Of a stretch of 64,000 nucleotides of DNA, positions 1 to 64,000 are shown piece after piece. Position numbers and translations under genes: made by a program. Source of the DNA: a bacterium (GTDB lineage Bacteria; JAUVQV01; DATDCY01); NCBI GenBank assembly GCA_036524115.1, contig DATDCY010000315.1:41917-105916 (forward strand). The letters run 5' to 3'. The first letter of the stretch is position 1. The number at the start of each line of letters is the position of its first letter. The notes below the pieces were generated by a model. It was not told the DNA's origin. It was given only the letters and a program-made list of their open reading frames with translations, and ran no database searches.

Positions 1-1047
1 GAGCATCTCCTCCAGGCGCCTCTTCTCCGTGAGGTCCATGAAGTAGCCGTCGTAGCCGAGCAGGCGCCCGCCCGCGTCACGTTCCGGGTAGACCGACATC
101 ACCACCTGGAATTCGCGGCCCCCCGTTCCCCGGACGCCAAGCTCCACGTTCTTCAAGTCTCCCGCAAGGGCTTGGCGCAGCCGCTCCTCGCCGCCGGGAG
201 CAACGAAGAGCTCCTCAAGCCGGACGGCATGACCGCAGAGCGCTTCGAACTTGCGATTGCGCTCGACGATGGCTCCCGCGGCGTCGAGCCGGAAGATGGC
301 GTGCTCGACCCGTTCGAAGAGATCCTTGATGCGCTGCTCCGAGGCGATGATTCGCGCCTCGCGCTCCTGGATGGCCCGGCTCATCCCGTTGAACTCGCCT
401 GCGAGCTGGCCGAACTCGTCGCCGGTGACGACCGCGATCTCGGGATATTCCCCGCACGAGATCTTCCGCGCCCCCTTCGCGAGGGCCCGGAGCGGACGCG
501 TGGAAATCGTCACCATCAGGGCGACGACGAGACAACTCCCCGTGGTGAAGAGCAGGGCGAGCAGAAGGCCGCGTCGCACGATCCGGCTCTCGCCGGCGAT
601 GAGCGAGGCCCGCGAGAAGCCCAGCCGCACCCAGCCGATCTGCTCGCCTGCGGCCTCCGGTGCCGGGTCCTGGCCGAAGACGCTCAGCTCGTCGCTCGTC
701 CGCACCGTGAAGATCGGCGCGTAGCACTCGAGACTGTCCGGGTGCTCGAGGATGATGCTCGCCCGTCCGGAGACTGCCGTGGAGAAGGGCGGGGGCGTCC
801 GTCCCGCCGAGGAGAGCGGTCTGCCTTCGGCGTCGTCGAACGCGGCGAAGACCACGTCCGGCGTGCCGAGGAACGAGCGGAGCGCGCGCTGCATGACCGT
901 GCGGTTGCCCGAGAGCAGTGGCAGTTCGCCGGCGCGGCCGGCCAGGGTCGTGACGACCTCGGCGCGCTTGACGAGCTCCCCACGGACCAACCGCTTGCCG
1001 CTGCGGATGGCCTCCACGGTGTATCCGAGGGAAATCGCGATCAGCAG
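1..1047 (-). CDS. Sensor protein, N-terminal part (TM - periplasmic domain - TM - HAMP - PAS); gene continues beyond window start
   Basis: I translated the minus strand of 1-1080 by hand. It gives a continuous frame (...IPLLIAISLGY...MVTISTRPLRALAKGARKISCGEYPEIAVVTGDEFGQLAGEFNGMSRAIQERE...AIFRLDAAGAIVERNRKFEALCGHAVRLEELF...GREFQVVMSVYPERDAGGRLLGYDGYFMDLTEKRRLEEML). It has two hydrophobic helices, a HAMP-like segment and a PAS-like fold. A stop lies at 1063-1065. No ATG or GTG follows it, so the start is uncertain (CTG or ATT candidates at 1033-1053). It is absent from the ORF track because it runs off the window edge. Confidence 0.55.
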   Translation of the reverse strand, partial: MLIAISLGYTVEAIRSGKRLVRGELVKRAEVVTTLAGRAGELPLLSGNRTVMQRALRSFLGTPDVVFAAFDDAEGRPLSSAGRTPPPFSTAVSGRASIILEHPDSLECYAPIFTVRTSDELSVFGQDPAPEAAGEQIGWVRLGFSRASLIAGESRIVRRGLLLALLFTTGSCLVVALMVTISTRPLRALAKGARKISCGEYPEIAVVTGDEFGQLAGEFNGMSRAIQEREARIIASEQRIKDLFERVEHAIFRLDAAGAIVERNRKFEALCGHAVRLEELFVAPGGEERLRQALAGDLKNVELGVRGTGGREFQVVMSVYPERDAGGRLLGYDGYFMDLTEKRRLEEML

Positions 1048-1216
1048 AGGAATGGAGTGCTCCTATAGCACGGCGAGGGAAGCACGGCAACTGCAACCGA
1101 TCAACGAGAAAACAAGCTCCTCGATGGAGGACCTGCGCCGGGGCGGAGGCGCATCGATAGCCCTCCGTGGTGATCTCAAGTCTCATGGGCATGCGCGCCG
1201 AACAGGGGCCGGAACC

Positions 1217-1918
1217 GTGATCAGCCCCATTCTCGTCGTCGAGGACGATCGCAAGATCGCCAACGTCGTGCGCATCTACCTCGAGAACGCGGGCTACCGG
1301 GTCGTCCAGGCCTCCACCGGCCACGCGGCGCTTGAGGCCGCCGGGAAAGAGACGCCGCTGCTGGTCGTTCTCGATCTCATGCTTCCCGACATGGATGGCG
1401 AGGCCGTCTGCCAGGAATTGAAGGAGCGGGGGGACACGCCCGTGATCATGCTCACCGCCAAGGCTTCCGAGGAGCAAAGGCTCGCCGGCTTCGCGCTCGG
1501 GGCCGATGACTACGTGATCAAGCCGTTCTCGCCCCGGGAGCTGGTGTCCCGGGTCAAGGCCGTGCTCAAGCGCGCGAGCAGGGAGGGGGCGGGTGGCGGC
1601 GAAGCGTCGAGCTTCAACAAGGGGGCGCTGGTCGTCGATGCCCGCAGCTATCTCCTCCTGCGGGACGGGAAGCCGGTCGCGCTCACCCCCACGGAGTTCA
1701 AGGTGATCGCCGCCCTCGCCGGGGCGCCCGAGAAGGTGTTCACGCGCGAGGAGCTTGTCGCGAAGGCGCTTGGCTACGACTTCGAGGGCTACGAGCGGAG
1801 CATCGACGCTCATGTGAAGAACGTGCGCCGCAAGATCGGGGACGACCCGCGGCAGCCGCTCTTCATCCAGACCATCTACGGCGTCGGGTACCGCTTCATC
1901 GGCACGAGAGACGTCTGA
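1217..1918 (+). CDS. OmpR-family two-component response regulator (receiver + winged-helix)
   Basis: The product starts ILVVEDDRKIANVVRIYLENAGY...LVVLDLMLPDMDGEAVCQELK...DDYVIKPFSPRELVSRVKAVLKR...LTPTEFKVIAALA...GYRFI. The likely start is GTG at about 1217, inside the longer listed ORF 752..1918. The TGA stop at 1916-1918 overlaps the downstream ATG at 1918. Confidence 0.85.
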   Translation: MISPILVVEDDRKIANVVRIYLENAGYRVVQASTGHAALEAAGKETPLLVVLDLMLPDMDGEAVCQELKERGDTPVIMLTAKASEEQRLAGFALGADDYVIKPFSPRELVSRVKAVLKRASREGAGGGEASSFNKGALVVDARSYLLLRDGKPVALTPTEFKVIAALAGAPEKVFTREELVAKALGYDFEGYERSIDAHVKNVRRKIGDDPRQPLFIQTIYGVGYRFIGTRDV

Positions 1919-3279
1919 TGCCCGGGCGGCTCTGGGCAAGGCTCGCGGTGCTCCTCCTGCTGGTCGGGGGCCTTTCCCTCGTTGCGATCGTCGTCATGCG
2001 GGCCGTCATCTTCCGGGAGTTCAGCGACTATCACGAAGGGGAGATGGCGGACCGCGTCCATTGGGTCACGGCGGACCTGGAGTCGACCTACGAGCGGGGC
2101 CGAGGCTGGAGCCGCCAACGGCTCGCCGAGGACGCGATCTGGGCGCTCATGCTCGGCATCGAAACGCGCGTCCTGGATGCCGGGGGCACGGAGTTGATGT
2201 CCACCAGGCGGGCGCTCCTGACCATGCCGGCGTTGAGCGCGGACCGCATCGCATCCATCTCCCGCATGAGCGAACCCTCCTCCGCCGGCGCCTTCCTGCC
2301 CTACCCGCTCCTTCTCGGCGGGCGGGAGCTGGGACGGGTCGAGGTGCGCTTTCTCCCATTCACGCGGCGCGATCTCTTCCTGAGGCGCTCGAACCGCCTC
2401 ATCCTCCTGATCTCGCTCGTCCTCGGCGGCGTAGCGCTTGGTCTGAGCATCCCCCTCGCGCGCAGCTTCACCCGGCCGATCCTGCGTCTTGCGGAGGCGG
2501 CCGCCGCCATCGGCGAGGGCAATCGCGGCGCTCGCGTGCCGGTGCGGGGCAAGGATGAGCTGGCGATGCTGGCGCGGGACTTCAACCGCATGGCGGAATT
2601 CCTCGAGAAGCAGTCCGAGCTGCACCGGAAGCTCTGCGCCAACATGACGCACGAGCTGCGCACGCCCCTCACCGCCATGCGCGGCGAGATCGAGGGGATC
2701 GCGGACGGTCTCATCCCGGCCTCGCGCGAGCAGCTCCAGTCGCTCCTCGAGGAGATCGACCGGCTCTCGCGCTTCGTGGCGGCCATGGGCGAGCTCGTGG
2801 AGGCCGAGGCCGCGAGCCTCGGACTGCGCAAGACGCGTTTCCCCCTCGAACCCTTCCTCGAAGGGCTTCGCTCCCGGCATGAAGTGCTCTTCAAGGAAAA
2901 GGGCGTCCAGTTGTCAATATCGCCAGTCGGGGACCTCGAGGTCTACGCCGATCCCGATCGCCTCGTGCAGATCCTGCGAAACCTCGTGGCGAACGCCCTG
3001 GCCGCAACCGAGAGCGGCGGGCGGGTGACGGTCGGCGCCCGGGCATCCGGCGACGGCTTGAAGATCGAGGTCACCGACACGGGGCGCGGCATCGCGGCGG
3101 AAGACCTCCCGTTCATCTTCGAGCGGTTCTTTCGCGGGCGGCAGGGCGGCCTCGGTCTCGGGCTCACCATTGTCCGGGAGTTGGTCCAGGCGCACGGCGG
3201 GCGGATCGAGGTGGCGAGCGCACCGGGCCGGGGCACGACTTTCACCGTCATCCTTCCGGATTCGGGAATCGACGCCTGA
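1918..3279 (+). CDS. Sensor histidine kinase (TM, HAMP, HisKA, HATPase_c)
   Basis: H-box MTHELRTPLTAMRGEIE is present. N, G1 and G2 boxes are LRNLVANALAAT...DTGRGI...GGLGLGLTIV. The N-terminal helix is LAVLLLLVGGLSLVAIVVM. The start is coupled to the regulator (TGATG). Confidence 0.9.
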   Translation: MPGRLWARLAVLLLLVGGLSLVAIVVMRAVIFREFSDYHEGEMADRVHWVTADLESTYERGRGWSRQRLAEDAIWALMLGIETRVLDAGGTELMSTRRALLTMPALSADRIASISRMSEPSSAGAFLPYPLLLGGRELGRVEVRFLPFTRRDLFLRRSNRLILLISLVLGGVALGLSIPLARSFTRPILRLAEAAAAIGEGNRGARVPVRGKDELAMLARDFNRMAEFLEKQSELHRKLCANMTHELRTPLTAMRGEIEGIADGLIPASREQLQSLLEEIDRLSRFVAAMGELVEAEAASLGLRKTRFPLEPFLEGLRSRHEVLFKEKGVQLSISPVGDLEVYADPDRLVQILRNLVANALAATESGGRVTVGARASGDGLKIEVTDTGRGIAAEDLPFIFERFFRGRQGGLGLGLTIVRELVQAHGGRIEVASAPGRGTTFTVILPDSGIDA

Positions 3280-3282
3280 TCT

Positions 3283-3299
3283 TCACAAAGCTTCACAAT
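3283..3299. promoter_or_regulatory. Direct repeat TTCACAA-N3-TTCACAA, candidate OmpR-family response-regulator binding site
   Basis: The motif is seen directly in sequence as tcTTCACAAagcTTCACAAtct. It lies just downstream of the kinase stop and 170 bp upstream of the Met-rich protein gene. The 10-bp spacing fits winged-helix regulator half-sites. Confidence 0.3.
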
Positions 3300-3469
3300 C
3301 TGAACGCGCCCCCTTCACGAGTCCTCGCTAGTTTCTCCTCATCCGCAAGAGCCGGGGAGGCGAGGCGGGAGGCAAGGCGAGGCAGGCGAGGCCCTGAGGC
3401 GGTTCCTCGGGGACTTCGAAGAGAGAGTTGGCAACAGATCACGAAAGACGGAAAGGAAGCGTGAGGAGA

Positions 3470-4183
3470 ATGAGAAACGCTGGAAGCAAGATGGTGTTCG
3501 CAGTTCTCGTGGCGGCGGGCCTGATGCTCGGGTCCGCAGGCCGGTCGCATGCCATGATGATGGGGTGGGGCGGCTGGACCGGCGGCTGCGGGTGGACCAG
3601 CGGCCGTGGCGGCATGATGACGGGCGCCGGCGGCTTCGGGATGATGAGCGGGGCGGCGGGAAAGCCCGTCGTGGGGCCTGACGGCACGGCGTACCTGGTG
3701 AGCGCAGTTCCGTCCGCGACTCCGGGCAGCACTCCCCGGTGGTCGTCCTTTCAGTCGCACCTTCTCGCCGTATCGCCAGCGGGCGGGATCCTCAAGCTGA
3801 CGCTGGACGGGCTCGTCTCCAGCCCGGTGCTGAGCGACACCGACCTCATCGCCACGGCCTCACTGCCGAACACTGCCAATTACGTCATCAAAGCCAACGA
3901 CGGAAACACGGCCGCGCAGTCGGTGATCTTCTGGCTTCCCGTGCCGCTTTCCTCGTCCTCGGTGCCGCAGGCGGTCCTGATGGACGGCCGCTACGCATCC
4001 CAACCGGTGATCGCGAACAACCAGGTGTACGTCACGACCAGCAACTTCGGATTCGGGATGATGCAAGGGAACGACGTCTTCAACAACACCTTCCCCAACT
4101 TCACCGTCGCGAACACGGCCAAGGCCTACCTCTACGTCTTCGCCATTGACGGCACGCTGGTTTCGCGCACCGTCCTGCAATAG
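3470..4183 (+). CDS. Secreted protein with Met/Gly/Trp-rich N-terminal region (possible Cu-binding), otherwise uncharacterised
   Basis: ATG at 3470 is preceded by GAGGAG. The signal peptide is MVFAVLVAAGLMLGSAGRSHA, followed by MMMGWGGWTGGCGWTSGRGGMMTGAGGFGMMSG. It is located between the two-component system and the multicopper oxidase. Confidence 0.6.
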   Translation: MRNAGSKMVFAVLVAAGLMLGSAGRSHAMMMGWGGWTGGCGWTSGRGGMMTGAGGFGMMSGAAGKPVVGPDGTAYLVSAVPSATPGSTPRWSSFQSHLLAVSPAGGILKLTLDGLVSSPVLSDTDLIATASLPNTANYVIKANDGNTAAQSVIFWLPVPLSSSSVPQAVLMDGRYASQPVIANNQVYVTTSNFGFGMMQGNDVFNNTFPNFTVANTAKAYLYVFAIDGTLVSRTVLQ

Positions 4184-4353
4184 GCGGGCAGCGACCGGTC
4201 CATCGTCGGCCGAGTGCCCGGTCGCAGCCGACGGCGGAGCCGGTTCGCCTGCACCGACAGCGGCCGTCTCTTCCCCGCAGCTGAGGGAAGGGGCGGCCGC
4301 ATCAGGCGATGCGAAAGGTCGGCAAGGATGGCGCCCCTGCTTCGATCTGCCCC

Positions 4354-5226
4354 TTAGGAGAGAATACTCTCCTGATCGCGCAGCTTCAGGTGGGCGGCGA
4401 TCGAGCGGGCGACGATGGGACTTGCCAGCTCCGGGGGGAGCGAGAGCTCCTTGAGGACGCATCTGGTCGTCTCCAGCGGGTCCGGCTTCGGGGATGTCCC
4501 CGCGCAGAGTCTGACCGCATCATGGATCCTCTGAAGATATCGAAGTCCCTCCTCCATGCTCGAGAAGATGGCGCTGCCCTTCCGCGGCTCGTCCCAGGAG
4601 GGAAGCAGGTAGCGCACGTCCTTGACCGCCATCAGCTTCCGGATCGAGCGGACCGAGGCCAGGACGTCATCGTAGACGGGCGGCTCACCGGGGACCGGGA
4701 TGGCGTCTCCCGAGAAGAGCGCCTGGTAGCCCAGCAGCAGGATGGAGATCGAACCCGGCGAGTGGCCCGGGGTGTGGAAGACCTGCAGCTTCAGGCCGCA
4801 GCCGAGATCGAAGACCTCGCCATCCTCCAGCAGCCGGTCCACGGCAAGGGAGCCGGCCACGAGGGCGTCGAAACCGGGCACCGGTCTCTCCCGGGCCTGG
4901 AGCTGCACGTTCTCGATCCACGCCCTCTCCAGGGGATGCACGGCGACCGCGCATCCCGTCTCCCCCTTTATCGTCCGGGTCGCCCCGATGTGGTCCGGGT
5001 GGGAATGGGTCTGGACGATCAGCGAGATGTCGTCGACTCTCCGTCCCGTGACCCGCAGATAATCGAAGATCGCCTCCTCGGCGGAGGCCACGCCGCTGTC
5101 GATCAGGCAGACGCCGTTCGTGCCATAGATCAGATAGACGTACACGAACCTGTCGATCAGCGCCCCCGCGGGGGTGACGATCGTGAAAGGGACTTTGAGC
5201 GCATGAAGATGCTTGTTGATCTGCAT
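4354..5226 (-). CDS. Metallo-beta-lactamase fold hydrolase
   Basis: The HxHxDH motif is present (QTHSHPDHIG). Downstream His and Asp ligands are present (HTPGHSPGS, GD). Confidence 0.8.
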   Translation of the reverse strand: MQINKHLHALKVPFTIVTPAGALIDRFVYVYLIYGTNGVCLIDSGVASAEEAIFDYLRVTGRRVDDISLIVQTHSHPDHIGATRTIKGETGCAVAVHPLERAWIENVQLQARERPVPGFDALVAGSLAVDRLLEDGEVFDLGCGLKLQVFHTPGHSPGSISILLLGYQALFSGDAIPVPGEPPVYDDVLASVRSIRKLMAVKDVRYLLPSWDEPRKGSAIFSSMEEGLRYLQRIHDAVRLCAGTSPKPDPLETTRCVLKELSLPPELASPIVARSIAAHLKLRDQESILS

Positions 5227-5452
5227 GACTCATTGTAGCAAGAGTCCGATGCAGGAAGCAGGGGCGGAAGAGGCGGCCAACGAAGAGGGGACGGACGGTC
5301 CTTCCAGCGCAATTTGCTGTGTTTGCCCCATGGTCCCCGCGATTCCCCGGCCATATGTTTTGACGCACCGCGGGAGAACCTCGGTGCCCGCATGGTGGCC
5401 GACCGGGTTGTGGTGACGCGGCGGCCAGGGAAACGGGGATGAGGAGAGGCTT

Positions 5453-7768
5453 ATGAGAAAGGGAACGATCCGGACGTTGGGAGCGTGGCTGGCGCTCATG
5501 GGGGGCGTGGCCATGGCCCCGGGGGGCGCCGCCGCGAGCGCGTTGACGCCCCAGACCTGGCTGCCGGGGGAGTGCGTGCCGCAGTTCAAGACTTCGCTGC
5601 CCGTCTTCGGCCCCGGCTACAACGCGGCGCTCCGGCGGGTCAACGCGGTCACGAACAGCAAGATCCTGGTGAAGATGGTGCAGTCCTCGCGGGCCGTGCT
5701 GCCCGACCCGCTGGCGGCTCCCTACAACGCCACGGACAACGCGGGGAAGGCCTGCCCGGCGCCGACCTACAGCCCGACGACGATCTGGGCCTACGAGACC
5801 TGGACCGGCGACGGGACCAGGAAGCTCGCTCCGGCGTTCTGGCCGGCGGTGACGCTGGAGGCCAGACGGGGCAGGCCCCTCACCGTCACGTACGAGAACG
5901 ACCTGCCGAGCTGGAGCGTCGACCCGACCTCGCTGCAGGGGTTGATCACGGTCGACAAGACCATCCACTGGGCCGATCCCCAGCGGATGATGATGATCTG
6001 CATGAACAACCCCACGGGCGTCGACCCGGTGACGGGGATCCGGTGCGACACGCCGTACACGGGACCGGTCCCGGCGGTGCCGCACCTCCACGGCGGCGAG
6101 GTCCCGTCGGCCTTCGACGGCGGCCCGGAGGCGTGGTTCACGCCGACGGGCCTCAAGGGGAAGGCGTACCGCACGCTCGACTCGCCCGCGTCCAACCAGG
6201 CGATCTACCGCTACCCGAACGCCCAGGAGCCGGGGACCCTTTGGTTCCACGACCACGCGCTGGGGAGCACGCGCACGAACGTCTACAGCGGGCTGGAGGC
6301 CTTCTACTTCCTCCGCGATCCGGCGACCGAGCCGGCGAACCTCCCAAGGGGCGCCTACGAGATCGAGATGGCCGTCCAGGACCGCCAGTTCGACACGAAC
6401 AGCCAGCTCTTCTTCCCGGACGGCAGCGGGCCGCTGGACTGCCTCGACGCCTTCCTCAACCCCGTGCCGTGCAGCAACCTCAACGGCCCGCCGACCAACC
6501 CGGGGACCCACACCTTCTGGAACCCCGAGTTCGCGGGTGACGTGGCCCTCGTCAACGGCTCGGCCTGGCCGGTTCTCAAGGTCGAGCCGCGGCGCTACCG
6601 CTTCCGCCTGCTCAACGGCAACAACGCGCGCGTCTGGAACCTGACTTTCGGCGCGGCCCCCGTCTACGCGATCGGCGCCGACGACGCGTACCTCGACGCG
6701 CCGGCCCCGATCACCAGCGTCTTCATGGCCCCCGGCGAGCGCATGGACGTCATCGTGGACTTCACCGGTCTCTCCGGCCTGATCACCGTGACCAACGACG
6801 CGCCGGTGCCGTTCCCGGCGGGGCTCTCGCCGGTCCCCTACACCGACCCGGTGCTCTGCCCCGACCCGGCCAATCCTTGCCCCGCTGACCAGCCCCAGAT
6901 GGCGAGCGTCATGCAGTTCGACGTCTCGCTGCCGCTCGTCGGCACGGACACCAGCTGCAACCCGGCCGCGGCCCAGTGCGGGCGCGTCGTCCCGACCGTG
7001 CGGCTGACCAACGGCACCGGCGGCGCGATCGCCGCGGGCGTCAAGGTCGACAAGGTCCGGCGGCTGGTTCTCAAGGAGCACCAGGGGGCGGGCGGGCCGC
7101 TCGAAGTGCTCGTGAACAACACGCACTGGAACGGCCTGTTCTCGCCGCGCATCGCGGCGGACTTCCCGACCAACGGCATCAGCGAGCTGCCGCGGCAGGG
7201 CTCCGTCGAGCTCTGGGAGATCGTCAACCTGACCATGGACACCCATCCGATCCACACCCACCTGGTGCAGTTCCAGGTCCTGAACCGCGAGAGCTTCGGC
7301 ATGGCCGCTCCCATGGACTACCCCGCGGCCTGGGCGGCGGCGTTCGGCAACCCGCTGCCGGCGAGCCCGATCTGCGACAACCTCGACCCGCTCAACCCCT
7401 GCCCGGGCTACGGCCCCCCGCTGCCCTATGGCAACAACGGCGAGACGACCAGCCTGCCGAACGGACAGACCGGTGTGCGGGTCTTCGGCGGAAACCCCTC
7501 GCTGGCCGGCTACCTGATGGGTGACACCACCCCGCCCGCGCCGTGGGAGTCGGGCTGGAAGGAGACGGTGAAGGCCGAGCCGGGGAAGGTGACGCGCTTC
7601 CTGGCCCGTTGGACCCCGACGAGCGTCCCGGTCGTGCCCAACGTCTCCCTCGCGGGCCAGAACTTCTACCCCTTCAACCCCACCAAGGGCCCGGGCTACG
7701 TCTGGCACTGCCATATCCTCGACCACGAGGACAACGAGATGATGCGGCCGTACCTGGTCGCCAAGTAG
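5453..7768 (+). CDS. Multicopper oxidase (three-domain laccase/CotA/bilirubin-oxidase-like), secreted
   Basis: All four copper-binding motifs are present (HLHGG, WFHDHA, HPIHTHL, HCHILDHED). The signal peptide is LGAWLALMGGVAMAPGGAAASA. The RBS GAGGAGAGG precedes the ATG. Confidence 0.9.
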   Translation: MRKGTIRTLGAWLALMGGVAMAPGGAAASALTPQTWLPGECVPQFKTSLPVFGPGYNAALRRVNAVTNSKILVKMVQSSRAVLPDPLAAPYNATDNAGKACPAPTYSPTTIWAYETWTGDGTRKLAPAFWPAVTLEARRGRPLTVTYENDLPSWSVDPTSLQGLITVDKTIHWADPQRMMMICMNNPTGVDPVTGIRCDTPYTGPVPAVPHLHGGEVPSAFDGGPEAWFTPTGLKGKAYRTLDSPASNQAIYRYPNAQEPGTLWFHDHALGSTRTNVYSGLEAFYFLRDPATEPANLPRGAYEIEMAVQDRQFDTNSQLFFPDGSGPLDCLDAFLNPVPCSNLNGPPTNPGTHTFWNPEFAGDVALVNGSAWPVLKVEPRRYRFRLLNGNNARVWNLTFGAAPVYAIGADDAYLDAPAPITSVFMAPGERMDVIVDFTGLSGLITVTNDAPVPFPAGLSPVPYTDPVLCPDPANPCPADQPQMASVMQFDVSLPLVGTDTSCNPAAAQCGRVVPTVRLTNGTGGAIAAGVKVDKVRRLVLKEHQGAGGPLEVLVNNTHWNGLFSPRIAADFPTNGISELPRQGSVELWEIVNLTMDTHPIHTHLVQFQVLNRESFGMAAPMDYPAAWAAAFGNPLPASPICDNLDPLNPCPGYGPPLPYGNNGETTSLPNGQTGVRVFGGNPSLAGYLMGDTTPPAPWESGWKETVKAEPGKVTRFLARWTPTSVPVVPNVSLAGQNFYPFNPTKGPGYVWHCHILDHEDNEMMRPYLVAK

Positions 7769-7786
7769 AAGAGACCACGCCGAGGC

Positions 7787-7823
7787 GGCGGGGGAGGGCC
7801 GGCAGGCGCGGCCCTCCCCCGCC
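7787..7823. terminator. GC-rich hairpin downstream of the multicopper oxidase gene (candidate intrinsic terminator without U-tract)
   Basis: GGCGGGGGAGGGCC - 9-nt loop - GGCCCTCCCCCGCC forms a 14-bp perfect stem. It begins 19 nt after the stop at 7768. Confidence 0.4.
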
Positions 7824-7858
7824 GCGCGTTCAGCGGCGAGACCACGAAGGGAGGTTCA

Positions 7859-8263
7859 ATGACGACGAGGTTGGCGAAGGTCCTCCTGACCGTGTTCGCC
7901 GTGTGCTGGGCCGCGGCGGTGTGCGCCGACGCGCGGGCCGCGGACCAGAAGACCGAAGAGAGTTACGCTCTCGGTTACCAGTTCGGCGAGAACATGAGGA
8001 AGCTGGGCCTGTCCGTCGACCAGGAGGCGCTGGTCGGCGCGGTCCGGGACGGGCTGGGCGGCAAGGCCCCGACGATCGGCAAGGACCGCTACCTGGAGGT
8101 CTACGAGATACTGCAGCGGCGGATCGTCACGATCCAGCAGAGGAGGGCCGCGGAGGCGAAGAGCGAGAAGGCCCCGCAGGGCCAGGGCGCGAACGCGCCG
8201 GCGGCGACCCCGGGAGGGACTCCGCCGGCGCCGCCCGCCGCCCCGGCCGGCACGGGCCGCTAG
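7859..8263 (+). CDS. Periplasmic protein with FKBP-type N-terminal (FKBP_N / Mip-like dimerisation) domain but no PPIase domain; Pro/Ala-rich tail
   Basis: The signal peptide is LLTVFAVCWAAAVCADARA. SYALGYQFGENMRKLGLSVDQEALVGAVRDGL resembles the FKBP_N helix. The RBS is GGGAGG. Confidence 0.55.
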   Translation: MTTRLAKVLLTVFAVCWAAAVCADARAADQKTEESYALGYQFGENMRKLGLSVDQEALVGAVRDGLGGKAPTIGKDRYLEVYEILQRRIVTIQQRRAAEAKSEKAPQGQGANAPAATPGGTPPAPPAAPAGTGR

Positions 8264-8373
8264 TGTCGTGTCTCAGAAGTGATGATGATTTCGCTCGTTC
8301 ACCAAGCCCGTCAAATCCCCCTTTCCCCCTTCGGCAAAGGGGGAAGGGGGGATTTCGAGGACACGACATGACT
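8264..8373. terminator. Nested palindromes between convergent genes (candidate bidirectional terminator / REP-like element)
   Basis: Outer arms GTGTCGTGTC (8264-8273) pair with GACACGAC (8360-8367). An inner hairpin of about 18 bp forms from AAATCCCCCTTTCCCCCTT (8313-8331) and AAGGGGGAAGGGGGGATTT (8337-8355). The left flank is locally lower in GC. Confidence 0.4.
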
Positions 8374-8516
8374 TTCGGAAGGAGACACTGGCGCCGCGAG
8401 TGGCGGCGAGGTCGCCGGCTAGATCGGGGCACGCCAGTCGATCAGCTCCTTGGGGATGGTGCCGCGTCCCGTCGGCGCAGAAGATCCGTGCCTCCAGGCC
8501 GCAGCCGTCCCGGCTC

Positions 8517-8831
8517 CTACTCCCTGTCGTGCCCGCGCTGCCTGCCCTGGCCGCGGTCGTCGCCCTGCCCGCCGCCATGGCCCTTGAACCTGACCTCTTT
8601 CGGGTAGCGGTCCCGCGGCAGCTCGGTCCACGGCCCGTTCCTTGTGCGCGAGTAGGACCAACTGTTGTTCTGGTAGTAGTAATAGTAGCCGCCGTGCTGG
8701 TAGTAGGGGTCGGCGTCCAGCACCACGATCGACGGCAGCGCCGGCACCACGGCGACGCCATAGCCCCCGCCCACGATGCACCCCGCGAGCAGCAGGGCCG
8801 CGATCACCTCGACGAGCAATAGCCTCTTCAT
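8517..8831 (-). CDS. Small lipoprotein with poly-Tyr and Gly/Arg-rich tail
   Basis: MKRLLLVEVIAALLLAGC contains a lipobox. It is followed by GGYYYYYQNNSWSY. The ATG at 8831 overlaps the upstream TGA (ATGA). Confidence 0.55.
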   Translation of the reverse strand: MKRLLLVEVIAALLLAGCIVGGGYGVAVVPALPSIVVLDADPYYQHGGYYYYYQNNSWSYSRTRNGPWTELPRDRYPKEVRFKGHGGGQGDDRGQGRQRGHDRE

Positions 8832-9157
8832 CGGCTTCCCTTTCCCGGATGAACGTCGTCCCGCCCCTGTTCCTTGAACTTCGCCGCCGCGGCGCCCACG
8901 CCGGCCTTGAGGGCTTCCCAGGAGGTGTCGACCTTCTTCCTGGCGGCGTCCCACGTCTCTTCGCCCGCCGCGGCGAGCTCCGAGAGCCTGGCGCCGGCCT
9001 CGTGCATCCTTCGGTCGAGTTCCTCGAGCTGCCTGGTGACCTCGATCTGCGCGCCCGCCTTGGCCCCCGCCGCCTTCGCCTTGAGCTTGGCGACGTCGGC
9101 CTTCCACTCGTCCAGCTGCGCTTGATATTTCTGCCGGTACAGTTCCTTCTCGTTCAT
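8828..9157 (-). CDS. Coiled-coil protein, unknown function
   Basis: The internal ATG (MNEKELYRQKYQAQLDEWKADVAKLKAKAAGAKAGAQIEVTRQLEELDRRMHEAG) is preceded by GGGAGGA. The sequence is heptad-like, rich in Ala, Lys and Glu. The long listed ORF 8828..9334 has an Arg-rich, implausible N-terminus. Confidence 0.55.
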   Translation of the reverse strand: MNEKELYRQKYQAQLDEWKADVAKLKAKAAGAKAGAQIEVTRQLEELDRRMHEAGARLSELAAAGEETWDAARKKVDTSWEALKAGVGAAAAKFKEQGRDDVHPGKGSR

Positions 9158-9200
9158 CGCCAGTCCTCCCGTCGTGTTCCCTTCCGCCGTGTGGCCCGCG

Positions 9201-11174
9201 TCACTCCGCCGACCCCGGGCCGCGCCCGCCACCTCTCTGACGCTCGTCTCCCGGGAGCTGCTGTCTTTCCTGCTCGCCCTTGCGTCGCGGCCCCGGCGGG
9301 ACCGTCGGCAGCTCCGGCGGCGCGATCGCACCACCCTGCGGTTCCGGCACTCTCTTGAACTGGTGCCGGCCGGCCGGCGGCTGCGGCTCGCGAACTGCCG
9401 CGGCCGGCGGCTCTGGTCTCGTGAAACCCGGTTCAGGCCTTGCGGCCGGCGGCTCTGGTCTCGTGAAACCCGGCTCCGGTCTCGCGGGAGGCGACGCCGG
9501 TCTCGTGAAACCCGGTTCAGGTCTTGCGGCCGGCGGCGCTGGTCTCGTGAAGCCCGGCTCAGGTCTTGCGGGCGGCGGCGCCGGATACTGCGCGGGACGT
9601 TGCGCAGGAGGCCGCGCCGGTTTCGTGAAGGCCGGCTCCGGCCTCGCGGCAGGCGGCGCCTTCGGGGGCGGCGCCCACTGTTCCAGTTCCTTCTCCTTCA
9701 CGACGTTCCTGTGCGCCGGCGGCTTCCTCCCCGGCTGGAAGGCGGACTTGTCCCTGGTCGGGGCCACGACTCGCATCTTGATGTCCCTGGCCTGCTTGTC
9801 GAGCCGCGCCGGGGGCAACGACGTCCGGGTGATCTGTATGTCCGGCCTGGGCTGCCGGGTCTCCCGTATCGGCTTGATCTCCGGAATCGGCGCCCTGCCG
9901 ATGACCCTCAGATCGCCGCCGCCGCCCCGCTGGAACGGGTTGCGCGCCGGGGCGATCCGCCCCTGCCTGATCTTGCCCCGCAGGAAGTTGTCCCGCTGGA
10001 CCACCACGACGCCGTTGTTCACCGTGCTGTTGACGTAGACGTTGGTGATGTTGATATTCGTCGTCTTGTAGACGTTGACGCTGCCGGGGCCGTAGTTCCC
10101 GTACCCGTAGTAGACCTCGTTGTACCCGAGCGGCACCCAGCAGACATCGTCCCCGAGGATCGACCAGCCGACGTAGCCTGGCGACCAGTAGGCCCTCCCC
10201 CGCGGCGCGACCCAGAACCAGCCGAAGGAGACGCTCCAGTTCCACCTGCCGAAGTGGAAAGGGGCGTACCAGGGATCATACGAGAGCCAGACGTAGTCGT
10301 TCGCCTGCCAGACCCAGCGGCCGTTGGAGTACGGCGACCAGCCCGGGTCGACCGCGGGAACCCAGACATAGCCGTAGGTCTGGTCACTGACCCAGCGCCC
10401 GGAGGAGTCGAACTCGTGGGCGTACGGCGAAAGGTCCGCCGGCAGATAGCGGCCGCTCGCGGCCGGCTGGTCGTACCGGTCCGCCCGCGACGCGATCCAG
10501 GTGTCCCAGTCGTCGGGGCTCGGCAGGAAGTCCAGCAGGACCCTCCCGTCGGGCCGGAGTTCGGCCATCCGGCCGGCGCTCACGTCGGTGATGCCGTCCG
10601 TGGTCTCGAGCGCGAGCGTGCCGCTGACGACGCCGATCTGGGCCGTGCCGTCGGGCAGGGTGTTGACCCTGAAGCGGGCCGCGCGGAAGGCGCGGATCGA
10701 GGCGCTGGGCAGATCCACCTGGACGACGGAGCCGGGCCGGTCGAAGCCCGTCACGTCGAAGGCCGCCTCGCCCGAGACCAGCGCCAGCTGGATGGTGTCG
10801 GCCCGGCTGCCTCGAAGCATCCGGGTGATGTCGAGCTCGGACTGGTAGTTCACCCAGGCCGTCGCCCCCAGGGGAAAGCGGACCTCGGTCCTGGCGCCGT
10901 CCTGCACCCAGATCCGATCGCCGACCCGGAGCGAGAGGTTCGGCGCCACGGCGGCCCAGTCCTCGTCGTCCGTGCTCCGGAGCAGCGCGTTGCCGTCCAG
11001 GTACGTCACGAAGGCCAGCCCGAGGCCGTCGGAACTCTCCTCGGCGACCTGTCTGGCGGCGTCCGCCATCGCGCCTGGACTCGTCGCCCGTGGAAGGTAC
11101 TGGCTGGTCGCGAACGACGCGTCGAGCATCAGCGTCATGCTCACCAACAATGGGAGAACGATCTTCCTCTTCAT
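9201..11174 (-). CDS. Secreted FecR-like/Trp-rich domain protein with C-terminal Pro-rich tandem repeats
   Basis: The true start MKRKIVLPLLVSMTLMLDASFA (signal peptide) is preceded by GAGGAGGAAG. A FecR-like beta segment is present (LRVGDRIWVQDGARTEVRFPLGATAWVNYQSELDI). An aromatic-rich block is present (WVWQANDYVWLSYDPWYAPFHFGRWNWSVSFGWFWV). The C-terminus has five (PEPGFTRPxPPAAR) repeats. Confidence 0.6.
   Translation of the reverse strand: MKRKIVLPLLVSMTLMLDASFATSQYLPRATSPGAMADAARQVAEESSDGLGLAFVTYLDGNALLRSTDDEDWAAVAPNLSLRVGDRIWVQDGARTEVRFPLGATAWVNYQSELDITRMLRGSRADTIQLALVSGEAAFDVTGFDRPGSVVQVDLPSASIRAFRAARFRVNTLPDGTAQIGVVSGTLALETTDGITDVSAGRMAELRPDGRVLLDFLPSPDDWDTWIASRADRYDQPAASGRYLPADLSPYAHEFDSSGRWVSDQTYGYVWVPAVDPGWSPYSNGRWVWQANDYVWLSYDPWYAPFHFGRWNWSVSFGWFWVAPRGRAYWSPGYVGWSILGDDVCWVPLGYNEVYYGYGNYGPGSVNVYKTTNINITNVYVNSTVNNGVVVVQRDNFLRGKIRQGRIAPARNPFQRGGGGDLRVIGRAPIPEIKPIRETRQPRPDIQITRTSLPPARLDKQARDIKMRVVAPTRDKSAFQPGRKPPAHRNVVKEKELEQWAPPPKAPPAARPEPAFTKPARPPAQRPAQYPAPPPARPEPGFTRPAPPAARPEPGFTRPASPPARPEPGFTRPEPPAARPEPGFTRPEPPAAAVREPQPPAGRHQFKRVPEPQGGAIAPPELPTVPPGPRRKGEQERQQLPGDERQRGGGRGPGSAE
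9411..9661. repeat. 42-bp tandem repeat (about 6 copies) inside the FecR-like gene
   Basis: The unit is ggtctcgtgaaacccggttcaggccttgcggccggcggctct, with degenerate copies. It is read on the plus strand. It encodes the ARPEPGFTRPAPPA repeats on the minus strand. Confidence 0.7.
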
Positions 11175-11357
11175 GGTCTTCCTCCTCGGCGCAAGGCCGC
11201 CCTTCCTCGGAAGGTACGCTGGCTTCGCCGCAAGGAACATGGGGTGTTCCCTCCATGCCCGCGCCGTTCTCGCGCGCTCCCATTTGTGGCAGTATCTCGT
11301 CCTGGTGCCGGCATCGGCGCCTCGCTCGGGGGCTGAATGTACCTGGAGGAAGACTGC

Positions 11358-11843
11358 ATGGTGGCAAGGCCGCTTCAACCGGGGGATCGATCGAGGATCA
11401 GGGAGATGGTCGTCTCCACCGGGAACTTCAACGACGAGGAGATCGCGACCGCCCTGGAACTCGTCGACGAGGCCCTCGCCGACGGCGAGGAGAGCGGGTA
11501 CATCTTCGTCGTGATCGAGGATGGCACGGAAACCCCGGCCAGGGTGCAGGGCTACGCGTGCTACGGTCCGACCCCGCTCACCGACGGCGTCTATGACCTC
11601 TACTGGATCGTGGTGCATCGCGCGGCGCACGGGAAAGGATACGGCCGGCGGCTGCTCAGCCTGGTGGAGGAGGACGTGCGCAGGCGCCGGGGCCGGAAGC
11701 TCCTGATCGAAACGTCATCCCAGGAGTCGTACGCCGGCACGATCCGCTTCTACGAGCGCAGCGGCTATGCGCTGGCGGCCCGCATCAGGGACTTCTACAA
11801 GGTCGGCGACGACAAGCTCGTCTTCTCGAAGGACTTCGCCTAG
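11358..11843 (+). CDS. GNAT family N-acetyltransferase
   Basis: The acetyl-CoA motif is VVHRAAHGKGYGRRLL, with ...RFYERSGY. The ATG at 11358 has GGAGGAAG upstream. Confidence 0.8.
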   Translation: MVARPLQPGDRSRIREMVVSTGNFNDEEIATALELVDEALADGEESGYIFVVIEDGTETPARVQGYACYGPTPLTDGVYDLYWIVVHRAAHGKGYGRRLLSLVEEDVRRRRGRKLLIETSSQESYAGTIRFYERSGYALAARIRDFYKVGDDKLVFSKDFA

Positions 11844-11845
11844 CG

Positions 11846-14767
11846 GTGGACGCCGGATCACCGAGCGGCTGGGCGCGCCTCGTCGGCGCCGGCGCCTTCG
11901 CGGGCGAGGGAAGCTATCCGATCCCGGCGTACTCCGAGTTCATGCCGGCGGTCCGGCTCGGGGTGAAGCCGTATCGCAACGCCGTCGACCCGCTGTTCTT
12001 CTCACGGGACGACCCCCACGGCTGGCCGATCTCCGAGCGTGAGGAGCACCTCGAACTGCGCCCGGGCATGGCGAGCATTGCCGCCCAGGTGCTCAGGGCC
12101 CTGCGGCAGCTTGTCCGCGGCGAACGCACACACGGCCTGGCCGGCAGGATGCTGGCGGGCAATCCGTACTGGCCGTCCGATCTGGCGGCCGGGCTGCAGG
12201 CGACGCGGCCGGCGACGCACGTTGTCATCCTGCCACTGGCGCTCTCCCGCACCCAGGACGAGATGGGCAGGGTGCGGTGGACGCTGTTTGGCGGCAGCGA
12301 ACACGGTCCGGCTCTGCCGTTCTGGAAGAGCTTCTTCGTCGCTCCGGGCCGGGAAGCTCCCGCGGAGGACGCGCTGGGTTTCTTTCGCGAACTGCTCCTG
12401 ACGGCGTATGGCGAGTCCGTCGATTCCTGGGATGAGTTGCGGCGGGCGGGTTTCCGGCTGCTGTCGCCCGAGGGAAGCGGGACATCCCTTCCCGGCTGGG
12501 CGGCGCCTCTCGTGTGGCAGCCTGGCATGAGCCTGGCCGGCGTTCGGTTCCTGCTGGCGTTCCAGCCGTTCAGCGAGCTGCCCGGGCCGGTGCGCGAGTC
12601 CTACCTCCGCGGGGTTCTCCAGCTGCTGCCGTTTCCCGGGAGCCTTCTCTTCTGGGGAGACCCGGGGTCCCGCGCACTCCGGAAGGAACTGCCCTCGGCC
12701 GGACAGATTCCCCTTCTCCACAGCGTGCGCCGGCACGAGGCCTGGCACGGCATCCGGGTGCCGCAGTCCGGGTGGTTCCACGAGCCGCGGCCCGGCCGGC
12801 AGGTTCCCCGGGGCGACCTCGGCCCCCTGCGGGAGACCTTCCGGCGGACGCATCGCCACGCCCGGGTGCACCGCCACGAGGATGCACTGGAGATCGGCGC
12901 CCGCGAGGAACGCGTGGTTCACGGGCTGTTCAGCACGCGTCCCGAGGACCTCGGGCTCTACGGCAAGCCGATGGCACGGAACAGCCAGATCTGGTGCGAG
13001 GAGCACCGGCTCGTCCTCGACGGCCCGAGCGCCGGGCGCCCCGAAATCGAGGCTGCCGTTCGGCGCATCAAGGAGGGAGGCCACTTCGGCTACCGGTTCT
13101 TCTACCCGCCGATGACGGTGGGATCCCATCAGGTCGTGTGGCATCGGCCGCTTGTCGCGTGCCTTTCGCCGGACGGCGGCGCTTCGGTTCTCGACGGCGC
13201 CCCGGCGGGCTGGCTGACCGCGACTGGTGGCGGCGACGGCCGCGACCTCGAGTTGTGGCCGCGCCTTCTTGACCGCCCGGGCTATCGGGACGCCGTGAGC
13301 CTCTTCAAGGACGGTGTCCACGAGCACAAGACGTTGTGCCGGAGCCTCAGCCTCCTCGAGGCCCGGGAGCTGCTTGGGGGCCGCAGGCTCTCCCGCCCCT
13401 TCGCCCGCCGGCTCGTCAACCTCCCGCGCGGGCGCGACCTGGAGAACTGGATCCGGGACGTCTCCCAGGCGCGAGCGGCCGCCGACACGGGCGGGAGGCT
13501 GGCCGAACTGCTCGCCGGATGCGTCGATCCCGAGACCACCGGGCAGGCGCGCACCCGGAGGACGGAGCCCGCGGGACTGACGTACCGGCGCACCGCCCGG
13601 CGTTCATTCGAGGAATCCTACTGGCGGCGGATTGCCTTCCTTGCCGGCGGGCGCTACGTGAACAAGGCCAATGCCGACTGCGTGCGCGACGCGACGACCC
13701 TCGCCCGCCTGCGCCATCATCACCGGGACCTCGAGGCCCTCGGCGACCACCTGCTCGCGTATTACCGCGCGGTGGCGGCGCGCCAGGGGCTGCGGCGGCG
13801 CGTCATCGTCGGGGAGATGCCGTTCCGCTGGCACACGGACTTCGCGTTCGACTGGTGGGGCGGGTGGCTGGCCAACCAGCACGGTCTCACGGAGGAGCGC
13901 AACCTCGTCGTGGTCATTCCCGGGCGCGACCGCAGCCGCGCCGTGATCATGAGCGATCACTACGACACGGCGTACATGGAGGACGTCTACGCCGAGGGCG
14001 CCGGGGGCGGGGCCCGGCTCGCCGCCGCCGGGGCCGATGACAACCATTCGGCGACCGCGGCGCTGATGGGCGCGGCGCCGGTGCTGATGGAGCTGAGCCG
14101 CGAAGGGCGCCTCGGCTGCGACGTCTGGCTGATCCACCTCACCGGAGAAGAGTTCCCTTCGGACTGCATGGGAGCCCGGCACCTGTGCCAGCGCCTCGTG
14201 GACGGTACGCTGCAGGTCCGCAGTGCCGACGGTCGCTGGCACGATCTCTCCGGCGTCGCCATCGACGGCGTGTTCGTGCTCGACATGGTGGCTCACAACA
14301 ACCCCGCGGAGCCGGACGTCTTCCAGATCTCCCCCGGCACCGGCGGGCGGGCCGTCCAACTGGCCTGCCAGACGCACGAGGCGGCCGAGGCCTGGAACGC
14401 AGCGGCTGCGTCCTGGAACCGGCGGCCGGGGAGGCGCGGGCGACCGCGGGGCAGGCGCGGCGCGACCGAGACGGCGGTGCCGCCGCTCGCGCCCCACCCG
14501 ATTCTCGACGGCCAGGTCCGGCTGCCCCACGACCCGCACAGCACGCTCTACAACACGGACGGGCAGATCTTCTCCGACGCGGGGATCCCGGTCGTCCTGA
14601 TCATGGAGAACTACGACATCAGCCGGCAGGGCTATCACGACACCCACGACACGATGGCGAACATCGACCTCGACTATGGCGCCGCGGTGGCCGCGGTGGC
14701 GATCGAAGCGGTGGCCCGGGTCGCGGGCACGTCCCCGAACCGTCGCGTGGAGCTGGTCAGGGGCTGA
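11846..14767 (+). CDS. Large protein with C-terminal M28-family zinc peptidase domain; N-terminal about 650 aa unassigned
   Basis: M28 metal-ligand motifs are present (SDHYDTAY, GADDNHSATAALMG, HLTGEEFP, YHDTHDT). The GTG start lies 3 nt after the GNAT stop. Alternative downstream starts are possible. Confidence 0.6.
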   Translation: MDAGSPSGWARLVGAGAFAGEGSYPIPAYSEFMPAVRLGVKPYRNAVDPLFFSRDDPHGWPISEREEHLELRPGMASIAAQVLRALRQLVRGERTHGLAGRMLAGNPYWPSDLAAGLQATRPATHVVILPLALSRTQDEMGRVRWTLFGGSEHGPALPFWKSFFVAPGREAPAEDALGFFRELLLTAYGESVDSWDELRRAGFRLLSPEGSGTSLPGWAAPLVWQPGMSLAGVRFLLAFQPFSELPGPVRESYLRGVLQLLPFPGSLLFWGDPGSRALRKELPSAGQIPLLHSVRRHEAWHGIRVPQSGWFHEPRPGRQVPRGDLGPLRETFRRTHRHARVHRHEDALEIGAREERVVHGLFSTRPEDLGLYGKPMARNSQIWCEEHRLVLDGPSAGRPEIEAAVRRIKEGGHFGYRFFYPPMTVGSHQVVWHRPLVACLSPDGGASVLDGAPAGWLTATGGGDGRDLELWPRLLDRPGYRDAVSLFKDGVHEHKTLCRSLSLLEARELLGGRRLSRPFARRLVNLPRGRDLENWIRDVSQARAAADTGGRLAELLAGCVDPETTGQARTRRTEPAGLTYRRTARRSFEESYWRRIAFLAGGRYVNKANADCVRDATTLARLRHHHRDLEALGDHLLAYYRAVAARQGLRRRVIVGEMPFRWHTDFAFDWWGGWLANQHGLTEERNLVVVIPGRDRSRAVIMSDHYDTAYMEDVYAEGAGGGARLAAAGADDNHSATAALMGAAPVLMELSREGRLGCDVWLIHLTGEEFPSDCMGARHLCQRLVDGTLQVRSADGRWHDLSGVAIDGVFVLDMVAHNNPAEPDVFQISPGTGGRAVQLACQTHEAAEAWNAAAASWNRRPGRRGRPRGRRGATETAVPPLAPHPILDGQVRLPHDPHSTLYNTDGQIFSDAGIPVVLIMENYDISRQGYHDTHDTMANIDLDYGAAVAAVAIEAVARVAGTSPNRRVELVRG

Positions 14768-14841
14768 CGACAGGGCCGCGGGGCCAGGCCGCCGCCGGGT
14801 GTGCGGCGGCGGCCTGGCCACGAGCGATCAGCAGGGTGTTC

Positions 14842-16239
14842 TCAATGCCCGATGCAGGACTGCGGAGTCGTCCCGTTGGTGGCGCTGTTGGTGCCGTCCG
14901 GGCAGGTGGTCATTTGCCAGAGAACCCCGGTGAGCGTGGCGCCCGTGAGATCGGCGCCCGTGAGGTCGGCGTTGGCGAGGTTGGTGCCCGTGAGGTTGGC
15001 GCCGGCGAGATTGGCGCCGATAAGCTTCACACCCAGGAGATTCATCCCGCTGAGGTCGGAGCCGCTCAGGTTGATTCCCGACAGCGTGCAGAATGCGAGG
15101 CCGTTGGTCGCGGTGCTCCGGAGCTGCGCGGCCGTGAGGCCGATCGCCCCCGTCAGGTTCGCCATGGAGATCGTGGCGCCGGTGAGGTTGGCGCCCGTGA
15201 GGTTGGCGCCCGTGAAGTTCACGTCGTTCAGGTCGAGACCGCTCAAGTCGAATCCGCTCAGGTCCAGGCCGGAGAGATTGCACCCTCCCGGGGAGACCGC
15301 GCTGCGGAGCTGAGCGGCGGACAGCCCCGTCACCCCGGTCAGGTTCGCGCTTCCGATCCTGGCACCGGAGAGGTTCGCGCCGGTGAGGGTGGCCCCGGTC
15401 AGGTTCGTGCTGACGAGCCTGGCGCCGGCGAAGGTGGCGCCGGTGACGTTGGCGCCGGAGAGGTTCGCGTAGTCGAGATTGAGCGCGCTGAAGTCGAAGC
15501 CGCTCAGGTCGAGTCCCGCGAGGTTGCAGCTCATCAGGCCAAGCTCGCCGATCCCCTGGAACTGGCCGGTCGAGAGCCCGGTGGCGCCGCTCAGATTGGC
15601 GCCCTTGAGGCTGGCGTTGGCGAAGGAGACGCCGGCGAGGTTGGCGCCCGAGAGGTTGGCGCGCTCGAGGTTGTAGCTGGAGAAGTCGGATCCGTGGAGG
15701 TCGGCCCCGTGAAGGTCCACGTTCGGGCTGTAGGTGGCCAGGACGCAGATCGGGCTGCCGGCGTCGTCGAACCCATTGAGCACGAAGCGCGCCGGGCAGC
15801 GAATCCCGGCCACCGTCGCGATGCCGGGGTCGCCCTTGTCTCCCTTCGGGCCGGGAAGACCGGGCACGTCGCTCGTGGCGCTCCACAGGGCGTAGGGGAC
15901 CACCGGCAGCGCCATGCGCTTCAGGAAGGCCCCGGCCTTCACCTCCACCCAGAGCTGCTGGTTGGCGAATGCCGCCTCGGGGAGGTCATTGAGCGGGTCC
16001 ACGCTGCCGAGGCGGTGGGCCACGGTCTGGTCGGCGGGAACCTTGTAGGGCTTCGACTCTGCCCACAGGGCGGTCCCGCCCTGCGCCACGTCGAAGAGAC
16101 GGAACGTGAACGTGTAGGTCCTGCCCGCCGTGAGCGTGGTCTTGACGCTGATGGGCAGCACCGGCTTGACGGGGGCGGCGTGGGCGATCTGGGGAAGGAG
16201 CAGGGAACAGACAGTCAGAAACACCGGGAACTTCCGCAT
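14842..16239 (-). CDS. Secreted pentapeptide-repeat protein with short collagen-like G-X-Y segment
   Basis: The signal peptide is MRKFPVFLTVCSLLLPQIAHA. GLPGPKGDKGDPG is present. More than 40 A(N/D)LxG pentapeptide units follow (ANLSGANLAGVSFANASLKGANLSGA...). The RBS is GGGAGG. Confidence 0.8.
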   Translation of the reverse strand: MRKFPVFLTVCSLLLPQIAHAAPVKPVLPISVKTTLTAGRTYTFTFRLFDVAQGGTALWAESKPYKVPADQTVAHRLGSVDPLNDLPEAAFANQQLWVEVKAGAFLKRMALPVVPYALWSATSDVPGLPGPKGDKGDPGIATVAGIRCPARFVLNGFDDAGSPICVLATYSPNVDLHGADLHGSDFSSYNLERANLSGANLAGVSFANASLKGANLSGATGLSTGQFQGIGELGLMSCNLAGLDLSGFDFSALNLDYANLSGANVTGATFAGARLVSTNLTGATLTGANLSGARIGSANLTGVTGLSAAQLRSAVSPGGCNLSGLDLSGFDLSGLDLNDVNFTGANLTGANLTGATISMANLTGAIGLTAAQLRSTATNGLAFCTLSGINLSGSDLSGMNLLGVKLIGANLAGANLTGTNLANADLTGADLTGATLTGVLWQMTTCPDGTNSATNGTTPQSCIGH

Positions 16240-16390
16240 GGATCCTCCCTTCCTGCACGCAACGGAACGCCAAGGTACCTGGGAACGACCGATGCTAGGC
16301 CGCGAGATACCGCAGTGTCAACGCGAAAAGGTAAGGATTGGCGGTCGACGGCACCGTGCGCCGCGTTCGTCGCTCGCTGCGCGAACTGTG

Positions 16391-16420
16391 TTGACCTGCC
16401 GGGGAGGGGGAGGGTAGATT
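16391..16420 (+). promoter_or_regulatory. Candidate sigma70-type promoter for the beta-barrel protein gene
   Basis: TTGACC - 18 nt - TAGATT lies about 50 nt upstream of the ATG at 16474. It is in the divergent intergenic region. Confidence 0.3.
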
Positions 16421-16473
16421 CACCGCGGGTGCAGTGCCATCCGGCGCGAACTGCCGGGGATAAGGAGCGAGCC

Positions 16474-17058
16474 ATGAAGAAGATGCTGCGTCTCGTTGTC
16501 GTTGCGGTGGCGCTGGTCGCGGCTGCCGCCGGACCCTCGGCCGCCCAGGAACTGCGCTTCGGCGCGCAGGCCAGCTATGGGAGCTTCTCGGAGTTCGGCG
16601 TCGGCGCGCGCGCGGAGATGGACCTGGGCCACCTGGTCGAGAACCTCAGCGTCTCGACCTCGCTCGATTACTTCTTCGAGAGCGACGGGACCGATCACCA
16701 CACCGACGCCTTCAGCCGCGTCTACGCCTACGACTACGAGACGAAGCTCTGGGCCCTCAACGTCAACGCGATCTACGACCTGAGGATGCTGGATATCCCG
16801 GAGACGTTCCAGGTCTACGTCGGGGGCGGGCTGAACTACACGAACGAGAAATACGACTACCCGTACTCCGGCCTCTACTACGTCGGGTCGTACGAGCGCC
16901 GCACCGACAACGACGGCTTCGGGCTCAACGTGCTCGCCGGCTGCCGCTTCAACCTCAACCTGATGGTCGTGCCGTTCGTCGAGGTGCGTTACACGCTGGG
17001 CGGTGTCGAGGACCAGTTCATCACGTCGGTGGGCGTGAGCTACTCGCTGCCCCGCTAG
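16474..17058 (+). CDS. Outer-membrane beta-barrel protein (OmpW/OmpA-like small porin family)
   Basis: AAGGAG precedes the ATG. The signal peptide is MKKMLRLVVVAVALVAAAAGPSAAQ. Aromatic residues alternate, and the terminal residues are ...VGVSYSLPR. It is embedded in the spurious long ORF 14185..17058. Confidence 0.7.
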   Translation: MKKMLRLVVVAVALVAAAAGPSAAQELRFGAQASYGSFSEFGVGARAEMDLGHLVENLSVSTSLDYFFESDGTDHHTDAFSRVYAYDYETKLWALNVNAIYDLRMLDIPETFQVYVGGGLNYTNEKYDYPYSGLYYVGSYERRTDNDGFGLNVLAGCRFNLNLMVVPFVEVRYTLGGVEDQFITSVGVSYSLPR

Positions 17059-17080
17059 CGCGGCGGCGCCCGGTCTGCGG

Positions 17081-18712
17081 ATGAGCCGGCCCTGGCAGGA
17101 CAAGTACGACCACCCGGTCCCCGAGCCGTTCACGTTCCCGGAGACCACGCTCGACCGGGTCCTCGCCGCCACCGCCGCGGCGCACCCTGACTGGGTCGCG
17201 CTCAGCGCGGGCGACGACAATACGACGTACGCCCAGCTCGACGAGCGCGCCACCCGCGTCGCGCACGGGCTGCGGGCGCTCGGGATCGCGAAGGGGGACC
17301 GCGTCGCGCTGATGCTCCCCAACGCCGCGGCCTACCCGCTGGCGGCGGCCGCGGCGCACAAGATCGGCGCCGTGATCGTGAATGTCGGCGCGATGACCAA
17401 GGGGCCGGAGTTCGCCGCCATCGCCCGCGCGACCGGCGCCCGCGTCCTCGTGACCCTGGACGTGTTCCTGCCGAACGTCCACGGGGCGCTGGCCGCCTCG
17501 GGCATCGAGCACCTGGTCCTGCACTCGGTGTCGGGGCTCGAGCGGCAGCTGCCGCCTCCCGGCGTGCCGACGGTGCCCCTCGGCGACCTGCTGCGTTCGC
17601 ACCCGGCGACGGCGCTGCCCCCGGTGGCGGCGCCGGAGGACCTCGCGCTGCTGCAGATGACGAGCGGCACCAGCGGCAGGCCGAAGGCCGTGAAGCTGAC
17701 GCACCGGAACATCGTCGCGAACCTGTACCAGATCGAGGCCTTTCGGCCGGTCGCCGGCGCGGCCAACGGCGCGGTGATCTGCCTGCCGCCGTTCTTCCAC
17801 GTCTTCGGCTTCACGATCGGGCTCCAGCTCTCCGTGCTGCGCGGCTACCGCATGGTGCTCGTGCCGCGCTTCGACCCGCTGGCCATCGTGCCGCTGCTCG
17901 CGCTGGTCGAGAAGCACCGGCCGGTGGTCTCGCTGCCCGGCGTCCCGGCGCTCTGGAAGGTGCTGGTGAAGCACCTCGAGGCCAGCCCGGCGGCGCGCGA
18001 GATGTTCGCCGCCATCGAGATGCCCTCGTGCGGCGGCGCGCCGCTGCCGCCGGAGCTCAAGGAGCGCTTCCATCAGCTCACCGGCCGCCGGCTCCACGAG
18101 GCGTACGGCCTGTCCGAGGCCGCCTCGACGACGCACATGACGCCCGTGTCGCGCCCGTGCCCGGCAGGGTCGATGGGCATCCCGATCCCGGGGATCGACG
18201 CGCGGATCGCGGACCTCGACGCCCCCGCGCGGACGGTCCCCACCGGCGAAGTCGGCGAGCTGGCGGTGCGCGGGCCGCAGGTGATGGCGGGGTACTGGCT
18301 GGCGCCCGACGCCACGGAGTCGACCTCGCGGCTGAGGGACGGCTGGCTCTTCACCGGGGACCTGGCCCGCATGGACGCGGACGGGTTCTTCTTCATCGTC
18401 GACCGCAGGGACGACCTGATCATCACGAGCGGCTTCAACGTCTACCCGAGCGAGGTGGAGGCGGTGCTCAAGGCGCACCCCGGGGTCGCGGATGCCGCGG
18501 TGGTCGGCGTCCCGGACCCCTCGCACGGCAAGGTGGTCATCGCGCGGGTCGTGCCGCGGGAGAAGGTCGAGCTGAGCGCCGCCGAGGTGCTCGAGCACTG
18601 CCGGCAGCGCCTGCCCGACCACAAGGTGCCGCGCCGCGTGCTCGTCGTCGACGAGATCCCCAAGTCGCCGGTGGGCAAGCCGCTGCGGCGGCAGTTGCGG
18701 GCGGAGGGCTAG
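17081..18712 (+). CDS. Long-chain-fatty-acid--CoA ligase (AMP-dependent synthetase)
   Basis: The AMP-binding motif is LQMTSGTSGRPKAVKLTHRN, and ...GELAVRGPQVMAGYW...ITSGFNVYPSEVE...PKSPVGKPLRR is also present. Confidence 0.85.
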   Translation: MSRPWQDKYDHPVPEPFTFPETTLDRVLAATAAAHPDWVALSAGDDNTTYAQLDERATRVAHGLRALGIAKGDRVALMLPNAAAYPLAAAAAHKIGAVIVNVGAMTKGPEFAAIARATGARVLVTLDVFLPNVHGALAASGIEHLVLHSVSGLERQLPPPGVPTVPLGDLLRSHPATALPPVAAPEDLALLQMTSGTSGRPKAVKLTHRNIVANLYQIEAFRPVAGAANGAVICLPPFFHVFGFTIGLQLSVLRGYRMVLVPRFDPLAIVPLLALVEKHRPVVSLPGVPALWKVLVKHLEASPAAREMFAAIEMPSCGGAPLPPELKERFHQLTGRRLHEAYGLSEAASTTHMTPVSRPCPAGSMGIPIPGIDARIADLDAPARTVPTGEVGELAVRGPQVMAGYWLAPDATESTSRLRDGWLFTGDLARMDADGFFFIVDRRDDLIITSGFNVYPSEVEAVLKAHPGVADAAVVGVPDPSHGKVVIARVVPREKVELSAAEVLEHCRQRLPDHKVPRRVLVVDEIPKSPVGKPLRRQLRAEG

Positions 18713-20097
18713 CTCTTCGCCCGCTGGAAGAGGGCCGCGATGGCCTTGCGGTCGATCTTGCCCGCGGCGGTCACGGGGATCCTGGCGAGCACCTTGACGG
18801 CGCGCGGCCGCGCGTGGGGCGGCAGGGAGGCCAGCGCGGCCGGCCCGAGGTCCAGGCTCGCGGGATCGCCTTCGACGACCGCGACGATCTGGTGCTCGCG
18901 GCCGTTGCCCACGGGGAGGGCGAGGGCGACCGCGTCGCGGACTCCCGGCAGACCCGAGAGACCCTGGCGCACCGCCTCCAGGTCGACGCGCCTGCCGCCG
19001 ACCTTGACGACGCCGTCGGCCCGGCCGCGCAGCTCGAAGCGCGCGCCCGGCGTGGCCTGCGCCAGATCGCTCGTGAGATGGAAGCCGTCGTCATCCCGTG
19101 GCAGTTCGGGCGAGAGGTACTCGGAGCGCACGGCCAGTCGCCCCTCGTTGAGCCGCACGGCGATCTCGGGGAAGGCCTTGAAGTCCCGCTCGCCGGCGTG
19201 ACGGACCCGCGCCGCGATGCCGCCGGTCTCGGTCGAGCCGTAGATCTCCGCGACGGGCGCGCCGGTCCGAGCGCTGAAGGCGAGCGCGTCCTCTTCCGCG
19301 AGGCTGCCGGCGGAGGAGAACGCCAGGCGCAGCGCCGGCAGGTCGCAGGGCTGGCCGTTGAGCGCCCGGTAGTGGGCAGGCACGCTGACCAGGATCGTCG
19401 CCCCGCCCCGGCGGCCGGCGGCCTGGATCTCGGCGGGGAACGTGGGGGTCTCGGCCGCGACCGACGCGGATGCCGCCAGCGGCGTGAGAACGGCGTAGAG
19501 CAGCCCGTAGATGTGGTTCGAGTTCACCGTCGCGAGGACGCGGTCCCGGTCGGTGACCCGGTAGCGCCCGACGATGGCGGACGTCTCCGCCAGGAGGTTG
19601 CGCACCGTCTTGGTCCACATCTTGGGCGCGCCCGTCGAACCGCCGGTGAACAGCCGCAGCCAGCGATCGCCGGGGGACTTGCGCCCCGGAGCGTCGGCCA
19701 ACGGCCGCGGGGGCGTGCGGCGCGCGCCCGGGATGCAGATGCGCACGCCGGCCGGGACCGGCCGGGGCACGTCGCTGATCACGGTGCCGCAGCCTGTCGC
19801 CTGCCGCACCTCCTCCAGCACCGCCTCGTCGAAGGCGTGGGGCAGCACCAGCGTCGCGGGGCCGGCCAGGGTCGCCAGCAGGGCGGCGGCGACCACGGAG
19901 CGGTCCTGCGCGCAGAGGCAGAGTGGCGCCGCCTCGGCCCCGCACTCCGCCGCGATCCCCGCGGCGAGGGCGTGGACCTCCGCGTACGTCGCCCCCCCGA
20001 TCACGAAGTGCCGCCGGGGGTCGTCGGGGCCGGCGAGCAGGCGGCCGATCAACCCCCGCAGCCGGCTGTCCGAAGCTGAATCGTCCATGGCAGGCAT
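18709..20097 (-). CDS. AMP-dependent synthetase/ligase (aryl- or acyl-CoA/ACP ligase-like)
   Basis: LFTGGSTGAPKMWTKTVRN...EIYGSTETGG...VKVGGRRVDLEAV...TAAGKIDRK is present. The start is placed at MPAMDD (20097 or 20088). The N-terminus of the longer ORF is implausible. Confidence 0.75.
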   Translation of the reverse strand: MPAMDDSASDSRLRGLIGRLLAGPDDPRRHFVIGGATYAEVHALAAGIAAECGAEAAPLCLCAQDRSVVAAALLATLAGPATLVLPHAFDEAVLEEVRQATGCGTVISDVPRPVPAGVRICIPGARRTPPRPLADAPGRKSPGDRWLRLFTGGSTGAPKMWTKTVRNLLAETSAIVGRYRVTDRDRVLATVNSNHIYGLLYAVLTPLAASASVAAETPTFPAEIQAAGRRGGATILVSVPAHYRALNGQPCDLPALRLAFSSAGSLAEEDALAFSARTGAPVAEIYGSTETGGIAARVRHAGERDFKAFPEIAVRLNEGRLAVRSEYLSPELPRDDDGFHLTSDLAQATPGARFELRGRADGVVKVGGRRVDLEAVRQGLSGLPGVRDAVALALPVGNGREHQIVAVVEGDPASLDLGPAALASLPPHARPRAVKVLARIPVTAAGKIDRKAIAALFQRAKS

Positions 20098-20178
20098 GAT
20101 CCCGGCGCAAGACTCTATGACCTGGACGCCGCGCCTGTCAACGTGCCGCGTCCGCGGTTGCGCGGCCTGCGCACAGAT

Positions 20179-20207
20179 GCTATACACATCCCCCGAATGG
20201 TGACAGG
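20179..20207 (+). promoter_or_regulatory. Candidate promoter of the darA-darB operon
   Basis: TTGCGC - 17 nt - TATACA lies about 55 nt upstream of the darA ATG. Confidence 0.25.
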
Positions 20208-20261
20208 AAAGGGCCGATCCGTCCGCGTCCGACCCGGGATCCACTTCTTGCCCACGCCGAG

Positions 20262-21218
20262 ATGAGGAAGCGGGTCCTCGTCCTCCACTACTCGCAGACC
20301 GGCCAGCTCACGTCGGCCATCCGGTCCATGATCGGCCCCCTCGAGCGCGATCCGGAGATCGAGGTCACGTGGGAGGAACTCAAGCCGGTCCGGCCGTACC
20401 CCTTTCCCTGGCCGCTGCTGCAGTTCTTCGACGTCTTCCCCGAGTCGGTGTTCCTGGACCCGCCCGCGATGCAGCCGGTCGCCTTCGATCCCGACAGCAG
20501 GTTCGACCTCGTCGTCATCGCCTACCAGGTGTGGTTCCTCTCGCCGTCGCTGCCGGTCACCGGCTTCCTCAAGTCGGAGGCCGCGCGCGTCCTCGACGGC
20601 GCGCCCGTCGTCACGGTGATCGTCTGCCGGAACATGTGGCTCACGGCCCAGGAAAAGATGAGGGCGCTGATCGAAGCCCGGGGCGGGCGGCTCGTGGACA
20701 ACGTGGCCCTCGTCGACCGGGGCTCGCCGTGGACCACCTTCGTCACGACGCCGCGCTGGCTGCTCACCGGGCGCAAGGGGCCCTTCTGGGGCATCTTTCC
20801 CGGCGCGGGCGTGAGCCGCCAGGACATCGAAGGGGCGGCGCGGTTCGGCAGGGCGCTCGCGGACGGGTTGCGAAAGACGGGAGACGGCCCGGTCCGCGAA
20901 TCGATGCTCGCGGGCCTCGGCGCCGTGCGGGTGAATCCGGCGTACATCATGAGCGAGCGGATGGGCCAGAGGAGCTTCCGCGCGTGGGGCCGGCTCCTCA
21001 GGGCCCTCGGCCCGCCGGCCGCGCCGCTGCGGCGGGTGGCGCTCGTCGTCTACGTCGTGTTCCTCGTGTGCCTGATCCTGACCGTCGTCCCCCTGGGGAT
21101 CGTGGTGCGGGCGGTTCTCCGGCCGTTTCTCCGACGGAGGCTGGATGCCGAGGTCGCGCGCCTGGAGGGACCCTCCGGCTCCTCCACCGAGCGCGTGCAA
21201 TCCTTTGGCAGCGCGTGA
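20262..21218 (+). CDS. darA: Dialkylresorcinol-condensing-enzyme-associated protein DarA-like (flavodoxin-like N-terminus, C-terminal TM helix)
   Basis: The N-terminus MRKRVLVLHYSQTGQLT is flavodoxin-like, and the length is about 318 aa. It is immediately followed by a KAS III-like gene. This is recognised from memory of flexirubin and dar cluster annotations, not from a search. Confidence 0.6.
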   Translation: MRKRVLVLHYSQTGQLTSAIRSMIGPLERDPEIEVTWEELKPVRPYPFPWPLLQFFDVFPESVFLDPPAMQPVAFDPDSRFDLVVIAYQVWFLSPSLPVTGFLKSEAARVLDGAPVVTVIVCRNMWLTAQEKMRALIEARGGRLVDNVALVDRGSPWTTFVTTPRWLLTGRKGPFWGIFPGAGVSRQDIEGAARFGRALADGLRKTGDGPVRESMLAGLGAVRVNPAYIMSERMGQRSFRAWGRLLRALGPPAAPLRRVALVVYVVFLVCLILTVVPLGIVVRAVLRPFLRRRLDAEVARLEGPSGSSTERVQSFGSA

Positions 21219-21226
21219 GCGAGGAC

Positions 21227-22378
21227 ATGGCGAACCCGGTCTTCATCACCGACTTCGGCTCCTTCCTGCCGAACGCGCCCGTCGCGAACGACAGGATCGA
21301 GGATGTCCTCGGGATGGTCGGCGGCCGCAAGTCGCGCGCCCGCGCGATCGTGCTGCGCAACAACGGCATCAGGACCCGCCACTACGCCGTCGACCCGGCG
21401 TCCGGGGCCTTCACCCACACCAACGCCCGGATGACGGCCGAGGCGGTGCGGGCGCTGGTCGCCAGGAGCGGCATCGGGCTCGACGACATCGACTGCCTCT
21501 GCTGCGGCACGTCGAGCCCCGACCAGATCCAGCCCTCCCACGGCTGCATGGTCCAGGGGGAGCTTGCCCTGCCGCCGCGGGAGGTGGTGACCACGTCCGG
21601 CGTCTGTCTCTGCGGCCTGGCGGCGATGAAGTACGCCTGGATGACCGTCGCCGCCGGGCTCGTCGGGAGGGCCGTCTCGACCGGGTCGGAGTTCGCATCG
21701 AGCGTGATGAAGGCGTCCACGTTCTGGTGCGACGAGGGCGCCGGTGTCGACGAGCTGGAAAAGCGGCCTTCCCTGGCGTTCGAGAAGGACTTTCTGCGGT
21801 GGATGCTCTCCGACGGGGCCGGGGCCGCGCTGCTGACAAACAGGCGCGCCCCCGACCGGCTGGCCCTCGCCGTGGACTGGATCGAGACCCGATCGTACGC
21901 GGGCCGCCTGCCCGTGTGCATGTACGCCGGCGCCGTGAAACGCGAGGACGGCTCGCTGGAGGGGATGCGCTCGGTCGACCAGCCCGCGCGGATCGTGAAG
22001 GAGCACTTCCTCGCGCTCAAGCAGGATGCGCGGCTTTTGGATGAGCACATGGTCGCCGTGGCGACGGAGGTCCTGCTGGAGGTGGCCGGGAAGCGGGGGC
22101 TCGCGGCGGGCGACGTCACCTGGTTTCTCCCGCACTACTCGTCGGAGTACTTCAGGCCCCGGCTGCACGCCGCGTTCGCGGCGGCCGGCTTCCCGATCGA
22201 CTTCGCGCGGTGGTTCAGCAACCTTCCCGCCAAGGGCAACGTCGGCTCGGCCGCCATCTACCTGATCCTCGAGGAGCTCTTCTACTCGGGCCGGCTCAAG
22301 CGTGGGGACCGCCTGCTCTGCCTCGTCCCGGAGAGCGCCCGGTTCTCGGTCGGCTACATGCTGCTGACCGTGGTGTGA
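21227..22378 (+). CDS. darB: KAS III (FabH)-like ketosynthase DarB-like
   Basis: The FabH-like architecture is present. The active-site Cys context is TTSGVCLCGLAAM, and the C-terminus is ...GNVGSAAIYLILEELF. An ATG at 21227 or an in-frame GTG at 21215 follows the darA stop. Confidence 0.75.
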   Translation: MANPVFITDFGSFLPNAPVANDRIEDVLGMVGGRKSRARAIVLRNNGIRTRHYAVDPASGAFTHTNARMTAEAVRALVARSGIGLDDIDCLCCGTSSPDQIQPSHGCMVQGELALPPREVVTTSGVCLCGLAAMKYAWMTVAAGLVGRAVSTGSEFASSVMKASTFWCDEGAGVDELEKRPSLAFEKDFLRWMLSDGAGAALLTNRRAPDRLALAVDWIETRSYAGRLPVCMYAGAVKREDGSLEGMRSVDQPARIVKEHFLALKQDARLLDEHMVAVATEVLLEVAGKRGLAAGDVTWFLPHYSSEYFRPRLHAAFAAAGFPIDFARWFSNLPAKGNVGSAAIYLILEELFYSGRLKRGDRLLCLVPESARFSVGYMLLTVV

Positions 22379-22388
22379 GGGGCCGCCG

Positions 22389-22802
22389 GTGAAGGCCGAG
22401 GACGTCCCGCAGGAGGAATGGATCTCCGGCCACGGCCGGCGCGCCTGCTATGCCGAGGACGAGAGCGGCAGGTATGTGGTCGTCGCGAGCAGCGGCTGGG
22501 AGGTCGAGCGGATCGTCAACTCCCAGGCCCACGACCAGATCCGGCGCAGGCTCCGCGAGGTGCGGCGCGAGGTGCGCGAGGGCGCGGCGAGCCCGCTCAA
22601 GTACCACATGGAGAGCGCGATGATGGACGCCGGCCTGCTCGCCTCGACGACCGGCCTCTGGAAGTTCCAGGTCAGGCGGCACCTGAAGCCGCGGCACTTC
22701 GCCGCCCTGGACCGCGCCACCCTGGAACGGTACGCGGCGGCCCTGCGCATCTCCGTCGAAGAGCTGCGAAGCCTGCCCGACGAGGAAGGGTGCGGCCCCT
22801 GA
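22389..22802 (+). CDS. Hypothetical protein
   Basis: The ORF is 137 aa and has a GTG start. It shows no recognisable motif. The call rests on position and coding-like composition only. Confidence 0.35.
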   Translation: MKAEDVPQEEWISGHGRRACYAEDESGRYVVVASSGWEVERIVNSQAHDQIRRRLREVRREVREGAASPLKYHMESAMMDAGLLASTTGLWKFQVRRHLKPRHFAALDRATLERYAAALRISVEELRSLPDEEGCGP

Positions 22803-22803
22803 G

Positions 22804-23802
22804 GTGGCCCGGGCCTTCGATCACCGCCATTCGGGGCACTGCGAGACCGGGGCGCTGTCCGCGCTGTTGAGGGACCGCGGACTCGACCTGAGCGAGCCCA
22901 TGGTCTTCGGCCTCGGCGGGGGCGTCTTCTTCGTCCACGCGCCATTCGTGCGCGTGGGGGGCGTGCCGCTCACGGCGTACCGCGACGCGCCAGGGGCGAT
23001 CGTGCGCAGGGTGTGCGCGCGGCTGGGGATCCGCATGCGGACGCACCGCTTCCGGAGCGAGTCGCAGGGCGAAGAGAAGCTCGATGCCCTCCTGGCGGCC
23101 GGGAACTCCGTCGGACTGAGGGCGAGCGTCTACTGTCTCCCGTACTTCCCGAGGGAGATGCGCTTTCGCTTCAACGCGCACCACCTGGTGGTCTTCGACA
23201 GGGAAGGCGGCGAGTACCTGGTCAGCGACCCCGTGTTCGACCACGTCGAGCGCTGCCCGGCGGCGGACCTCGCGCGGGCGCGCTTTGCGAAGGGACTGTT
23301 CGCGCCCAGGGGGCTTCTCTTCTACCCGGAGCGCATTCCGCGGGACTTCGACCTGGACCGCGCCGTCAGGAAGAGCATCCGCTTCACCTGCAGGCGCATG
23401 ACCGCGACGCTGCCGTTCATCGGCGTGCGCGGCATCAGGTACCTGGCGCGCCGGATGCGGCGGTGGCCGGCGAAGCAGGACTACGCGGATGCGGTCCTGA
23501 ACGTGGGGACCGTCGTCCGGATGCAGGAGGAGATCGGCACGGGCGGGGCGGGCTTCCGTTTCATGTACGCAGCGTTCCTGCAGGAGGCGGCCGAGGTGAC
23601 CGGGCTCCCGGCACTCAGGGACGAGGGCAGGGCCATGGCCGAGACGGGGGACCGCTGGCGGGACTTCGCGGTGCAGGGGGCCCGGCTCTGCAAGGGCCAC
23701 GTGCGGGGGGACGCGGCGTTCGACGAGCTCGCCGCGATGCTCGTGGAGTGCGCGGACCGGGAAGAGGGCCTCTATCGGCGGCTGCTCACGATCGTCAGGT
23801 GA
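22804..23802 (+). CDS. BtrH_N-like (papain-fold, C39-related) putative acyltransferase
   Basis: The N-terminal segment HSGHCETGALSALL resembles the BtrH N-terminal domain. This call is tentative. Confidence 0.35.
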   Translation: MARAFDHRHSGHCETGALSALLRDRGLDLSEPMVFGLGGGVFFVHAPFVRVGGVPLTAYRDAPGAIVRRVCARLGIRMRTHRFRSESQGEEKLDALLAAGNSVGLRASVYCLPYFPREMRFRFNAHHLVVFDREGGEYLVSDPVFDHVERCPAADLARARFAKGLFAPRGLLFYPERIPRDFDLDRAVRKSIRFTCRRMTATLPFIGVRGIRYLARRMRRWPAKQDYADAVLNVGTVVRMQEEIGTGGAGFRFMYAAFLQEAAEVTGLPALRDEGRAMAETGDRWRDFAVQGARLCKGHVRGDAAFDELAAMLVECADREEGLYRRLLTIVR

Positions 23803-24076
23803 CGGGGGCGCCGGGCTGGATGACGTCGGCCAGCGCGTTCAGGGATTTCATCACCCGCATGGCCTCCTTCCGGTCGTTGATCTGCACCCCGTAGTCCTTC
23901 TTGAGGGCCACCACCAGCTGCAGCGTGTCCAGCGAATCGAGCTCCAGCGTCGATCCCGGCCCGATCAGGGCCAGGTCCTCGGGGATGGATTCCGGCGCAA
24001 TGTCGAGCCTGCACTCCCTGATGATCAGCGCCTTCAGCCTCGACTTCAGCTCTTCGTCCTCGGAGCCCTTCTTCAC
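23795..24076 (-). CDS. Acyl carrier protein
   Basis: LDSLDTLQLVVAL carries the phosphopantetheine Ser context. The ORF is 93 aa with a GTG start. It is the last gene of the ABC-transporter operon. Confidence 0.75.
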   Translation of the reverse strand: MKKGSEDEELKSRLKALIIRECRLDIAPESIPEDLALIGPGSTLELDSLDTLQLVVALKKDYGVQINDRKEAMRVMKSLNALADVIQPGAPVT

Positions 24077-24133
24077 ACGGCACCTCCGCCCGACACGTCC
24101 TTCACGCCCATTCGTCGACGATCCGCCCCGCGC

Positions 24134-25330
24134 TCAGGAGCGGCTCGCAATCCACCTGAACCGGACCACCGCCACCGACGCGCACACCAGGGAGAACACG
24201 GCCAGGGCCGCGACCCTGGGCAGTATCTCCCGGACGCCCCCGTCGCGCACGAAGATGTCGAGGAACGCCTCCAGCCCCCAGGACATCGGCGAGAGCACCG
24301 TCGCCTTCTGCAGGTAGCGCGGCATCTCGAACGTCGGCACCATGACACCGCCGAGGGCGCCGAAGATGATCGCCGACGTCCCGCCGAGGGTGGCGGCCTG
24401 CTCGACGGACCGGCAGAAGGTCGAGATCATGATGCCGTAGCTGACCGCCGCGAGGCTCGCGCCCGTGGCGACGACCGCCAGGGCCGCCGGCGAGTTGCCC
24501 AGGCGCAGCGCATCGCCGCCGAGGAGCGGGACGATGTAGATGCCGGTCAGGAGCATGAGGGCGAGCTGGACCTGGTTGATGACGAAGAAGGGGATTGCCT
24601 TGCCCAGCAACATGGTCGAGGCGGACACGGGCATCGACAGGATCCGCACGAGGGTTCCCTCCTGGCGCTCCTTGACGAACGCCACGGAGAGAGGGACGAC
24701 GACGAAGAACATCGCGAAGAGGGAATAGGCGGGGACGCTCTGCTGGACCGCGGTCGGCAGGGCGACGGACTTCCCCGAGGCGTTCTCCGGCGCCAGCGCC
24801 GCGAACAGGCGCGGAGGCGCGGCGCCGATCGCCTCGCCGGCCAGCTTCAGCTCCACGCCGAGGAGCGCCTGGTTCAGGACCGAGGCCACCAGGGCGCGGT
24901 GATCCCCCCGCAGCGAGGGGTCGACCAGCAGCCGCAGGGACACGGCGGGCGTCGCGGCTCCGGCCCCGGTCCGGCCCCCCGCGCTCATCGCGGCGCCCGT
25001 CGCACCGGGAGGGACGACGATGCCGAAGGAGTAGCGGCCGTCCGCCACTGCCTTCCTGAGGTCCGCCTCGGTGCCGTCCACGGAGCGCGCCTCGATGCCC
25101 GGCAGGCCGGAGAACCCCCGCAGGACGGCGGTCCCCACCGCGCCCCCGTCCAGGTCCAGCACCGCGCCCGCGAAGACGGCGCCGCCGCCCTTCTCCTTGA
25201 AGACGTCCTCGAGCGCCAGGGACATGATGAGCACGAAGGCCAGCGGCATCAGGAAGAGCACCGCGAGGGCGTCGCGGTCCCGCGCGACGACCCGGGCTTC
25301 CTTGACGACGGACGCGATCAGCCGTGCCAC
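24134..25330 (-). CDS. ABC-2 type transporter permease
   Basis: The N-terminus ARLIASVVKEARVVARDRDALAVLFLMPLAFVLIMSLAL is followed by six hydrophobic spans. The GTG at 25330 overlaps the ATPase gene end by about 13 nt. Confidence 0.7.
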   Translation of the reverse strand: MARLIASVVKEARVVARDRDALAVLFLMPLAFVLIMSLALEDVFKEKGGGAVFAGAVLDLDGGAVGTAVLRGFSGLPGIEARSVDGTEADLRKAVADGRYSFGIVVPPGATGAAMSAGGRTGAGAATPAVSLRLLVDPSLRGDHRALVASVLNQALLGVELKLAGEAIGAAPPRLFAALAPENASGKSVALPTAVQQSVPAYSLFAMFFVVVPLSVAFVKERQEGTLVRILSMPVSASTMLLGKAIPFFVINQVQLALMLLTGIYIVPLLGGDALRLGNSPAALAVVATGASLAAVSYGIMISTFCRSVEQAATLGGTSAIIFGALGGVMVPTFEMPRYLQKATVLSPMSWGLEAFLDIFVRDGGVREILPRVAALAVFSLVCASVAVVRFRWIASRS

Positions 25331-26325
25331 GGCGGATGTCCCCCGGTGCCGCTGCGGCCCTGCGTGAGCGAGAGAAAGAGCTCCTCGAGGCTGGCAGTGC
25401 CCTGGCGCAGCGACAGCACGCCGATGCCGCGCTCCTCGAGGAGGGCGAGCGCGTTGCGGGTCGTCCTGGCCGGCGAGGCGCTGATCAGCGTCAGCGCGCC
25501 GTCCCGCCAGCGCGCCTCCCGGACGGACGGCAGGCCGCCGGCCTCGCGCACGACGGCGTCGGGGACCGGCGCAGCCGTCCTGATCGCGATGACGTCGTGC
25601 CCGAAGCGCGCGAGCAGCTCCCTCACCGGTCCGGTGGCGATCAGCCGCCCCCGGTCCAGGATCGCGATCTCCTGGCACAGGTACTCCACCTCTTCCAGGT
25701 AGTGGCTCGCGTAGAGGACCGTCATCCCCTCGGCGTTCATGCGCTTGAGGCTGTCGTAGAGAAAGTGCCGGGACGGCGGGTCGATGCCGACGGTGGGCTC
25801 GTCCAGAAGGAGCAGCCGCGGGTTGTGGATCAGCCCGACGGCGAGGCTCAGCCTGCGCTTCTGTCCGCCCGAGAGCGTCCGGACCCGCCTGTCCGCGAGG
25901 TCGTGGAGGTCCGCTATATCCAGGCAGCGCTCGATCTCCTTCGCCAGCGCCGGCGCCCGCAGTCCCTGCATGGCGCCGAAGAACGCCAGGTTCTCGCGCG
26001 CGGACAGGGTGGGGTAGAGCGCGATGTCCTGGGGCACGTATCCCAGCGTGGCCTTGATCGCCGAAGGGCGCTCCGAAAGCGGATGCCCGTCGATCGAGAC
26101 CGTGCCCGAATCAGGCCGGATCAACGTGCAGAGGATGGAGAGGAGCGTGGTCTTGCCGGCGCCGTTCGGGCCGAGGAGGCCGAAGAAGCTCCCCCGTCCG
26201 ATGGAAAGGCTCATCCCGTCGAGGGCGGGCCCGTCCGCGCGCCGGTAGGTCTTCGACACGGATGACAGCTCGACGATGGGTCGGGAACCGGGTGTCATGG
26301 GGCTGGCGTCGACGGTCGGAGCCAC
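25318..26325 (-). CDS. ABC transporter ATP-binding protein
   Basis: Walker A is GPNGAGKTT. The signature motif is LSGGQKRRL. Walker B is LLLLDEPT. Confidence 0.85.
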   Translation of the reverse strand: MAPTVDASPMTPGSRPIVELSSVSKTYRRADGPALDGMSLSIGRGSFFGLLGPNGAGKTTLLSILCTLIRPDSGTVSIDGHPLSERPSAIKATLGYVPQDIALYPTLSARENLAFFGAMQGLRAPALAKEIERCLDIADLHDLADRRVRTLSGGQKRRLSLAVGLIHNPRLLLLDEPTVGIDPPSRHFLYDSLKRMNAEGMTVLYASHYLEEVEYLCQEIAILDRGRLIATGPVRELLARFGHDVIAIRTAAPVPDAVVREAGGLPSVREARWRDGALTLISASPARTTRNALALLEERGIGVLSLRQGTASLEELFLSLTQGRSGTGGHPPWHG

Positions 26326-26444
26326 CGGTCGGGCTGGCTCAGAAGGGGGTCACCATTTCGGGCCCGAGTATCGGGAGAGCGCCGGCCGAAGTCAAGTCGG
26401 GCCGGCCGTCGGGGACTCGCGAGCGGCACATGCCGCGACGCGCT

Positions 26445-26497
26445 TGACAGGCGCGGGTGATTCCCCTACTTTCTGGCATTCGTGGCGCCATGTTGAC
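26445..26497. promoter_or_regulatory. Divergent promoter region with two TTGACAGG repeats
   Basis: cgcTTGACAGGcgcg occurs at about 26445 and tgTTGACAGGacg at about 26490. They lie in the 190-bp gap between the ABC ATPase gene (minus strand) and the rSAM-SPASM gene (plus strand). Confidence 0.25.
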
Positions 26498-26515
26498 AGG
26501 ACGAGAAGCACCGCA

Positions 26516-27592
26516 GTGAGCCGACACCCCCTGCCCACCGGCTCTTCCGAGTTCCCGCCCGACGTCATCGCCGCGGCCGCCCGCGCGGGCCGCCTGCTGA
26601 CGATGGAGATCGAGTTCAGCCTGCGCTGCAACTTCCGCTGCCCGTACTGCTACGTGCCCGGGAAGGAGCAGGCGCCCGACGAGCTCTCCGTGGAGGAGAT
26701 CCGCTCGGCCATCCTCCAGGCCAAGGCGCTCGGCGCGAGCAGGATCATCGTGCTCGGCGGCGAGCCGACGATCTACCCCGCCACGCCGGAGCTGATCGCG
26801 TTCATGCGGGAGAACGGCCTGGAGGTCGAGCTGTTCACCAACGGCACGGGGATCACCGGGGAGTTCGCCCGCATGCTGCACCGCCACCAGGTGCGGGTGG
26901 CCCTGAAGATGAACGCCTTCGACCCGGCGCTGCAGGACCGGCTCTCGGGGCGCGACGGCGCGCACCGCATCATCGGCGCGGCGCTGGAGCGGCTCAAGGC
27001 CCTCGGCTATCCCGATGCGGGGCACCAGCTCGCGATCAGCTCCGTGATCTGCCGGCAGAACATCGCCGACCTGCCGCGCCTCTGGCAGTGGGCGCGGGAG
27101 CAGGGGATCCTGCCGTACTTCGAGATCATCACGCCCCAGGCCAACGCCCTGGACAACCCGTGGCTGGACGTGCACCCCCCCGAGCTGGAGGCGTTCTTCC
27201 GCACGATTGCCGACCTGGACGAGCGCCTCTTCGGCCACCGCTGGGAGATCCAGCCGCCCCTCGTCGGCGGCCAGTGCATGCGCCACCAGTACTCGTGCGT
27301 CGTGACCGCCCGGGGCGACGTCATGCCCTGCGTCGGCGTCGCCATCGCGCTCGGGAACATCCGCGAGCAGCCGCTGGCCGAGATCCTCGCCGGCAGCCAG
27401 GTGCTCAGGGACCTGAAGAACTACCGCGAGACGATCAAGGGCGGCTGCAGCACCTGCGACCGCGCGGATGTCTGCTACGGCTGCCGGGGCGCTGCCTTCC
27501 AGATCACCAGCGACTACCTGGCGTCCGATCCGCTCTGCTGGCGCAACTGGCGGGAGGAGCGTCGAGCCGCCGGCTCACGGGACGCCCGCTAG
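26516..27592 (+). CDS. Radical SAM enzyme with C-terminal SPASM domain
   Basis: The CxxxCxxC cluster is CNFRCPYC. GGEPT is present. The C-terminal Cys cluster is CSTCDRADVCYGCRGAAF. The start is GTG 26516 or ATG 26603. Confidence 0.75.
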   Translation: MSRHPLPTGSSEFPPDVIAAAARAGRLLTMEIEFSLRCNFRCPYCYVPGKEQAPDELSVEEIRSAILQAKALGASRIIVLGGEPTIYPATPELIAFMRENGLEVELFTNGTGITGEFARMLHRHQVRVALKMNAFDPALQDRLSGRDGAHRIIGAALERLKALGYPDAGHQLAISSVICRQNIADLPRLWQWAREQGILPYFEIITPQANALDNPWLDVHPPELEAFFRTIADLDERLFGHRWEIQPPLVGGQCMRHQYSCVVTARGDVMPCVGVAIALGNIREQPLAEILAGSQVLRDLKNYRETIKGGCSTCDRADVCYGCRGAAFQITSDYLASDPLCWRNWREERRAAGSRDAR

Positions 27593-28560
27593 GCCCGGCG
27601 GCGGGCGTACAGCCACAGCATCTCGCCCTTCGTCCCCGAGGGGACGGTGCCCTCCGTCTCGAACCCGTTGGCGGCCAGGATCGCGCGAAGCTGCTCCTCC
27701 GGCCGAAACCACGTCCGCAGGCCGCGGAGGTTGTTGATCAGCCGGTCGGCCCACCAGGACCAGGGACAGCTGCGGGTCGGGAGCATCACCGCGCGGATGA
27801 CCAGCGGCGCGCCCGCGGCCAGGCGCTCGCGGAGCCGCGAGAGCGTGAGCCCGAGCTGCGCGTCGTCCAGGTAGTGCAGCATGTCCAGCATGAAGGCGCC
27901 GTCCGCGCCCATCGGAGACGGCGGGAGATCCGGAGCGGCCCCGCGGACGATCGTCCCGCTCTCGCCGAGGGCGCGGGCCGCCACGCGCACTCCTTCGGCC
28001 AGGGGGTCGATGCCGTAGAGGTGCACGCCGGGGAAGGTCTCTGCCAGCCAGCAGGCCGGCACGCCGTTGCCGGTGCCGATGTCCAGCAGCACGCGGGGCG
28101 GCGCGGCGAAAATCGGCCGGCCCGCCAGTTCGCGGAACAGCGGGTCGAGCTTCAGCTTGAAGCGCACGAACAGCCGGGCGTTCGGTTCCAGGCGCGCATA
28201 GCGGGCGCGGATGCGCTCCTCCAGGCTGGCCGCGGGCGGCGGCGTCCGCGGCCGTCCCTCGAGGCTGCGGAGAACGCGCGCGAGCGCCGGGTGCCGGGCC
28301 GCGCCGTGGCGCTGGTACGATCGCGCCGCGAGCAGCGACCAGATCGCGCTGGCGCCCAGGACGACCAGCGTCAGGATCTGCCCAGGGAAGTCCATCGCCC
28401 GCCCGAGCAGGGCCAGGGCCCCGAGCGTCCCGGCCGTGGCGAGCACGACCGGCACGAGCGCGAGGAGGGTCAGGCGCACATCGAGCAGGAGGACGGACAG
28501 CAGAGCGACGCCGATCGAGCCGACGGCCGCCAGCAGCCCGGCGAAGGTCCTGGGCTCCAC
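27589..28560 (-). CDS. Membrane-anchored class I SAM-dependent methyltransferase
   Basis: Three N-terminal TM helices are followed by LLDIGTGNGV and hxhxD motifs. The start is GTG. Confidence 0.7.
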   Translation of the reverse strand: MEPRTFAGLLAAVGSIGVALLSVLLLDVRLTLLALVPVVLATAGTLGALALLGRAMDFPGQILTLVVLGASAIWSLLAARSYQRHGAARHPALARVLRSLEGRPRTPPPAASLEERIRARYARLEPNARLFVRFKLKLDPLFRELAGRPIFAAPPRVLLDIGTGNGVPACWLAETFPGVHLYGIDPLAEGVRVAARALGESGTIVRGAAPDLPPSPMGADGAFMLDMLHYLDDAQLGLTLSRLRERLAAGAPLVIRAVMLPTRSCPWSWWADRLINNLRGLRTWFRPEEQLRAILAANGFETEGTVPSGTKGEMLWLYARRRA

Positions 28561-28597
28561 CTTGATTGTTGGCCGCGGCTCGGCTAGGTTCTAGCCG

Positions 28598-29014
28598 ATG
28601 GCCTCCGGGAACTTGAACGTCTCGCGCCCCCTCGGCGGCCGGCTCGTGGCCCGGCTGGCCCGGACGCGCTTCGTGCGCACCGCCATGGAAGGCGAGGCGG
28701 CGGATCTCGGCGCCCTGCGGGGCAAGCCCTCTCCCGCGGTGATCCTGGGCGTCGCGCTCATCGGCTTCAGTTATATCATCGGCTGGCCGGCCGTGGCACT
28801 GCTCGGGCTGCTCGCCGCCCATTTCCAGCGCATGGCCATCGTCGTGGTGGGCGGCCCGCTCGTGTACGGCCTCTCGCACCTGGTGTTCATGCTGGGGATG
28901 TACTTCGCCGGGAATCACTACGCGCCCATCTTCCTGCGCTGCGCCGCCCGGGCCGTGATGCGCAAGCTGCTCGCGCGCTATCCCAGCGCGGCGCCGGGCT
29001 TCTCGGAGACGTAG
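28598..29014 (+). CDS. Small integral membrane protein, unknown function
   Basis: Three hydrophobic spans are present (VILGVALIGFSYIIGWPAVALLGLLAA..., IVVVGGPLVYGLSHLVFMLGMYFAG). Confidence 0.4.
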   Translation: MASGNLNVSRPLGGRLVARLARTRFVRTAMEGEAADLGALRGKPSPAVILGVALIGFSYIIGWPAVALLGLLAAHFQRMAIVVVGGPLVYGLSHLVFMLGMYFAGNHYAPIFLRCAARAVMRKLLARYPSAAPGFSET

Positions 29015-29109
29015 CGGCGCAGACTATCGCAGGCTTCTGCCTGGAGAAGGAAATCCACAAGAATCCTAAGTAGTTGTCTTTGTGTACTGCCCGCTCACCA
29101 CAAACTCAC

Positions 29110-29142
29110 TTGTGTAAAGCACAGCCAATATCTCTTTACACA
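29110..29142. promoter_or_regulatory. Perfect 10-bp inverted repeat (candidate operator) upstream of fic
   Basis: TTGTGTAAAG - N13 - CTTTACACAA sits in a locally AT-rich segment. A third TTTGTGTAC copy lies at 29079-29087. Confidence 0.4.
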
Positions 29143-29183
29143 AACCATCTTTCGGCTACAATGATTTCCGCAAGGAGGATGGT

Positions 29184-30299
29184 TTGAAACCGGCGATCCC
29201 AAAGAAGCTTCCCCTGGCAAGCCTGGGCTGGGGCGATCTGATCCCCCCAATTGCCGCGGCCAATCGCGCCCTTGCCCTCTACGAAGGCATTCTCCACGGC
29301 GTCCCGGAGCCGCAGGTCCTGCTCTCGCCGCTGACGACCAACGAGGCCGTCCTCTCTTCCCGCATCGAGGGGACGCGGGCCACGCTCAACGAAGTGCTCG
29401 AGTTCGAGGCCGGGGCCGAAATCGTCGAAGAGTCGAAGCGCCAGGACATTCAGGAGATCATCAATTATCGGCGCGCCCTGCGCCGTGCGGAGGAGGAGCT
29501 TGTCGGCCGCCCCTTCAACCTCAATCTGCTCAAGGAGCTGCACGATATTCTCCTCGACAGCGTCAGGGGCCGCAACCGGGAGCCGGGGCGCTTCCGTACG
29601 ACACAGAACTACATTGGCGCGCGCAACGCACCCATTGAGCAGGCCGCGTTCATTCCGCCCGAGCCGGGGCTGCTGCTGGAATGCCTCGACAACTGGGAGA
29701 GGTACTACCACGCCGAGGAACGCGATGCCCTCGTTCAATTGGCGATCGTCCACGCCCAGTTCGAGATAATTCACCCCTTCTCGGACGGCAATGGCAGAAT
29801 CGGACGCATCCTCGTGCCGCTCTTCCTCTACGAGCGCAAGATTCTCTCCCGCCCGATGTTCTATCTCTCGGGCTACCTTGAAGAGCACCGGGACGAGTAC
29901 ATCGCTCATCTGCGTGCTTTGAACGGCCCGGAAAGCTGGAATCGTTGGGTGCGCTTCTTCCTCGGCGCGCTCGTCGAACAAGCCCGCGAGAACGCCGACA
30001 AGGCGCGTGGCATTCTCGCCCTCTATGAGAGGCTCAAGGTCCAGGTGCTCGGCCTCACGCACTCGCAGTACGCGATTCCGCTTCTCGACCGGCTCTTCCG
30101 GCAGCCGGTCTTCTCGAGCAGCAGCGTGACAGGCGCCGCAGCCATGCCGAGCAAGCCGATGGTCATGAACCTCCTGCGGAAGCTCCGTGAGGCAGGCATC
30201 CTCACGGTGGTGCGGGAGGGGAGCGGGCGACGGCCGCAAATCCTGGCGCTCGCGGAACTCGTGAACCTCTGTGAGGGAAAGCCCGTCTTCCGGATGTAG
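29184..30299 (+). CDS. Fic family protein (AMPylase/adenylyltransferase-type)
   Basis: The canonical Fic motif is HPFSDGNGRIGR. The RBS is AAGGAGG. The ORF is 371 aa. Confidence 0.85.
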   Translation: MKPAIPKKLPLASLGWGDLIPPIAAANRALALYEGILHGVPEPQVLLSPLTTNEAVLSSRIEGTRATLNEVLEFEAGAEIVEESKRQDIQEIINYRRALRRAEEELVGRPFNLNLLKELHDILLDSVRGRNREPGRFRTTQNYIGARNAPIEQAAFIPPEPGLLLECLDNWERYYHAEERDALVQLAIVHAQFEIIHPFSDGNGRIGRILVPLFLYERKILSRPMFYLSGYLEEHRDEYIAHLRALNGPESWNRWVRFFLGALVEQARENADKARGILALYERLKVQVLGLTHSQYAIPLLDRLFRQPVFSSSSVTGAAAMPSKPMVMNLLRKLREAGILTVVREGSGRRPQILALAELVNLCEGKPVFRM

Positions 30300-30365
30300 C
30301 CAACGAGAAGAACTCATGGCCAGACGGCTCATCTGGTGGAGCCGACGCAGAACGTGTAGGAGCCG

Positions 30366-30647
30366 CTAACCGGCAGGGGGTTTGCGAACCTTCCTCCAGG
30401 TTTCCTCGTAGATCGTCCGGCGTGGGCCGACGGCGACGATCTCGATCACCGTCCCGGCGACCCGGTAGATGATCCGGAACCGGGCGACGCGACAACTCCG
30501 CAGACCCCCAAGCTCATCGCGAAGCGCCTTGCCGATGGTCGGGTCGTCGAGCAGGTCGTCGAGGGCTGACCGGATCTTGCGCTTCAGGTCGGGGTGAAGC
30601 CCCCGGATCAGTGCGGCGACGTCATCGGGGATCCTGAGTCGACGCAT
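30366..30647 (-). CDS. Type II toxin RelE/ParE family
   Basis: The ORF is 93 aa. ...RVARFRIIYRVAGTVIEIVAVGPRRTIY is typical of the RelE/ParE fold. It is coupled downstream of the antitoxin. Confidence 0.75.
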   Translation of the reverse strand: MRRLRIPDDVAALIRGLHPDLKRKIRSALDDLLDDPTIGKALRDELGGLRSCRVARFRIIYRVAGTVIEIVAVGPRRTIYEETWRKVRKPPAG

Positions 30648-30659
30648 GAGGATGAAGGG

Positions 30660-30923
30660 TCAGTCGGCGAATAGTTCGTCCAGTGTGTACAACGTCGCTT
30701 TGCCGCGCTTGAGGGCAGAGAGTCCCCGGCGGATTTCGGCGACGAGATCCGCATCTGCCCGGACCGCAGCCGTTTCCTTCCAGCTCTCGAAATCATCCGG
30801 GCTCACGAGAACCGCGGCCGCCCGCCCGTTGCGGGTGATGACGATCTCCTCGTCGTGCCCCTCGACCGCGTCGAGCAGGGCGCTGAGCCGAGCCTTGGCC
30901 TCGGAGAGCGGGACCGTTTTCAT
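30660..30923 (-). CDS. Type II antitoxin Phd/YefM family
   Basis: MKTVPLSEAKARLSALLDAVEGHDEEIVITRNGRAAAVLVSPDDFESW is present. The ORF is 87 aa. Confidence 0.8.
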   Translation of the reverse strand: MKTVPLSEAKARLSALLDAVEGHDEEIVITRNGRAAAVLVSPDDFESWKETAAVRADADLVAEIRRGLSALKRGKATLYTLDELFAD

Positions 30924-31035
30924 CGCACACGCTCCTGTATGGTCAGAATTATGACCAATGTAGGCTGGGGGGGATGGCTTGTCAACGGGCGGGTCCAGTC
31001 TGCCATCACCAAGAAACGTACCTCTCGGTCTCCCG

Positions 31036-32643
31036 CTAGCCGGCTTCCTCGCCGGGGACGTCCCCCCGGCGCAGCAGCGTGATCACGTGCCCGTCGAGTT
31101 CCGCGTGGCGGGCTGCGACCGACGGTCCCGCGCCAAGGGCGACGCGGCTCTCCTCCGGCCCGATCTCCAGCACGCGCACCTGTCCCCAGGCAACGGCGAG
31201 GTCGATGCCCAGTACCTTGGCGGCGGCCTCCTTGACGGTCCAGACGCGCGCGGCCGCCGCGATCGCGCCGAGCTGCGACGACGCGACCAGCGTCTGCTCC
31301 GCATCGTCGGCGTAGAGCGGGAGGTTCTCGAGAAGACGGTCCTGGAGCGCTTCCACGTCCACGCCGACGGCCGTCTCCGCGGCCACGGCGATGGTGAAGC
31401 GCCGGTCGTGCGACACGCTGCAGCGCAGGCCCGTCCCGCCGGCCAGCGGCCTGACGCCGTCCCCGTCCAGCGTGTGGATGGCGGTCGCGGGGGTGCGCTC
31501 ATCGCCGGTCAGCCGGCGGAAGAGGCGTTTGCACGCGAGGCGTGAAGAACAATACGAGGTCCGGCGCCGCTCGCCCATCCCGGCCGTGCGCAGGCGCTCG
31601 GTCTCGGTGAGACACTGCTCCGCAAAGGGCATCAGCGTGGCCTGTTCGATGAGGACCACGGCGGCGCATCCCCGGGCGATCGGTCCGAGGGGATCCTCCT
31701 CCGCCCCGGCGCGGACCCACGCCGGCGGCTGCAGCGTCCCGCCGCTCACGTCGCGCATGGTCACCCCGTGGAGCACCTCGCACGGCTGGCCCGCCATGTC
31801 CAGGATCCAGATGTCGAAGGTCAGCACGCCCGCGGCGGCCCCCACGGGGAAGATCCGGCTCACGTAGGTGCCGCCCTCCGTGGGCCGCACGATCTCCCGC
31901 CGGCGGAAGCCCACGGGAAAGGCCACGATCCCCGCGTGCCGCTGGCTCCAGACGCAGGCGGCGTGCAGCGCGGCGTCGAGCACGAAGGGCGAGCCGAGGG
32001 GCGGCTCGGGCGCGTCCTGGCTGCGCGCGGGGGCGTCGATCACCGCGAGCGCCCCCTCGGGCGAGACGAACAGGGGGCGGGCGATCGTCCGGAACGCGGG
32101 GCCGAACGGGACGAGGTCCCGGTAGATCGCCTCCGGCTCCACCGTGAGGCAGCGGCCCGCGAGCGCGGCGGCGAGGTCCAGGGCCGCCGGGATCTCCGGC
32201 CGCTCTTCGGCGACGAACTCGACCTGCGCATGAACCCGCGTGCGCGTCATGCCGGAGGACCCGGCCGCCGTCCGCGTGAGCAGCGCGGCGCGCAGGGAGC
32301 CGTCGTCCAGCGGGCGCAGCTCGCACCAGGCCGCGATCGGGCCTCCGCCGCTTGGCAGCTCGAGGAACTTGTCGAAGGTCGCGTTGCGCAGGCGGCGCAC
32401 CGGCCGGCCCGGTTCGCGCTCGCGGACCCAGCCCGCCAGCAGCTGCATGGCCTCCACGGCCGGGAGCACGGCCCGCCCCTGGAAGCGGTGGTCGGCCCAG
32501 GCGGGCTCGACCGGGATCGTCACGGCCAGGCGGCCGTCGGGACCTAGCGGGGGAAGCGCGCCCACAACTCCAGGGTCTTCTCGTCGATGCCCACCGGGAT
32601 GCCCCTGGCGTTCACCGCGCAGTGCCGCGTGAAGCCGGTGCAC
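31036..32643 (-). CDS. Fusion of PKS-type dehydratase (double hotdog, HxxxGxxxxP) with C-terminal Sfp-type 4'-phosphopantetheinyl transferase
   Basis: The DH motif is PAWADHRFQGRAVLPAVEAMQLLAGW. PPTase motifs GVDVEALQ and WTVKEAAAKVLG lie in the C-terminal 120 aa. The ATG at 32643 would overlap the upstream thioesterase by 100 nt. A GTG at 32565 is an alternative. Confidence 0.6.
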   Translation of the reverse strand: MHRLHAALRGERQGHPGGHRREDPGVVGALPPLGPDGRLAVTIPVEPAWADHRFQGRAVLPAVEAMQLLAGWVREREPGRPVRRLRNATFDKFLELPSGGGPIAAWCELRPLDDGSLRAALLTRTAAGSSGMTRTRVHAQVEFVAEERPEIPAALDLAAALAGRCLTVEPEAIYRDLVPFGPAFRTIARPLFVSPEGALAVIDAPARSQDAPEPPLGSPFVLDAALHAACVWSQRHAGIVAFPVGFRRREIVRPTEGGTYVSRIFPVGAAAGVLTFDIWILDMAGQPCEVLHGVTMRDVSGGTLQPPAWVRAGAEEDPLGPIARGCAAVVLIEQATLMPFAEQCLTETERLRTAGMGERRRTSYCSSRLACKRLFRRLTGDERTPATAIHTLDGDGVRPLAGGTGLRCSVSHDRRFTIAVAAETAVGVDVEALQDRLLENLPLYADDAEQTLVASSQLGAIAAAARVWTVKEAAAKVLGIDLAVAWGQVRVLEIGPEESRVALGAGPSVAARHAELDGHVITLLRRGDVPGEEAG

Positions 32644-33029
32644 GCCAGGGCGCCGCCCTCGGCGTGGGTGATGACGTAATCGAACTGTGCCTTGACCCGC
32701 TCGAGCGTGGACGGACGCGTGTGGATGTACATCGCGTCGTCGTAGGTCAGCGGGCTGAAGTACTCCAGCCCCGTGGCGATGATCGGGTAGACGAAGCCGC
32801 TCGCCTCGACGTCCTTGTAGGTGTAGCCGGAGTCGCGCATCAGCGAGGCCCGCCCGAACTCGAAGTAGCGCAGGTAGTTCGAGTGGTAGACCACCTGGGA
32901 GCGGTCAGTGTCGGCATACAAGGTGCGCAGCTGGCAGCGGTGCCACACCAGGCCGCTGGTGCGGTCGCGCACGTAGTTCGCGGCGGCATCGCCGTCGAGG
33001 GGCTCGGGGCGAAACGGCTTCGGTCGCAC
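32544..33029 (-). CDS. 4HBT/YbgC-like acyl-CoA or acyl-ACP thioesterase
   Basis: Hotdog thioesterase signatures are present (VVYHSNYLRYFEFGRASLM, ...GFVYPIIATGLEY). Confidence 0.75.
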   Translation of the reverse strand: MRPKPFRPEPLDGDAAANYVRDRTSGLVWHRCQLRTLYADTDRSQVVYHSNYLRYFEFGRASLMRDSGYTYKDVEASGFVYPIIATGLEYFSPLTYDDAMYIHTRPSTLERVKAQFDYVITHAEGGALACTGFTRHCAVNARGIPVGIDEKTLELWARFPR

Positions 33030-33030
33030 G

Positions 33031-34296
33031 CTACACGCCTCTGAAGACGACGCAGCAGTTGGTGCCGCCGAAGCCGAACGCGTTGGAGAGCAGGAACTCC
33101 TGGGCGTGGCGGCGCGCCTGCCTGGGGACGACGTCGATGTCGTCGAAGGCCGGGTCCGGGATGTGGTTGACCGTCGGGAGCACCAGCCCCCGGCGCATGC
33201 CCTCTATGCCGAGCGCCGCCTCGACGGCGGCCGCCGCCCCGAGGGTGTGGCCGATCTGGGACTTGTTGGCGGAGATCGGGATCTTCCCCAGGGCTTGCCC
33301 GAACACGGCGCGCAGGCAGGCCACCTCCACCGCGTCCCCCTTGGGCGTGGAGGTGCCGTGGGCGTTGACCGCGTCGATGTCGGCCGGCTCGAGCCCGGCG
33401 TCGTCGATCGCCTCGCGGATGGCCCGCACGATGGTCTCCTGGTTGGGCATCGTGAAGTGGTGGGCGTCGGAGGTCCAGCCGATCCCGGCCACCTCGGCCA
33501 GCGGCTTCAGCCCATGCTCGGCCAGCGCGGTGTCCGCCGCGAGCACCAGGACGCCTCCGCCCTCGGCCATGACGAAGCCCTTGCGGTCGACGCTGAACGG
33601 GCGGGAGGCCTGCGTGGGGTCCGCGAACGCCCGGTCGCCCTCCGTGACCTTGATGGTGGCCCACATGTTGGAGAACCCCTGGATGATCTCGGGGATCAGA
33701 CAGGTCTCCACGCCGCCGGCGAGCACGAAGTCGCAGTCGCCGTCCCGGATCATGCGCGCGCCGATGGCGATCGCGTGGTTGCCCGAGGCGCAGGCGCCCT
33801 GCGGCGAGAAGATCGGCCCGGTGAAGCCGAGCAGCATGCCGGCCTTGCCGGCGGGCACGTTCGCGCAGAGGTTCGGGAGCAGGTACGGGCTGACCTTCGT
33901 CGGGCCCTCCCGCGCCAGGTTCTCCACGGCGATGCGCATCGCGTCGCTGCCGTTGAGGGCGGAGCCCACGAGGCACGCCGTCCGCGGGCCGGTGCGCCCG
34001 TCCATGGCGAGCCCGGCGTGCGCCAGGGCCCGCTTGCAGAGGGCCATCGTCAGGAAGACGAAGTCGGCGTTCCAGCTGCCGGCATCCTTGGCCTTGACGA
34101 AGTCCAGGGACTCCGGACGCCAGTCGGGGATCTCCCCCACGACGTTGCTGCGCGAGTCGGTGGCGCAGCGCGTCACCCGCCGGAAGCCGGCCTCGCCGCG
34201 CACGGCGCGCTCCCAGGTGCTCTCGAGCGTGGAGCCAAGCGCCGTGGCCACGTCGTAGCCGACGACGTAGACCTTCCGGTTCAGCGGCGGCCTCAT
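33031..34296 (-). CDS. Beta-ketoacyl-ACP synthase (FabF/FabB-type KS, active Cys-His-His)
   Basis: The start is MRPPLNRKVYVVGYDV. Catalytic contexts are GACASGNHAIAIG, NAHGTSTPKGD and IGHTLGAAAAVEA. Confidence 0.85.
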   Translation of the reverse strand: MRPPLNRKVYVVGYDVATALGSTLESTWERAVRGEAGFRRVTRCATDSRSNVVGEIPDWRPESLDFVKAKDAGSWNADFVFLTMALCKRALAHAGLAMDGRTGPRTACLVGSALNGSDAMRIAVENLAREGPTKVSPYLLPNLCANVPAGKAGMLLGFTGPIFSPQGACASGNHAIAIGARMIRDGDCDFVLAGGVETCLIPEIIQGFSNMWATIKVTEGDRAFADPTQASRPFSVDRKGFVMAEGGGVLVLAADTALAEHGLKPLAEVAGIGWTSDAHHFTMPNQETIVRAIREAIDDAGLEPADIDAVNAHGTSTPKGDAVEVACLRAVFGQALGKIPISANKSQIGHTLGAAAAVEAALGIEGMRRGLVLPTVNHIPDPAFDDIDVVPRQARRHAQEFLLSNAFGFGGTNCCVVFRGV

Positions 34297-34330
34297 CTCG
34301 CTCGCTCGCGCTGGCGGGGGTGGCGGGTCG

Positions 34331-35581
34331 TCATGCGACCCGCTCGAAGACGACGCACGTGTTGCAGCCCCCGAACCCGAAGGCGTTCTTGAGCACGAAC
34401 GTCTGGTCGACCCGCCGGGCGCCCTCGGCCACGCAGTCGAGCGGCAGCTCCGGGTCGGGCCGATGGTTGATCGTCGGCGGCAGCATGCCCGCGAGCATGC
34501 CCTCGAAGGCGAGGACGGACTCGATCGCGCTGGAGGCGCCCATCGCATGGCCCGTGAGCGACTTGTTCGCGGTCACCGGCGGCAGAGCGTCGCCGAAGAC
34601 CTCCCGCAGCGCGTCGTACTCCACCTTGTCGCCCACGCGCGTCGCCGCGGCGTGCGCGTTGACCGCGTCCACGTCGCCGGGCGCCACCCCGGCCTGGTCC
34701 AGGCTCTCGCGGATGCAGCGGCGCACCGTGTCGAGGTGCGGCGCCACGAAGTGGTGGGCGTCCGACGTCATGCCCCAGCCGGCGACCGCGATCCGGTAGT
34801 CCAGGCCGTGGGCGCGGGCGAACTCCTCGGCGGCGAGGACGACGCACCCGGCCCCCTCCGACACCACGAACCCGCGCCGGTGCGCGCTGAAGGGCCGGCT
34901 GGCGGCCTGCGGCGGCTCCTCGGGCTGCCCCTCCTTCGGGACGTAGGCGCCGTTCATCGTGGCGAAGCCGGCGACGATCGGCTCGACGAGCGCGAAGTCG
35001 GCCGCGCCGCAGAGCACCACGTCCGCCCGGTCCTGCGCCAGCAGCAGCGCGCCCACGGTCATGGAGGTCACGCCCGTGGCGCACGCCGTCACGGTGCTCA
35101 CGATCGGGCCCGTGGCGCCGGTGTGCATCGAGACCTTGCCGCCGACCATGTTGATGCAGGAGTTCGGGTTGACGCAGGGCAGCGGCAGCGTGCCGTCGGC
35201 GACGAGCTTGCGGTCGGCGGCGAGCACGGCGTCCAAGCCGCCCACCGCCGAGCTGTAGGTGATCGCCACGCGCGGCGCCAGTTCCGGCGTGATCCGGAGG
35301 CCGGAGCGGGCGAGGGCGCGCTCGACGGTGACGAGCGCGTACTTGAAGATCGGCGAGGGCCAGCGGGCCTGCTCGCGCGGCTTGAGGAAGTCGTAGGGCA
35401 GGTGGTCGATGTCCGGGGCCTGGCCGGCGATCTTGACGGGGAAGTCGTCGCCGGCCGCAAAGCGGGTCAGCCGCCCGACGCCGCTCTCGCCCCGCAGGGC
35501 GCGCTGCCACTGCCCGTCCAGGTCGAGCCCGAGCGGGGAGATCGCGTCGTAGCCGACGACGACGGGACGCCTGCCGAGCAA
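34331..35581 (-). CDS. Beta-ketoacyl-ACP synthase paralog
   Basis: RPVVVGYDAISPLG, TACATGVTSM, NAHAAATRVGD and TGHAMGASSAIE are present. The probable TTG start lies 9 nt after the upstream rSAM stop. Confidence 0.75.
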   Translation of the reverse strand: MLGRRPVVVGYDAISPLGLDLDGQWQRALRGESGVGRLTRFAAGDDFPVKIAGQAPDIDHLPYDFLKPREQARWPSPIFKYALVTVERALARSGLRITPELAPRVAITYSSAVGGLDAVLAADRKLVADGTLPLPCVNPNSCINMVGGKVSMHTGATGPIVSTVTACATGVTSMTVGALLLAQDRADVVLCGAADFALVEPIVAGFATMNGAYVPKEGQPEEPPQAASRPFSAHRRGFVVSEGAGCVVLAAEEFARAHGLDYRIAVAGWGMTSDAHHFVAPHLDTVRRCIRESLDQAGVAPGDVDAVNAHAAATRVGDKVEYDALREVFGDALPPVTANKSLTGHAMGASSAIESVLAFEGMLAGMLPPTINHRPDPELPLDCVAEGARRVDQTFVLKNAFGFGGCNTCVVFERVA

Positions 35582-35589
35582 CGCGCCCC

Positions 35590-36588
35590 CTACCAGGGCA
35601 GGAACTTGTAGAGCTTGGCGAACATCTCGTAGACCTCGATCCAGTTCTGGAGGTCCCTGGTCGAGGCCATGTGGGCGCGCTTGTTGACCATCACCCAGCT
35701 CATGTGGGCCGCGCCGTCCTTGCACGTGGAGCAGTCGCGCGTCTCCGAGGTGCAGCAGCGGTGCATGGTCTTGAGGTCCGAGGCCCAGCGGATGAAGTTC
35801 GTGAGGTGCTTCGGGGCCGGGTCGCGCTTGTCGAGCGGCTGGGTCACCGACGGGCACTCCATCCAGCCGAACGGCCGGCCGAGCATCATCCCGGTGGTGA
35901 TGACCTCGTGGTAGTACTTGGAGCTGATGACCGTCTCCGGGTAGGCATCGAGCATGGCGTCCATCTCGGCGCGGATGGCGGTCAGCTCCCCGGGCTTCCA
36001 GCTGAAACCCGAGACCCCCTCGTCGTTGGAGAGCAGCTGCATGTGCACCTTGAGGCCTGCGTCGCGGATCTTGCGGATGATGCGCTCGGTCCGGCCGATC
36101 TGCTTGGGCGTGATGGTGAAGAGGTAGTAGGTGTAGGGGTCGCCCTCGTAGTTCTTGCTGGAGATGGCGAAGGTGTCCCTGCCACGCAGCACGCGCTCGT
36201 CCTGCTCGTCGCCCCAGAGGGAGATGCCGACCATCAGGTCCGGGAAGCGGTCGCGGGGCACCTTGATCAGTCCGTTGGACGCGCAGAAGGTGGGGAGCCG
36301 CTTGTAGAACGCCTCCACGCGGTCGAGGCAGAGCGTCGGCTCGCCGCCGATGAGGATGGCGAGGTTCACGCCCCGTTCCATCTCCCGGTCGACGAACGCC
36401 TCCCACTCGGCGACGTCGGTCTCCTCCGGGGCGGCCTTGTGCTCGTTGGACGAGAAGAAGAAGCACCCCTTGCACCGCAGGTTGCAGCGGTTGGTGACGT
36501 CGTAGATGGAGCTGCGGATGTTGAGCCGGGAGATCTTCCGGTAGCGCTCGTGCCAGTGCTCGTCCAGGAGGGAGCTGATTGTCTTCAT
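35590..36588 (-). CDS. Radical SAM enzyme (non-B12), C-terminal Cys cluster
   Basis: CNLRCKGC and ILIGGEPTL are present. The C-terminal cluster is CCTSETRDCSTCKDG. The ORF is 332 aa. Confidence 0.8.
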   Translation of the reverse strand: MKTISSLLDEHWHERYRKISRLNIRSSIYDVTNRCNLRCKGCFFFSSNEHKAAPEETDVAEWEAFVDREMERGVNLAILIGGEPTLCLDRVEAFYKRLPTFCASNGLIKVPRDRFPDLMVGISLWGDEQDERVLRGRDTFAISSKNYEGDPYTYYLFTITPKQIGRTERIIRKIRDAGLKVHMQLLSNDEGVSGFSWKPGELTAIRAEMDAMLDAYPETVISSKYYHEVITTGMMLGRPFGWMECPSVTQPLDKRDPAPKHLTNFIRWASDLKTMHRCCTSETRDCSTCKDGAAHMSWVMVNKRAHMASTRDLQNWIEVYEMFAKLYKFLPW

Positions 36589-36602
36589 CGGGAGTGTTGG
36601 TG

Positions 36603-37652
36603 CTAGTCGAGCCCGAAGCCCGGTGGCGCCGTCATCCTTTCGCAGAGATTCCGGCCCTTAGTATAGTCCACGACCCAGACGGCGAGGTAGGTGTCGACGT
36701 AATCCAGCCAGGAGCGGAAGGTGTCGGGGTCCGTCGCGTGCCGGAAGAGGCGCGCCGTGACCACCGCGCTGCCGGCCGCGTAGTGGCGGCAGTCGGGGCA
36801 GTCGGTGTCGGGGACGCAGCAGGCGGCGTCCCGGTCCCACTCCAGGTCCGTGCGGTACTGGCGAAATGAGCGTCCCAGGCCTAAGTCCGTGGACGGGTTC
36901 CGGCGGGGGTACGAGCAGCCGAACAGGTCGTGCAGCCCCAGCCGGTGGGTGTGGGCCACGGCGTTGTAGGGCGAGAAGAGCACGTGGTCGGGGTGGCGCG
37001 CCAGCAGCTCGGTCATCGTCCGCCGGGTGCGGGCCAGCGACTCGGGCGTGTGACGCAGGCGGCCGCTGTAGCCGACGGGCGCGGAGAACATGTTGAACGT
37101 CACCTTGCAGTCCTCGCGCGCCAGGGTCGCGACCACGTCGCCGGCCTCGTCGATGTTGTGCGGGGTGAAGGTGTAGACGAAGACGGCGCGGGAGTCGCCC
37201 TTGTAGTTCTCGATCTGGCGGGCGAGCATGTGCCTGGCGCCGCGGATGCGCGCGCTGGTCTCGTCGTTGCCCCAGACCGAGACGTGGATCCGGTAGCCCA
37301 CGGCGCGGGGGATGTGCATGATGCCGTTCGAGGCGATGGCGCCCAGCGGCATCTCCTCGTGGCACACCCGGAGCAGTTCGGGCACGAGGGAGGGCTCGGC
37401 GCCGGCGAGCACCACGTAGGTGATGCCGCGGTCGCGCTCGGCGCGCATGAGGGCGCGCCACGCGTCGGGGTCGCCGTGCTCCGCCGCGTGCTGCTTGTCC
37501 CCCTCGAAGTAGTAGCAGCCCTCGCAGCGGATGTTGCAGCGGCGGGTCATGTCGTAGGTGGACTCGCGGAGGAAGAAATAGCGCCGCACGCGCTCCCACC
37601 GGGCCCTGACCTCCGGTTCCGCGGTCAGGGCCGCGAACGTCCACTCCGCCAT
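36603..37652 (-). CDS. Radical SAM enzyme, paralog of 35590..36588
   Basis: CNIRCEGC and VLAGAEPSL are present. The C-terminal cluster is CCVPDTDCPDCRHY. The start MAEWTF lies 8 nt after the upstream ACP stop. Confidence 0.8.
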   Translation of the reverse strand: MAEWTFAALTAEPEVRARWERVRRYFFLRESTYDMTRRCNIRCEGCYYFEGDKQHAAEHGDPDAWRALMRAERDRGITYVVLAGAEPSLVPELLRVCHEEMPLGAIASNGIMHIPRAVGYRIHVSVWGNDETSARIRGARHMLARQIENYKGDSRAVFVYTFTPHNIDEAGDVVATLAREDCKVTFNMFSAPVGYSGRLRHTPESLARTRRTMTELLARHPDHVLFSPYNAVAHTHRLGLHDLFGCSYPRRNPSTDLGLGRSFRQYRTDLEWDRDAACCVPDTDCPDCRHYAAGSAVVTARLFRHATDPDTFRSWLDYVDTYLAVWVVDYTKGRNLCERMTAPPGFGLD

Positions 37653-37660
37653 CGTGCGGG

Positions 37661-37933
37661 CTAGGCCCCGGCCGCCAGCTTGCCGTGGATGTACTGGGAG
37701 ATCAGGCGCAGGGTCTTGAGCTTCGGGTAGTCGTCCTCGTCGATGCGTACGCGGTACTGGTCGCGCAGCACCAGCGCCACGGTCGCCAGGTCCATGCTGT
37801 CGACGCCCACCTCGTCCACGAGGTCCAGGTCGGGGTCGAAGGTCTCGGGAGTTACGTCCTCGAGCTTCAGCTCCCTGATCATGATCCCGGCGATGTTGAG
37901 GATCAACTGGTCCAGTTCCATTGCTACAGCCAT
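37661..37933 (-). CDS. Acyl carrier protein-like
   Basis: VDEVGVDSMDLATVAL carries the Ser context. The ATG at 37933 is preceded by a GGGGGGG Shine-Dalgarno-like run. Confidence 0.6.
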   Translation of the reverse strand: MAVAMELDQLILNIAGIMIRELKLEDVTPETFDPDLDLVDEVGVDSMDLATVALVLRDQYRVRIDEDDYPKLKTLRLISQYIHGKLAAGA

Positions 37934-38023
37934 ATCCCCCCCGTCTTCCTGTCTGCTTCCGTCGGCACCCTGCGCCGGAACGCCCCCCCCGGGCCGTTCG
38001 TCCGCCACGCAGCCGTCGTCGCG

Positions 38024-38404
38024 CTAACGCTCCACGCTCTTGACCACCATCGTCCCGCTGCACACCGGCGTCTCCCCCCTGGTGATCCGGAAGGCGTACG
38101 CCCCGTCGCGGCCGGGGCGCGGCTCGGCCGACACCTGCAGCTGCTCGCCCGGCAGGATCATCTGCTTGAAGCGGACGCGGCTGACTTCCGCCACCCGCGC
38201 GGGCAGGCCCAGGGCGGACTGGATTAGATCGGCGACCATCGCCAGCTGCGCGATTCCCGGCAGCACCGGCTGACCGGGAAAATGGCCGTCAAACCAGGGA
38301 GAATCAGCGGGGACCCACACGTCAACCATTAGAGCGCAATCGCCTCGTCGTATGTCGGCTGCCTTGTACCACAGAGGATTTGTTCCTGCAAATTGTTCGC
38401 TCAT
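38024..38404 (-). CDS. Hotdog-fold 3-hydroxyacyl-ACP dehydratase (FabZ/APE-type)
   Basis: PWFDGHFPGQPVLPGIAQLAMVADL is present. The ORF is 126 aa. Confidence 0.75.
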   Translation of the reverse strand: MSEQFAGTNPLWYKAADIRRGDCALMVDVWVPADSPWFDGHFPGQPVLPGIAQLAMVADLIQSALGLPARVAEVSRVRFKQMILPGEQLQVSAEPRPGRDGAYAFRITRGETPVCSGTMVVKSVER

Positions 38405-38503
38405 CGCCGATATCCGCGTGCGCGGATCGAAGGCGCCGGCCTGTCACCGCGCGTCAAACCTGTCATCGCGTCCCCATTGTACCGCCGTACGCGCAGATCG
38501 TGG

Positions 38504-39868
38504 TCATCGCACGAGGTGCTCCCACAGGGGGCCGGACCGGCCGCGCTGGTGCATACGCTGGAGGATGGCCGTCGCGGCGTCCCCGCCGGAGGCCTCGACC
38601 CAGTTGTCCCGCCCCCGGGCCCGCTTGGCCAGGGCCTGCGCGATCGCGGGAAGGGTGATCCCCGCCGGCTGGTAGAACACCGGTTCCACGATGTTCGCTC
38701 CGGCGGCGATCTGCCCCTCCCGCACGGCCAGTTCGTGCAGGGGCGTGTTCGGGTAGATGCGCATGCCGCCGAAGAGGAAGAGAACGGTCCTCTCGAGCGT
38801 CTCGATCTGCGCCAGGGTGTCGGCGAACGTCTCCTCCGTCTCACCGGGGCCGCCGAAGAGGAGGTAGTGGGCCACGTGCAGGCCGGCGGCCCGCGCGGCG
38901 CGGTGGGCGGCCAGCACCTCGCTGCGGCGGAAGGGCTTGCCGTAGGCCTTCAGGACGCCGTCCGTCAGGGACTCCGTGCCGAATTCCACGTGCCTGAGCC
39001 CGCAGGCGGCCATGGTCTCGAAGTAGCCCTCCGGCAGGGCGACGGGCGCGAAGAAGCCGCCCCAGGGGATCGTGAGGCCGTGCTCCCGGAAGGCGCGGGC
39101 GACCTCCAGGCTGTGTCCCACGTCGGCGTTGAACGCCGAGTCGGTGATGAAGAGGTACCGGGCCCCCGCCTCCTGGAGCCGCAGGGCGGTGGCCGCCACC
39201 TCGTCGACCGGCGCGTGGCGCAGGCGCCGGCCCTCGATGCGCGGGTAGGTGCAGTAGACGCAGCGGAACGGGCAGCCGCGCTTGGTCTGGAGATTGAGCA
39301 TGCCGCCGTTGCGCAGGTAGAAGTCCACGTGCCCGGCCCGCGCGTCGAAGCGGCGCCTGACGGACTGCGGCCAGGGCTCCGGCGCGGGCAGCGGCGGCCC
39401 CGCGTCCGCCCCGCTCCGGGTCACGACGCCCGGCAGGCCGGCCGGGTCCAGCCCCGCGGCCAGCGCCTCGAGCAGCGCTTCGAGCCGCTCGCCCTCGCCG
39501 ACTATTCCGTAGTCGGCCTCCAGCAGTTCCATGGCTTCGCCCGGGAAGATCGTGAAGCCGCTGCCCCCCAGCACGATCGGCGCCCCGCTGCAGCGGCGGA
39601 CGCGAAGGGCGAGCTGGCGATAGTCCCCCATGTAGCTGCGGGGGGCGCGGCTGTCGGTGTTGTCTGCGTTGCGGAGCGAGAGCCCGATGACTTCGGGGCT
39701 CCATTCGGCGACGGCGCGCTCCAGCGCCTGGTCCTCGCCCAGACAGTTGAGGTCCAGGCAGCGCACCTCGTGCCGCGCGGAGATGGACCCCGCCACGTAG
39801 TCGAGGCCCAGCGGGTAGACCGGGAACGGCTCGCGCACGGTGTTGACGGAGAGCAGGAGCACTCTCAT
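38504..39868 (-). CDS. B12-binding (class B) radical SAM enzyme
   Basis: An N-terminal B12-binding-like Rossmann segment is present (MRVLLLSVN...VIGLS). The rSAM cluster is RGCPFRCVYCTYP. The ORF is 454 aa. Confidence 0.85.
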   Translation of the reverse strand: MRVLLLSVNTVREPFPVYPLGLDYVAGSISARHEVRCLDLNCLGEDQALERAVAEWSPEVIGLSLRNADNTDSRAPRSYMGDYRQLALRVRRCSGAPIVLGGSGFTIFPGEAMELLEADYGIVGEGERLEALLEALAAGLDPAGLPGVVTRSGADAGPPLPAPEPWPQSVRRRFDARAGHVDFYLRNGGMLNLQTKRGCPFRCVYCTYPRIEGRRLRHAPVDEVAATALRLQEAGARYLFITDSAFNADVGHSLEVARAFREHGLTIPWGGFFAPVALPEGYFETMAACGLRHVEFGTESLTDGVLKAYGKPFRRSEVLAAHRAARAAGLHVAHYLLFGGPGETEETFADTLAQIETLERTVLFLFGGMRIYPNTPLHELAVREGQIAAGANIVEPVFYQPAGITLPAIAQALAKRARGRDNWVEASGGDAATAILQRMHQRGRSGPLWEHLVR

Positions 39869-42027
39869 CGCGGCCCGACCATCACGGCGGAGGAGGAGAG
39901 GCCGAGGCCCAGCAGCAGGACGCCCCGGCCGCCGAGGGGGACATCGACCCCGCCGGCGAGGGCGGCCGGGACGAGCTGGTCCCGGACCATCCGGTGCGCG
40001 AGGACCGCCGCAACCGCCGAGGCCGCGCCGAACTGACCGATGGCGCGGCGATAGTCGATCACGGGCCTATCGAAGCCGCTGGCCGCCACGAAGGCCGCCA
40101 GGTCGCGGGAGGCCGCCTCGGCGTGCCCGGCGGGGATGCCGGCGAGGATGGCGCCGACGGTGTTGCGGACGTTCCCGGCCCCACCCGCGGCCTCGAGCAG
40201 CGCCTGCATCGCGTCCGCCCCCGAATCGCCGCGATACGCCAGGAGGGCGACCGTGGGCTCGTCGCCGCGCGCCCGCCGCAGCAGCAGCGCCCCGCCCCCG
40301 TCGGCCGGCGGGGTGCCGCGCACCGAGTCGTCGAACAGCGGCGCCAGCGACGGATGGCCCTCGTCGACGCCGAGCACGAGGACCGCCTGGCCGGGGTCGC
40401 CCGCCAGCAGATCGGCCGCCAGCAGCGCCTGCTCGAAGGAGGCGTCGCCGCCCGTGGTCGTGACGTTGGCCCCCCGGGCGCCGAGGTGCATCGCGATCTG
40501 GCCGGCTGGCGCGTTGTGCACCGAGCCGACGAAGTCCGTGGGGGAGGGGAACCGCTGCCGCGTCTCGAAGAGCCGGCGCAGGAAGTCGTGCGTCTCCGAG
40601 AGCGCGCCCCAGGCCGTGCCGAGGCAGACGGCCATGGGCCCGGCGCCGGCGGGCGCGCCGTGACAGGCCTCGGTCGCCAGGGCCAGGGCCAGCCGCGACA
40701 GACGCTTGAGTCGACGGACGACGCGCGACGGCAGCTCCCCGCAGATCGCCTGCTCGTCGAGGCAGCCGGCGCAACTGCCGCCCGCCGCGAAGCGCTCCCA
40801 GGTGGCGCGCGTGCCGCCGGCCCCGGTCAGGCAGGCGGCGGCAGCGATTGCCAGTGCGGGCGGACGCGGTGGCATCGCGCGAGCGGTCCCGGGCCGGGCC
40901 CTGCCGATCACCAGCGCCGCGTTGTTCCCGCCGAACCCGAAGGAGTTGGAGAGCACGGTGCCGATGCTCCGCCGGACAGGCGCCGTCACCGGGTCCAGCT
41001 TCAGCTGCGGATCGACGTTCTCCAGTCCCGCGTTGGCCGGTGCGAAGCCCTCGTTCACGGCCAGGGCCGAGACCACGGCTTCTATCGCGCCCGCCGCGGC
41101 CAGACTGTGTCCGGTCGCCCCCTTGATCGAGGAGAGAGCGGGCGGGTGATCCCCGAAAAGCGAGACGACGGCCCGCGCCTCGGCCAGGTCGTTGTCCTCG
41201 GTGCCGGTGCCGTGGAGATTGATGTAGTCGATTTCCTCGGGCGCCACGCCGGCGTCGGCGAGGGCGGCCCGCATCGCGGCGATCGCCCCCAGGCCCTCGG
41301 GGTGGGGCGCCGCCGGGTGGTGGGCGTCGCACGACAGGCCGGCCCCCAGTAGCTGCGCGCCCCCGCCGGCGGGCGGATCGCTCGTGAGCAGGAGCAGGGC
41401 CGCGCCCTCCGCCACCGACATGCCGTGCCGGTCGCGGTCGAGCGGGCGGCTGCCCCGCGGGTCGATGAGCTGGAGGGAGTGGAATCCGAAGTAGGTCAGG
41501 CGGCAGAGGCTGTCGGCGCCGCCGGCCAGCACCCGCCGCGCCAGCCCGCGGCGCAGCATGGCCATCGCGAGGGCGATCGCCACGGCGCCCGACGAGCAGG
41601 CGGTGGAGACGGTGATGAGCGGGCCGCGGCAGCCGCAGCGCCGGGCAAGCAGCTCGGCCACGGTGCCGGCGCCGTGATGGCGGTAGGCGGCCGGGTCCTC
41701 GCAGCCGCCTTCCAGCAGCGTCTCGGTGCGCAGGATGCCGCCGGTCGTCGTGCCCAGGACGATGGCGTCGACCGGGCCCGGGGCGCCGGCCAGGGCCTGG
41801 TCCGCGGCAAGGCAGGCCAGACGGTGTGTGCGGGGGAGGCGTTCGCCTTCGTCCTCCGCGAGGTCCACCGCCCCGACGGGCAGGTCGTTCCCGGATTCGA
41901 TGGGGAAGATTCGCAGCGGCCCCAGCCCGCGTCGTGCTTCGAGCAGGGCCGACAGCGTCTGGTCCGTGCCGCTCCCGAGGGCGCCGATCACCCCCATCCC
42001 GGCGATGGAGACCGGGCCACCGCTCAA
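39865..42027 (-). CDS. Ketosynthase fused to a Cys-less KS-like (chain-length-factor-like) domain
   Basis: The N-terminal half has VSIAGMGVIGALG, TACSSGAVAIA, NLHGTGTEDND and GATGHSLAAAGAIE. The C-terminal half has KS-like LAIAAAACLTGAG...RRLKRLSRLALALATEA but no active-site Cys (VHNAPAGQIAM). No stop lies between the halves in this frame. The TTG start overlaps the ACP stop (TTGA). Confidence 0.65.
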   Translation of the reverse strand: MSGGPVSIAGMGVIGALGSGTDQTLSALLEARRGLGPLRIFPIESGNDLPVGAVDLAEDEGERLPRTHRLACLAADQALAGAPGPVDAIVLGTTTGGILRTETLLEGGCEDPAAYRHHGAGTVAELLARRCGCRGPLITVSTACSSGAVAIALAMAMLRRGLARRVLAGGADSLCRLTYFGFHSLQLIDPRGSRPLDRDRHGMSVAEGAALLLLTSDPPAGGGAQLLGAGLSCDAHHPAAPHPEGLGAIAAMRAALADAGVAPEEIDYINLHGTGTEDNDLAEARAVVSLFGDHPPALSSIKGATGHSLAAAGAIEAVVSALAVNEGFAPANAGLENVDPQLKLDPVTAPVRRSIGTVLSNSFGFGGNNAALVIGRARPGTARAMPPRPPALAIAAAACLTGAGGTRATWERFAAGGSCAGCLDEQAICGELPSRVVRRLKRLSRLALALATEACHGAPAGAGPMAVCLGTAWGALSETHDFLRRLFETRQRFPSPTDFVGSVHNAPAGQIAMHLGARGANVTTTGGDASFEQALLAADLLAGDPGQAVLVLGVDEGHPSLAPLFDDSVRGTPPADGGGALLLRRARGDEPTVALLAYRGDSGADAMQALLEAAGGAGNVRNTVGAILAGIPAGHAEAASRDLAAFVAASGFDRPVIDYRRAIGQFGAASAVAAVLAHRMVRDQLVPAALAGGVDVPLGGRGVLLLGLGLSSSAVMVGPR

Positions 42028-42299
42028 CTGGTGAGCCTCGGGGACTTCTCCTGGATGTAGCTGGCGAGCGTCCGCAGGGAGGCGAAGACCCTGGCGCCCA
42101 GCTCCTTGTTGTCGATGACGACCCCGTAGTCCCGCTCGATCATGACGACCATTTCCAGGGTGTCGATGGAGTCGATCCCCAGGTCGCCGCCGACGAGCCG
42201 GCCGTCCAGGGGGATGTCGGCGGGGGTGACGTCCGGGAGGTTGAGGATCTGAACGATCTTGACCCGCAGCGCTTCGATCAGCGTGTCCATGTCCTCCAC
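42024..42299 (-). CDS. Acyl carrier protein
   Basis: GGDLGIDSIDTLEMVVMIERDYG is present. The ORF is 91 aa. Confidence 0.8.
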   Translation of the reverse strand: MEDMDTLIEALRVKIVQILNLPDVTPADIPLDGRLVGGDLGIDSIDTLEMVVMIERDYGVVIDNKELGARVFASLRTLASYIQEKSPRLTS

Positions 42300-42316
42300 A
42301 TGATATCATCTTTCCC

Positions 42317-42766
42317 ATGGGCGCCGAGGGGACGCAGGGCGGTCCGAACGTGGACCTCGAGACGCTCGTACCCCATCGCGGCCGCATGCTGCTGCTCTCG
42401 GAGATCGTCTCGTTCGATACGGACGAGGCCACCTGCCGCGCCGTCGTGCGCGAGGGCTGGCCGCTGACCGGGGAAGGCGGCGCCGACCCGCTGGTGCTCA
42501 TCGAGCTGGTTGCCCAGACGGCGGCGGTCAACAACGGCTGGAACATCATCCAGACGCAGGAGCCGGGGCGGCACCACCGCGGCTGGATCGCGGGCATCAA
42601 GAGCGCCCGGCTGGGGGTCGACCGCATCGCCCTCGGCACGGCGCTGACGACCCGGGCGCGGAACCAGTTCGCCTACGAGGAGTTCCGCGAGATCGAGGGC
42701 ACGGTCAGCATCGGCGCGGAGGTCGTGGCCGAGGTGACGCTGCAACTCGTGCAGGCGGCGCCGTGA
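42317..42766 (+). CDS. Hotdog-fold dehydratase (FabA/FabZ-like, APE-type)
   Basis: LVPHRGRMLLLSEIVSFD...LIELVAQTAAV is present. The ORF is 149 aa. Confidence 0.7.
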   Translation: MGAEGTQGGPNVDLETLVPHRGRMLLLSEIVSFDTDEATCRAVVREGWPLTGEGGADPLVLIELVAQTAAVNNGWNIIQTQEPGRHHRGWIAGIKSARLGVDRIALGTALTTRARNQFAYEEFREIEGTVSIGAEVVAEVTLQLVQAAP

Positions 42767-43500
42767 CGGACGCTCCCGCATCGCCGGCCGCGCTCGTCAC
42801 GGGCGGCAGCAAGGGCATCGGGCGCGCCATCTGCGTGGAGCTGGCCCGCGTCGGCTACGAGGTGATCGTCAACTACCACTCCGACGCCGACGGCGCCCGC
42901 GAGACCGTCGCCCAGATCGAGGCCGTGGGCGGCAAGGGCAGCTGCGCCGGCTTCGACGTCGCCGACGCCGAGGCGACCGGCCGGGCCATGGAGGAGATCT
43001 TCGCGGCCCACCCCGCGGTGGACGTGCTCGTCAACAACGCCGGCCGCGTCGCGGACGAACTGTTCGTCATGATGAAGCCGGAGGCCTGGCGCAGCGTGAT
43101 TGACGTCACCCTCCAGGGCTTCTACAACGTGACGAAACCGGTGCTGGAGAAGATGGTTGTGCACCGCAGGGGCGCGATCGTCTCGATCGCCTCGGTCTCG
43201 GGCCTCATGGGCAACCGCGGGCAGGCCAACTACGCCGCCGCCAAGGCCGGCCTCATCGGCGCCAGCCGCTCCGTGGCCGCCGAGGTCGCGCGCCTGGGCA
43301 TCCGCGTCAACGTCGTGGCACCCGGCCTGATCCAGACCGCGATGATCCAGGAGGCGCCGGTGCAGAAGATCAAGGGCCTCATCCCGATGGCCCGCGTGGG
43401 GACGCCCGAGGAGGTGGCGCGGGTGGTGCGGTTCCTCTGCTCCGAGGACGCCAGCTACGTCACCGGCCAGGTTCTGTCGGTGAACGGGGGGATGTTCTGA
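42763..43500 (+). CDS. fabG: 3-oxoacyl-ACP reductase (SDR, FabG-like)
   Basis: TGGSKGIGRAI...NNAG...YAAAKAG...PGLIQTAM is present. The GTG start overlaps the upstream stop (GTGA). Confidence 0.9.
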   Translation: MTDAPASPAALVTGGSKGIGRAICVELARVGYEVIVNYHSDADGARETVAQIEAVGGKGSCAGFDVADAEATGRAMEEIFAAHPAVDVLVNNAGRVADELFVMMKPEAWRSVIDVTLQGFYNVTKPVLEKMVVHRRGAIVSIASVSGLMGNRGQANYAAAKAGLIGASRSVAAEVARLGIRVNVVAPGLIQTAMIQEAPVQKIKGLIPMARVGTPEEVARVVRFLCSEDASYVTGQVLSVNGGMF

Positions 43501-44765
43501 ACCTCAAGCTCATCTATCCGCGCTGGCCGAAGCTCATGAGCCAGACGGAGTTCCACCTGCCGCCGCACGGCCCGGTCGTCATGGCCGCCGCCCTGCCGCC
43601 GGATGTCGCCGTCACCTTCGTCGACGAGAACGTGGAGGAGCTGGACCTCGACGATCGCCCCGACGCGGTCGCCATCTCCATGATGCTCACCAGCCAGGTC
43701 CGGCGCGGCTGGGAGATCGCCGACGCCTACCGCCGCGCGGGCGTGCCGGTCGTCTGCGGCGGGATCGCCACCATGCTGCACGCCGAGGAGACGCAGACGC
43801 ACGCCGACGCCGTCTTCCTCGGCGAGGCCGAGGGGCGCATGGAGACGCTCGTCGACGACCTGCGCCGCCGCCGGCTCAAGCCGGTCTATGACTACCTGCG
43901 CCAGCCGCCGCCCATCGAGATCGTGGGCACCGCCCGGCGCGACATCCTGCGGCGGGAGCTCTACAACTACCGGGGCGTGCAGATGGTGGATCTCGTGCAC
44001 GCCTCGCGTGGCTGCCGCTACAACTGCTACCCCTGCTGCGTCTCCTACCTCGGCGGCCGCGTGTTCCGGCCCCGGCCGATCGACCGGACCATCGCCGAGA
44101 TGGCCGCCATCGACAACAACCGCCTCTTCATCGTGGACAACTCGCTGGCCCAGGACCGGAAGTGGGAGCTGGACCTCTTCCGCGAGATGATCCCCCTGAA
44201 GAAGAAGTGGTGCTGCCACCCCATCGAGGACGACCCCGAGGTGCTCGACCTGGCCGCGCAGGCCGGCGCCTGGTACGTCTACCAGGCGGTCTTCGACACC
44301 TCCGACTACATCCGCGAGCGCATCCGGCGCTACCACGACCACGGCATCGGCGTGGAGGGCACCATCCTGCTCGGCCTGGACGAGCACACCGAGGACGACA
44401 TCAAGCGCCTCGTCGACTTCCTGCTGGAGATCGAGCTGGACCTCGCCGAGTTCACGGTCCTCACGCCGTTCCCCCACACCCGCGCCTACGAAGACCTGCA
44501 GCGCGACGGGCGCATCCTCTCGCACGACTGGAACGACTACACCGCCGACAAGGTCGTCTTCCAGCCCAAGCAGATGAGCGCGGAGCGGCTCCAGGAGCTG
44601 CTGGCGTACGCCTGGGACACCTTCTACCGCGACGAGCCCCAGCCGATGAAGATGTCGAAGCTCTTCACGAGGGTGATCCGCAAGGAGATGGCCGACGGCA
44701 CCGCCCGCCCCCGCCAGCGGGAGCTGCGCGGCCGGGCGTTCGGGAAGACGGTTGGGGGGATGTGA
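43476..44765 (+). CDS. B12-binding (class B) radical SAM enzyme
   Basis: SRGCRYNCYPCCVSY is present. The conserved N-terminal LKLIYPRWP lies upstream of the first ATG (43536). I therefore propose a GTG start at 43476 overlapping the fabG 3' end. The ATG-only model is 43536..44765. Confidence 0.75.
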   Translation, partial: VGERGDVLNLKLIYPRWPKLMSQTEFHLPPHGPVVMAAALPPDVAVTFVDENVEELDLDDRPDAVAISMMLTSQVRRGWEIADAYRRAGVPVVCGGIATMLHAEETQTHADAVFLGEAEGRMETLVDDLRRRRLKPVYDYLRQPPPIEIVGTARRDILRRELYNYRGVQMVDLVHASRGCRYNCYPCCVSYLGGRVFRPRPIDRTIAEMAAIDNNRLFIVDNSLAQDRKWELDLFREMIPLKKKWCCHPIEDDPEVLDLAAQAGAWYVYQAVFDTSDYIRERIRRYHDHGIGVEGTILLGLDEHTEDDIKRLVDFLLEIELDLAEFTVLTPFPHTRAYEDLQRDGRILSHDWNDYTADKVVFQPKQMSAERLQELLAYAWDTFYRDEPQPMKMSKLFTRVIRKEMADGTARPRQRELRGRAFGKTVGGM

Positions 44766-44786
44766 GGCGGCCGGGAGCCTTCTCCG

Positions 44787-46280
44787 TCAGCCGTCCAGCT
44801 CCTCGAACCGGTTCGCCGCCCTGAGCCGCGCCATCTCGCGCTCGTAGCTCGCGCGCCAGCCGATCTTCCGGCGGCGGCGGCCGAGCACCACCTTGAGCAC
44901 GGGGCGCACGAGGTAGAGCCAGATGCCGATCCAGAGCGGCCCCTGCATGCGCGCATGGCGGGAAGGCTCCCACCAGCCCAGGACCTGCTGGCGCTGGTAC
45001 CAGACCAGGTACTGCAGGGCGTCGGCGTCCAGGTGCCGGGTCCGCACGTTCGCCCAGATGCCGTTGTAGGTCGAGAAGTCGTCCGCGTTGGTGACCAGCC
45101 CCTCGTCCAGCAGCTGCTGGCGGATGCCGGTCTTGGGGTACGGCGTGAGTATCTGGCAGTAGGGGGAGTCGACGTCGACCTCCTTGAGGAAGCGGTAGTT
45201 GTCGATGAAGTCCTGCTCCTCGTCGTCGGGGAAGCCGAAGATCATGCCCCCCACCACCATGATGCCGTACTTGTGGCACAGTTCCACGGCCCTGCGGGAG
45301 GCGTCGAGGATGTCCCCCTTCTGGGCGGCCTTGAGGTTCTTGCGGGAGGCGCTCTCGATCCCCAGGAAGATGCTCTTGAAGCCCGCGCGGGCCATCAGGG
45401 CAACCATCTCCTCGTTGCGCGACATGGTGACGCAGTCGGCCTGGACGACGAAGTGCATGCCGCGGTAGGCGCGCTCGATGATCGCCTTGCAGATCTCGAT
45501 GACCCGCGGGGGCGAGAGCACCATGTTGTCGTCGGAGACGAAGACCCAGCGGCAGCGGCGCTTGTGGTAGATATCGTCGATGTCGGCCAGGATGCGCTCG
45601 ATCGGGAACGGCCGGAAGGACTGGCCGTACATGTGCCGGATGCTGCAGAAGTTGCACGAGCGGTTGCAGCCGCGGGAGGTCTCCATGACCTCCACGCTGC
45701 GGTTCATGATGTGGTAGCCCCACGTCAGGCGCCGCTTGTCGCGGATGGGCAGCTTCAGGCGCGCGAGGTCCAGCAGCTCGCCCTTCGGGTTGTGCACGAG
45801 CGCGCCGTCCGCCCCGCGGTGCGAGAGAGAAGGGATCGCGGCGACATCGTCCCTGCCGGCCAGCGCGTTGACCAGGCGCCGGAAGCACTCCTCGCCCTCG
45901 CCCCGCACGAGGAAGTCGATGTCCCGGGCCCCGGGGTCGCGGCCGATCTCCTCGTACATCAAGGTGGCGTGGTAGCCCCCGACCACGATCCTGGCCTGCG
46001 GCAGCCACTGCCTGACCAGGCGCGCGATCTTGAGGCAGGTGCCGAACTGCCAGGTCATCGACGAGAGGCCGACGACGTCGGGGCGCAGCTTGAGCAGGGT
46101 CCGCTGGAGGTACCCGCGCACGGTGCCACGCTTGCGGACGAGATCGACGAGGAAGACCTCGTGGTCCTCGTCCAGGTTGGCGCCCAGGCTGGCGATGCCG
46201 AGATTCGGCATGTGAAAGGCGGCCTCGTGCATGATGACCGCGGCGACGTCCGGCATGGAAGCGAGCACCACCCTCATTGC
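44787..46280 (-). CDS. B12-binding (class B) radical SAM enzyme
   Basis: The start is MRVVLASMPD...VVGLS. The rSAM cluster is SRGCNRSCNFCSI. The ORF is about 497 aa. Confidence 0.85.
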   Translation of the reverse strand, partial: AMRVVLASMPDVAAVIMHEAAFHMPNLGIASLGANLDEDHEVFLVDLVRKRGTVRGYLQRTLLKLRPDVVGLSSMTWQFGTCLKIARLVRQWLPQARIVVGGYHATLMYEEIGRDPGARDIDFLVRGEGEECFRRLVNALAGRDDVAAIPSLSHRGADGALVHNPKGELLDLARLKLPIRDKRRLTWGYHIMNRSVEVMETSRGCNRSCNFCSIRHMYGQSFRPFPIERILADIDDIYHKRRCRWVFVSDDNMVLSPPRVIEICKAIIERAYRGMHFVVQADCVTMSRNEEMVALMARAGFKSIFLGIESASRKNLKAAQKGDILDASRRAVELCHKYGIMVVGGMIFGFPDDEEQDFIDNYRFLKEVDVDSPYCQILTPYPKTGIRQQLLDEGLVTNADDFSTYNGIWANVRTRHLDADALQYLVWYQRQQVLGWWEPSRHARMQGPLWIGIWLYLVRPVLKVVLGRRRRKIGWRASYEREMARLRAANRFEELDG

Positions 46281-46302
46281 GTCCTCCGATCCTCGCGCGG
46301 CC

Positions 46303-47103
46303 TCACCCTTGCGCCGTCGCCCCGCCGGCCGCGGGCTCCAGCAGCGCCCGCACCTGGGCAATCAGCGCCCGGGTCGAGAAGTTCGGCCGGTCGTACGCCG
46401 GGGTGAGGCGCGCCAGCAGCCGCACCGTGATCGTGTTGGGCCGGCAGGCGGCGAAGCGGAAGCGTCCCGGCGTGAAGAGCCGCTGGGTGTTCCCGATGGC
46501 CGCCACGGCCACGGGCGCCCTGCAGAGCCGGGCGATCTTGAACGCACCGGCCTGGAGCGGGCCGACGGAGCCGTCGCGGCTGCGCGTGCCTTCAGGGAAG
46601 ACGAAGAGGTTGCCGCCCCCGGCAAGGAAGGTCCGCATCCCCTCGAGGTGCTCCAGCGTGCGCTCCGAATCGGGGCCGCCGGACGCCAGGTAGCCCGACG
46701 CGCGCAGCACCCAGCCGAGGAAGGGGTAGCGGAAGAGACGTTCCTTGACGACGGTCGTGTGCCGGGGGAAGAGGGAGATGAAGAGCAGCGGGTCGAGATA
46801 CGAGAGGTGGTTGCACACGACGACCGAGCCGCTCACGGCGGTCAGCGCCGGGTCGATCTCCCAGCGCTGCCGGGGCATGAGCAGCCGGCAGAGTCGGAAG
46901 AAGCCCCGGTAGAAAAGATTGTTGAGGCGCTGCGCCGCCCGGGCGCGGTTGTGCCCCAGCGCCATCGCCAGGAGGCAGAGGGGCGCGAAAAAGAACACGA
47001 AGCCGAGTATGAAGTATCCCCAGAGGACGAGCGTGACCGCGACCTCGACCGCCCACGTCAGGAGGCGCGGCAGGCCCGTTCGTGCGTCCGCGCCGCCGCT
47101 CAC
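46303..47103 (-). CDS. PlsC-family lysophospholipid acyltransferase
   Basis: VVCNHLSYLDPL (HX4D) and FPEGTRS are present. Two N-terminal TM helices are present. The GTG start overlaps the upstream KS stop (GTGA). Confidence 0.8.
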   Translation of the reverse strand: MSGGADARTGLPRLLTWAVEVAVTLVLWGYFILGFVFFFAPLCLLAMALGHNRARAAQRLNNLFYRGFFRLCRLLMPRQRWEIDPALTAVSGSVVVCNHLSYLDPLLFISLFPRHTTVVKERLFRYPFLGWVLRASGYLASGGPDSERTLEHLEGMRTFLAGGGNLFVFPEGTRSRDGSVGPLQAGAFKIARLCRAPVAVAAIGNTQRLFTPGRFRFAACRPNTITVRLLARLTPAYDRPNFSTRALIAQVRALLEPAAGGATAQG

Positions 47104-48338
47104 GGCGTCGCCTTCCGGAGGACGAGGCAGGTGTTGACGCCCCCGAAGGCGAAGTTCTGGATGGCCGCGGTCCGCACGGGCTCCTCGACCAACTGTCGGA
47201 CGTGGCGGACCATGGCGCAGCGCTCGTCGACCTCGTCCAGGTTGAGCGTCGGGGCCACGAAGCCCCCGTGCATCATGTAGAGCGTGAGGATGGTCTCGAT
47301 GGCGCCGCACGAGCCCATGGTGTGGCCCATGTAGCTCTTGAGGCCCGCCACCCAGGGTCGCCGGCCGTAGATGCCGCCCATGGCCTGGGCCTCCATGACG
47401 TCGCCCATCTTGGTGGCCGTGGCGTGCGCGCTCACGAAGTCGATCTCGTCGGCGCTCACCCGCGCCTCCTCCAGCCCGAGGCGGATCGTGCGCTCGATGC
47501 CGCGGACGTCGGGCAGGATCAGGTCGCCGCCGTTGTTGGTGCAGGCGAAGCCGAGAAGCTCCGCGAGGATGGGCGCCCCGCGGCGTCTGGCCCGCTCGTA
47601 CTCCTCGAGCACCACCGCGCCGGCCCCCTCGCCCACGACGAGGCCGTCGCGCCGATTGTCGAAGGGCCGCGGGGTCAGGTGCGGCGTGGCGTTGAACTCC
47701 GTGGAGCAGGCCATCAGGTTGTCGAAGACCGCCACGGTCGTGGTGTCGTACTCGTCGGCGCCGCCGCAGAGCATGGCGTCCTGCATGCCGAACTTCACCG
47801 CCTCGTAGCCGAAGCCGATGGACTGGCTGCTGGTGGTGCAGGCCGTCGAGGAGGAGATCACCCGGCCGGTGATGCCGAACATCCGCGTGATGTTCACCGC
47901 CGTGGTGTGCACCATGGACTTGAGATAGTCCACCGCGCCGATGTTCGACAGCCCGCGGTCGTCCTTGCCGAAGAAGGTCCGGTAGATGTCGCGCTGCACG
48001 GTGGGGCTGCCGTGGGTGGAGCCGAAGGCGACGCCCAGGCGCCCGGAGGTGACGAACTCCTCGTCCAGGCCGGAGGCGGCCAGCGCCTCCTTGGCCACCT
48101 GGCAGGCGTAGTAGGCCACCGGCCCCATGGTCTTGCGGTGGTGGCGCGAGAAGCCGTACTCGATGGGGTAGTCCACGGTGCCGAAGACGCCGGCGTGGAT
48201 CTGGGCGGAGAGCAGGTCGTCCCTGCGGATGGCCTTGACCCCCGATATCCCCTCGGTCAGGTGCCGGACGATCCCCTCGCGCGTGTTGCCGATGGGGGTG
48301 ATGGCGGCGCAGCCGGTGACGACGACCCTGCGGCTCAT
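47100..48338 (-). CDS. Beta-ketoacyl-ACP synthase (KS)
   Basis: The start is MSRRVVVTGCAAITPIG. Catalytic contexts are SSTACTTSSQ, SAHATATKMGD and MGHTMGSCGAIE. Confidence 0.85.
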   Translation of the reverse strand: MSRRVVVTGCAAITPIGNTREGIVRHLTEGISGVKAIRRDDLLSAQIHAGVFGTVDYPIEYGFSRHHRKTMGPVAYYACQVAKEALAASGLDEEFVTSGRLGVAFGSTHGSPTVQRDIYRTFFGKDDRGLSNIGAVDYLKSMVHTTAVNITRMFGITGRVISSSTACTTSSQSIGFGYEAVKFGMQDAMLCGGADEYDTTTVAVFDNLMACSTEFNATPHLTPRPFDNRRDGLVVGEGAGAVVLEEYERARRRGAPILAELLGFACTNNGGDLILPDVRGIERTIRLGLEEARVSADEIDFVSAHATATKMGDVMEAQAMGGIYGRRPWVAGLKSYMGHTMGSCGAIETILTLYMMHGGFVAPTLNLDEVDERCAMVRHVRQLVEEPVRTAAIQNFAFGGVNTCLVLRKATP

Positions 48339-48364
48339 CGAAGGAGGAGCCTCGTGCGGCGCCC

Positions 48365-48624
48365 TCAGGCGGCCGTGCGGGCGGCGGCCAGGCGCAGGAC
48401 GTAGTCCACGATCTGGCCGACGGTCCTGATCTCCATGGCGCTCTTCTTCTCCTCGTAGGTCAGGGGGCTGCCGAGGAGCAGCTCGATCTCGCGCAGCAGC
48501 TCGACCGCGTCGATGCTGTCGAACTCGTAGGCCTCGCGCAGGTCCTCGTCCTGGCCCGGGTCCTTGATCTCGAAGCGCTCCGCGAAGACCTTGAGGATGG
48601 CGGCACGGGCTTCGTCGCGGGTCA
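48365..48624 (-). CDS. Acyl carrier protein
   Basis: EFDSIDAVELL is present. The start is placed at MTRDEARAAILK. An upstream ATG at 48644 is an alternative. Confidence 0.7.
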
Positions 48625-48723
48625 TCGGCACCCCGGACGGCATGACACTGGCGATCGCAGCATGGTCACGACTTTCTACTACAAGAGCCGCCGCCTGAAA
48701 AGTCAAATCTTCGTCGGCCTCGC

Positions 48724-49431
48724 TTGTGCTTCATGCCGCGCTCTGGCACCGTTTTCACGATGACAGCGCTTGGACAGAGCAGGGTCCCCGAGACGAACGG
48801 CACCACGGCCGGCCGCGCCTACGTCGACGCCTATGACCAGATGCAGGCGGAACACTGGCGGCAGGGCTGGCTTGGGACCGAGGATCTCCTGCTCGAGGGC
48901 GTCACGAGCGGATCGGCGCTGGAAGTCGGGTCGGGGCCTGGCTTTCTCGGCCTGGATTGGCTGCTGCGGACGAAGGGCACCGTCCTCGTCGGTCTTGACA
49001 TCAACCCCGACATGGTCGGGCTCGCCGTGAGACACGCGCGGGAACTGGGACTCGGCGACCGCGTCGGGCACGTCCTCGGCTCCGCGGCGGCGCTGCCGTT
49101 CGAAGACAACTCCTATGACGCCGTCTTCACGAACCGCTCGCTGCACGAGTGGCTCGACCCAGGTCTGGTCTTCGCCGAGATGTGGCGGGTCCTGAAACCC
49201 GGCGGCAGGATGTTCGTGTCCGATCTCCGCAGGAACCTCTCTCCCAAGGCCCGCTACTTCCTCGAGAGCTGCGTGACCTCCGAGCTGGTCAGGGAAAGTC
49301 TCCGTGCCTCGATCGGCGCCGCCTACAACGTCGCGGAGGTGTCGGCCATTCTGGCGGCGGCGGAACTCGGCGACGTGGCGGTCGCCGAGACGATGCTCGG
49401 GTTGCGGGTGACGGGGGTCAAGCCGGCCTGA
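48724..49431 (+). CDS. Class I SAM-dependent methyltransferase
   Basis: ALEVGSGPGFLG and ...VFTNRSLHEW...LKPGGRM are present. An internal ATG at about 48760 is an alternative start. Confidence 0.75.
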   Translation: MCFMPRSGTVFTMTALGQSRVPETNGTTAGRAYVDAYDQMQAEHWRQGWLGTEDLLLEGVTSGSALEVGSGPGFLGLDWLLRTKGTVLVGLDINPDMVGLAVRHARELGLGDRVGHVLGSAAALPFEDNSYDAVFTNRSLHEWLDPGLVFAEMWRVLKPGGRMFVSDLRRNLSPKARYFLESCVTSELVRESLRASIGAAYNVAEVSAILAAAELGDVAVAETMLGLRVTGVKPA

Positions 49432-51034
49432 TGCGCGCGCCCGGAGGGGGGTCTGCCGGCGGCGCGGCCAGCGGCGGGCCCAGGAAGCGCGAGAAGTGGA
49501 ACCACTCGAGGGGCCGCGATCGCACCTCGGCTTCCAGCAGGTCGGCGTAGGCCTGCGCGGCCTCCCGCACGACCTCGCGGCGGCGCTCGCGGCTCGCGGC
49601 CGGCAGCGGCAGGGGGCCGCGCAGGGCGAAGTGGTACTGTCGCGGTGCGCGCCGCGCCGCGAAGAAGACATACAGCGGCGCCCGCGCGACCAGGGCCAGC
49701 ATGAACGGCGCCTCCGGCAGGCGCACCTCGTGACCCGCGAAGCGCACGGGCAGCCCCTCCCGGTCCTCGCGCCAGTCCAGGTCGCCGGCCATGGAGACGA
49801 AGCCGCCGGAGCGCAGGAAGGCCGCCCCCTCGACGAGATCGAAGGGCGAGCCGCCGTCCTCGCCCACGACCTGCAGGCGGACGCCGCTGGCCGCGAGGTC
49901 CTCCTTCTGCAGGCGCTCGATGTCCTCCTTGGCGCGCCGGCCGACGTAGAGCATCAGGCGCAGCTCGGGGAGGGAGCGCCGCAGCAGGCGCGCGCCCATC
50001 TCCCAGGCGCCGAGGTGCGACATGAGGAGGATGCCGCCGCGTCCCTCGGCCAGCGACGCGTACAGGTGCTCGCGGCCTTCGAAGGTGAAGCGGATGGCGT
50101 CGCCGCTCTCGAGCAGCAGGCGGTCGAGGTAGACCGTGGTGAACGTCTGGAACTGCCGCCAGGCGCACCACCAGGCGTGCCAGCGGCCGCGGCCGGGGAA
50201 CAGGGCGCGGTAGAACGCGGCGCTCACCGCTGCGCGGCGGGGGAAGAGCACGAAGTAGCCGGCGGCGACCACGCGGGCGGCGACGCCGAAGAGCCAGGCG
50301 CCGAAGACCCGCGACGCGGCTGCGAGGAGACGATAGAAGAGACGCGGCACGCCCCGGAAGACGCGGCGCACGATCAGGCGGGCGAAGGTGTCCGAGTTGC
50401 GGCAGAAGTCCACGAAGGGCCGGAAGTGCGAGATGCGCTCGGCGCCGAAGTAGCGCACGCTCACCGGCGTCTCGATCGCCGGCAGCCCGGCCCAGGCGGC
50501 CTTGACCAGGACCTCGACCTCGAACTGGTAGCGCCGGGCGCGCAGCTCGAGGGCGAGGACCTCGGGGAGGGGGTAGATGCGCAGGCCGCTCTGGCTGTCG
50601 AGCACCCGGGGGCCGCCCGCCGCGCGGACCCAGAAATTGGAGAAGCCGCGCCCGAAGCGGCTGGTCCACGGGGCGCCCTCGCTCGCCATCTGCCGGCGCT
50701 GGCCGACGACGATCGGCCGTTGCCCGGCCGGGATGGCCGCGATCAGGCGCGGGATGTCCGCCGGGTCGTGCTGGCCGTCGGCGTCGAGCGTGACGGCCCA
50801 GTCCGCGTGCTCGGCCGCGGCCCGGAAGCCGGTGAGCAGCGCCGCGCCCTTGCCGCGGTTCACCGGGTGCCGCAGCAGGCGCACCTGCGGCAGGGCCTCG
50901 ATGCCGTCGACGCCGCCGTCCGTGGAGCCGTCGTCCACCACCCAGACCGGCCAGCCCAGCGCCGCGGCCGCGCGCACGACCTCGCGCGCCGTGCGGCCGT
51001 GGTTGTACACCGGCACGACGACCGCGAGTCTCAT
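49418..51034 (-). CDS. Fusion of family-2 glycosyltransferase with LpxL/HtrB-type lipid acyltransferase
   Basis: The N-terminal half has VVVPVYNHG...DDGSTDG...LDADGQHD. The C-terminal half has LLMSHLGAWEMG. The ATG overlaps the upstream stop (ATGA). Confidence 0.75.
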   Translation of the reverse strand: MRLAVVVPVYNHGRTAREVVRAAAALGWPVWVVDDGSTDGGVDGIEALPQVRLLRHPVNRGKGAALLTGFRAAAEHADWAVTLDADGQHDPADIPRLIAAIPAGQRPIVVGQRRQMASEGAPWTSRFGRGFSNFWVRAAGGPRVLDSQSGLRIYPLPEVLALELRARRYQFEVEVLVKAAWAGLPAIETPVSVRYFGAERISHFRPFVDFCRNSDTFARLIVRRVFRGVPRLFYRLLAAASRVFGAWLFGVAARVVAAGYFVLFPRRAAVSAAFYRALFPGRGRWHAWWCAWRQFQTFTTVYLDRLLLESGDAIRFTFEGREHLYASLAEGRGGILLMSHLGAWEMGARLLRRSLPELRLMLYVGRRAKEDIERLQKEDLAASGVRLQVVGEDGGSPFDLVEGAAFLRSGGFVSMAGDLDWREDREGLPVRFAGHEVRLPEAPFMLALVARAPLYVFFAARRAPRQYHFALRGPLPLPAASRERRREVVREAAQAYADLLEAEVRSRPLEWFHFSRFLGPPLAAPPADPPPGARIRPA

Positions 51035-52746
51035 GTGAAGGCTTCGGGGAGGAAGGCGATCGCCCAGGTGCCCGGTCCCATGTGGGCGCCGGAGGTCAGG
51101 GAGAGGGGGCGCACCAGGATCGAGGCGCGCGGCAGCAGCGCGCGCACCTCCCGGGCGGCGACCTCCTCGACCCAGGGCCGGTTGTCGGAGTACTGCAACA
51201 GGATCAGCGGCGCGGACCCGGGGGGAAGCGCCGCCTCGAGCCTGCCGCGGGCGAACGCCACCTGGTCCTCGCGCCGGTGGACCACCCCCACCTTGACCGC
51301 GCCCTCGGCCAGCGGCGAGACGACCGGCTTCATGCGCAGGAGATCGCCAAAGAAGCCCTGGGTCTTCGAGATCCGCCCGCCGGCGGCCAGGAACTTGAGC
51401 TGGTCGAGGAAGATGAACTCCTGGGCGTGCGCGAGCGCCGCGCGGGCGAACTCCCGCACCGCCTCGACGCCGTGGCCCGCGCAGGCGTGGCGGGCGGCGG
51501 CCAGCGCGACGATGCCCAGGCGGCCGGCGGCGGTTCCGGTGTCGACGATGCTCAGCCGCCCCTCCGGGTCGTTCGCCGCCTGCCAGGACGTCGCCGCCGC
51601 GACGTTGCCCGTGTAGTACGACCCGACGCAGAGGTAGAGCACGTGCCGGTGGCGGCTGACGGCGCTCAGGTAGCTCTGGTGCCTCTGGAACACCGACGCC
51701 TGCGCCGTGGAGACCCTCGTCCCGCCGGCCATGGCCTCGTAGAGGGTCTCCGGGGCCACCAGCGTCTCGGGCCAGGACTGGTCGCCCAGCACCAGGTAGC
51801 TGTCCAGGACGGTGATGCCGAGGGAGGCGGCGTCCTCCGCGCCGATCGAGCCGGCCGCATCCGTCATGACGTGCACGGCCTGCGATGCGCGCGCGGCTGG
51901 GACGGCCGCAGCGGCGATCCGCTCCTCGCGCCAGGAGATCACGGGACCGATCTGGGCCAGCCCGCGCCGCAGCGCGTCCCGGTCGCCGGTGTGCAGGTGG
52001 ATCTTCACGCCGCCGGTCCCCTCGCTGACCACCACGCTCTCGCCCAACGTGCCCAGCAGCTCCCGCGCTTCGTCCGCGTCCCTGTCGGACCCCACCAGGG
52101 TGCTGACGCAGTAGCCGGCCTGCGCCTCCTCCGGGCGCCAACGCTCGGCCACCGCGAGCCCTGTGCTGAAGCGCTCGGTCACCGGACGCGCCTCGCCGCG
52201 CCCCGCAAGCTCGTGGAGGAGGGTCTCGACGAAGATGAACATGCCGAGGGCGCCGGCGTCCACCACGCCCGCGCGGGACATCTCGGGGAGGATCGTGGCG
52301 GTCGCGGCCACGCTCTTCTCCAGGACCTCGACGATGTCTTCCGCGTCCCAATCCGACGGCGGCACCGACCCGGGCGGCAGGGCGCCGGCGAGGTCGTCGA
52401 GCAGCGTGAGCATGGTGCCCGGCTTGGGGTCTGCCACGGCGCGGCGCGCCTCGCCCGCCCCTCGGCGCACGGCCGCGGCCAGGTCTTCGGGGGCCTGTGC
52501 CTCGAGAAGGGGCCGGAGGAAGGCGGCCGCGATGTTGCCGGCGTTGCCCGTCGCCGCCCCGAGGATCCGCCGGGCCGCCTCCCCGGGACGGTCCGGCAGC
52601 AGGCGCAGCGGCGCGAGGCTGACCCTGAGGTTGCGGCCGGTGTCGGCGTCGGCCACGGGAAAGACGTTGATCGCGTCGAGCAGGTCCGACCAGGCCGCGA
52701 GGCGCTCGTACCCCTTGACAAGGGCGCTGCCGAGGCGCCGGTCCAT
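51031..52746 (-). CDS. DAK2 (DhaL-like) domain fused to DegV-family fatty-acid-binding domain (fatty acid kinase-like)
   Basis: The N-terminal half has NVFPVADADTGRNL. The C-terminal half has VHVMTDAAGSIGAEDAASLGITVLDSYLVLGDQSW. The ORF is 571 aa. Confidence 0.65.
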   Translation of the reverse strand: MDRRLGSALVKGYERLAAWSDLLDAINVFPVADADTGRNLRVSLAPLRLLPDRPGEAARRILGAATGNAGNIAAAFLRPLLEAQAPEDLAAAVRRGAGEARRAVADPKPGTMLTLLDDLAGALPPGSVPPSDWDAEDIVEVLEKSVAATATILPEMSRAGVVDAGALGMFIFVETLLHELAGRGEARPVTERFSTGLAVAERWRPEEAQAGYCVSTLVGSDRDADEARELLGTLGESVVVSEGTGGVKIHLHTGDRDALRRGLAQIGPVISWREERIAAAAVPAARASQAVHVMTDAAGSIGAEDAASLGITVLDSYLVLGDQSWPETLVAPETLYEAMAGGTRVSTAQASVFQRHQSYLSAVSRHRHVLYLCVGSYYTGNVAAATSWQAANDPEGRLSIVDTGTAAGRLGIVALAAARHACAGHGVEAVREFARAALAHAQEFIFLDQLKFLAAGGRISKTQGFFGDLLRMKPVVSPLAEGAVKVGVVHRREDQVAFARGRLEAALPPGSAPLILLQYSDNRPWVEEVAAREVRALLPRASILVRPLSLTSGAHMGPGTWAIAFLPEAFT

Positions 52747-53153
52747 CAGAATCCCAGCGCCTGCCGGATGTCTTCGGGGATCGTGAACTCCATCTCCATC
52801 GTCGCGTAGCGCACCGCGAGCTGCTCGCTGGTGCCGCGGGCGCAGAGGATGCCGCCGTCGACCTTGCGGATCTCGAAGGACATGCCGATCTTGTACTGCG
52901 CCTCAGTCACGGCGGCCCGGCAGACGAACTCGTCGAAGGCCCGCAGCGGGGCGATGTGCTTGAGGGCCGTGCGCGTCACCGGGAAGGCGTACCCCTTCTC
53001 GATCATGTAGGCGTAGAGATCGACGCCGCGCTCCGCGAAGAGGCCGAAGCGCGCCACGTCGAAGTACTTCAGGTAGTTGCCGTGCCACACGATGCGCAGG
53101 GGGTCCACATCGTGGAACGGGACCCTCATCCGCAGTTCGTAGACCGCTCCCAT
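52746..53153 (-). CDS. 4HBT-family thioesterase
   Basis: The start is placed at MGAVYELRMRVPFHDVDPLRIVWHGNYLKYFD. The longer ORF has an implausible N-terminus. Confidence 0.7.
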   Translation of the reverse strand: MGAVYELRMRVPFHDVDPLRIVWHGNYLKYFDVARFGLFAERGVDLYAYMIEKGYAFPVTRTALKHIAPLRAFDEFVCRAAVTEAQYKIGMSFEIRKVDGGILCARGTSEQLAVRYATMEMEFTIPEDIRQALGF

Positions 53154-53510
53154 GGCCCCAACTCTATCGCATGTCCTCACCGGGGAATGCAATCCTTTGG
53201 TGCCGAACTCACTGGAACATCCCCCATCTTCGAGGGACAGGGGATGAGCTCCAGGGTCAGGCACAGGCACACTTGCCTCACGACCGGTGCAATGCCATAA
53301 TTCAACAGTTCACAAGGCGATAGTTTGCCTCTCCTCGGGTGGACTCGGCAACGGGCCGAGAGTTGCGCGTCGTCCGGCACTGACAGCGCGATCACTGGAA
53401 GGAGGGTTCTCGTCGCTGTCCAGGACAGATCAGAGTTGATCCGCCGATCCTGAAGAAGGTCTTTGGAGAGCTCGAATTCTGGTATTCCGCAAGCATCAAA
53501 GGAGGCAGTC

Positions 53511-54098
53511 ATGAGAAGTGGCGTGAATTCCGCCTCTCGCTTGTCAGGTCTAGTCATCCTCGGGGCCGTGCTGGTCGGGTGTGCGGGGGGGCAACAGTCA
53601 GCACGCCAGGAAACCTCTCCACAGTCGACTGCAGCGAGCACCGTCCAGAAGCTGAGCAGAAAGTACTCTCAGGTTGTCTTCAGCGGTGTTGAGGTCCCTC
53701 CCCAGATCGCCAAGGACTATCCGGAAGCTGCCGATCATTGCAGGGACGGCGCAATTGCCGAACTGAGGAAGAAGGGCTTGTTTGACAAGGTTGAAGCGGC
53801 TTCCGGGGAGCAGACCTACGGCAGCGATACACTCGTGGTGCGGACGAAGATCGAGGATATGCGATTGGTCAGCCGTTCCGCCCGCTTCTGGGGCGGTGCC
53901 TTCGCCGGGAAATCCAGCATGACGTTGAATGTGGAACTGGTGGAGGCGGGAACCGGGAATGCCCTGGGCACGCAAAAACTGTCAAGTTCGAACAATGCCT
54001 GGGGTGCATCCTGGACGTTTGGCAGCAGCGACGCCTCCCTGCCCTCCGACATGGGCGCTGTCGTCGCGGAGTATGTTGCCTCCGTCATGCCCAATTGA
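53511..54098 (+). CDS. Lipoprotein, unknown function
   Basis: AAAGGAGG precedes the ATG. The signal peptide MRSGVNSASRLSGLVILGAVLVGC contains a lipobox. It lies in a locally lower-GC segment. Confidence 0.55.
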   Translation: MRSGVNSASRLSGLVILGAVLVGCAGGQQSARQETSPQSTAASTVQKLSRKYSQVVFSGVEVPPQIAKDYPEAADHCRDGAIAELRKKGLFDKVEAASGEQTYGSDTLVVRTKIEDMRLVSRSARFWGGAFAGKSSMTLNVELVEAGTGNALGTQKLSSSNNAWGASWTFGSSDASLPSDMGAVVAEYVASVMPN

Positions 54099-54108
54099 TC
54101 TTTCCGCT

Positions 54109-55596
54109 CTACACGCGGACCTCGCGGCGGAAGCGCTCCGGGCCGACGATGAACTGCACCGTGGCCAGCGACCCCAGGATCGTGCCCAGGATGCCGGGAG
54201 CCAGGACGCTCTGGCCGGCCAGGAAGAGGCCGCGCAGGGAGGTGCGGTTGAGCAGGGCGGCCGAGAGCATCTGCCCGGTGGAGCGCATCACGCCGTAGGC
54301 CGAGCCGCCGGGGCTCGCGACCCAGTCCCGGATGGTCAGGGGCGTGGAGACATCCAGGAGGCGCGCGTCGCCCAGGGGGCCGATGATCTTCTCCGCCTCG
54401 GCGATGACGCGACCGCCGAAGTCCGTCTTGGCCTGCAGGTAATCGTCGCCCCGGCGGCCGCTGAGCGTGTGCTGCCAAGGCTGCCACAACTCCTCGTGGC
54501 CGGAGGTGAGCACGGAAAGCAGATTCTGGTCCGGCCGTTCGCTCGGGCGCAATTGCAGGTACATCAGGTCCCGGGCGTCGCCGACGGCGTCGGTCTGGAC
54601 CGCGTAGAGATTGTGCGCCATGGCCGGCCGCCGCTCGGCCGGCACGAGGGCGTGCACTGCCGCCACGCTCCGCGTGTCCGTGAGGCCCAGGATGCGTTCC
54701 CGGTAGGAGCACTGGGTGCTCTCGGGGGCCAGCAGCTCCACCATGGCCTTGGGGTGCAGCGTGCTGACGACGAGGGGCGCGTCGACGCGCTCCCCCGACG
54801 CCAGGGTGACGCCCTGCACGCCGCCGCCGCCCGTCCGAATGCGCGCCACCCCATCCCCCGTGCGAACCGTGCCGCCCAGGGCGGCCAGGCGCCGGGCGCA
54901 GACGTCGGCCATGTGCGCGCCGTTGCTGCCCAGGCGCCACGACGAGGAGAGATAACTCGCCAGCGTCATCGTGTGATAGAAGTGGGGGCAGTCCGCGGGC
55001 GGGACCCCGATCAGGACCGACGGCAGGCCGAACACCGCCCGCAGCCCCGGCCGGCAGCCGAGGCCCTCGAGTATGCCTCCGAGAGGTGCGGTCTGCTCGA
55101 GCCAGTGCTGCGTCGGCTCGGAAGAGTAGAGAAAATCCAGGCGGTCGAACTGGACGGCGCTGCGGCGCAGCAGCTCCATCAGGGCGTCGATCTGGCGTCC
55201 CTGGTCCGGAAATGCGGCCCCCAGGGCGGCCTCGTAGGCCTCGAAACCGGCCGGCATGTCGAACGTGGCGATGCCGAGGCCCGGGTTGGTGAACAGATAG
55301 CGGTCGACGGGCCCCTCCGTGCCCATGCGCACCAGCGGCAGCTCGCCCGTGATGCCCAGGTAGTCGAAGCAGCGCCGCAGGATCTGCCCCTCGTCCAGGG
55401 CGCCCAGGTAGTGCACGCCGACGTTGCAGTGCACGCCCTGGCGCACGTAGCTGCGCATCATCCCGCCGGGCTGCCGGTTCTTCTCCAGCACCGTGACGTC
55501 GAAGCCCAGCCGCGCCAGGATGATGCCGGCGCTCAGGCCGCCGATGCCGGAGCCGATGACGAGCGCCTTTCCCCCTTCGTGTCGCAGTCTTCTCAT
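54109..55596 (-). CDS. FAD-dependent oxidoreductase, phytoene desaturase (CrtI)/amine-oxidase family
   Basis: The dinucleotide-binding motif is KALVIGSGIGGLSAGIILARLGFDVTVLEKN. The C-terminus is LFLAGQSVLAPGILGTILGS. The ATG overlaps the upstream stop (ATGA). The listed 718-aa ORF is over-extended at its N-terminus. Confidence 0.8.
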   Translation of the reverse strand: MRRLRHEGGKALVIGSGIGGLSAGIILARLGFDVTVLEKNRQPGGMMRSYVRQGVHCNVGVHYLGALDEGQILRRCFDYLGITGELPLVRMGTEGPVDRYLFTNPGLGIATFDMPAGFEAYEAALGAAFPDQGRQIDALMELLRRSAVQFDRLDFLYSSEPTQHWLEQTAPLGGILEGLGCRPGLRAVFGLPSVLIGVPPADCPHFYHTMTLASYLSSSWRLGSNGAHMADVCARRLAALGGTVRTGDGVARIRTGGGGVQGVTLASGERVDAPLVVSTLHPKAMVELLAPESTQCSYRERILGLTDTRSVAAVHALVPAERRPAMAHNLYAVQTDAVGDARDLMYLQLRPSERPDQNLLSVLTSGHEELWQPWQHTLSGRRGDDYLQAKTDFGGRVIAEAEKIIGPLGDARLLDVSTPLTIRDWVASPGGSAYGVMRSTGQMLSAALLNRTSLRGLFLAGQSVLAPGILGTILGSLATVQFIVGPERFRREVRV

Positions 55597-56417
55597 GGGG
55601 TCGCCATGACGGGGCGCTGTATGAGTTCTCCCAGCGGCAGGACCGCCAGGCCCTGCGCCCGGATGCCCGCGAGGATGCGGTCCACCTCCGAGAGCCAGAC
55701 GTCGGCGCCGGCAGGGTCCCTGGGCGCGACGTCGTGCAGCATGATGATGTCCTCCGACCGCAGGCGCTCGAGGATGCGCCGGGAGAGGCGGGTGACGCTG
55801 CGGTTGCCGCGGTCGGCGGCGCGCCTGCTGAAGTTGACGACGTAGAGGCCCGTGCGCGCCAGGGCGGCGGCCAGCCGCGGGTTGGTGACGCCCACCGGGG
55901 GCCGGAAGGCCAGCGGCCGGAAGCCGAGCTGCCGGAAGACCTCCTGCGCGCCTTCGATCTCCCGGACCAGGGCGCCGGTGCTCTTGAACATGATCAGGTT
56001 GTCGTGGCTGTACGAGTGGTTGCCGACGGTGTGCCCCGCATCGAGGATGGCGCGGACCAGCCCGGGATGACTCTGCGCCTTCTGCCCGGTGATGAAGAAC
56101 GTGGCCGGCGCGCCGTGACGGGCCAGGAGATCCAGCAGCCGGGAGGTGGTCTGCGGGTCCGGCCCGTCGTCGAAGGTGAGGGCCACCGCCGGCCGGCCGG
56201 AGCACCCGCGGCTGACGATGGGCAGGAAGAAGCTGAACGCCGGGAAGAGCGGCGCCGCCAGGCACAGCACCAGGAACAGCGCGGGCGGGACGAGGGCCAC
56301 GCGCGCGCTCAAAGGCAGCAGCACGACCGCCAGCGCCAGCGCGGCCAGGCCGGAGCGTTCGGCCAGGGTGAGGCTGCGTCGAGCGCCGCTGGAGGCTTGC
56401 ATGTCAGGTGGGGCCAT
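55593..56417 (-). CDS. Polysaccharide deacetylase (NodB homology) with N-terminal TM segments
   Basis: LTFDDGPD and GNHSYSHD are present. Confidence 0.8.
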   Translation of the reverse strand: MAPPDMQASSGARRSLTLAERSGLAALALAVVLLPLSARVALVPPALFLVLCLAAPLFPAFSFFLPIVSRGCSGRPAVALTFDDGPDPQTTSRLLDLLARHGAPATFFITGQKAQSHPGLVRAILDAGHTVGNHSYSHDNLIMFKSTGALVREIEGAQEVFRQLGFRPLAFRPPVGVTNPRLAAALARTGLYVVNFSRRAADRGNRSVTRLSRRILERLRSEDIIMLHDVAPRDPAGADVWLSEVDRILAGIRAQGLAVLPLGELIQRPVMATP

Positions 56418-56440
56418 TGCACCCGTGGGCGGGCGGGGCG

Positions 56441-57160
56441 TCAGATCGCCAGGATGAGCACCAGCAGCGCCATGAGGTGCGCGCCGATGATGGCCCAGCG
56501 GTTGCGGTGGTAGAAGGCGTCCAGCTTCTGCAGGTTCCGCAGCCCGCCCAGCAGCCGGCGCACGCGGTCCAGGGGAAGGTAGCGCTCGTTGTCGGAGGGC
56601 GAATTGCTCTGGAAGGCGAAGGAGGGATAGAGGGCGAACGCGCGTTCGTCCCTCAGGTCCCTCAGGAAGTCATCGTAGGGCACGCCGCGCCAGGGGCGCG
56701 CCATGAGGCGCTCGGCGAACCGCCCGCTGATCGCGTAGGCGTGCGTCAGGCTGCGATAGCGTACCCGGATCACGCCCGGGAATGGCGTGCGCCCGCTGGA
56801 CTTGACCATGCAGCCGAGGAAGAACAGGTGCCAGTCCGGTTCGGCGGCGAGAAACGCGGTGCAGCGCTCCAGGGCCGCGGCGCTGAAGCCATCGAAGAAG
56901 ATGTCGTCCTCGAAGATCAGCATCCGCCTGGCGCCGGCGGCCAGTCCCCTGGCCATGCACTGCAGGTGCGACTCGTAGCAGCCCTGCTCGCGGTCGGTGG
57001 GGTGCCTCGGCACGACGACGAACTCGACCCGGTCGGCCAGGCCGACCCCGGCGAACTGAGCCGCGGCCTCGGCGCGGCGGTCGGGCCGCTCGGCCAGCGA
57101 GATGCAGTAGATCTTGTCAAAGAATTCCCAGCCTGCCACCATGCTCACCGATGTCGACAC
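56441..57160 (-). CDS. Glycosyltransferase family 25-like protein with C-terminal TM helix
   Basis: FDKIYCISLAERPDRR resembles the GT25 N-terminus. This call is tentative. Confidence 0.45.
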   Translation of the reverse strand: MSTSVSMVAGWEFFDKIYCISLAERPDRRAEAAAQFAGVGLADRVEFVVVPRHPTDREQGCYESHLQCMARGLAAGARRMLIFEDDIFFDGFSAAALERCTAFLAAEPDWHLFFLGCMVKSSGRTPFPGVIRVRYRSLTHAYAISGRFAERLMARPWRGVPYDDFLRDLRDERAFALYPSFAFQSNSPSDNERYLPLDRVRRLLGGLRNLQKLDAFYHRNRWAIIGAHLMALLVLILAI

Positions 57161-57252
57161 ATTCTTCCCTCAGCGCCGCCGCGATTGTATATGAGGTGTT
57201 CATGCGGGGATACCACCGCCCAGTCCCTCTCGCACCGTTCGCCGGACCGTAG

Positions 57253-58671
57253 ATGAAGATCGTCCTGGTCCATCCCGCCGGCTCCAACTGGGTCCCCGGC
57301 AAGAAGGACGTGGCCGCCGTGGCCAACCGCATGGCGCCGCTGGGCCTGCTCTCCATCGCCGCCTACCTGGAGCGCGAGGGGCACGCCGTCACCGTGATCG
57401 ATTGCCTGGGGCCGCACCCCGCCGGCGCGCAGGAGACCGCACGGCGCATCCTGGCGTGCGGCCCCGACCTCGTCGGCTTCTCCGCCACCACGTCCGGCTT
57501 CCTGGACGGCCACGACCTGGCCGGCCGGCTCAAGGAGGCCCGGCCGGATCTGCCGATCGTCTTCGGCGGGGTGCACATCTCGGCTCTCGGCGCTCCGTTG
57601 CTGGACGACTACGCCCACATCGACTATCTCTGCATGGGCGAGGGTGAGCGCACCCTGGCCGAGCTGGCAGGCGGGCGGCCCCCCGCCGAGATCGACGGGC
57701 TGGCCTGGCGCGACGGCGGCCGCGCGGTGGCCAACGCGCCCCGGGCGCCGATCGCGGACCTGGACAGCCTGCCGTTCCCGGCCTACGAGAAGCTGGCCGG
57801 CTTCCCCGAGGGCTACAACCTGCCCCTGTTCAGCTTCGTCCAGGCCCCCGGGGCCACCATGGTCACCAGCCGCGGCTGCCCCTACCAGTGCTCGTACTGC
57901 GACCGCTCGGTCTTCAAGCAGGGTTTCCGCTACAACTCCGCCGACTACGTCTACGCCCACATGCAGCACCTGCGCACGCGCTTCGGCGTGCGCCACGTCA
58001 ACATCTACGACGACCTCTTCACGCTGAACCGCAAGCGCATTGCGGCGCTCTGCGAACTGCTGAGCGCGCGGCCCCTGGGGATGCAGTTCAACTGCGCCGT
58101 GCGCGTGGGCCACGCCGACGACGAGCTGCTGGCGATGCTCAGGCGGGCCGGCTGCCTGATGGTCTCGCTGGGCATCGAGACCGCCGACCCGGACCTGCTG
58201 GCGCAGCACAAGCCCGGCGTCTACCTCGAGGAAGTCCGGGAGACGGTCCGGCGCATCCAGGCCGCTGGTCTGCGCGCCAAGGGCCTCTTCATGATGGGAC
58301 TGCCCGGCGAGACCGTGGCCTCGATACGCACGACCAGCGATTTCGTCATCTCCCTGGGCCTGGACGACATGAACATGGCCAAGTTCACCCCGTTTCACGG
58401 CGCGCCGCTGTGGAAGACGATCCGGGAGGAGGGCCGCCTCGACGAGGACTGGCGCCGGATGAACTGCCTCAATTTCGTGTTCGTGCCCAGGAGCATCGAC
58501 TCGCGCGAGACGCTGGACCAGCTCTACAACACGCACGTGAAGCGCTTCTACTCGGACCGGGCGTGGCGTCGCAGGTTCCGCCGGCGGCTGTGGCAACACC
58601 GCCGCAGCCTGTGGCACCTGCTGCGGCACCTGCCGGACTTCCTTTCCGCGATGCGGACCTTCGAACCGTGA
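57253..58671 (+). CDS. B12-binding (class B) radical SAM enzyme
   Basis: The start is MKIVLVHPAG...LVGFS. The rSAM cluster is SRGCPYQCSYCD. The ORF is 472 aa. Confidence 0.85.
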   Translation: MKIVLVHPAGSNWVPGKKDVAAVANRMAPLGLLSIAAYLEREGHAVTVIDCLGPHPAGAQETARRILACGPDLVGFSATTSGFLDGHDLAGRLKEARPDLPIVFGGVHISALGAPLLDDYAHIDYLCMGEGERTLAELAGGRPPAEIDGLAWRDGGRAVANAPRAPIADLDSLPFPAYEKLAGFPEGYNLPLFSFVQAPGATMVTSRGCPYQCSYCDRSVFKQGFRYNSADYVYAHMQHLRTRFGVRHVNIYDDLFTLNRKRIAALCELLSARPLGMQFNCAVRVGHADDELLAMLRRAGCLMVSLGIETADPDLLAQHKPGVYLEEVRETVRRIQAAGLRAKGLFMMGLPGETVASIRTTSDFVISLGLDDMNMAKFTPFHGAPLWKTIREEGRLDEDWRRMNCLNFVFVPRSIDSRETLDQLYNTHVKRFYSDRAWRRRFRRRLWQHRRSLWHLLRHLPDFLSAMRTFEP

Positions 58672-58757
58672 CGCGCCTGCAAAGACCCCATCTGCGGCGT
58701 TGGGCTGCGTCCCTCCTCACTGCGGCGTACGACAACGTACGCCTCATTCGTCGGGAC

Positions 58758-59648
58758 TTGCCCGCCTTGCATCTGGGGCCTCTGCAAGCGCGTCAACGTT
58801 TTGCGCGCCCGTGGTGCGCGGGGATCGGGCTCCTGGCGGCCGCCGTCGCTCTCGCCTGGCCGGGCGGCGCCCGCGCCGAGCAGGCCCTGCGCCCGCGCTG
58901 GGAGATCGGCGCCGGCGTCGCCGCGTTTTCCATGCCGGCCTATCGCGGCTCGAGCGAGCAGCGGGGCTACCTCCTCCCGGTCCCCTATGCCGTCTACCGG
59001 GGGGAGGTGCTGAAGGTCGACCGGGAGAAGGTCGCCGGGATGCTCTTCTCGAGCGAGCACGTCAAGCTGGACATCAGCATGAGCGGGTCGGCCCCGGCTT
59101 CGAGCGACGGCCTGGAGGCCCGCCGGGGCATGCCCGACCTCGCGCCGTCGTTCGAGGTGGGACCGCAGCTCGACGTGATCCTGTCGGAGCGCGATCGCTG
59201 GCGCCTCGACCTCTACCTGCCGGTGCGCCGGGTGGTGGCGGTCGACGGCTCGGGACTGCACGCCATCGGCTGGGTGGCCAACCCGTCGCTCGGTCTCGCC
59301 GTCAAGGACGTGGGGCCGGGAGGGGGCTGGGAGCTCGGGATCTCGGGCGGCCCCCTCTGGGCGGACGCGGAGATGCACGGGTACTACTACGGGGTGTCCC
59401 CCGAGTACGCCACCGCTGACCGGCCTGCCTACCGGGCCCGCGGCGGATACAGCGGCACGGCGCTGACCGTCAGCGCGACAAAGCGCTTCGATCGCCTGTG
59501 GGTGGGCGCGTTCGTGCGGGTCAATCTCCTGCAGGGCACGGCCTTCGAGGGAAGCCCGCTGGTCGAGGAGCGCACCGGCTATCTCGCGGGCCTGGCGGTC
59601 TCCTGGGTGCCGCTGCAGTCCCGCGACCTGGTGCTCTCGGATTATTGA
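58758..59648 (+). CDS. MipA/OmpV-family outer-membrane protein
   Basis: The signal peptide is GIGLLAAAVALAWPGGARA. The beta-barrel pattern ends ...LAGLAVSWVPLQSRDLVLSDY. There is no ATG or GTG, so the start is placed at TTG about 58758 and is uncertain. It is embedded in listed ORF 57888..59648. Confidence 0.55.
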   Translation: MPALHLGPLQARQRFARPWCAGIGLLAAAVALAWPGGARAEQALRPRWEIGAGVAAFSMPAYRGSSEQRGYLLPVPYAVYRGEVLKVDREKVAGMLFSSEHVKLDISMSGSAPASSDGLEARRGMPDLAPSFEVGPQLDVILSERDRWRLDLYLPVRRVVAVDGSGLHAIGWVANPSLGLAVKDVGPGGGWELGISGGPLWADAEMHGYYYGVSPEYATADRPAYRARGGYSGTALTVSATKRFDRLWVGAFVRVNLLQGTAFEGSPLVEERTGYLAGLAVSWVPLQSRDLVLSDY

Positions 59649-59732
59649 CCGGGCCGCGGATCCCCCGGGGAGACGGCGCCGGGCCGCGGGCCGGCCTCGG
59701 CGCCGGAGGCCAGCCCGCGATCCTGAAGGCTC

Positions 59733-60338
59733 CTAGAAATTGTCGTCGAGTCGGAAGAGCAGCACCGCCGCGCCCCGGAACCCGTTCCTGGTGCCGTCGC
59801 CGTCGTCGTAGTCCGTCTCCCACGAGTAGCCGCTGAACTCGTACCCCGCCTCGAGTCCCAGCGTCACCACCGGCCCGAGGTTGAAGTTCACGCCGAGCGC
59901 CGGCCCGATCCCGATCCCGAAGTCCTGGAAGTCTCCGTTGAAGTCGCTGTCGTACCCGTAGGCGAGACTGATCTGCGGGCCGATCCAGAGCCGGAAGGGC
60001 GCGGTCCGCACCACTCCGAAGCCGAAGGTATTGGTCATGACCATCCGGTCGATCTTGAGGTCCCGGTTGCCCTGCCCATCTTCGACGGTCTCCCGCTCGT
60101 ACCCGAGGGCGAGACGGTAGTTGAAGATCCGATCGGCGGCGACGTTCGTGTCGAGGACGAAGTTCAGGCCCGTGGCCTTGAAGTCGTAATCCTCGTCGGG
60201 CTCGTCGAGACTGAGCGTGCCGCCTTTGACATCGACGCCCACCCCGATCCCGACTGCGCGAGCCGCGGTGGGAAGACACAGCGACACCGTCACGAGGGCG
60301 AGCAGTGCCAGTACCAAACCCGTCCGACGCACGTTCAT
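59733..60338 (-). CDS. Outer-membrane beta-barrel protein
   Basis: GAGGAGGG precedes the ATG. The signal peptide is MNVRRTGLVLALLALVTVSLCLPTAARA. The C-terminus is ...LLFRLDDNF. Confidence 0.6.
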   Translation of the reverse strand: MNVRRTGLVLALLALVTVSLCLPTAARAVGIGVGVDVKGGTLSLDEPDEDYDFKATGLNFVLDTNVAADRIFNYRLALGYERETVEDGQGNRDLKIDRMVMTNTFGFGVVRTAPFRLWIGPQISLAYGYDSDFNGDFQDFGIGIGPALGVNFNLGPVVTLGLEAGYEFSGYSWETDYDDGDGTRNGFRGAAVLLFRLDDNF

Positions 60339-60652
60339 GCATCCCTCCTCTGTTGTGTCCCGAGGCCGCGTCACGGGACCACCCCGTCACGCCAGGCCGC
60401 GGCACGGCAAGACCGACGATCGTCTTTCTTCAGCGACGCGAAGTCGTCGCGAGCGGGGTTCCTCCGGAGGTCCCCCGAGTCAGGATGGGAGGCATTTTCG
60501 GGTCGGGGTCCGGGTCTGTCAAGCAACTCCTGCCCGGAGGCGGTCGAGGGTCGTTCTTGACTTTGGCCCGGGACGTCATAGGTTTGTTCCTGAGGGTGCC
60601 TGATGTGCCGCGCACCCTGGCCGCAGCAGACAGCAAGAGAGGAGGACTCAGC

Positions 60653-61204
60653 ATGAAGATCGCCATCCGGTTCGCTCTCGGTGCCGTTGTCGTCGCAGCA
60701 CTCGCGGGCCCCCTGTCCGCCCAGCAGCCCGCGCAGGAGCCTGCGCCGCCGGCCGCGAAAGAGGCCGCGCAGGCCGCGCAACCGGCCGCCCAACAGCCCG
60801 CCGCCCAGCCCGCCCCGGAGGCGAAGCCGGAGGTCAGCCCGGAGGTCAGGAAGCTGATCAAGGGCGAGATCAAGCAGGCGGTCGCCGTGCTCGGCGCCGA
60901 CGGCATCCAGCGGGTCGAGATCCTCGGGGGCGGCTACTTCTACAACCCGAACTACGTCATCGTGAAGGTCAACGTCCCCGTCGAGATCACCTACAAGCGG
61001 GAGCCCGGCTTCGTCCCGCACGACTTCGCGATCAAGGCACCGGATGCCGGCATCAACTTCTCGGAGTCGATGGACACCAAGCCGAAGGTCGTGAAGTTCA
61101 CCCCGACGAAGACCGGCGTCTATCCCTTCTACTGCACCAAGAAGCTGCTCTTCTTCGCCAGCCACCGCGACAAGGGCATGGAGGGCGCCCTCGAGGTCCG
61201 GTAG
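60653..61204 (+). CDS. Secreted cupredoxin-like domain protein
   Basis: GAGGAGGA precedes the ATG. The signal peptide is MKIAIRFALGAVVVAALAGPLSAQ, followed by an Ala/Gln/Pro-rich linker. Candidate type-1 Cu ligands are H(VPHDF), C(FYCT), H(ASHRD) and M(KGM). Confidence 0.5.
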   Translation: MKIAIRFALGAVVVAALAGPLSAQQPAQEPAPPAAKEAAQAAQPAAQQPAAQPAPEAKPEVSPEVRKLIKGEIKQAVAVLGADGIQRVEILGGGYFYNPNYVIVKVNVPVEITYKREPGFVPHDFAIKAPDAGINFSESMDTKPKVVKFTPTKTGVYPFYCTKKLLFFASHRDKGMEGALEVR

Positions 61205-61242
61205 GGCGTTCCGGGCGGCGCCGCGGAGGGGGGCAGAGACGG

Positions 61243-61668
61243 ATGAAGGAACTCGTTCCCGTTATTCAGGTCCTTCACGCCGTCTTCAACGCGGCGCTCT
61301 TCGCGGCGTTCATCGTGCAGGGGACGCTCGGGTGGCGCATCCGGCGCAGGCGCCTCTCCGGGGCGTCCCCGGATTTCGCGGCGGTCAAGAAGCACCGCAG
61401 CCGCGGCCCGCTCCTCGCGAAGCTTGCGGTCGCGGGCTATCTCGCCGGCCTCGTCACCGCGTACCTGCATCGCGGCACGCTGGTCACCGCCCCCGCGCAC
61501 CTCGCCGGAGGGACCATCCTCCTCGCCTGCTGCTGGGTGGCGGTCGTCCTGGGAGGGCGCATCCGCGGCCCGCAGTCGCCGGCGCGCACGCAGCACCTGG
61601 CGGCAGGGGGCGCGACGCTCGTCGCGTTCGTCGTCCAGGTCTTCCTCGGCCTCAACGTCCTGCTCTAG
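61243..61668 (+). CDS. Small 4-TM membrane protein, unknown function
   Basis: Four hydrophobic helices are present. The ORF is 141 aa. Confidence 0.45.
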   Translation: MKELVPVIQVLHAVFNAALFAAFIVQGTLGWRIRRRRLSGASPDFAAVKKHRSRGPLLAKLAVAGYLAGLVTAYLHRGTLVTAPAHLAGGTILLACCWVAVVLGGRIRGPQSPARTQHLAAGGATLVAFVVQVFLGLNVLL

Positions 61669-61744
61669 CGTGGCCGCTGAAGGAGCCTGATCGGACGAGC
61701 GCTCCTTGACTTTGTCCCGGGGCGCCGGGAGAATCCTCGGCGCG

Positions 61745-62377
61745 ATGCGCGCGCACCAACTCCGATCGGCCCGCGGCGCGGGCGCCATGCTCGCCCTGTC
61801 CCTGGTGGCCGCGGCGGCGGGGGCGGGCGCCGCGACGACCGACGAGGTGCTGGCGCGGCTGGCCCGCGAGGCCGCGCGCGTCGAGACGCTGCAGGCGGGC
61901 ATCGTCCAGGAGAAGCGCCTCGAGATGTTCCAGGACACCGTGACCTCGCGGGGGCGCTTCGCCTACCGCCGCCCCGACCGGCTGCGCTGGGAGCTGACCG
62001 ATCCGGTCGCGACCGGCTTCGTCATCGCCGGCTCGTCCGGGCGGCGCTGGCACGGGCTCACGGGCAGGACGGAGCCGTTCACGCTCGAGAGCGACCCGAT
62101 GATGAAGGTCGTGGCCGGGCAGCTGCTGGCGTGGGCGCACGCCGACTTCGGCGCGATGCGCCGCGACTTCCGGATCGCCGTCGCCTCCGAGGCGCCGGTC
62201 ACGCTGCAGCTCGAGCCGCTGGCGGCCAACGCGTTCGTCGCGCGGGTGACGATGGTCTTCGCGGCAAGCGGCGACCACGTCGAGTCGGTCACCGTCGAGG
62301 AGAAGGGGGGGGACCGGACGGTCATGCGGTTCACCGACGTCGAGGTCAACCGGCCGCTGCCCGATGGACTCTTCTGA
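61745..62377 (+). CDS. LolA-like outer-membrane lipoprotein carrier protein (APE-cluster type)
   Basis: The start is placed at MRAHQLRSARGAGAMLALSLVAAAAGAGA. LolA-like segments are present (...RLRWELTDPVATGFVIAGSSGRRW...). Confidence 0.6.
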   Translation: MRAHQLRSARGAGAMLALSLVAAAAGAGAATTDEVLARLAREAARVETLQAGIVQEKRLEMFQDTVTSRGRFAYRRPDRLRWELTDPVATGFVIAGSSGRRWHGLTGRTEPFTLESDPMMKVVAGQLLAWAHADFGAMRRDFRIAVASEAPVTLQLEPLAANAFVARVTMVFAASGDHVESVTVEEKGGDRTVMRFTDVEVNRPLPDGLF

Positions 62378-64000
62378 GCCCGCGGTCCCACCCGCGGACT
62401 CGCCGCTCGCGAGGCTTTTCGAGCGGCTTCACCGCCGGCTCGCCGGCCGGCGCGCAGTCCTCGCCGCCGCCATGCTGGCCCTGGTTGCGGCGGCCGCCCT
62501 GGTCGCGGCGCGCGCGACCATCCGCGAGGACATCGGCGCGATGCTCCCCGACGAGCGCTCCGCCGTCGGGCGGGACTTCGAGCTCTTCTCCGGCACGCCG
62601 CTCGCCCGCACCGTGCTCGTGGCGCTCGTCGCGCAACCGGGGACCGCGGCCGGCGCCCTCGACGAGGCGGCGCAGCGCGTCGAGGCCGCGCTCGGGCCGC
62701 CGCTGTTCTCGCCCCGTCCGTCCCCGCCCGACCCGGCGCACGTCGCCGCCCTGCTGCCGCGCGCCCTCCAGGTCATGGCCGAGCCCGGCGACCTGGAGCG
62801 CCTCGCCGCGCTCGGCCCCCGGGACGTGGCGGGAAAGCTCGCCGCCGCCTACGAAACGCTGCTCTCGCCGCAGGGCATCGGGGCGAAGGCCTTCCTGCGG
62901 AACGATCCGCTCGGCGTCGCCGGGCCGATCCTGGCGCGCTTCACGCCGTCCGGGATGTCCCTCGAGGGCGGCGGCCAGCGCCAGCGCGGCCGGGACGGGC
63001 GCAGCCTGCTGCTGACCTTCGACTCGCCGGTGCCGATGACCGACTTCGGCAGGGCCCGGGAGGTCGACGCGCTGCTGCGCACGACCGCCGCGGCGCTGCC
63101 GCCGGGCGTCGCGATGCACGCGGTCAGCGGCCACCGCTACACGGTCGCGAACGCGGAGGCGATCCGCCGCGACCTGGCCGTGATCATCTCGGTCTCGTCA
63201 CTTGCGATCCTCGGCATCTACCTCTGGTTCCTGCGCAGCCGCCTGGCGGTCTTCGTCTTCCTCGTGCCGATGACGGTCCTCGTGCTCGCCACGGGCGGCA
63301 TCTCGCTGCTGCCCGGCGGGGTGTTCGCGATCACGCTCGGCTTCGGCGGCGTCCTGCTCGGCATGACCGACGAGTACGCGAGCTACGTGTTCTTCGCGAC
63401 CCGGCTCGGAGGCGCGGATCAGGCGCGCGCCGTGGGCGCGGCCGCGCGTCCCGTGGTGATGGGGGGCCTCGCCACGGCCACCTCCTTCGGGGTGATGGCC
63501 TTCTCCACCCTCCCGGGACAGCGGCAGCTCGGCATCTTCGGCCTGCTGGGCATCGTGACCTCGGTGCTGATCTCGCTCATCGTGCTTCCGCACTTCGTCG
63601 CGCCCGGCACGGCCCCCCTGCCGCCGCTGCCGCGCCCGCTGCCGCTTTCCGCGCGGCTCGTGCTGCCGGTGTGGATCGCGCTGCTCGTCCTGAGCCTCGC
63701 CGGCGCGACCCGCGTGCGGTTCGACGGCTCGATGGCCTCGCTCGGCTTCGTCACGCCCGAGCTGCGGGCGGCCGAGCGGGAGATCGGGACGGTCTCGGGC
63801 GACCTTGGGGGCAAGGCCGTGGTCTTCGCGCGCGGCGCCACGCTCGCAGAGGCGCTCGAGCGCAACGAGGCGGTGTACCGCCGCCTCGGCGGCACGCTGG
63901 CGCCGGCGGAGATCGTCAGCCTCGCCCCCGTGGTTCCCGGCGCCGGGACGCGCGAGCGACGGCAAGCCGATTGGCTGGCCTTCTGGCGCGGGCCGCAGGG
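62364..64000 (+). CDS. MMPL/RND-type exporter, N-terminal part (continues beyond window end)
   Basis: I translated 62364 onward by hand. It gives MDSSEPAVPP...AVLAAAMLALVAAAALVAARA, then a large periplasmic loop, then a TM block (IISVSSLAILGIYLWFLRSRLAVFVFLVPMTVLVLATGGISLL...GFGGVLLGMTDEYASYVFF). The frame is open to the window end. It is absent from the track because there is no stop. Confidence 0.7.
   Translation, partial: MDSSEPAVPPADSPLARLFERLHRRLAGRRAVLAAAMLALVAAAALVAARATIREDIGAMLPDERSAVGRDFELFSGTPLARTVLVALVAQPGTAAGALDEAAQRVEAALGPPLFSPRPSPPDPAHVAALLPRALQVMAEPGDLERLAALGPRDVAGKLAAAYETLLSPQGIGAKAFLRNDPLGVAGPILARFTPSGMSLEGGGQRQRGRDGRSLLLTFDSPVPMTDFGRAREVDALLRTTAAALPPGVAMHAVSGHRYTVANAEAIRRDLAVIISVSSLAILGIYLWFLRSRLAVFVFLVPMTVLVLATGGISLLPGGVFAITLGFGGVLLGMTDEYASYVFFATRLGGADQARAVGAAARPVVMGGLATATSFGVMAFSTLPGQRQLGIFGLLGIVTSVLISLIVLPHFVAPGTAPLPPLPRPLPLSARLVLPVWIALLVLSLAGATRVRFDGSMASLGFVTPELRAAEREIGTVSGDLGGKAVVFARGATLAEALERNEAVYRRLGGTLAPAEIVSLAPVVPGAGTRERRQADWLAFWRGPQ

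Follow-up and report, generated by a model that had tools for sequence, protein, structure and literature searches.

Four cobalamin-type radical SAM enzymes in a conserved ladderane-type gene cluster, probably for a specialised membrane lipid

The four cobalamin-type radical SAM genes analysed here, R1 to R4, are probably parts of one conserved biosynthetic gene cluster for a specialised membrane lipid. That confidence concerns what the cluster is and how it is organised. Each chemical step is far less secure: because no product has been assigned to any member of the cluster family, all of the chemistry proposed below is chemistry that we infer. The window, a 64,000-nucleotide stretch of bacterial DNA, holds the cluster from ~31 kb to its right end, together with a loosely linked ligase gene at 18.7 kb. 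The cluster type is already known ("ladderane-type") and widespread in bacteria, and its B12 family is curated as TIGR04072. FAS-like clusters of this type were first noted in anammox bacteria and Desulfotalea (Rattray et al. 2009, PMC2649909), and further literature treats them (PMC10139942, PMC13459092, bioRxiv 10.64898/2026.05.19.726425). The sequence-only reading that preceded this analysis did not recognise that the cluster was of a type already on record (Rattray et al. 2009; TIGR04072), and it also missed the overall architecture.

Four families of cobalamin-type radical SAM enzymes

38504..39868, minus strand: R1 (Pfam B12-binding 53.1 bits, Radical_SAM 76.1 bits)
43494..44765, plus strand: R2, a divergent B12-binding radical SAM protein (B12-binding 34.3 bits, Radical_SAM 22.9 bits, the latter below cutoff)
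44787..46280, minus strand: R3 (B12-binding 72.1 bits, Radical_SAM 75.8 bits)
57253..58671, plus strand: R4 (B12-binding 80.7 bits, Radical_SAM 87.6 bits)

The Pfam cutoffs used were 32.1 bits for B12-binding (PF02310) and 29.5 bits for Radical_SAM (PF04055). All four open reading frames are real, lie at approximately these coordinates and follow the coding frame shown by third-position GC. Orthologue alignments place the start of R2 at ~43494, with 43476 also possible; a longer TTG ORF for R3 (to 46361) was rejected, the alignments favouring a start at 46280. In each protein a B12-binding Rossmann domain at the N-terminus precedes a radical SAM core with exactly one CxxxCxxC motif, at C199 in R1, C180 in R2, C232 in R3 (numbered in the long ORF) and C209 in R4. 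R2, whose cluster motif is CRYNCYPC, is the weakest of the four by Pfam, but hhalign, run with a profile of its orthologues, gives full-length alignments with both the R1 family (97.6%) and the R4 family (98.1%). The sequence-only reading had described four genes with a cobalamin-binding-like N-terminus and a CxxxCxxC cluster, and this description is confirmed by the ORFs, Pfam and the motif, for R2 by way of hhalign. A cobalamin-type (class B) radical SAM architecture, with predicted cobalamin binding, is supported for all four proteins.

Two signs had been named in advance as speaking against such an assignment. The first, absence of a cobalamin-binding motif, was found, in that a motif scan returned no DxHxxG in R1, R2, R3 or R4; it is nevertheless uninformative and no valid refutation, because in the cobalamin-dependent radical SAM enzymes of known structure the cobalamin is bound base-off and has no His ligand (PMC13331322). 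The second, clustering with HemN-like proteins, was not seen: the best HemN-family score in NCBIfam was at most 23.5 bits, and the R1 model is nearest to TsrM and similar enzymes.

Identity among R1–R4 is 23–27%, whereas each has its own orthologues at 60–78% identity in other genomes, mostly of Desulfobacterota and Spirochaetota. Judged by these sequences, R1–R4 are four distinct, separately conserved enzyme families, and recent duplication is rejected. R1 passes the cutoff of NCBIfam TIGR04072 (rSAM_ladder_B12, "lipid biosynthesis B12-binding/radical SAM protein") with 380.8 bits against 360, and an NCBI MAG protein named as a member of that family is 100% identical to it. Its best solved relative is TsrM (PDB comparison, E 1.5e-37; TM 0.83 for the R1 model), and the top structural matches of the model are TsrM, AprD4, MgmA, OxsB, CysS and TokK. 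In NCBIfam, R1 scores 151.5 bits against BzaD and 130.9 bits against the TsrM family, far under the respective cutoffs of 450 and 500 bits. Arg66 of R1 corresponds to Arg69 of TsrM, the Arg under the corrin, and is kept in 64 of 64 motif occurrences. At the position of TsrM Glu273, which keeps SAM off the cluster and makes TsrM non-radical (PMC8992657), the R1 family never has Glu and instead has Ala, Val, Thr, Ser or Leu.

None of R2, R3 and R4 reaches a curated family cutoff in NCBIfam, and for R2 no particular family stands out. R3 matches BchE best (163.9 bits, far short of the 481 cutoff), with MgmA (9ccb), TokK and OxsB as its best PDB relatives; R4 matches BchE (170 bits), ApyD (168 bits) and HpnJ (168 bits), all below cutoff. 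CysS and TokK are among the PDB matches of R1, R3 and R4. By these comparisons, methylases (TsrM, BzaD) appear as the nearest characterised relatives of R1 only.

These relationships bear on the model of the sequence-only reading, in which four paralogous C-methyltransferases add methyl groups, in repeated rounds, to unactivated carbons of a single growing acyl or polyene chain. All four proteins do have class B architecture; methylation is described, in a passage of PMC11659888, as the commonest reaction of cobalamin-dependent radical SAM enzymes; R1 is nearest to TsrM (131 bits), its top structural match, and BzaD (151 bits); and CysS and TokK are iterative methylases acting on pantetheinyl-linked substrates. 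However, the mutual identity is low and the families are separately conserved on different ACP/KS sub-modules (see below), which argues for four different jobs rather than one job repeated. R3 and R4 score highest against BchE (an oxidative cyclase), ApyD and HpnJ rather than against methylases, and the methylase cutoffs are not approached by any of the four (HpnR at most 124 of 650 bits, PhpK at most 108 of 600, KedN5 at most 90 of 700). Nor would repeated methylation need four enzymes, since CysS or TokK manages it with a single one. We therefore consider this model unlikely. Its class B kinship stands and its duplication for an iterative task does not; C-methylation itself is not established, R1 alone being nearest to methylases and all matches falling far below the family cutoffs.

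Core and tailoring genes of the cluster

31036..32540, minus strand: DH-PPT, a fusion of PKS-type dehydratase and 4'-phosphopantetheinyl transferase (Pfam PS-DH and ACPS; start approximate)
32544..33029, minus strand: TE1, a 4HBT/YbgC-type thioesterase (Pfam 4HBT_2; TIGR00051 81.9 bits, cutoff 68.7)
33031..34332, minus strand: KS_a, a FabF-like ketosynthase with intact triad (start approximate)
34331..35593, minus strand: KS_b, a FabF-like ketosynthase with intact Cys/His/His triad (start approximate)
35590..36588, minus strand: S1, a non-B12 radical SAM protein (CNLRCKGC at residue 35; C-terminal Cys-rich CCx6CxxC at 278)
36603..37652, minus strand: S2, a non-B12 radical SAM protein (CNIRCEGC at residue 43)
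37661..37933, minus strand: ACP2 (PP-binding domain, DSM motif)
38024..38329, minus strand: ApeI-like/FabZ-like dehydratase (Pfam ApeI-like 36.8 bits, cutoff 28.5; HxxxGxxxxP)
39865..42027, minus strand: KS-CLF fusion (Pfam ketoacyl-synt N and C domains, Ketoacyl-synt_2)
42024..42290, minus strand: ACP1 (PP-binding domain, DSI serine motif; an 88-aa gene call in locus L163)
42317..42766, plus strand: ApeP-like dehydratase (Pfam ApeP-like 22.2 bits, below the cutoff of 27)
42763..43500, plus strand: KR, a FabG-type 3-oxoacyl-ACP reductase (NF004200 301.5 bits, cutoff 273)
47100..48338, minus strand: KS_c, a ketosynthase with intact triad
48365..48706, minus strand: ACP3 (PP-binding domain, DSI motif)
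52746..53270, minus strand: TE2, a 4HBT-type thioesterase

The KS, ACP, DH and KR neighbours mentioned in the sequence-only reading are all present, and by the domain content of its predicted proteins the core is shown to be a type II FAS/PKS-like system of the sort that makes aryl polyenes and flexirubins. The KS-CLF fusion, common to more than 30 loci, keeps Cys/His/His in its N-terminal half and has lost all three in its C-terminal half; its best solved relatives are ApeO-ApeC (7F28, 6QSP) and the ishigamide KS Iga11 (6KXD). The ApeI-like dehydratase matches 3esi and 6qsr in the PDB and, weakly, Kuenenia amxFabZ (8AYD, E 0.0027). Precomputed Pfam annotation lists ApeP-like for the corresponding protein in L163 and L165, and the DH-PPT fusion is also called in L165. 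The runner-up match of KR is the flexirubin reductase FlxB (294.7 bits). The cluster proteins scanned yielded no enoyl reductase; use of housekeeping FabI or FabK may be compatible with this absence inside the cluster.

Interleaved with the core are six radical SAM genes, R1–R4 of the cobalamin type and the plain S1 and S2. S1 is the most conserved protein of the cluster (73–86% identity across Desulfobacterota and Spirochaetota, 95% in L165), and PDB comparison revealed no solved relatives beyond the cluster-binding motif. S2, for which we adopted the start of an independent gene call in L164, is a distant paralogue of S1 (27% identity, BLASTP E 4.8e-36) and always adjoins it in other genomes. 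The two genes, adjacent in the same operon, were overlooked in the sequence-only reading.

18709..20307, minus strand: AMP2, an AMP-binding ligase (Pfam AMP-binding 85.9 bits)
46303..47103, minus strand: PlsC-type acyltransferase (Pfam Acyltransferase 68 bits)
48724..49431, plus strand: class I SAM methyltransferase (domain calls)
49418..51037, minus strand: fusion of GT2 glycosyltransferase and LpxL-like (lipid-A-type) acyltransferase (Pfam Glycos_transf_2 and Lip_A_acyltrans)
51031..52746, minus strand: fatty-acid-kinase-like fusion (Dak2/FakA N-terminal and middle domains, full DegV (FakB-like) domain)
54109..55608, minus strand: phytoene-desaturase-like (CrtI/CrtD family) flavin amine oxidoreductase (Pfam Amino_oxidase 74.9 bits)
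55593..56402, minus strand: polysaccharide deacetylase family protein (Pfam 109 bits)
56441..57160, minus strand: GT25-like glycosyltransferase (Pfam 35.2 bits), recurrent beside R4
61691..62377, plus strand: LolA-like carrier protein (Pfam LolA 56.9 bits)
62250..63998, running off the window end, plus strand: MMPL/RND-type transporter, a weak match (Pfam MMPL 19.1 bits, cutoff 20.5)

FakA-DegV homologues adjoin R2 in L025, L036, L067, L154, L157 and L165, and the GT2 and lipid-A-type acyltransferase parts are two separate genes in L165. The phytoene-desaturase-like protein (NCBIfam crtI_fam 71.5 bits, below cutoff) has homologues near R1 or R4 in several loci, and a deacetylase homologue immediately follows R1 in many. 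LolA-like homologues occur in 29 of 165 loci, the top NCBIfam match being flexirubin LolA2 (73.6 bits, below the 125 cutoff), and homologues of the MMPL protein, which weakly matches HAE3 and HpnN, in 10. The class I SAM methyltransferase did not turn up in the other sampled loci and has no close match among the anammox enzymes. AMP2, which in NCBIfam comes nearest to 4-coumarate-CoA ligase (101 bits, short of its cutoff of 334) and whose ~45%-identity homologues occur in 22 loci, is probably a starter- or acid-activating enzyme loosely linked to the cluster.

In the pathway that we propose, the KS-CLF/KR/DH set, acting without an enoyl reductase, would yield conjugated, unsaturated acyl-ACP chains, and the radical SAM enzymes would carry out oxygen-independent tailoring of these carrier-bound chains. 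C-methylation would most likely fall to R1, because its nearest relatives TsrM and BzaD methylate sp2 carbons; R1 retains the Arg that TsrM has under the corrin and lacks the Glu to which TsrM owes its non-radical mechanism. Formation of C-C bonds by radical chemistry, or radical rearrangement, may also occur, as BchE and HpnJ are the families closest to R3 and R4. The thioesterases could free the acids and the FakA-DegV fusion reactivate them, after which the PlsC-type and LpxL-type acyltransferases, the two glycosyltransferases and the deacetylase might place them on a glycerol/amino-sugar head group; export of the lipid to the outer membrane would then be the task of the LolA-like and MMPL proteins, by analogy with aryl-polyene lipids.

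A simpler product was proposed by Rattray et al., who suggested an anaerobic PUFA or hydrocarbon pathway: the FAS-like genes, together with the radical SAM proteins and the enzyme resembling phytoene desaturase, would make double bonds without O2 and give an ordinary-looking PUFA or polyene, neither methylated nor cyclised. Polyunsaturated hydrocarbons do occur in D. psychrophila, and the window offers a CrtI-like oxidoreductase, many dehydratases and no detected enoyl reductase. Yet KS-CLF/KR/DH alone gives conjugated double bonds in the APE synthases, leaving six radical SAM enzymes unexplained, and the presence of glycosyl- and acyltransferases and of LolA and MMPL genes speaks for an exported, complex lipid and against a free hydrocarbon. 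Moreover, the polyolefinic hydrocarbons of such bacteria are attributed to the separate OleABCD pathway. We regard this proposal as improbable.

Conservation and distribution

Assignment of R1–R4 to a single lipid cluster is supported by synteny. At least 585 species-level genomes encode R1 relatives, and across 34 R1-centred loci of at least 20 kb one block recurs, [GT2-LAT ACP3 KS_c PlsC R3][R2 KR DH][ACP1 KS-CLF R1 DH ACP2 S2 S1 KS_b KS_a TE DH-PPT]. The closest relative, L165, has 18 cluster genes in common with the window at a mean identity of 85%. Because the same gene order repeats in dozens of genomes, the association of R1–R4 is far above chance, and the sequence-only proposal of one fatty-acyl/polyketide-like pathway holds, orthologues of each enzyme lying in the same conserved cluster elsewhere. 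Each B12 family belongs to its own sub-module: R1 with ACP1 and KS-CLF, R2 with DH and KR, R3 with ACP3, KS_c and PlsC, and R4 at the end of the ACP2-S2-S1-KS_b-KS_a-TE-DH/PPT operon. In the window, R2 is the final gene of a DH-KR-R2 operon and R3 that of an ACP3-KS_c-PlsC-R3 operon, and R2 orthologues (68–77% identity) adjoin KR and DH in at least 30 loci. Smithella-type loci do not have KS-CLF, KR and R2 near R1; the polyene module is therefore not universal.

R4, and perhaps R3, might instead be unrelated neighbours, with R4 in a separate outer-membrane-related operon that lies nearby by chance. Encoded on the opposite strand, R4 is separated by 11 kb from R3 and by 17 kb from R1, and a downstream MipA-family gene overlaps it by 4 nt; L165 has no R3 at the equivalent position. 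However, among the 498 R4 relatives of a metagenome scan, other cluster genes stand beside R4 in ~24 of the 30 loci that reach 12 kb or more, often arranged as ...S2 S1 KS_b KS_a TE1 DH-PPT R4. In most long loci the R4 orthologues (70–78% identity) directly follow DH-PPT or lie beside the genes labelled GT25, PSdeac and PDH, and MipA is not conserved next to R4 in long metagenome loci. R3 orthologues (60–76% identity) lie in the cluster in six genomes (L004, L006, L018, L042, L058 and L077), beside PlsC/KS_c or R2, or after DH-PPT. Chance proximity thus appears highly improbable, being largely refuted by synteny.

That the product is a ladderane (concatenated cyclobutane) lipid, as proposed for the homologous anammox clusters, is very unlikely here: R1 does belong to a family named rSAM_ladder_B12, and the window has counterparts of all the anammox Cluster I genes for an ACP, a KS/CLF-like FabF pair, a FabZ-like DH, a phytoene-dehydrogenase-like enzyme and a B12 radical SAM protein, but ladderanes are reported from anammox Planctomycetota only, Desulfotalea psychrophila has a syntenic cluster and no ladderanes (PMC2649909), the R1 relatives come from at least 585 non-anammox species, the window DH is ApeI-like, and the window, from a high-GC diderm MAG, contains outer-membrane genes (MipA, an OMP barrel, LolA-like) and no indication of an anammoxosome.

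Comparison with known systems

The anammox reference loci are Kuenenia kuste3603-3608 ("Cluster I") and kuste3335-3352, with syntenic genes in Desulfotalea psychrophila (DP1853/DP1855 and others). Like these, the window has a TIGR04072 B12 enzyme, a dedicated ACP, an active KS with an inactive CLF-like partner, a FabZ-type dehydratase, a phytoene-dehydrogenase-like flavoenzyme, two adjacent non-B12 radical SAM genes, a polysaccharide-deacetylase-like gene, a SAM methyltransferase, a glycosyltransferase and an aryl/acyl-CoA-ligase-like gene. Unlike in anammox bacteria, where KS and CLF are two proteins, they are fused here and in most non-anammox relatives; the DH is of ApeI-like type, with little resemblance to amxFabZ (E 0.0027), and the host is a high-GC diderm MAG. 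Orthology to the anammox clusters is directly shown for R1, the DH being weakly similar and the methyltransferase not close.

APE and flexirubin clusters (reference genes apeA-R: ApeO/ApeC, ApeR, ApeE/F, ApeI/P, ApeQ, ApeK, ApeD/J, ApeL/M) resemble the window in the KS half, nearest to solved ApeO-ApeC, the CLF partner, extra ketosynthases, multiple ACPs, ApeI/ApeP-like dehydratases, a FabG/FlxB-like KR and no detected enoyl reductase. They also resemble it in a 4HBT thioesterase, PlsC- and LpxL-type acyltransferases, a glycosyltransferase, a LolA-like protein, an MMPL transporter and the aryl-acid-ligase-like AMP2, with the ApeP-like, MMPL, LolA2 and ligase matches all below curated cutoffs. 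To our knowledge, APE and flexirubin clusters contain no radical SAM enzymes, whereas six are conserved core members here; the carriers are mostly anaerobes (Desulfobacterota, Spirochaetota). The APE lipid is a glycolipid (an amino-sugar-phosphoglycerol lipid) assembled by such a cluster, transporter gene included (bioRxiv 10.1101/2020.12.19.423268).

Among individual enzymes, R1's closest characterised relatives are the sp2-carbon methylases TsrM (thiostrepton Trp C2-methyltransferase) and BzaD (anaerobic benzimidazole methylase). The Arg that lies beneath the corrin ring in TsrM is invariant in the R1 family, and the presumed substrate of R1 is an acyl-ACP rather than free tryptophan or benzimidazole. 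The Jaw5/C10P cyclopropanases (jawsamycin, polycyclopropanated polyketides) are radical SAM enzymes that act on an unsaturated PKS-bound acyl chain during elongation. Jaw5 is HemN-like (class C), without a cobalamin domain, and partners an iterative type I PKS; none of R1–R4 is HemN-like. CysS and TokK, iterative B12 radical SAM methylases of pantetheine- or carrier-linked substrates, have the class B fold in common with R1–R4, although sequence similarity is low (E 1e-7 to 1e-17) and a single enzyme carries out every methylation there, against four unrelated enzymes here. Their structures contain pantetheinylated substrates, and they set a precedent for B12 radical SAM tailoring of carrier-tethered intermediates within a biosynthetic cluster.

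Radical SAM genes and their nearest relatives

Because G+C content is ~70% in the window, we called genes from third-position GC and frame plots and then scanned the products with Pfam and NCBIfam. The four ORFs that the sequence-only reading had flagged as B12-binding (class B) radical SAM enzymes, R1 to R4, are true coding regions; in each, Pfam places a B12-binding domain ahead of a Radical_SAM domain (cutoffs of 32.1 bits for PF02310 and 29.5 bits for PF04055), weakly in R2. That reading missed two radical SAM genes with no B12 domain, S1 and S2, which lie in the minus-strand operon of R1.

Radical SAM genes of the cluster: coordinates, strand and Pfam scores
R1, 38504-39868, minus strand: PF02310 53.1 bits, PF04055 76.1 bits
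R2, ~43494-44765, plus strand: PF02310 34.3 bits (marginal), PF04055 22.9 bits (under the 29.5 cutoff)
R3, 44787-46280, minus strand: PF02310 72.1 bits, PF04055 75.8 bits
R4, 57253-58671, plus strand: PF02310 80.7 bits, PF04055 87.6 bits
S1, 35590-36588, minus strand: non-B12 radical SAM
S2, 36603-37652, minus strand: non-B12 radical SAM

A motif scan located a single CxxxCxxC per protein in R1-R4, C-terminal to the Rossmann-like B12 segment. In hhalign, a profile of twelve R2 orthologues aligned over its full length with the families of R1 (97.6%) and R4 (98.1%); R2 therefore has the same architecture. Orthologue alignments shifted the R2 start to ~43494 and supported the R3 start at 46280. 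S1 and S2 share 27% identity, each having CxxxCxxC in its N-terminal part and CCx(6)CxxC in its C-terminal part. S1 displays the highest conservation in the whole cluster (73-86% across Desulfobacterota and Spirochaetota, 95% in L165, a JGI contig), and neither a solved relative beyond the cluster-binding motif nor a curated family was found for it.

The sequence-only reading had named HemN-like, non-methylase clades as a competing placement. R1-R4 are not HemN-like: scores were at most 23.5 bits (R1 against HemZ; R4 reached 18.7 bits against HemW), no more than that for any of the four, and all four have a B12-binding domain, unlike the class C radical SAM enzymes HemN, HemZ and HemW. It had also taken a missing cobalamin-binding motif as evidence against the class. 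The DxHxxG motif is indeed absent from R1-R4, but this absence is uninformative, and expected, because class B radical SAM enzymes bind cobalamin base-off and His-off (PMC13331322). No genes for cobalamin biosynthesis, uptake or transport were found within the 64-kb window.

R1 passes TIGR04072, the NCBIfam model rSAM_ladder_B12, over residues 2-453 (380.8 bits versus a cutoff of 360). R2, R3 and R4, at 46.8, 88.2 and 90.3 bits, fall far under that cutoff and therefore lie outside the family, and no curated NCBIfam model was passed by any of these three. A MAG protein at NCBI that goes by 'lipid biosynthesis B12-binding/radical SAM protein' matches R1 at 100% identity, and homologues of R1 number in the thousands in a protein database search. 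The best solved relative of R1 is TsrM (E 1.5e-37), which is also the leading structural match (TM 0.83) of an AlphaFold model of R1 built from the family alignment (pLDDT 80.6, pTM 0.83), followed by AprD4, MgmA, OxsB, CysS and TokK, with no HemN-like structures among the top matches. AprD4, a close match, is a diol dehydratase that is not known to use cobalamin, and class B architecture alone is therefore no guarantee of cobalamin use. In TsrM, Arg69 sits under the corrin ring, while Glu273 ligates the unique iron and blocks radical chemistry (PMC8992657). Arg66 of R1 aligns with Arg69 and is conserved in 64/64 motif occurrences across the fetched loci, and the Glu273 position is Ala, Val, Thr, Ser or Leu in the R1 family, never Glu. 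Because the arginine is kept and the glutamate is not, R1 looks like a cobalamin enzyme predicted to be able to carry out normal radical SAM chemistry.

The proposal that the four paralogues carry out iterative C-methylation is at best partly right. The nearest characterized relatives of R1, TsrM and BzaD, methylate sp2 carbons, and its best methylase scores are against the BzaD (151.5 bits, cutoff 450) and TsrM (130.9 bits, cutoff 500) families. R3 and R4, however, have BchE, ApyD and HpnJ or HpnR as NCBIfam neighbors and MgmA, TokK, OxsB, AprD4 and CysS as PDB neighbors, all at low scores; their best methylase scores are 124 bits for R3 against HpnR (cutoff 650) and 107.9 bits for R4 against PhpK (cutoff 600). 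None of R1-R4 reaches the NCBIfam cutoffs of the TsrM, BzaD, HpnR, PhpK, KedN5 or MgmA methyltransferase families, and R2 has no informative neighbor. Methylation by all four is thus not supported, and a mix of methylation with C-C forming or rearranging reactions is equally possible.

Organization and conservation of the cluster

The gene map was drawn from Pfam and NCBIfam together with independent gene calls.

Gene map of the cluster
Operon A, minus strand: carrier protein ACP1, ketosynthase/chain-length-factor fusion (KS-CLF), R1, ApeI-like dehydratase (DH), ACP2, S2, S1, ketosynthases KS_b and KS_a, 4HBT thioesterase (TE), PKS-dehydratase/phosphopantetheinyl transferase fusion (DH-PPT)
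Operon B, plus strand: ApeP-like dehydratase, FabG (KR), R2
Operon C, minus strand: ACP3, ketosynthase KS_c, PlsC-type acyltransferase, R3
Further genes, in order: class I methyltransferase, GT2/LpxL-type acyltransferase fusion (GT2-LAT), FakA(Dak2)-DegV fusion, second thioesterase
Then: CrtI/CrtD-like flavoenzyme, polysaccharide deacetylase, GT25-like transferase, R4 overlapping a MipA-family gene
Then: OMP barrel, DUF4079, LolA-like, MMPL/RND-type transporter running off the window end

ACP1, KS-CLF, R1 and DH are contiguous at 38024-42290. In KS-CLF (39865-42027, minus strand) the N-terminal half has the Cys/His/His triad and the C-terminal half lacks all three residues; the triad is intact in KS_a, KS_b and KS_c, and the DSx serine is present in ACP1, ACP2 and ACP3. 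The SDR of operon B passes the FabG equivalog (301.5 bits versus 273), and no enoyl reductase family matched among the cluster proteins scanned with NCBIfam. Two ORF readings were rejected: a 924-aa ORF at 39865-42639 resolves into KS-CLF (~720 aa) and a separate upstream ACP, and a plus-strand ORF at 49496-51616 has no Pfam match, the frame plot showing the minus-strand GT2-LAT there.

Several gene fusions were observed. The one-polypeptide form of KS-CLF is usual in non-anammox relatives (more than 30 loci). GT2-LAT (49418-51037, minus strand) joins a GT2 domain to an LpxL-type acyltransferase, which are two separate genes in L165, and DH-PPT (31036-32540, minus strand) is also present there. 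A 571-aa protein (51031-52746, minus strand) consists of the catalytic part of a fatty-acid kinase (Dak2 and a FakA middle domain) joined to a full-length DegV/FakB-type fatty-acid-binding domain; its homologues adjoin R2 in several other genomes. This fusion and the placement of its homologues suggest that the pathway includes a step from free acid to acyl-phosphate.

R1-R4 share 23-27% pairwise identity and are therefore ancient, distinct families; with 60-78% identity to their own orthologues in other genomes, recent duplication is ruled out. A scan of species-representative genomes found an R1 relative in at least 585 species, mainly Desulfobacterales, Syntrophales/Smithella, Desulfobulbales and Spirochaetota, with one Myxococcales. 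When all window proteins were compared by tblastn with 34 R1-centered loci of at least 20 kb, a block recurred in the order (GT2-LAT ACP3 KS_c PlsC R3)(R2 KR DH)(ACP1 KS-CLF R1 (deacetylase) DH ACP2 S2 S1 KS_b KS_a TE DH-PPT), with orthologue identities of 68-77% for R2, 60-76% for R3 and 73-83% for S1. The closest relative is L165 (GC 0.71), with 18 cluster genes in common at a mean of 85% identity, and the nearest named clusters are from Desulfatitalea and Desulfobacteraceae.

Because R4 lies beyond the flanks of R1-centered loci, metagenome contigs were scanned separately with an R4 alignment, which yielded 498 relatives. Other cluster genes accompany R4 in about 24 of the 30 R4 loci that reach 12 kb or more, with R4 mostly directly after DH-PPT, and a MipA gene beside R4 is not conserved. 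At 58668-60338 in the window, the R4 stop overlaps the start of the MipA-family outer-membrane gene by 4 nt, with an OMP beta-barrel gene next on the opposite strand; the R4-MipA pairing is seen in contigs of this lineage (L001, L002) and is missing beside R4 orthologues elsewhere. R4 as an unrelated, MipA-linked gene is rejected on the synteny of its orthologues with the cluster. Thus, by block synteny, the R4 loci and gene sharing with L165, R1-R4, S1 and S2 are conserved parts of one cluster, each tied to a particular sub-module.

Smithella/Syntrophales-type loci (L049, L061, L062, L064, L073, L076, L078) carry a reduced variant in the order ACP1, R1, deacetylase, DH, ACP2, S2, S1, KS_b, KS_a, TE, DH-PPT. 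KS-CLF, KR and R2 are absent within 10 kb of R1 in these loci; since the three are missing together, R2 is tied to the polyene module, and the invariant family core is R1 with S1/S2 and KS_a/KS_b rather than the polyene module. Around the cluster, in 165 loci, the AMP-binding ligase AMP2 (18709-20307) recurs in 22, the LolA-like gene in 29, the MMPL gene in 10 and a second methyltransferase (27589-28590) in nine.

Upstream, a separate RiPP-like gene set occupies 22687-28590.

Genes of the RiPP-like set and upstream ligase
17039-18712: FadD-like long-chain acyl-CoA ligase (unrelated upstream gene)
22687-23802: BtrH_N/DUF4872 protein
25318-26349, minus strand: ABC ATPase
26249-27592: radical SAM/SPASM maturase-like gene
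27589-28590, minus strand: methyltransferase

Because the methyltransferase at 27589-28590 has homologues in nine cluster loci, it may belong to the lipid cluster rather than to the RiPP-like set. A Fic/DOC-family gene with a Fic_N domain (29184-30299, plus strand) lies immediately beyond the left border of the core operon and is not conserved near the cluster elsewhere. Other unrelated genes in 1-18712 encode a HAMP/PAS sensor fragment, a metallo-beta-lactamase-fold protein, a large multicopper-oxidase-like protein, a FecR/DUF6600 protein, an M28 peptidase-domain protein of ~1050 aa and a 490-aa pentapeptide-repeat protein. The ~840 bp (53270-54109) that separate the CrtI-like gene from the second thioesterase have lower GC and no clear coding-frame signal, and may be intergenic, regulatory or a degraded gene.

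Likeness to aryl-polyene pathways and a proposed route

The non-radical part of the cluster looks, from its domain content, like an aryl-polyene (APE)/flexirubin-type type II polyketide/lipid pathway. The APE core consists of a KS (apeO/R), a CLF (apeC), two ACPs, a DH pair (apeI/P), a KR (apeQ) and a transporter (apeM) (Grammbitter et al.). In the window, KS and CLF are accompanied by further KSs and three ACPs, one DH passes the ApeI-like model (36.8 bits versus 28.5) and the KR is of the FabG type; the matches to ApeP-like (22.2 bits versus 27) and to MMPL (19.1 bits versus 20.5) are sub-threshold. KS and CLF are two proteins in APE clusters, whereas they are fused here. Among solved structures, the KS half is nearest to ApeO-ApeC of two APE synthases (7F28, 6QSP) and is near the ishigamide polyene KS Iga11; its third-best match is PDB 9s5h, which may be anammox amxFabF2. 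Flexirubin reductase FlxB is the second-best model of the KR, flexirubin LolA2 is the best model of the LolA-like protein (below cutoff), and 4-coumarate-CoA ligase is the best model of AMP2 (101 bits versus a cutoff of 334).

In its solved structure, the APE lipid has a GalNAc-phosphate-glycerol scaffold that bears an aryl polyene as well as a conjugated C26:5 acyl chain; every ape gene contributes to it, and the cluster includes a transporter (bioRxiv 10.1101/2020.12.19.423268). With this structure there is a precedent for what the acyltransferases, glycosyltransferases and deacetylase, and the LolA-like and MMPL proteins, would do in the window. A search of the available literature library for a link between APE and ladderane-type clusters via radical SAM enzymes returned nothing relevant.

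Beyond the genes present, their domains, the state of the active sites and the synteny, all of which are observed, we infer a pathway chemistry in which ACP1 would be primed by AMP2 or a housekeeping route, and KS-CLF, FabG and the two dehydratases would elongate without enoyl reduction to give a conjugated chain, which R1 and R2 would modify on ACP1. Further chains would come from, or be modified by, a second line with ACP2, KS_a/KS_b, S1/S2 and R4 and a third with ACP3, KS_c and R3. The thioesterases would free acids, the FakA-DegV fusion would turn free acid into acyl-phosphate, and the PlsC-type and LpxL-type acyltransferases, glycosyltransferases and deacetylase would build a glycerol/amino-sugar lipid, to be carried to the outer membrane by the LolA-like and MMPL proteins.

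Relation to anammox ladderane-type clusters

How anammox ladderanes are assembled, and what the non-anammox look-alike clusters make, is a question that has stood since 2009. [quoted passage not shown] The window, which comes from an uncultured MAG, leaves the ladderane question unanswered, yet it displays the full family complement together, six radical SAM enzymes (four different ones of cobalamin type, two plain), each tied to a particular ACP/ketosynthase module, within a cluster whose remainder resembles a polyene lipid pathway with outer-membrane export. Tentatively, and with more doubt than confidence, we suggest that the family might make a new exported glycolipid class, in which six radical SAM enzymes would rework polyene-type carrier-bound chains, the four distinct cobalamin-dependent ones each serving its own ACP/ketosynthase module (oxygen-free C-methylation and/or C-C ring formation), and that it might be the widespread non-anammox counterpart, possibly the evolutionary source, of the anammox ladderane machinery. 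Cultivable carriers exist (among them Desulfosarcina ovata, Desulfatitalea alkaliphila, Desulfopila and Desulfotalea psychrophila), and, if this proposal is true, such sulfate reducers would offer a tractable way into the long-standing ladderane problem; confirmation of the product would add a new lipid class and several new cobalamin-dependent radical SAM reaction types.

Clusters of this kind have been described in anammox bacteria and Desulfotalea (PMC2649909, PMC10139942, PMC13459092, bioRxiv 10.64898/2026.05.19.726425), and genome-mining papers report 'ladderane'-labeled clusters from non-anammox phyla, including Desulfobacterota and Myxococcota. The name of TIGR04072 refers to the anammox FAS-like clusters; no paper on the family or its name was found. 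Anammox Cluster I (kuste3603-3608) encodes amxACP, amxFabZ, FabF2/FabFmut, a phytoene-dehydrogenase-like enzyme and a B12 radical SAM enzyme, and the FabF2/FabFmut pair is now shown to be a KS/CLF-like heterodimer. The larger kuste3335-3352 cluster brings in two radical SAM genes along with a SAM methyltransferase, a GT and genes resembling those of a deacetylase and a CoA ligase, and is syntenic with Desulfotalea psychrophila, which has no ladderanes (PMC2649909).

No anammox or D. psychrophila loci are among the best 80 loci of our genome scan, and the window DH has marginal similarity to Kuenenia amxFabZ (8AYD, E 0.0027). The full block is present in Desulfopila (L025) and a member of the Desulfocapsaceae (L036), of the same family as Desulfotalea. 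KS and CLF are two proteins in anammox bacteria, whereas the window has one fused polypeptide. As in the cluster of Rattray 2009, the neighbors of the B12 radical SAM gene R1 are a dedicated ACP, a FabZ-like DH and a KS paired with an inactive CLF-like partner, and the window likewise has two further, adjacent radical SAM genes (S1/S2), a CrtI/CrtD-like flavoenzyme, a polysaccharide deacetylase, a methyltransferase, GT2 and GT25 transferases and the ligase AMP2, a match of gene content that does not prove orthology. The gene content of the window matches the anammox/Desulfotalea family feature by feature, and its cluster belongs to this already known, still uncharacterized cluster family.

Follow-up and report, generated by a model that had tools for sequence, protein, structure and literature searches.

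Does a gene that joins a DhaL-type kinase domain to a DegV domain encode a fatty acid kinase (Fak) in a single polypeptide, and if so, what becomes of its product? This question is raised by an open reading frame (ORF) at 51031-52746, minus strand, of a bacterial contig (DATDCY010000315.1, assembly GCA_036524115.1), of which we analysed a stretch of 64,000 nucleotides as a whole, here called the window. Work on fatty acid kinase has so far dealt almost exclusively with a two-protein system by which Gram-positive pathogens scavenge fatty acids, and there is still debate about its mechanism, in particular what the Cys-His-His site does, the domain-swapped dimer and the way in which FakB is brought to the ATP site. 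A first-pass annotation of the window had read the ORF as a fused kinase feeding the acyltransferases encoded next to it.

Gene model, domains and fold

The observation of a 571-aa ORF carrying Dak2 and DegV domains is confirmed. The gene is complete, and its GC3 of 0.95, as expected in surrounding sequence of 70% GC, indicates that it is real. The N-terminus of the product lines up with full-length homologues in the family alignment, and a database protein named 'DegV family protein' (P0001) is 100% identical to it. Both motifs that had suggested the fusion are present, DADTGRNL at residues 33-40 (window 52627-52650) and TDAAGSIGAED at residues 295-305 (window 51832-51864). In the Pfam scan Dak2 (residues 56-177, 48 bits), FakA-like_M (PF21645, residues 210-270, 31 bits) and DegV (PF02645, residues 291-567, model positions 2-279/280, 123 bits, E 1.7e-35) all scored above their curated cut-offs; these were the sole domain matches, and no Dak1 (DhaK) domain was found. 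The NCBIfam model for DegV, TIGR00762, gave 129.4 against a cut-off of 99.7. We thus describe the product as a single-chain Fak-like kinase (ORF, Pfam, NCBIfam) and a true fusion of Dak2 and DegV, with a FakA middle domain that the earlier two-domain picture had overlooked.

The N-terminal part is a FakA_N or DhaL-type ATP-binding helical domain (residues 1-185, 52192-52746, minus strand like all features below), placed by alignments to 7w7h_A, 8vip and 7rm7 and by Foldseek. The FakA-like middle domain (residues 210-276, 51919-52119; PF21645, alignment to 7w7h_A, model secondary structure) is, in an AlphaFold model with pLDDT 86 and pTM 0.89, a bare beta-alpha-beta-beta-alpha-beta unit with the flanking helices missing. 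A short and poorly conserved linker (residues 277-290, 51877-51918), seen as variable alignment columns, low pLDDT (<50 at 283-285) and coil in DSSP, leads into a full-length DegV/FakB-type lipid-binding domain (residues 291-567, 51046-51876; Pfam, TIGR00762, alignments to 2dt8, 1pzx and 3pl5, Foldseek). In the model, coil links the strand at 269-276 to the DegV domain, whose first strand is at 292; this is where FakA has its dimerisation helix. In Foldseek comparisons with the model, the N-domain reached TM ~0.7 against FakA_N structures and the C-domain superposed on palmitate- or oleate-loaded DegV/FakB over ~280 columns with TM 0.80-0.88.

An ordinary FakA already has a degenerate DegV-like C-domain (PMC9136124, PMC10848957), and a C-terminal half of that family would have made the protein an ordinary FakA. 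The outcome was negative: the DegV match is full length, the FakA C-domain PF13684 had no match at E<=10 in all 33 family members (0/33), canonical FakA_C aligned to the C-terminal half with an hhalign probability of 5.5%, and the FakA_C structure 6W6B was not among the top 50 fold matches (Foldseek). On these grounds we rejected an ordinary FakA. Both FakA/YloV-type models also stayed below their cut-offs (TIGR03599, 126.4 against 396.1; NF038248, 55.9 against 975).

The ADP-(Mg)2 ligands listed for the N-terminal domain of S. aureus FakA (N32, D38, D40, T41, N82 and D185; PMC9136124) correspond to N27, D33, D35, T36, N68 and D163 of the fusion (alignments to 7w7h_A, 8vip and 7rm7), and C240, H282 and H284 of the same enzyme to C213, H250 and H252 (alignment to 7w7h_A); the roles of these residues are given in PMC9136124 and PMC10848957. 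Neither the six ATP/Mg ligands nor C213/H250/H252 vary among 33 family members of 50-87% identity, and they are mostly invariant among 57 cluster representatives. H226, the fourth zinc ligand in S. suis FakA, lies opposite a gap in the alignment, with no residue of the fusion aligned to it. In the DegV domain T347, T379, H555 and R458 sit at FakB positions T61/62, S93/95, H264-270 and R170/173, with Thr for Ser at T379. They match the hydrogen-bond network of Thr, Ser and His around the FakB carboxylate and its accompanying Arg (residue roles from PMC10848957 and PMC9136124), and are likewise invariant in the 33 members. A search for FakB structures with an 87-residue fragment gave only 3pl5, 1pzx and 2dt8, and the numbering was mapped through 1pzx: T347 and T379 were placed via its T62 and S94, H555 and R458 via the motif in the 2dt8 alignment. 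The DegV head-group motifs are specific to the family (TDA for TDS, TAQAS for TSQPS, YTGN for LSGT), so that something other than an ordinary fatty acid may be the ligand.

Gene neighbourhood and family distribution

The kinase gene belongs to a string of conserved order: thioesterase, kinase, GT2-LpxL, acyl carrier protein (ACP), beta-ketoacyl-ACP synthase (KAS), PlsC and B12 radical SAM enzyme. Upstream, at 52746-53153, lies a hotdog thioesterase (Pfam 4HBT_2, YbgC-like) homologous to ApeK of E. coli CFT073 (31% identity over full length, E 4e-22, BLASTP); its start is most likely the ATG at 53153, giving 135 aa as in homologues, and not the GTG at 53270. Its stop and the kinase start share TGATG, and in 72 of 79 loci of relatives it stands directly upstream on the same strand. 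At the other end the kinase stop and the start of a GT2 + LpxL-family acyltransferase fusion (49418-51034; Pfam, NCBIfam) share ATGA; both couplings described in the first-pass annotation are therefore correct. The GT2-LpxL protein is homologous to E. coli ApeJ (29% identity over 538/558 aa, E 8e-44, BLASTP), and across the 42 full-flank loci used for all downstream counts GT2 is present in 37 and LpxL in 34. Then follow an ACP (48365-48625, PP-binding; 86 aa from the ATG at 48625, in an ORF reaching 48706; 30/42 loci), a KAS (47100-48338, Pfam; 40/42), a PlsC-family lysophospholipid acyltransferase with a GTG start at 47103 (46303-47103, PF01553; 30/42) that is homologous to E. coli ApeD (35% identity, E 3e-20, BLASTP), and, as the last member, a B12-binding radical SAM enzyme (44787-46277, Pfam; 37/42).

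By Pfam the cluster in the window also holds KS/CLF genes, a KR, an ApeP-like dehydratase and LolA, and as extras at least five B12-radical-SAM genes, a phytoene-desaturase-like flavoenzyme, a polysaccharide deacetylase and a GT25; the extra radical SAM genes suggest a chain different from aryl polyene. The window has neither plsY nor plsX, and neither was found when the surroundings of the kinase gene were inspected out to 10 kb in three annotated relatives. The window likewise lacks a second DegV gene, and for three annotated relatives no such gene was called within 10 kb of the kinase gene. The cluster resembles the 'ladderane' clusters of genome-mining studies in Desulfobacterota, in which nothing bears on the kinase. 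No paper that mentions DegV along with 'aryl polyene' or 'ladderane' came up in full-text literature searches.

The idea that the fusion is something exceptional was not borne out. In our analysis we found relatives in 502 species genomes, mostly of Desulfobacterota, and the family is widespread among sulfate-reducing and syntrophic bacteria. In no family member examined does the DegV domain occur as the stand-alone protein of ~280 aa that exchanges with FakA; it is always covalently fused. Beyond the family there are further fused Dak2-M-DegV lineages of 600-645 aa, to which 20 of 40 distant representatives belong. An earlier mention of such fusions, by Erni et al. 2006, is cited in bioRxiv 10.1101/2021.02.16.431466, and they have been seen next to heliorhodopsins in Chloroflexi and Firmicutes. 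Our literature searches on Fak fusions found no characterised single-chain Fak enzyme. An apparent thioesterase-kinase fusion (P0165), which would be Rosetta-stone evidence, was treated as an assembly artefact because of frameshift-like garbage between its conserved blocks.

Proposed function and alternative explanations

To our knowledge, the sole job of the FakA_C docking domain is to recruit a separate FakB. In a single-chain enzyme such a domain would be superfluous, which might be why it is absent here. The best explanation, to which we give slightly better than even chances, is a self-contained single-chain fatty acid kinase with a thioesterase as partner, whose acyl-phosphate most likely goes to housekeeping PlsY. 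The domain architecture, fold and synteny, the conserved catalytic and ligand positions and the relationship to ApeK, ApeJ and ApeD are established by our analysis; we infer that the protein is an active kinase working in cis, which acid it takes and that PlsY is the consumer. A FakA-type ATP/Mg domain and Cys-His-His middle domain would be tethered through a linker of ~14 residues to an intact DegV domain of the FakB type, in which the fatty acid would sit with its carboxylate exposed. The translationally coupled ApeK-like thioesterase would free the acyl chain from the ACP of the cluster; the free acid would be captured by the DegV domain and converted to acyl-phosphate by the kinase. PlsY may then form 1-acyl-glycerol-3-phosphate, the cluster's ApeD-like PlsC may acylate sn-2, and the ApeJ-like GT2-LpxL protein may glycosylate the phosphate and acylate the sugar, as proposed for aryl-polyene lipids.

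For the sequence from thioesterase through Fak and acyl-phosphate to PlsY there is precedent in S. pneumoniae TesS and E. faecalis TesE (PMC10449490), and the Ape enzymes of Xenorhabdus have been proposed to build on a glycerol-3-phosphate backbone of the lysophosphatidate type (bioRxiv 10.1101/2020.12.19.423268). Since E. coli ApeK showed no APE-ACP hydrolysis in vitro and may be a proofreader (PMC8253772), the acyl-releasing role of the thioesterase is putative; and since plsY and plsX are missing from the window and the surroundings of the gene in three relatives, the proposed consumer is not encoded locally.

Where the acyl-phosphate goes was seen differently at first, namely as the direct donor for the neighbouring PlsC-type or LpxL-type (ApeJ-like) acyltransferases. 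The string from kinase to PlsC is indeed tight and conserved, with the kinase stop overlapping the GT2-LpxL start. However, such transfer has no known precedent: PlsY is the acyl-phosphate user among known acyltransferases, and the others take acyl-ACP or acyl-CoA (PMC5700162). The homologous ApeD and ApeJ of E. coli and Xenorhabdus work in clusters that have no kinase, with ACP-bound chains as their proposed substrates; we consider this route unlikely. It also seems improbable that the enzyme phosphorylates a non-carboxylate group, such as a hydroxyl, of the lipid bound by DegV, making a lipid-phosphate acceptor for the neighbouring Dpm1/ArnC/PpgS-like GT2 domain. The closest named relatives of that domain (PpgS, AglJ and ArnC) put sugars on lipid phosphates, the DegV head-group motifs depart from the usual ones in a manner peculiar to the family, and a polysaccharide deacetylase and a sugar-acylating LpxL/PatA-like domain lie within the cluster. 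Yet all four FakB residues that bind or neutralise the fatty-acid carboxylate are invariant, and the acceptor proposed for ApeJ in aryl-polyene lipids is the phosphate of diacyl-glycerol-3-phosphate, for which no extra kinase is needed.

The strict invariance of both Mg-binding Asp, the phosphate-contacting Thr and Asn, Cys-His-His and the FakB Arg indicates phosphotransfer rather than mere binding. It is very unlikely that the protein is a non-catalytic shuttle or sensor that carries the thioesterase product to the acyltransferases with Dak2 as a nucleotide-dependent switch, although some DegV proteins alter membrane lipid content without a demonstrated kinase role (PMC10138225). We give hardly any credence to a DegV domain that merely acts as FakA_C, a dock for a FakB encoded elsewhere, in a functionally ordinary FakA. 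This domain does take the position of FakA_C, itself of a DegV-related fold (PMC9136124, PMC10848957), but it is full length with the tunnel-roofing insertions that FakA_C lacks, retains the invariant carboxylate-binding residues and catalytic Arg, and has no similarity to FakA_C profiles (PF13684, hhalign); nor does the search for a second DegV gene, in the window or within 10 kb in three annotated relatives, provide such a FakB.

Returning to the single-chain kinase, we consider it possible, if rather doubtful, that thioesterase and kinase together are a dedicated off-loading module, that the fusion is the first single-chain Fak acting in cis and that it represents an undegenerated ancestor of two-component Fak. 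A specialised chain made by the cluster would then leave its own ACP and enter glycerolipid synthesis in the form of acyl-phosphate, and FakA_C would be a decayed in-cis FakB.

Significance and comparison with known systems

Aryl-polyene clusters are very widespread. Here the kinase is constantly paired with a thioesterase of the ApeK type, in a cluster that assembles lipids by ApeJ/ApeD-type enzymes; this would offer a concrete role for the thioesterase of those clusters, and suggests a possible route for a special acyl chain into sn-1 in bacteria that start phospholipid synthesis with PlsY. If the off-loading module were true, it would be the first Fak chemistry in a Gram-negative specialised-lipid pathway of the aryl-polyene type and the first fatty acid kinase to act in cis within one chain. 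Structural and mechanistic work would also be simpler on a natural single-chain enzyme, in which the stoichiometry is fixed at 1:1 and there is no docking domain. The family is a large one: relatives occur in ~500 species genomes, from sulfate reducers and syntrophs of environmental importance.

Like FakA + FakB of S. aureus, S. suis and S. pneumoniae, the fusion has an ATP/Mg domain with all ligands and a Cys-His-His middle domain, and like FakB a DegV fold in which the catalytic Arg and the Thr/Ser/His network for the carboxylate are kept. It differs in being one polypeptide instead of two, without a FakA_C docking domain; in the model it also has no helix after the middle domain, where FakA has the one it needs to dimerise, and the fourth zinc ligand cannot be aligned. 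Its N-terminal and middle domains match model positions 4-292/530 of canonical FakA/YloV (TIGR03599, NF038248), whereas the C-terminal half of those proteins is FakA-like_C and that of the fusion is DegV, another Pfam family. Unlike the fatty-acid-scavenging pair of Firmicutes, it occurs in Desulfobacterota, inside a specialised lipid cluster. The other fusions of 600-645 aa, its nearest relatives outside the family, share its domain order but have longer linkers and a divergent DegV domain (25-175 bits against the family model, compared with >300 within the family). Single-chain dihydroxyacetone kinase of Citrobacter freundii (DhaK-DhaL) also fuses a DhaL-type nucleotide domain to a substrate-binding domain of EDD fold (PMC10848957), but in the opposite order, with Dak1 instead of DegV and a small molecule instead of a lipid as substrate.

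With its flanking homologues, ApeP-like dehydratase, KR, KS, ACP and LolA, the cluster is like the ApeK/ApeJ/ApeD lipid attachment module of E. coli CFT073 and Xenorhabdus doucetiae, which joins aryl polyenes to their lipid anchor; the E. coli Ape cluster, however, has no Dak2/DegV gene. The proposed chemistry, from acyl-ACP to free acid to acyl-phosphate to sn-1 acylation, is shared with the PlsX bypass from TesS/TesE through FakAB to PlsY (PMC10449490). In Firmicutes this bypass is a weak side route of unlinked genes, whereas here thioesterase and kinase are translationally coupled and form a conserved pair.

Architecture and residues of the putative fused kinase

The minus-strand ORF 51031-52746 (571 codons) is a genuine gene: its third-position GC of 0.95, in surrounding sequence of about 70% GC, distinguishes the kinase frame from many spurious overlapping ORFs. 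It contains both motifs quoted in the first-pass annotation, DADTGRNL (residues 33-40) and TDAAGSIGAED (residues 295-305). Three Pfam domains, all exceeding their curated cut-offs, were found: Dak2 (residues 56-177), a FakA-like middle domain (residues 210-270) and DegV (residues 291-567, model positions 2-279/280, E 1.7e-35). The NCBIfam DegV model TIGR00762 scores 129 bits (cut-off 99.7), and the NCBIfam YloV/FakA model is matched over its first 292 of 530 positions only, with a score far under cut-off. The reported start/stop coupling is also present: TGATG contains both the stop of the upstream hotdog thioesterase and the kinase start, and ATGA both the kinase stop and the start of the downstream GT2-LpxL fusion. 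For the thioesterase itself, the ATG at 53153 is the most likely start; it gives 135 residues, as in the homologues.

An ordinary FakA ends in a trimmed DegV-like fold that lacks the three insertions roofing the fatty-acid tunnel and docks a separate FakB (PMC9136124, PMC10848957). The first-pass annotation had proposed a fused kinase and named membership of the C-terminal half in the FakA C-domain family as the result that would speak for an ordinary FakA. We ran this comparison and it was negative. PF13684, the FakA C-domain family, had no match at E≤10 in any of 33 full-length relatives (50-87% identity to the window protein), and hhalign of the family C-domain profile against the canonical FakA_C profile gave a probability of 5.5%. 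AlphaFold, run on the family alignment, gave a model (pLDDT 86, pTM 0.89) whose C-domain fits crystal structures of DegV/FakB loaded with palmitate, oleate or vaccenate (target-normalised TM 0.80-0.88 over about 280 columns); the N-terminal domain matches FakA_N, and the FakA_C structure (6W6B) is absent from the top 50 fold matches. Therefore the fusion claim holds: the C-domain is a complete FakB, not a FakA_C, and the reading as an ordinary FakA is essentially excluded.

The residues known from the two-protein system are largely kept. N27, D33, D35, T36, N68 and D163 are invariant in the 33 family members and align to the ADP-(Mg)2 ligands N32, D38, D40, T41, N82 and D185 of S. aureus FakA. 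The same is true for C213, H250 and H252, which align to FakA Cys240, His282 and His284, middle-domain residues required for catalysis (PMC9136124, PMC10848957). In FakB the carboxylate network consists of Thr61/62, Ser93/95 and His264-270, and Arg170/173 is needed for phosphotransfer (PMC9136124, PMC10848957); their equivalents T347, T379, H555 and R458 are again invariant, the two threonines being placed via alignment to 1pzx T62/S94 and the other two by motif in the 2dt8 alignment. Across 57 cluster representatives (50% clustering) the ATP/Mg, Cys-His-His and carboxylate residues mostly hold.

The family also differs from canonical Fak in several respects. It has invariant head-group motifs of its own (TDA for TDS, TAQAS for TSQPS, YTGN for LSGT), and these sequence changes might permit an unusual ligand. 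The fourth zinc ligand of S. suis FakA falls in an alignment gap. In the model the middle domain is a bare beta-alpha-beta-beta-alpha-beta unit followed by a coil of about 14 residues, and the position of the FakA dimerisation helix carries no helix, which suggests that catalysis might occur in cis. The covalent tether would account for the loss of the FakA_C docking domain. Arg458 lies in an almost invariant loop (residues 454-468, 51343-51387), AAGGRISKTQGFFGD. This loop is the only within-domain stretch with pLDDT below 50 despite its conservation, a pattern that would fit a mobile gate covering the ligand portal.

Distribution of the architecture

A database entry identical to the kinase, named 'DegV family protein', comes from an unclassified bacterial MAG, and the three-domain architecture recurs in at least 120 full-length proteins. 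Using two family-specific peptides as probes on one genome per species, we found relatives in 502 genomes. About 75 of the best 80 loci belong to Desulfobacterota (Desulfobacterales, Syntrophales, Syntrophobacterales); the rest are from Spirochaetota (3), SAR324 (1) and a genome labelled Pseudomonadota (1). When the first 285 residues were searched without filters, 80 representative clusters came up at E≤1e-30, and all 57 full-length representatives among them bear DegV. More distant representatives comprise other Dak2-M-DegV fusions of 600-645 residues (20 of 40) and canonical FakA (22 of 40); DegV and FakA-like_C matches occur together in at least two of the 40. By similarity, the second set of fusions (database proteins P0203-P0261, 600-645 aa), with its more divergent DegV domains, falls between the kinase family and canonical FakA. 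P0204 (866 aa) and P0246 (780 aa) exceed this length. A further database protein, P0165 (584 aa), seems to join thioesterase and kinase in one chain. We rejected it as a natural fusion, as the low-complexity nonsense between its conserved blocks points to assembly frameshift errors.

The Dak2-DegV architecture itself is already in databases and mentioned in the literature: one preprint describes such fusions as reported in 2006 and found near heliorhodopsin genes (bioRxiv 10.1101/2021.02.16.431466). Our literature searches for Fak fusions found no paper on a characterised single-chain Fak enzyme. The protein is a widespread, database-annotated variant with a putative function as a single-chain fatty acid kinase.

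The surrounding gene cluster

The kinase lies in a lipid/polyketide-type cluster of about 30 kb (31036-62377, from Pfam matches of the window genes) that resembles aryl-polyene clusters and the genome-mined 'ladderane-like' clusters of Desulfobacterota. It comprises two hotdog thioesterases, a dehydratase-phosphopantetheinyl transferase fusion, four ketosynthase-type genes, an ApeP-like dehydratase, a FabG-like reductase, at least five B12-radical-SAM genes, a phytoene-desaturase-like flavoenzyme, a polysaccharide deacetylase, GT25, MipA, an outer-membrane beta-barrel protein and LolA. The dehydratase fusion (31036-32643, minus strand) joins PS-DH and PKS_DH_N matches to a 4'-phosphopantetheinyl transferase (ACPS); the same fusion, 511 aa long, is found in Desulfosarcina ovata (locus L001, 1296-2831). 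A 924-codon ORF (39865-42639, minus strand) encodes a complete ketosynthase, with both N and C domains, ahead of a Ketoacyl-synt_2 domain. It represents a KS/chain-length-factor fusion or else two genes that the high GC content makes look like one.

We searched 84 related loci with the window proteins; some are duplicates of one another, so the counts are approximate. Of these, 79 have enough upstream sequence to show what precedes the kinase, and in 72 of them a thioesterase homologue is encoded on the kinase strand, no more than 300 bp upstream. Among 42 loci with full 10-kb flanks we found GT2 (37), LpxL (34), ACP (30), KAS (40), PlsC (30) and B12-radical-SAM (37) homologues, and the order thioesterase-kinase-GT2-LpxL-ACP-KAS-PlsC-radical SAM is nearly always kept. 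Three relatives with precomputed annotations show the same gene string plus ApeP-like dehydratase and KR genes. GT2 and LpxL acyltransferase form one gene in the window (49418-51034, minus strand), in close relatives (L003) and in E. coli ApeJ, and two adjoining genes in Desulfatitalea-type loci (L002, 12552-14198). In the window a methyltransferase is encoded separately on the opposite strand (48724-49431), and no MMPL gene occurs among the scanned ORFs; the D. ovata locus encodes a 1032-aa protein in which an MMPL transporter and a methyltransferase are fused (4309-7407), and its thioesterase-kinase pair is immediately preceded by the gene for an AMP-binding enzyme. Directly upstream of the window thioesterase, a plus-strand gene (53463-54098) for a DUF4410 protein whose N-terminus resembles that of lipoproteins breaks the minus-strand string.

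Pairwise BLASTP with the E. coli CFT073 aryl-polyene cluster identified the GT2-LpxL fusion as a full-length ApeJ homologue (29% identity, 538/558 residues, E 8e-44), the thioesterase as an ApeK homologue (31%, E 4e-22) and the PlsC-type enzyme as an ApeD homologue (35%, E 3e-20).

A proposed route to the lipid

Xenorhabdus aryl-polyene lipids have a glycerol-phosphate-GalNAc backbone, and it has been proposed that ApeD adds the cluster-made chain at sn-2 of 1-acyl-glycerol-3-phosphate, after which ApeJ links a sugar to the phosphate and acylates it (bioRxiv 10.1101/2020.12.19.423268). This scheme requires lysophosphatidate. In PlsX/PlsY bacteria lysophosphatidate is made from acyl-phosphate. 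In the reading we favour, the thioesterase would release a chain from the ACP of the cluster (48365-48625), the tethered DegV domain would bind the resulting acid, and the Dak2 and middle domains would phosphorylate it. PlsY would then use the acyl-phosphate to begin the glycerolipid, which ApeD- and ApeJ-like enzymes would complete. One weakness of the PlsY step is that neither plsY nor plsX was found in the window or within 10 kb of the gene in the three annotated relatives. In addition, E. coli ApeK showed no APE-ACP hydrolysis in vitro (PMC8253772), which counts against the proposed route.

The first-pass annotation had suggested that thioesterase-released acid is re-activated as acyl-phosphate for direct transfer by the neighbouring PlsC- or LpxL-type acyltransferases. 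The fused kinase and the thioesterase link stand, but direct hand-over is without precedent and improbable: the homologous Ape enzymes function without any kinase, and PlsY is singled out among acyltransferases as the acyl-phosphate user (PMC5700162). We likewise regard it as unlikely that the kinase product is a lipid-phosphate serving the Dpm1/ArnC/PpgS-like GT2 domain as acceptor, and give little weight to the idea that it serves as a non-catalytic carrier.

We did not find the association of this kinase family with Ape-type clusters in the searchable literature. Our findings add that the C-domain is a complete FakB, that an ApeK-type thioesterase accompanies the kinase, and that the kinase gene sits inside an ApeJ/ApeD-type lipid assembly cluster of Desulfobacterota, unlike the E. 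coli CFT073 cluster, which bears no Dak2 or DegV gene. In Firmicutes, TesS and TesE can cleave acyl-ACP to the free acid, and FakAB converts free acid to acyl-phosphate for PlsY, bypassing PlsX (PMC10449490). By analogy, the coupled and conserved thioesterase-kinase pair looks like this bypass route built into a lipid-assembly operon.
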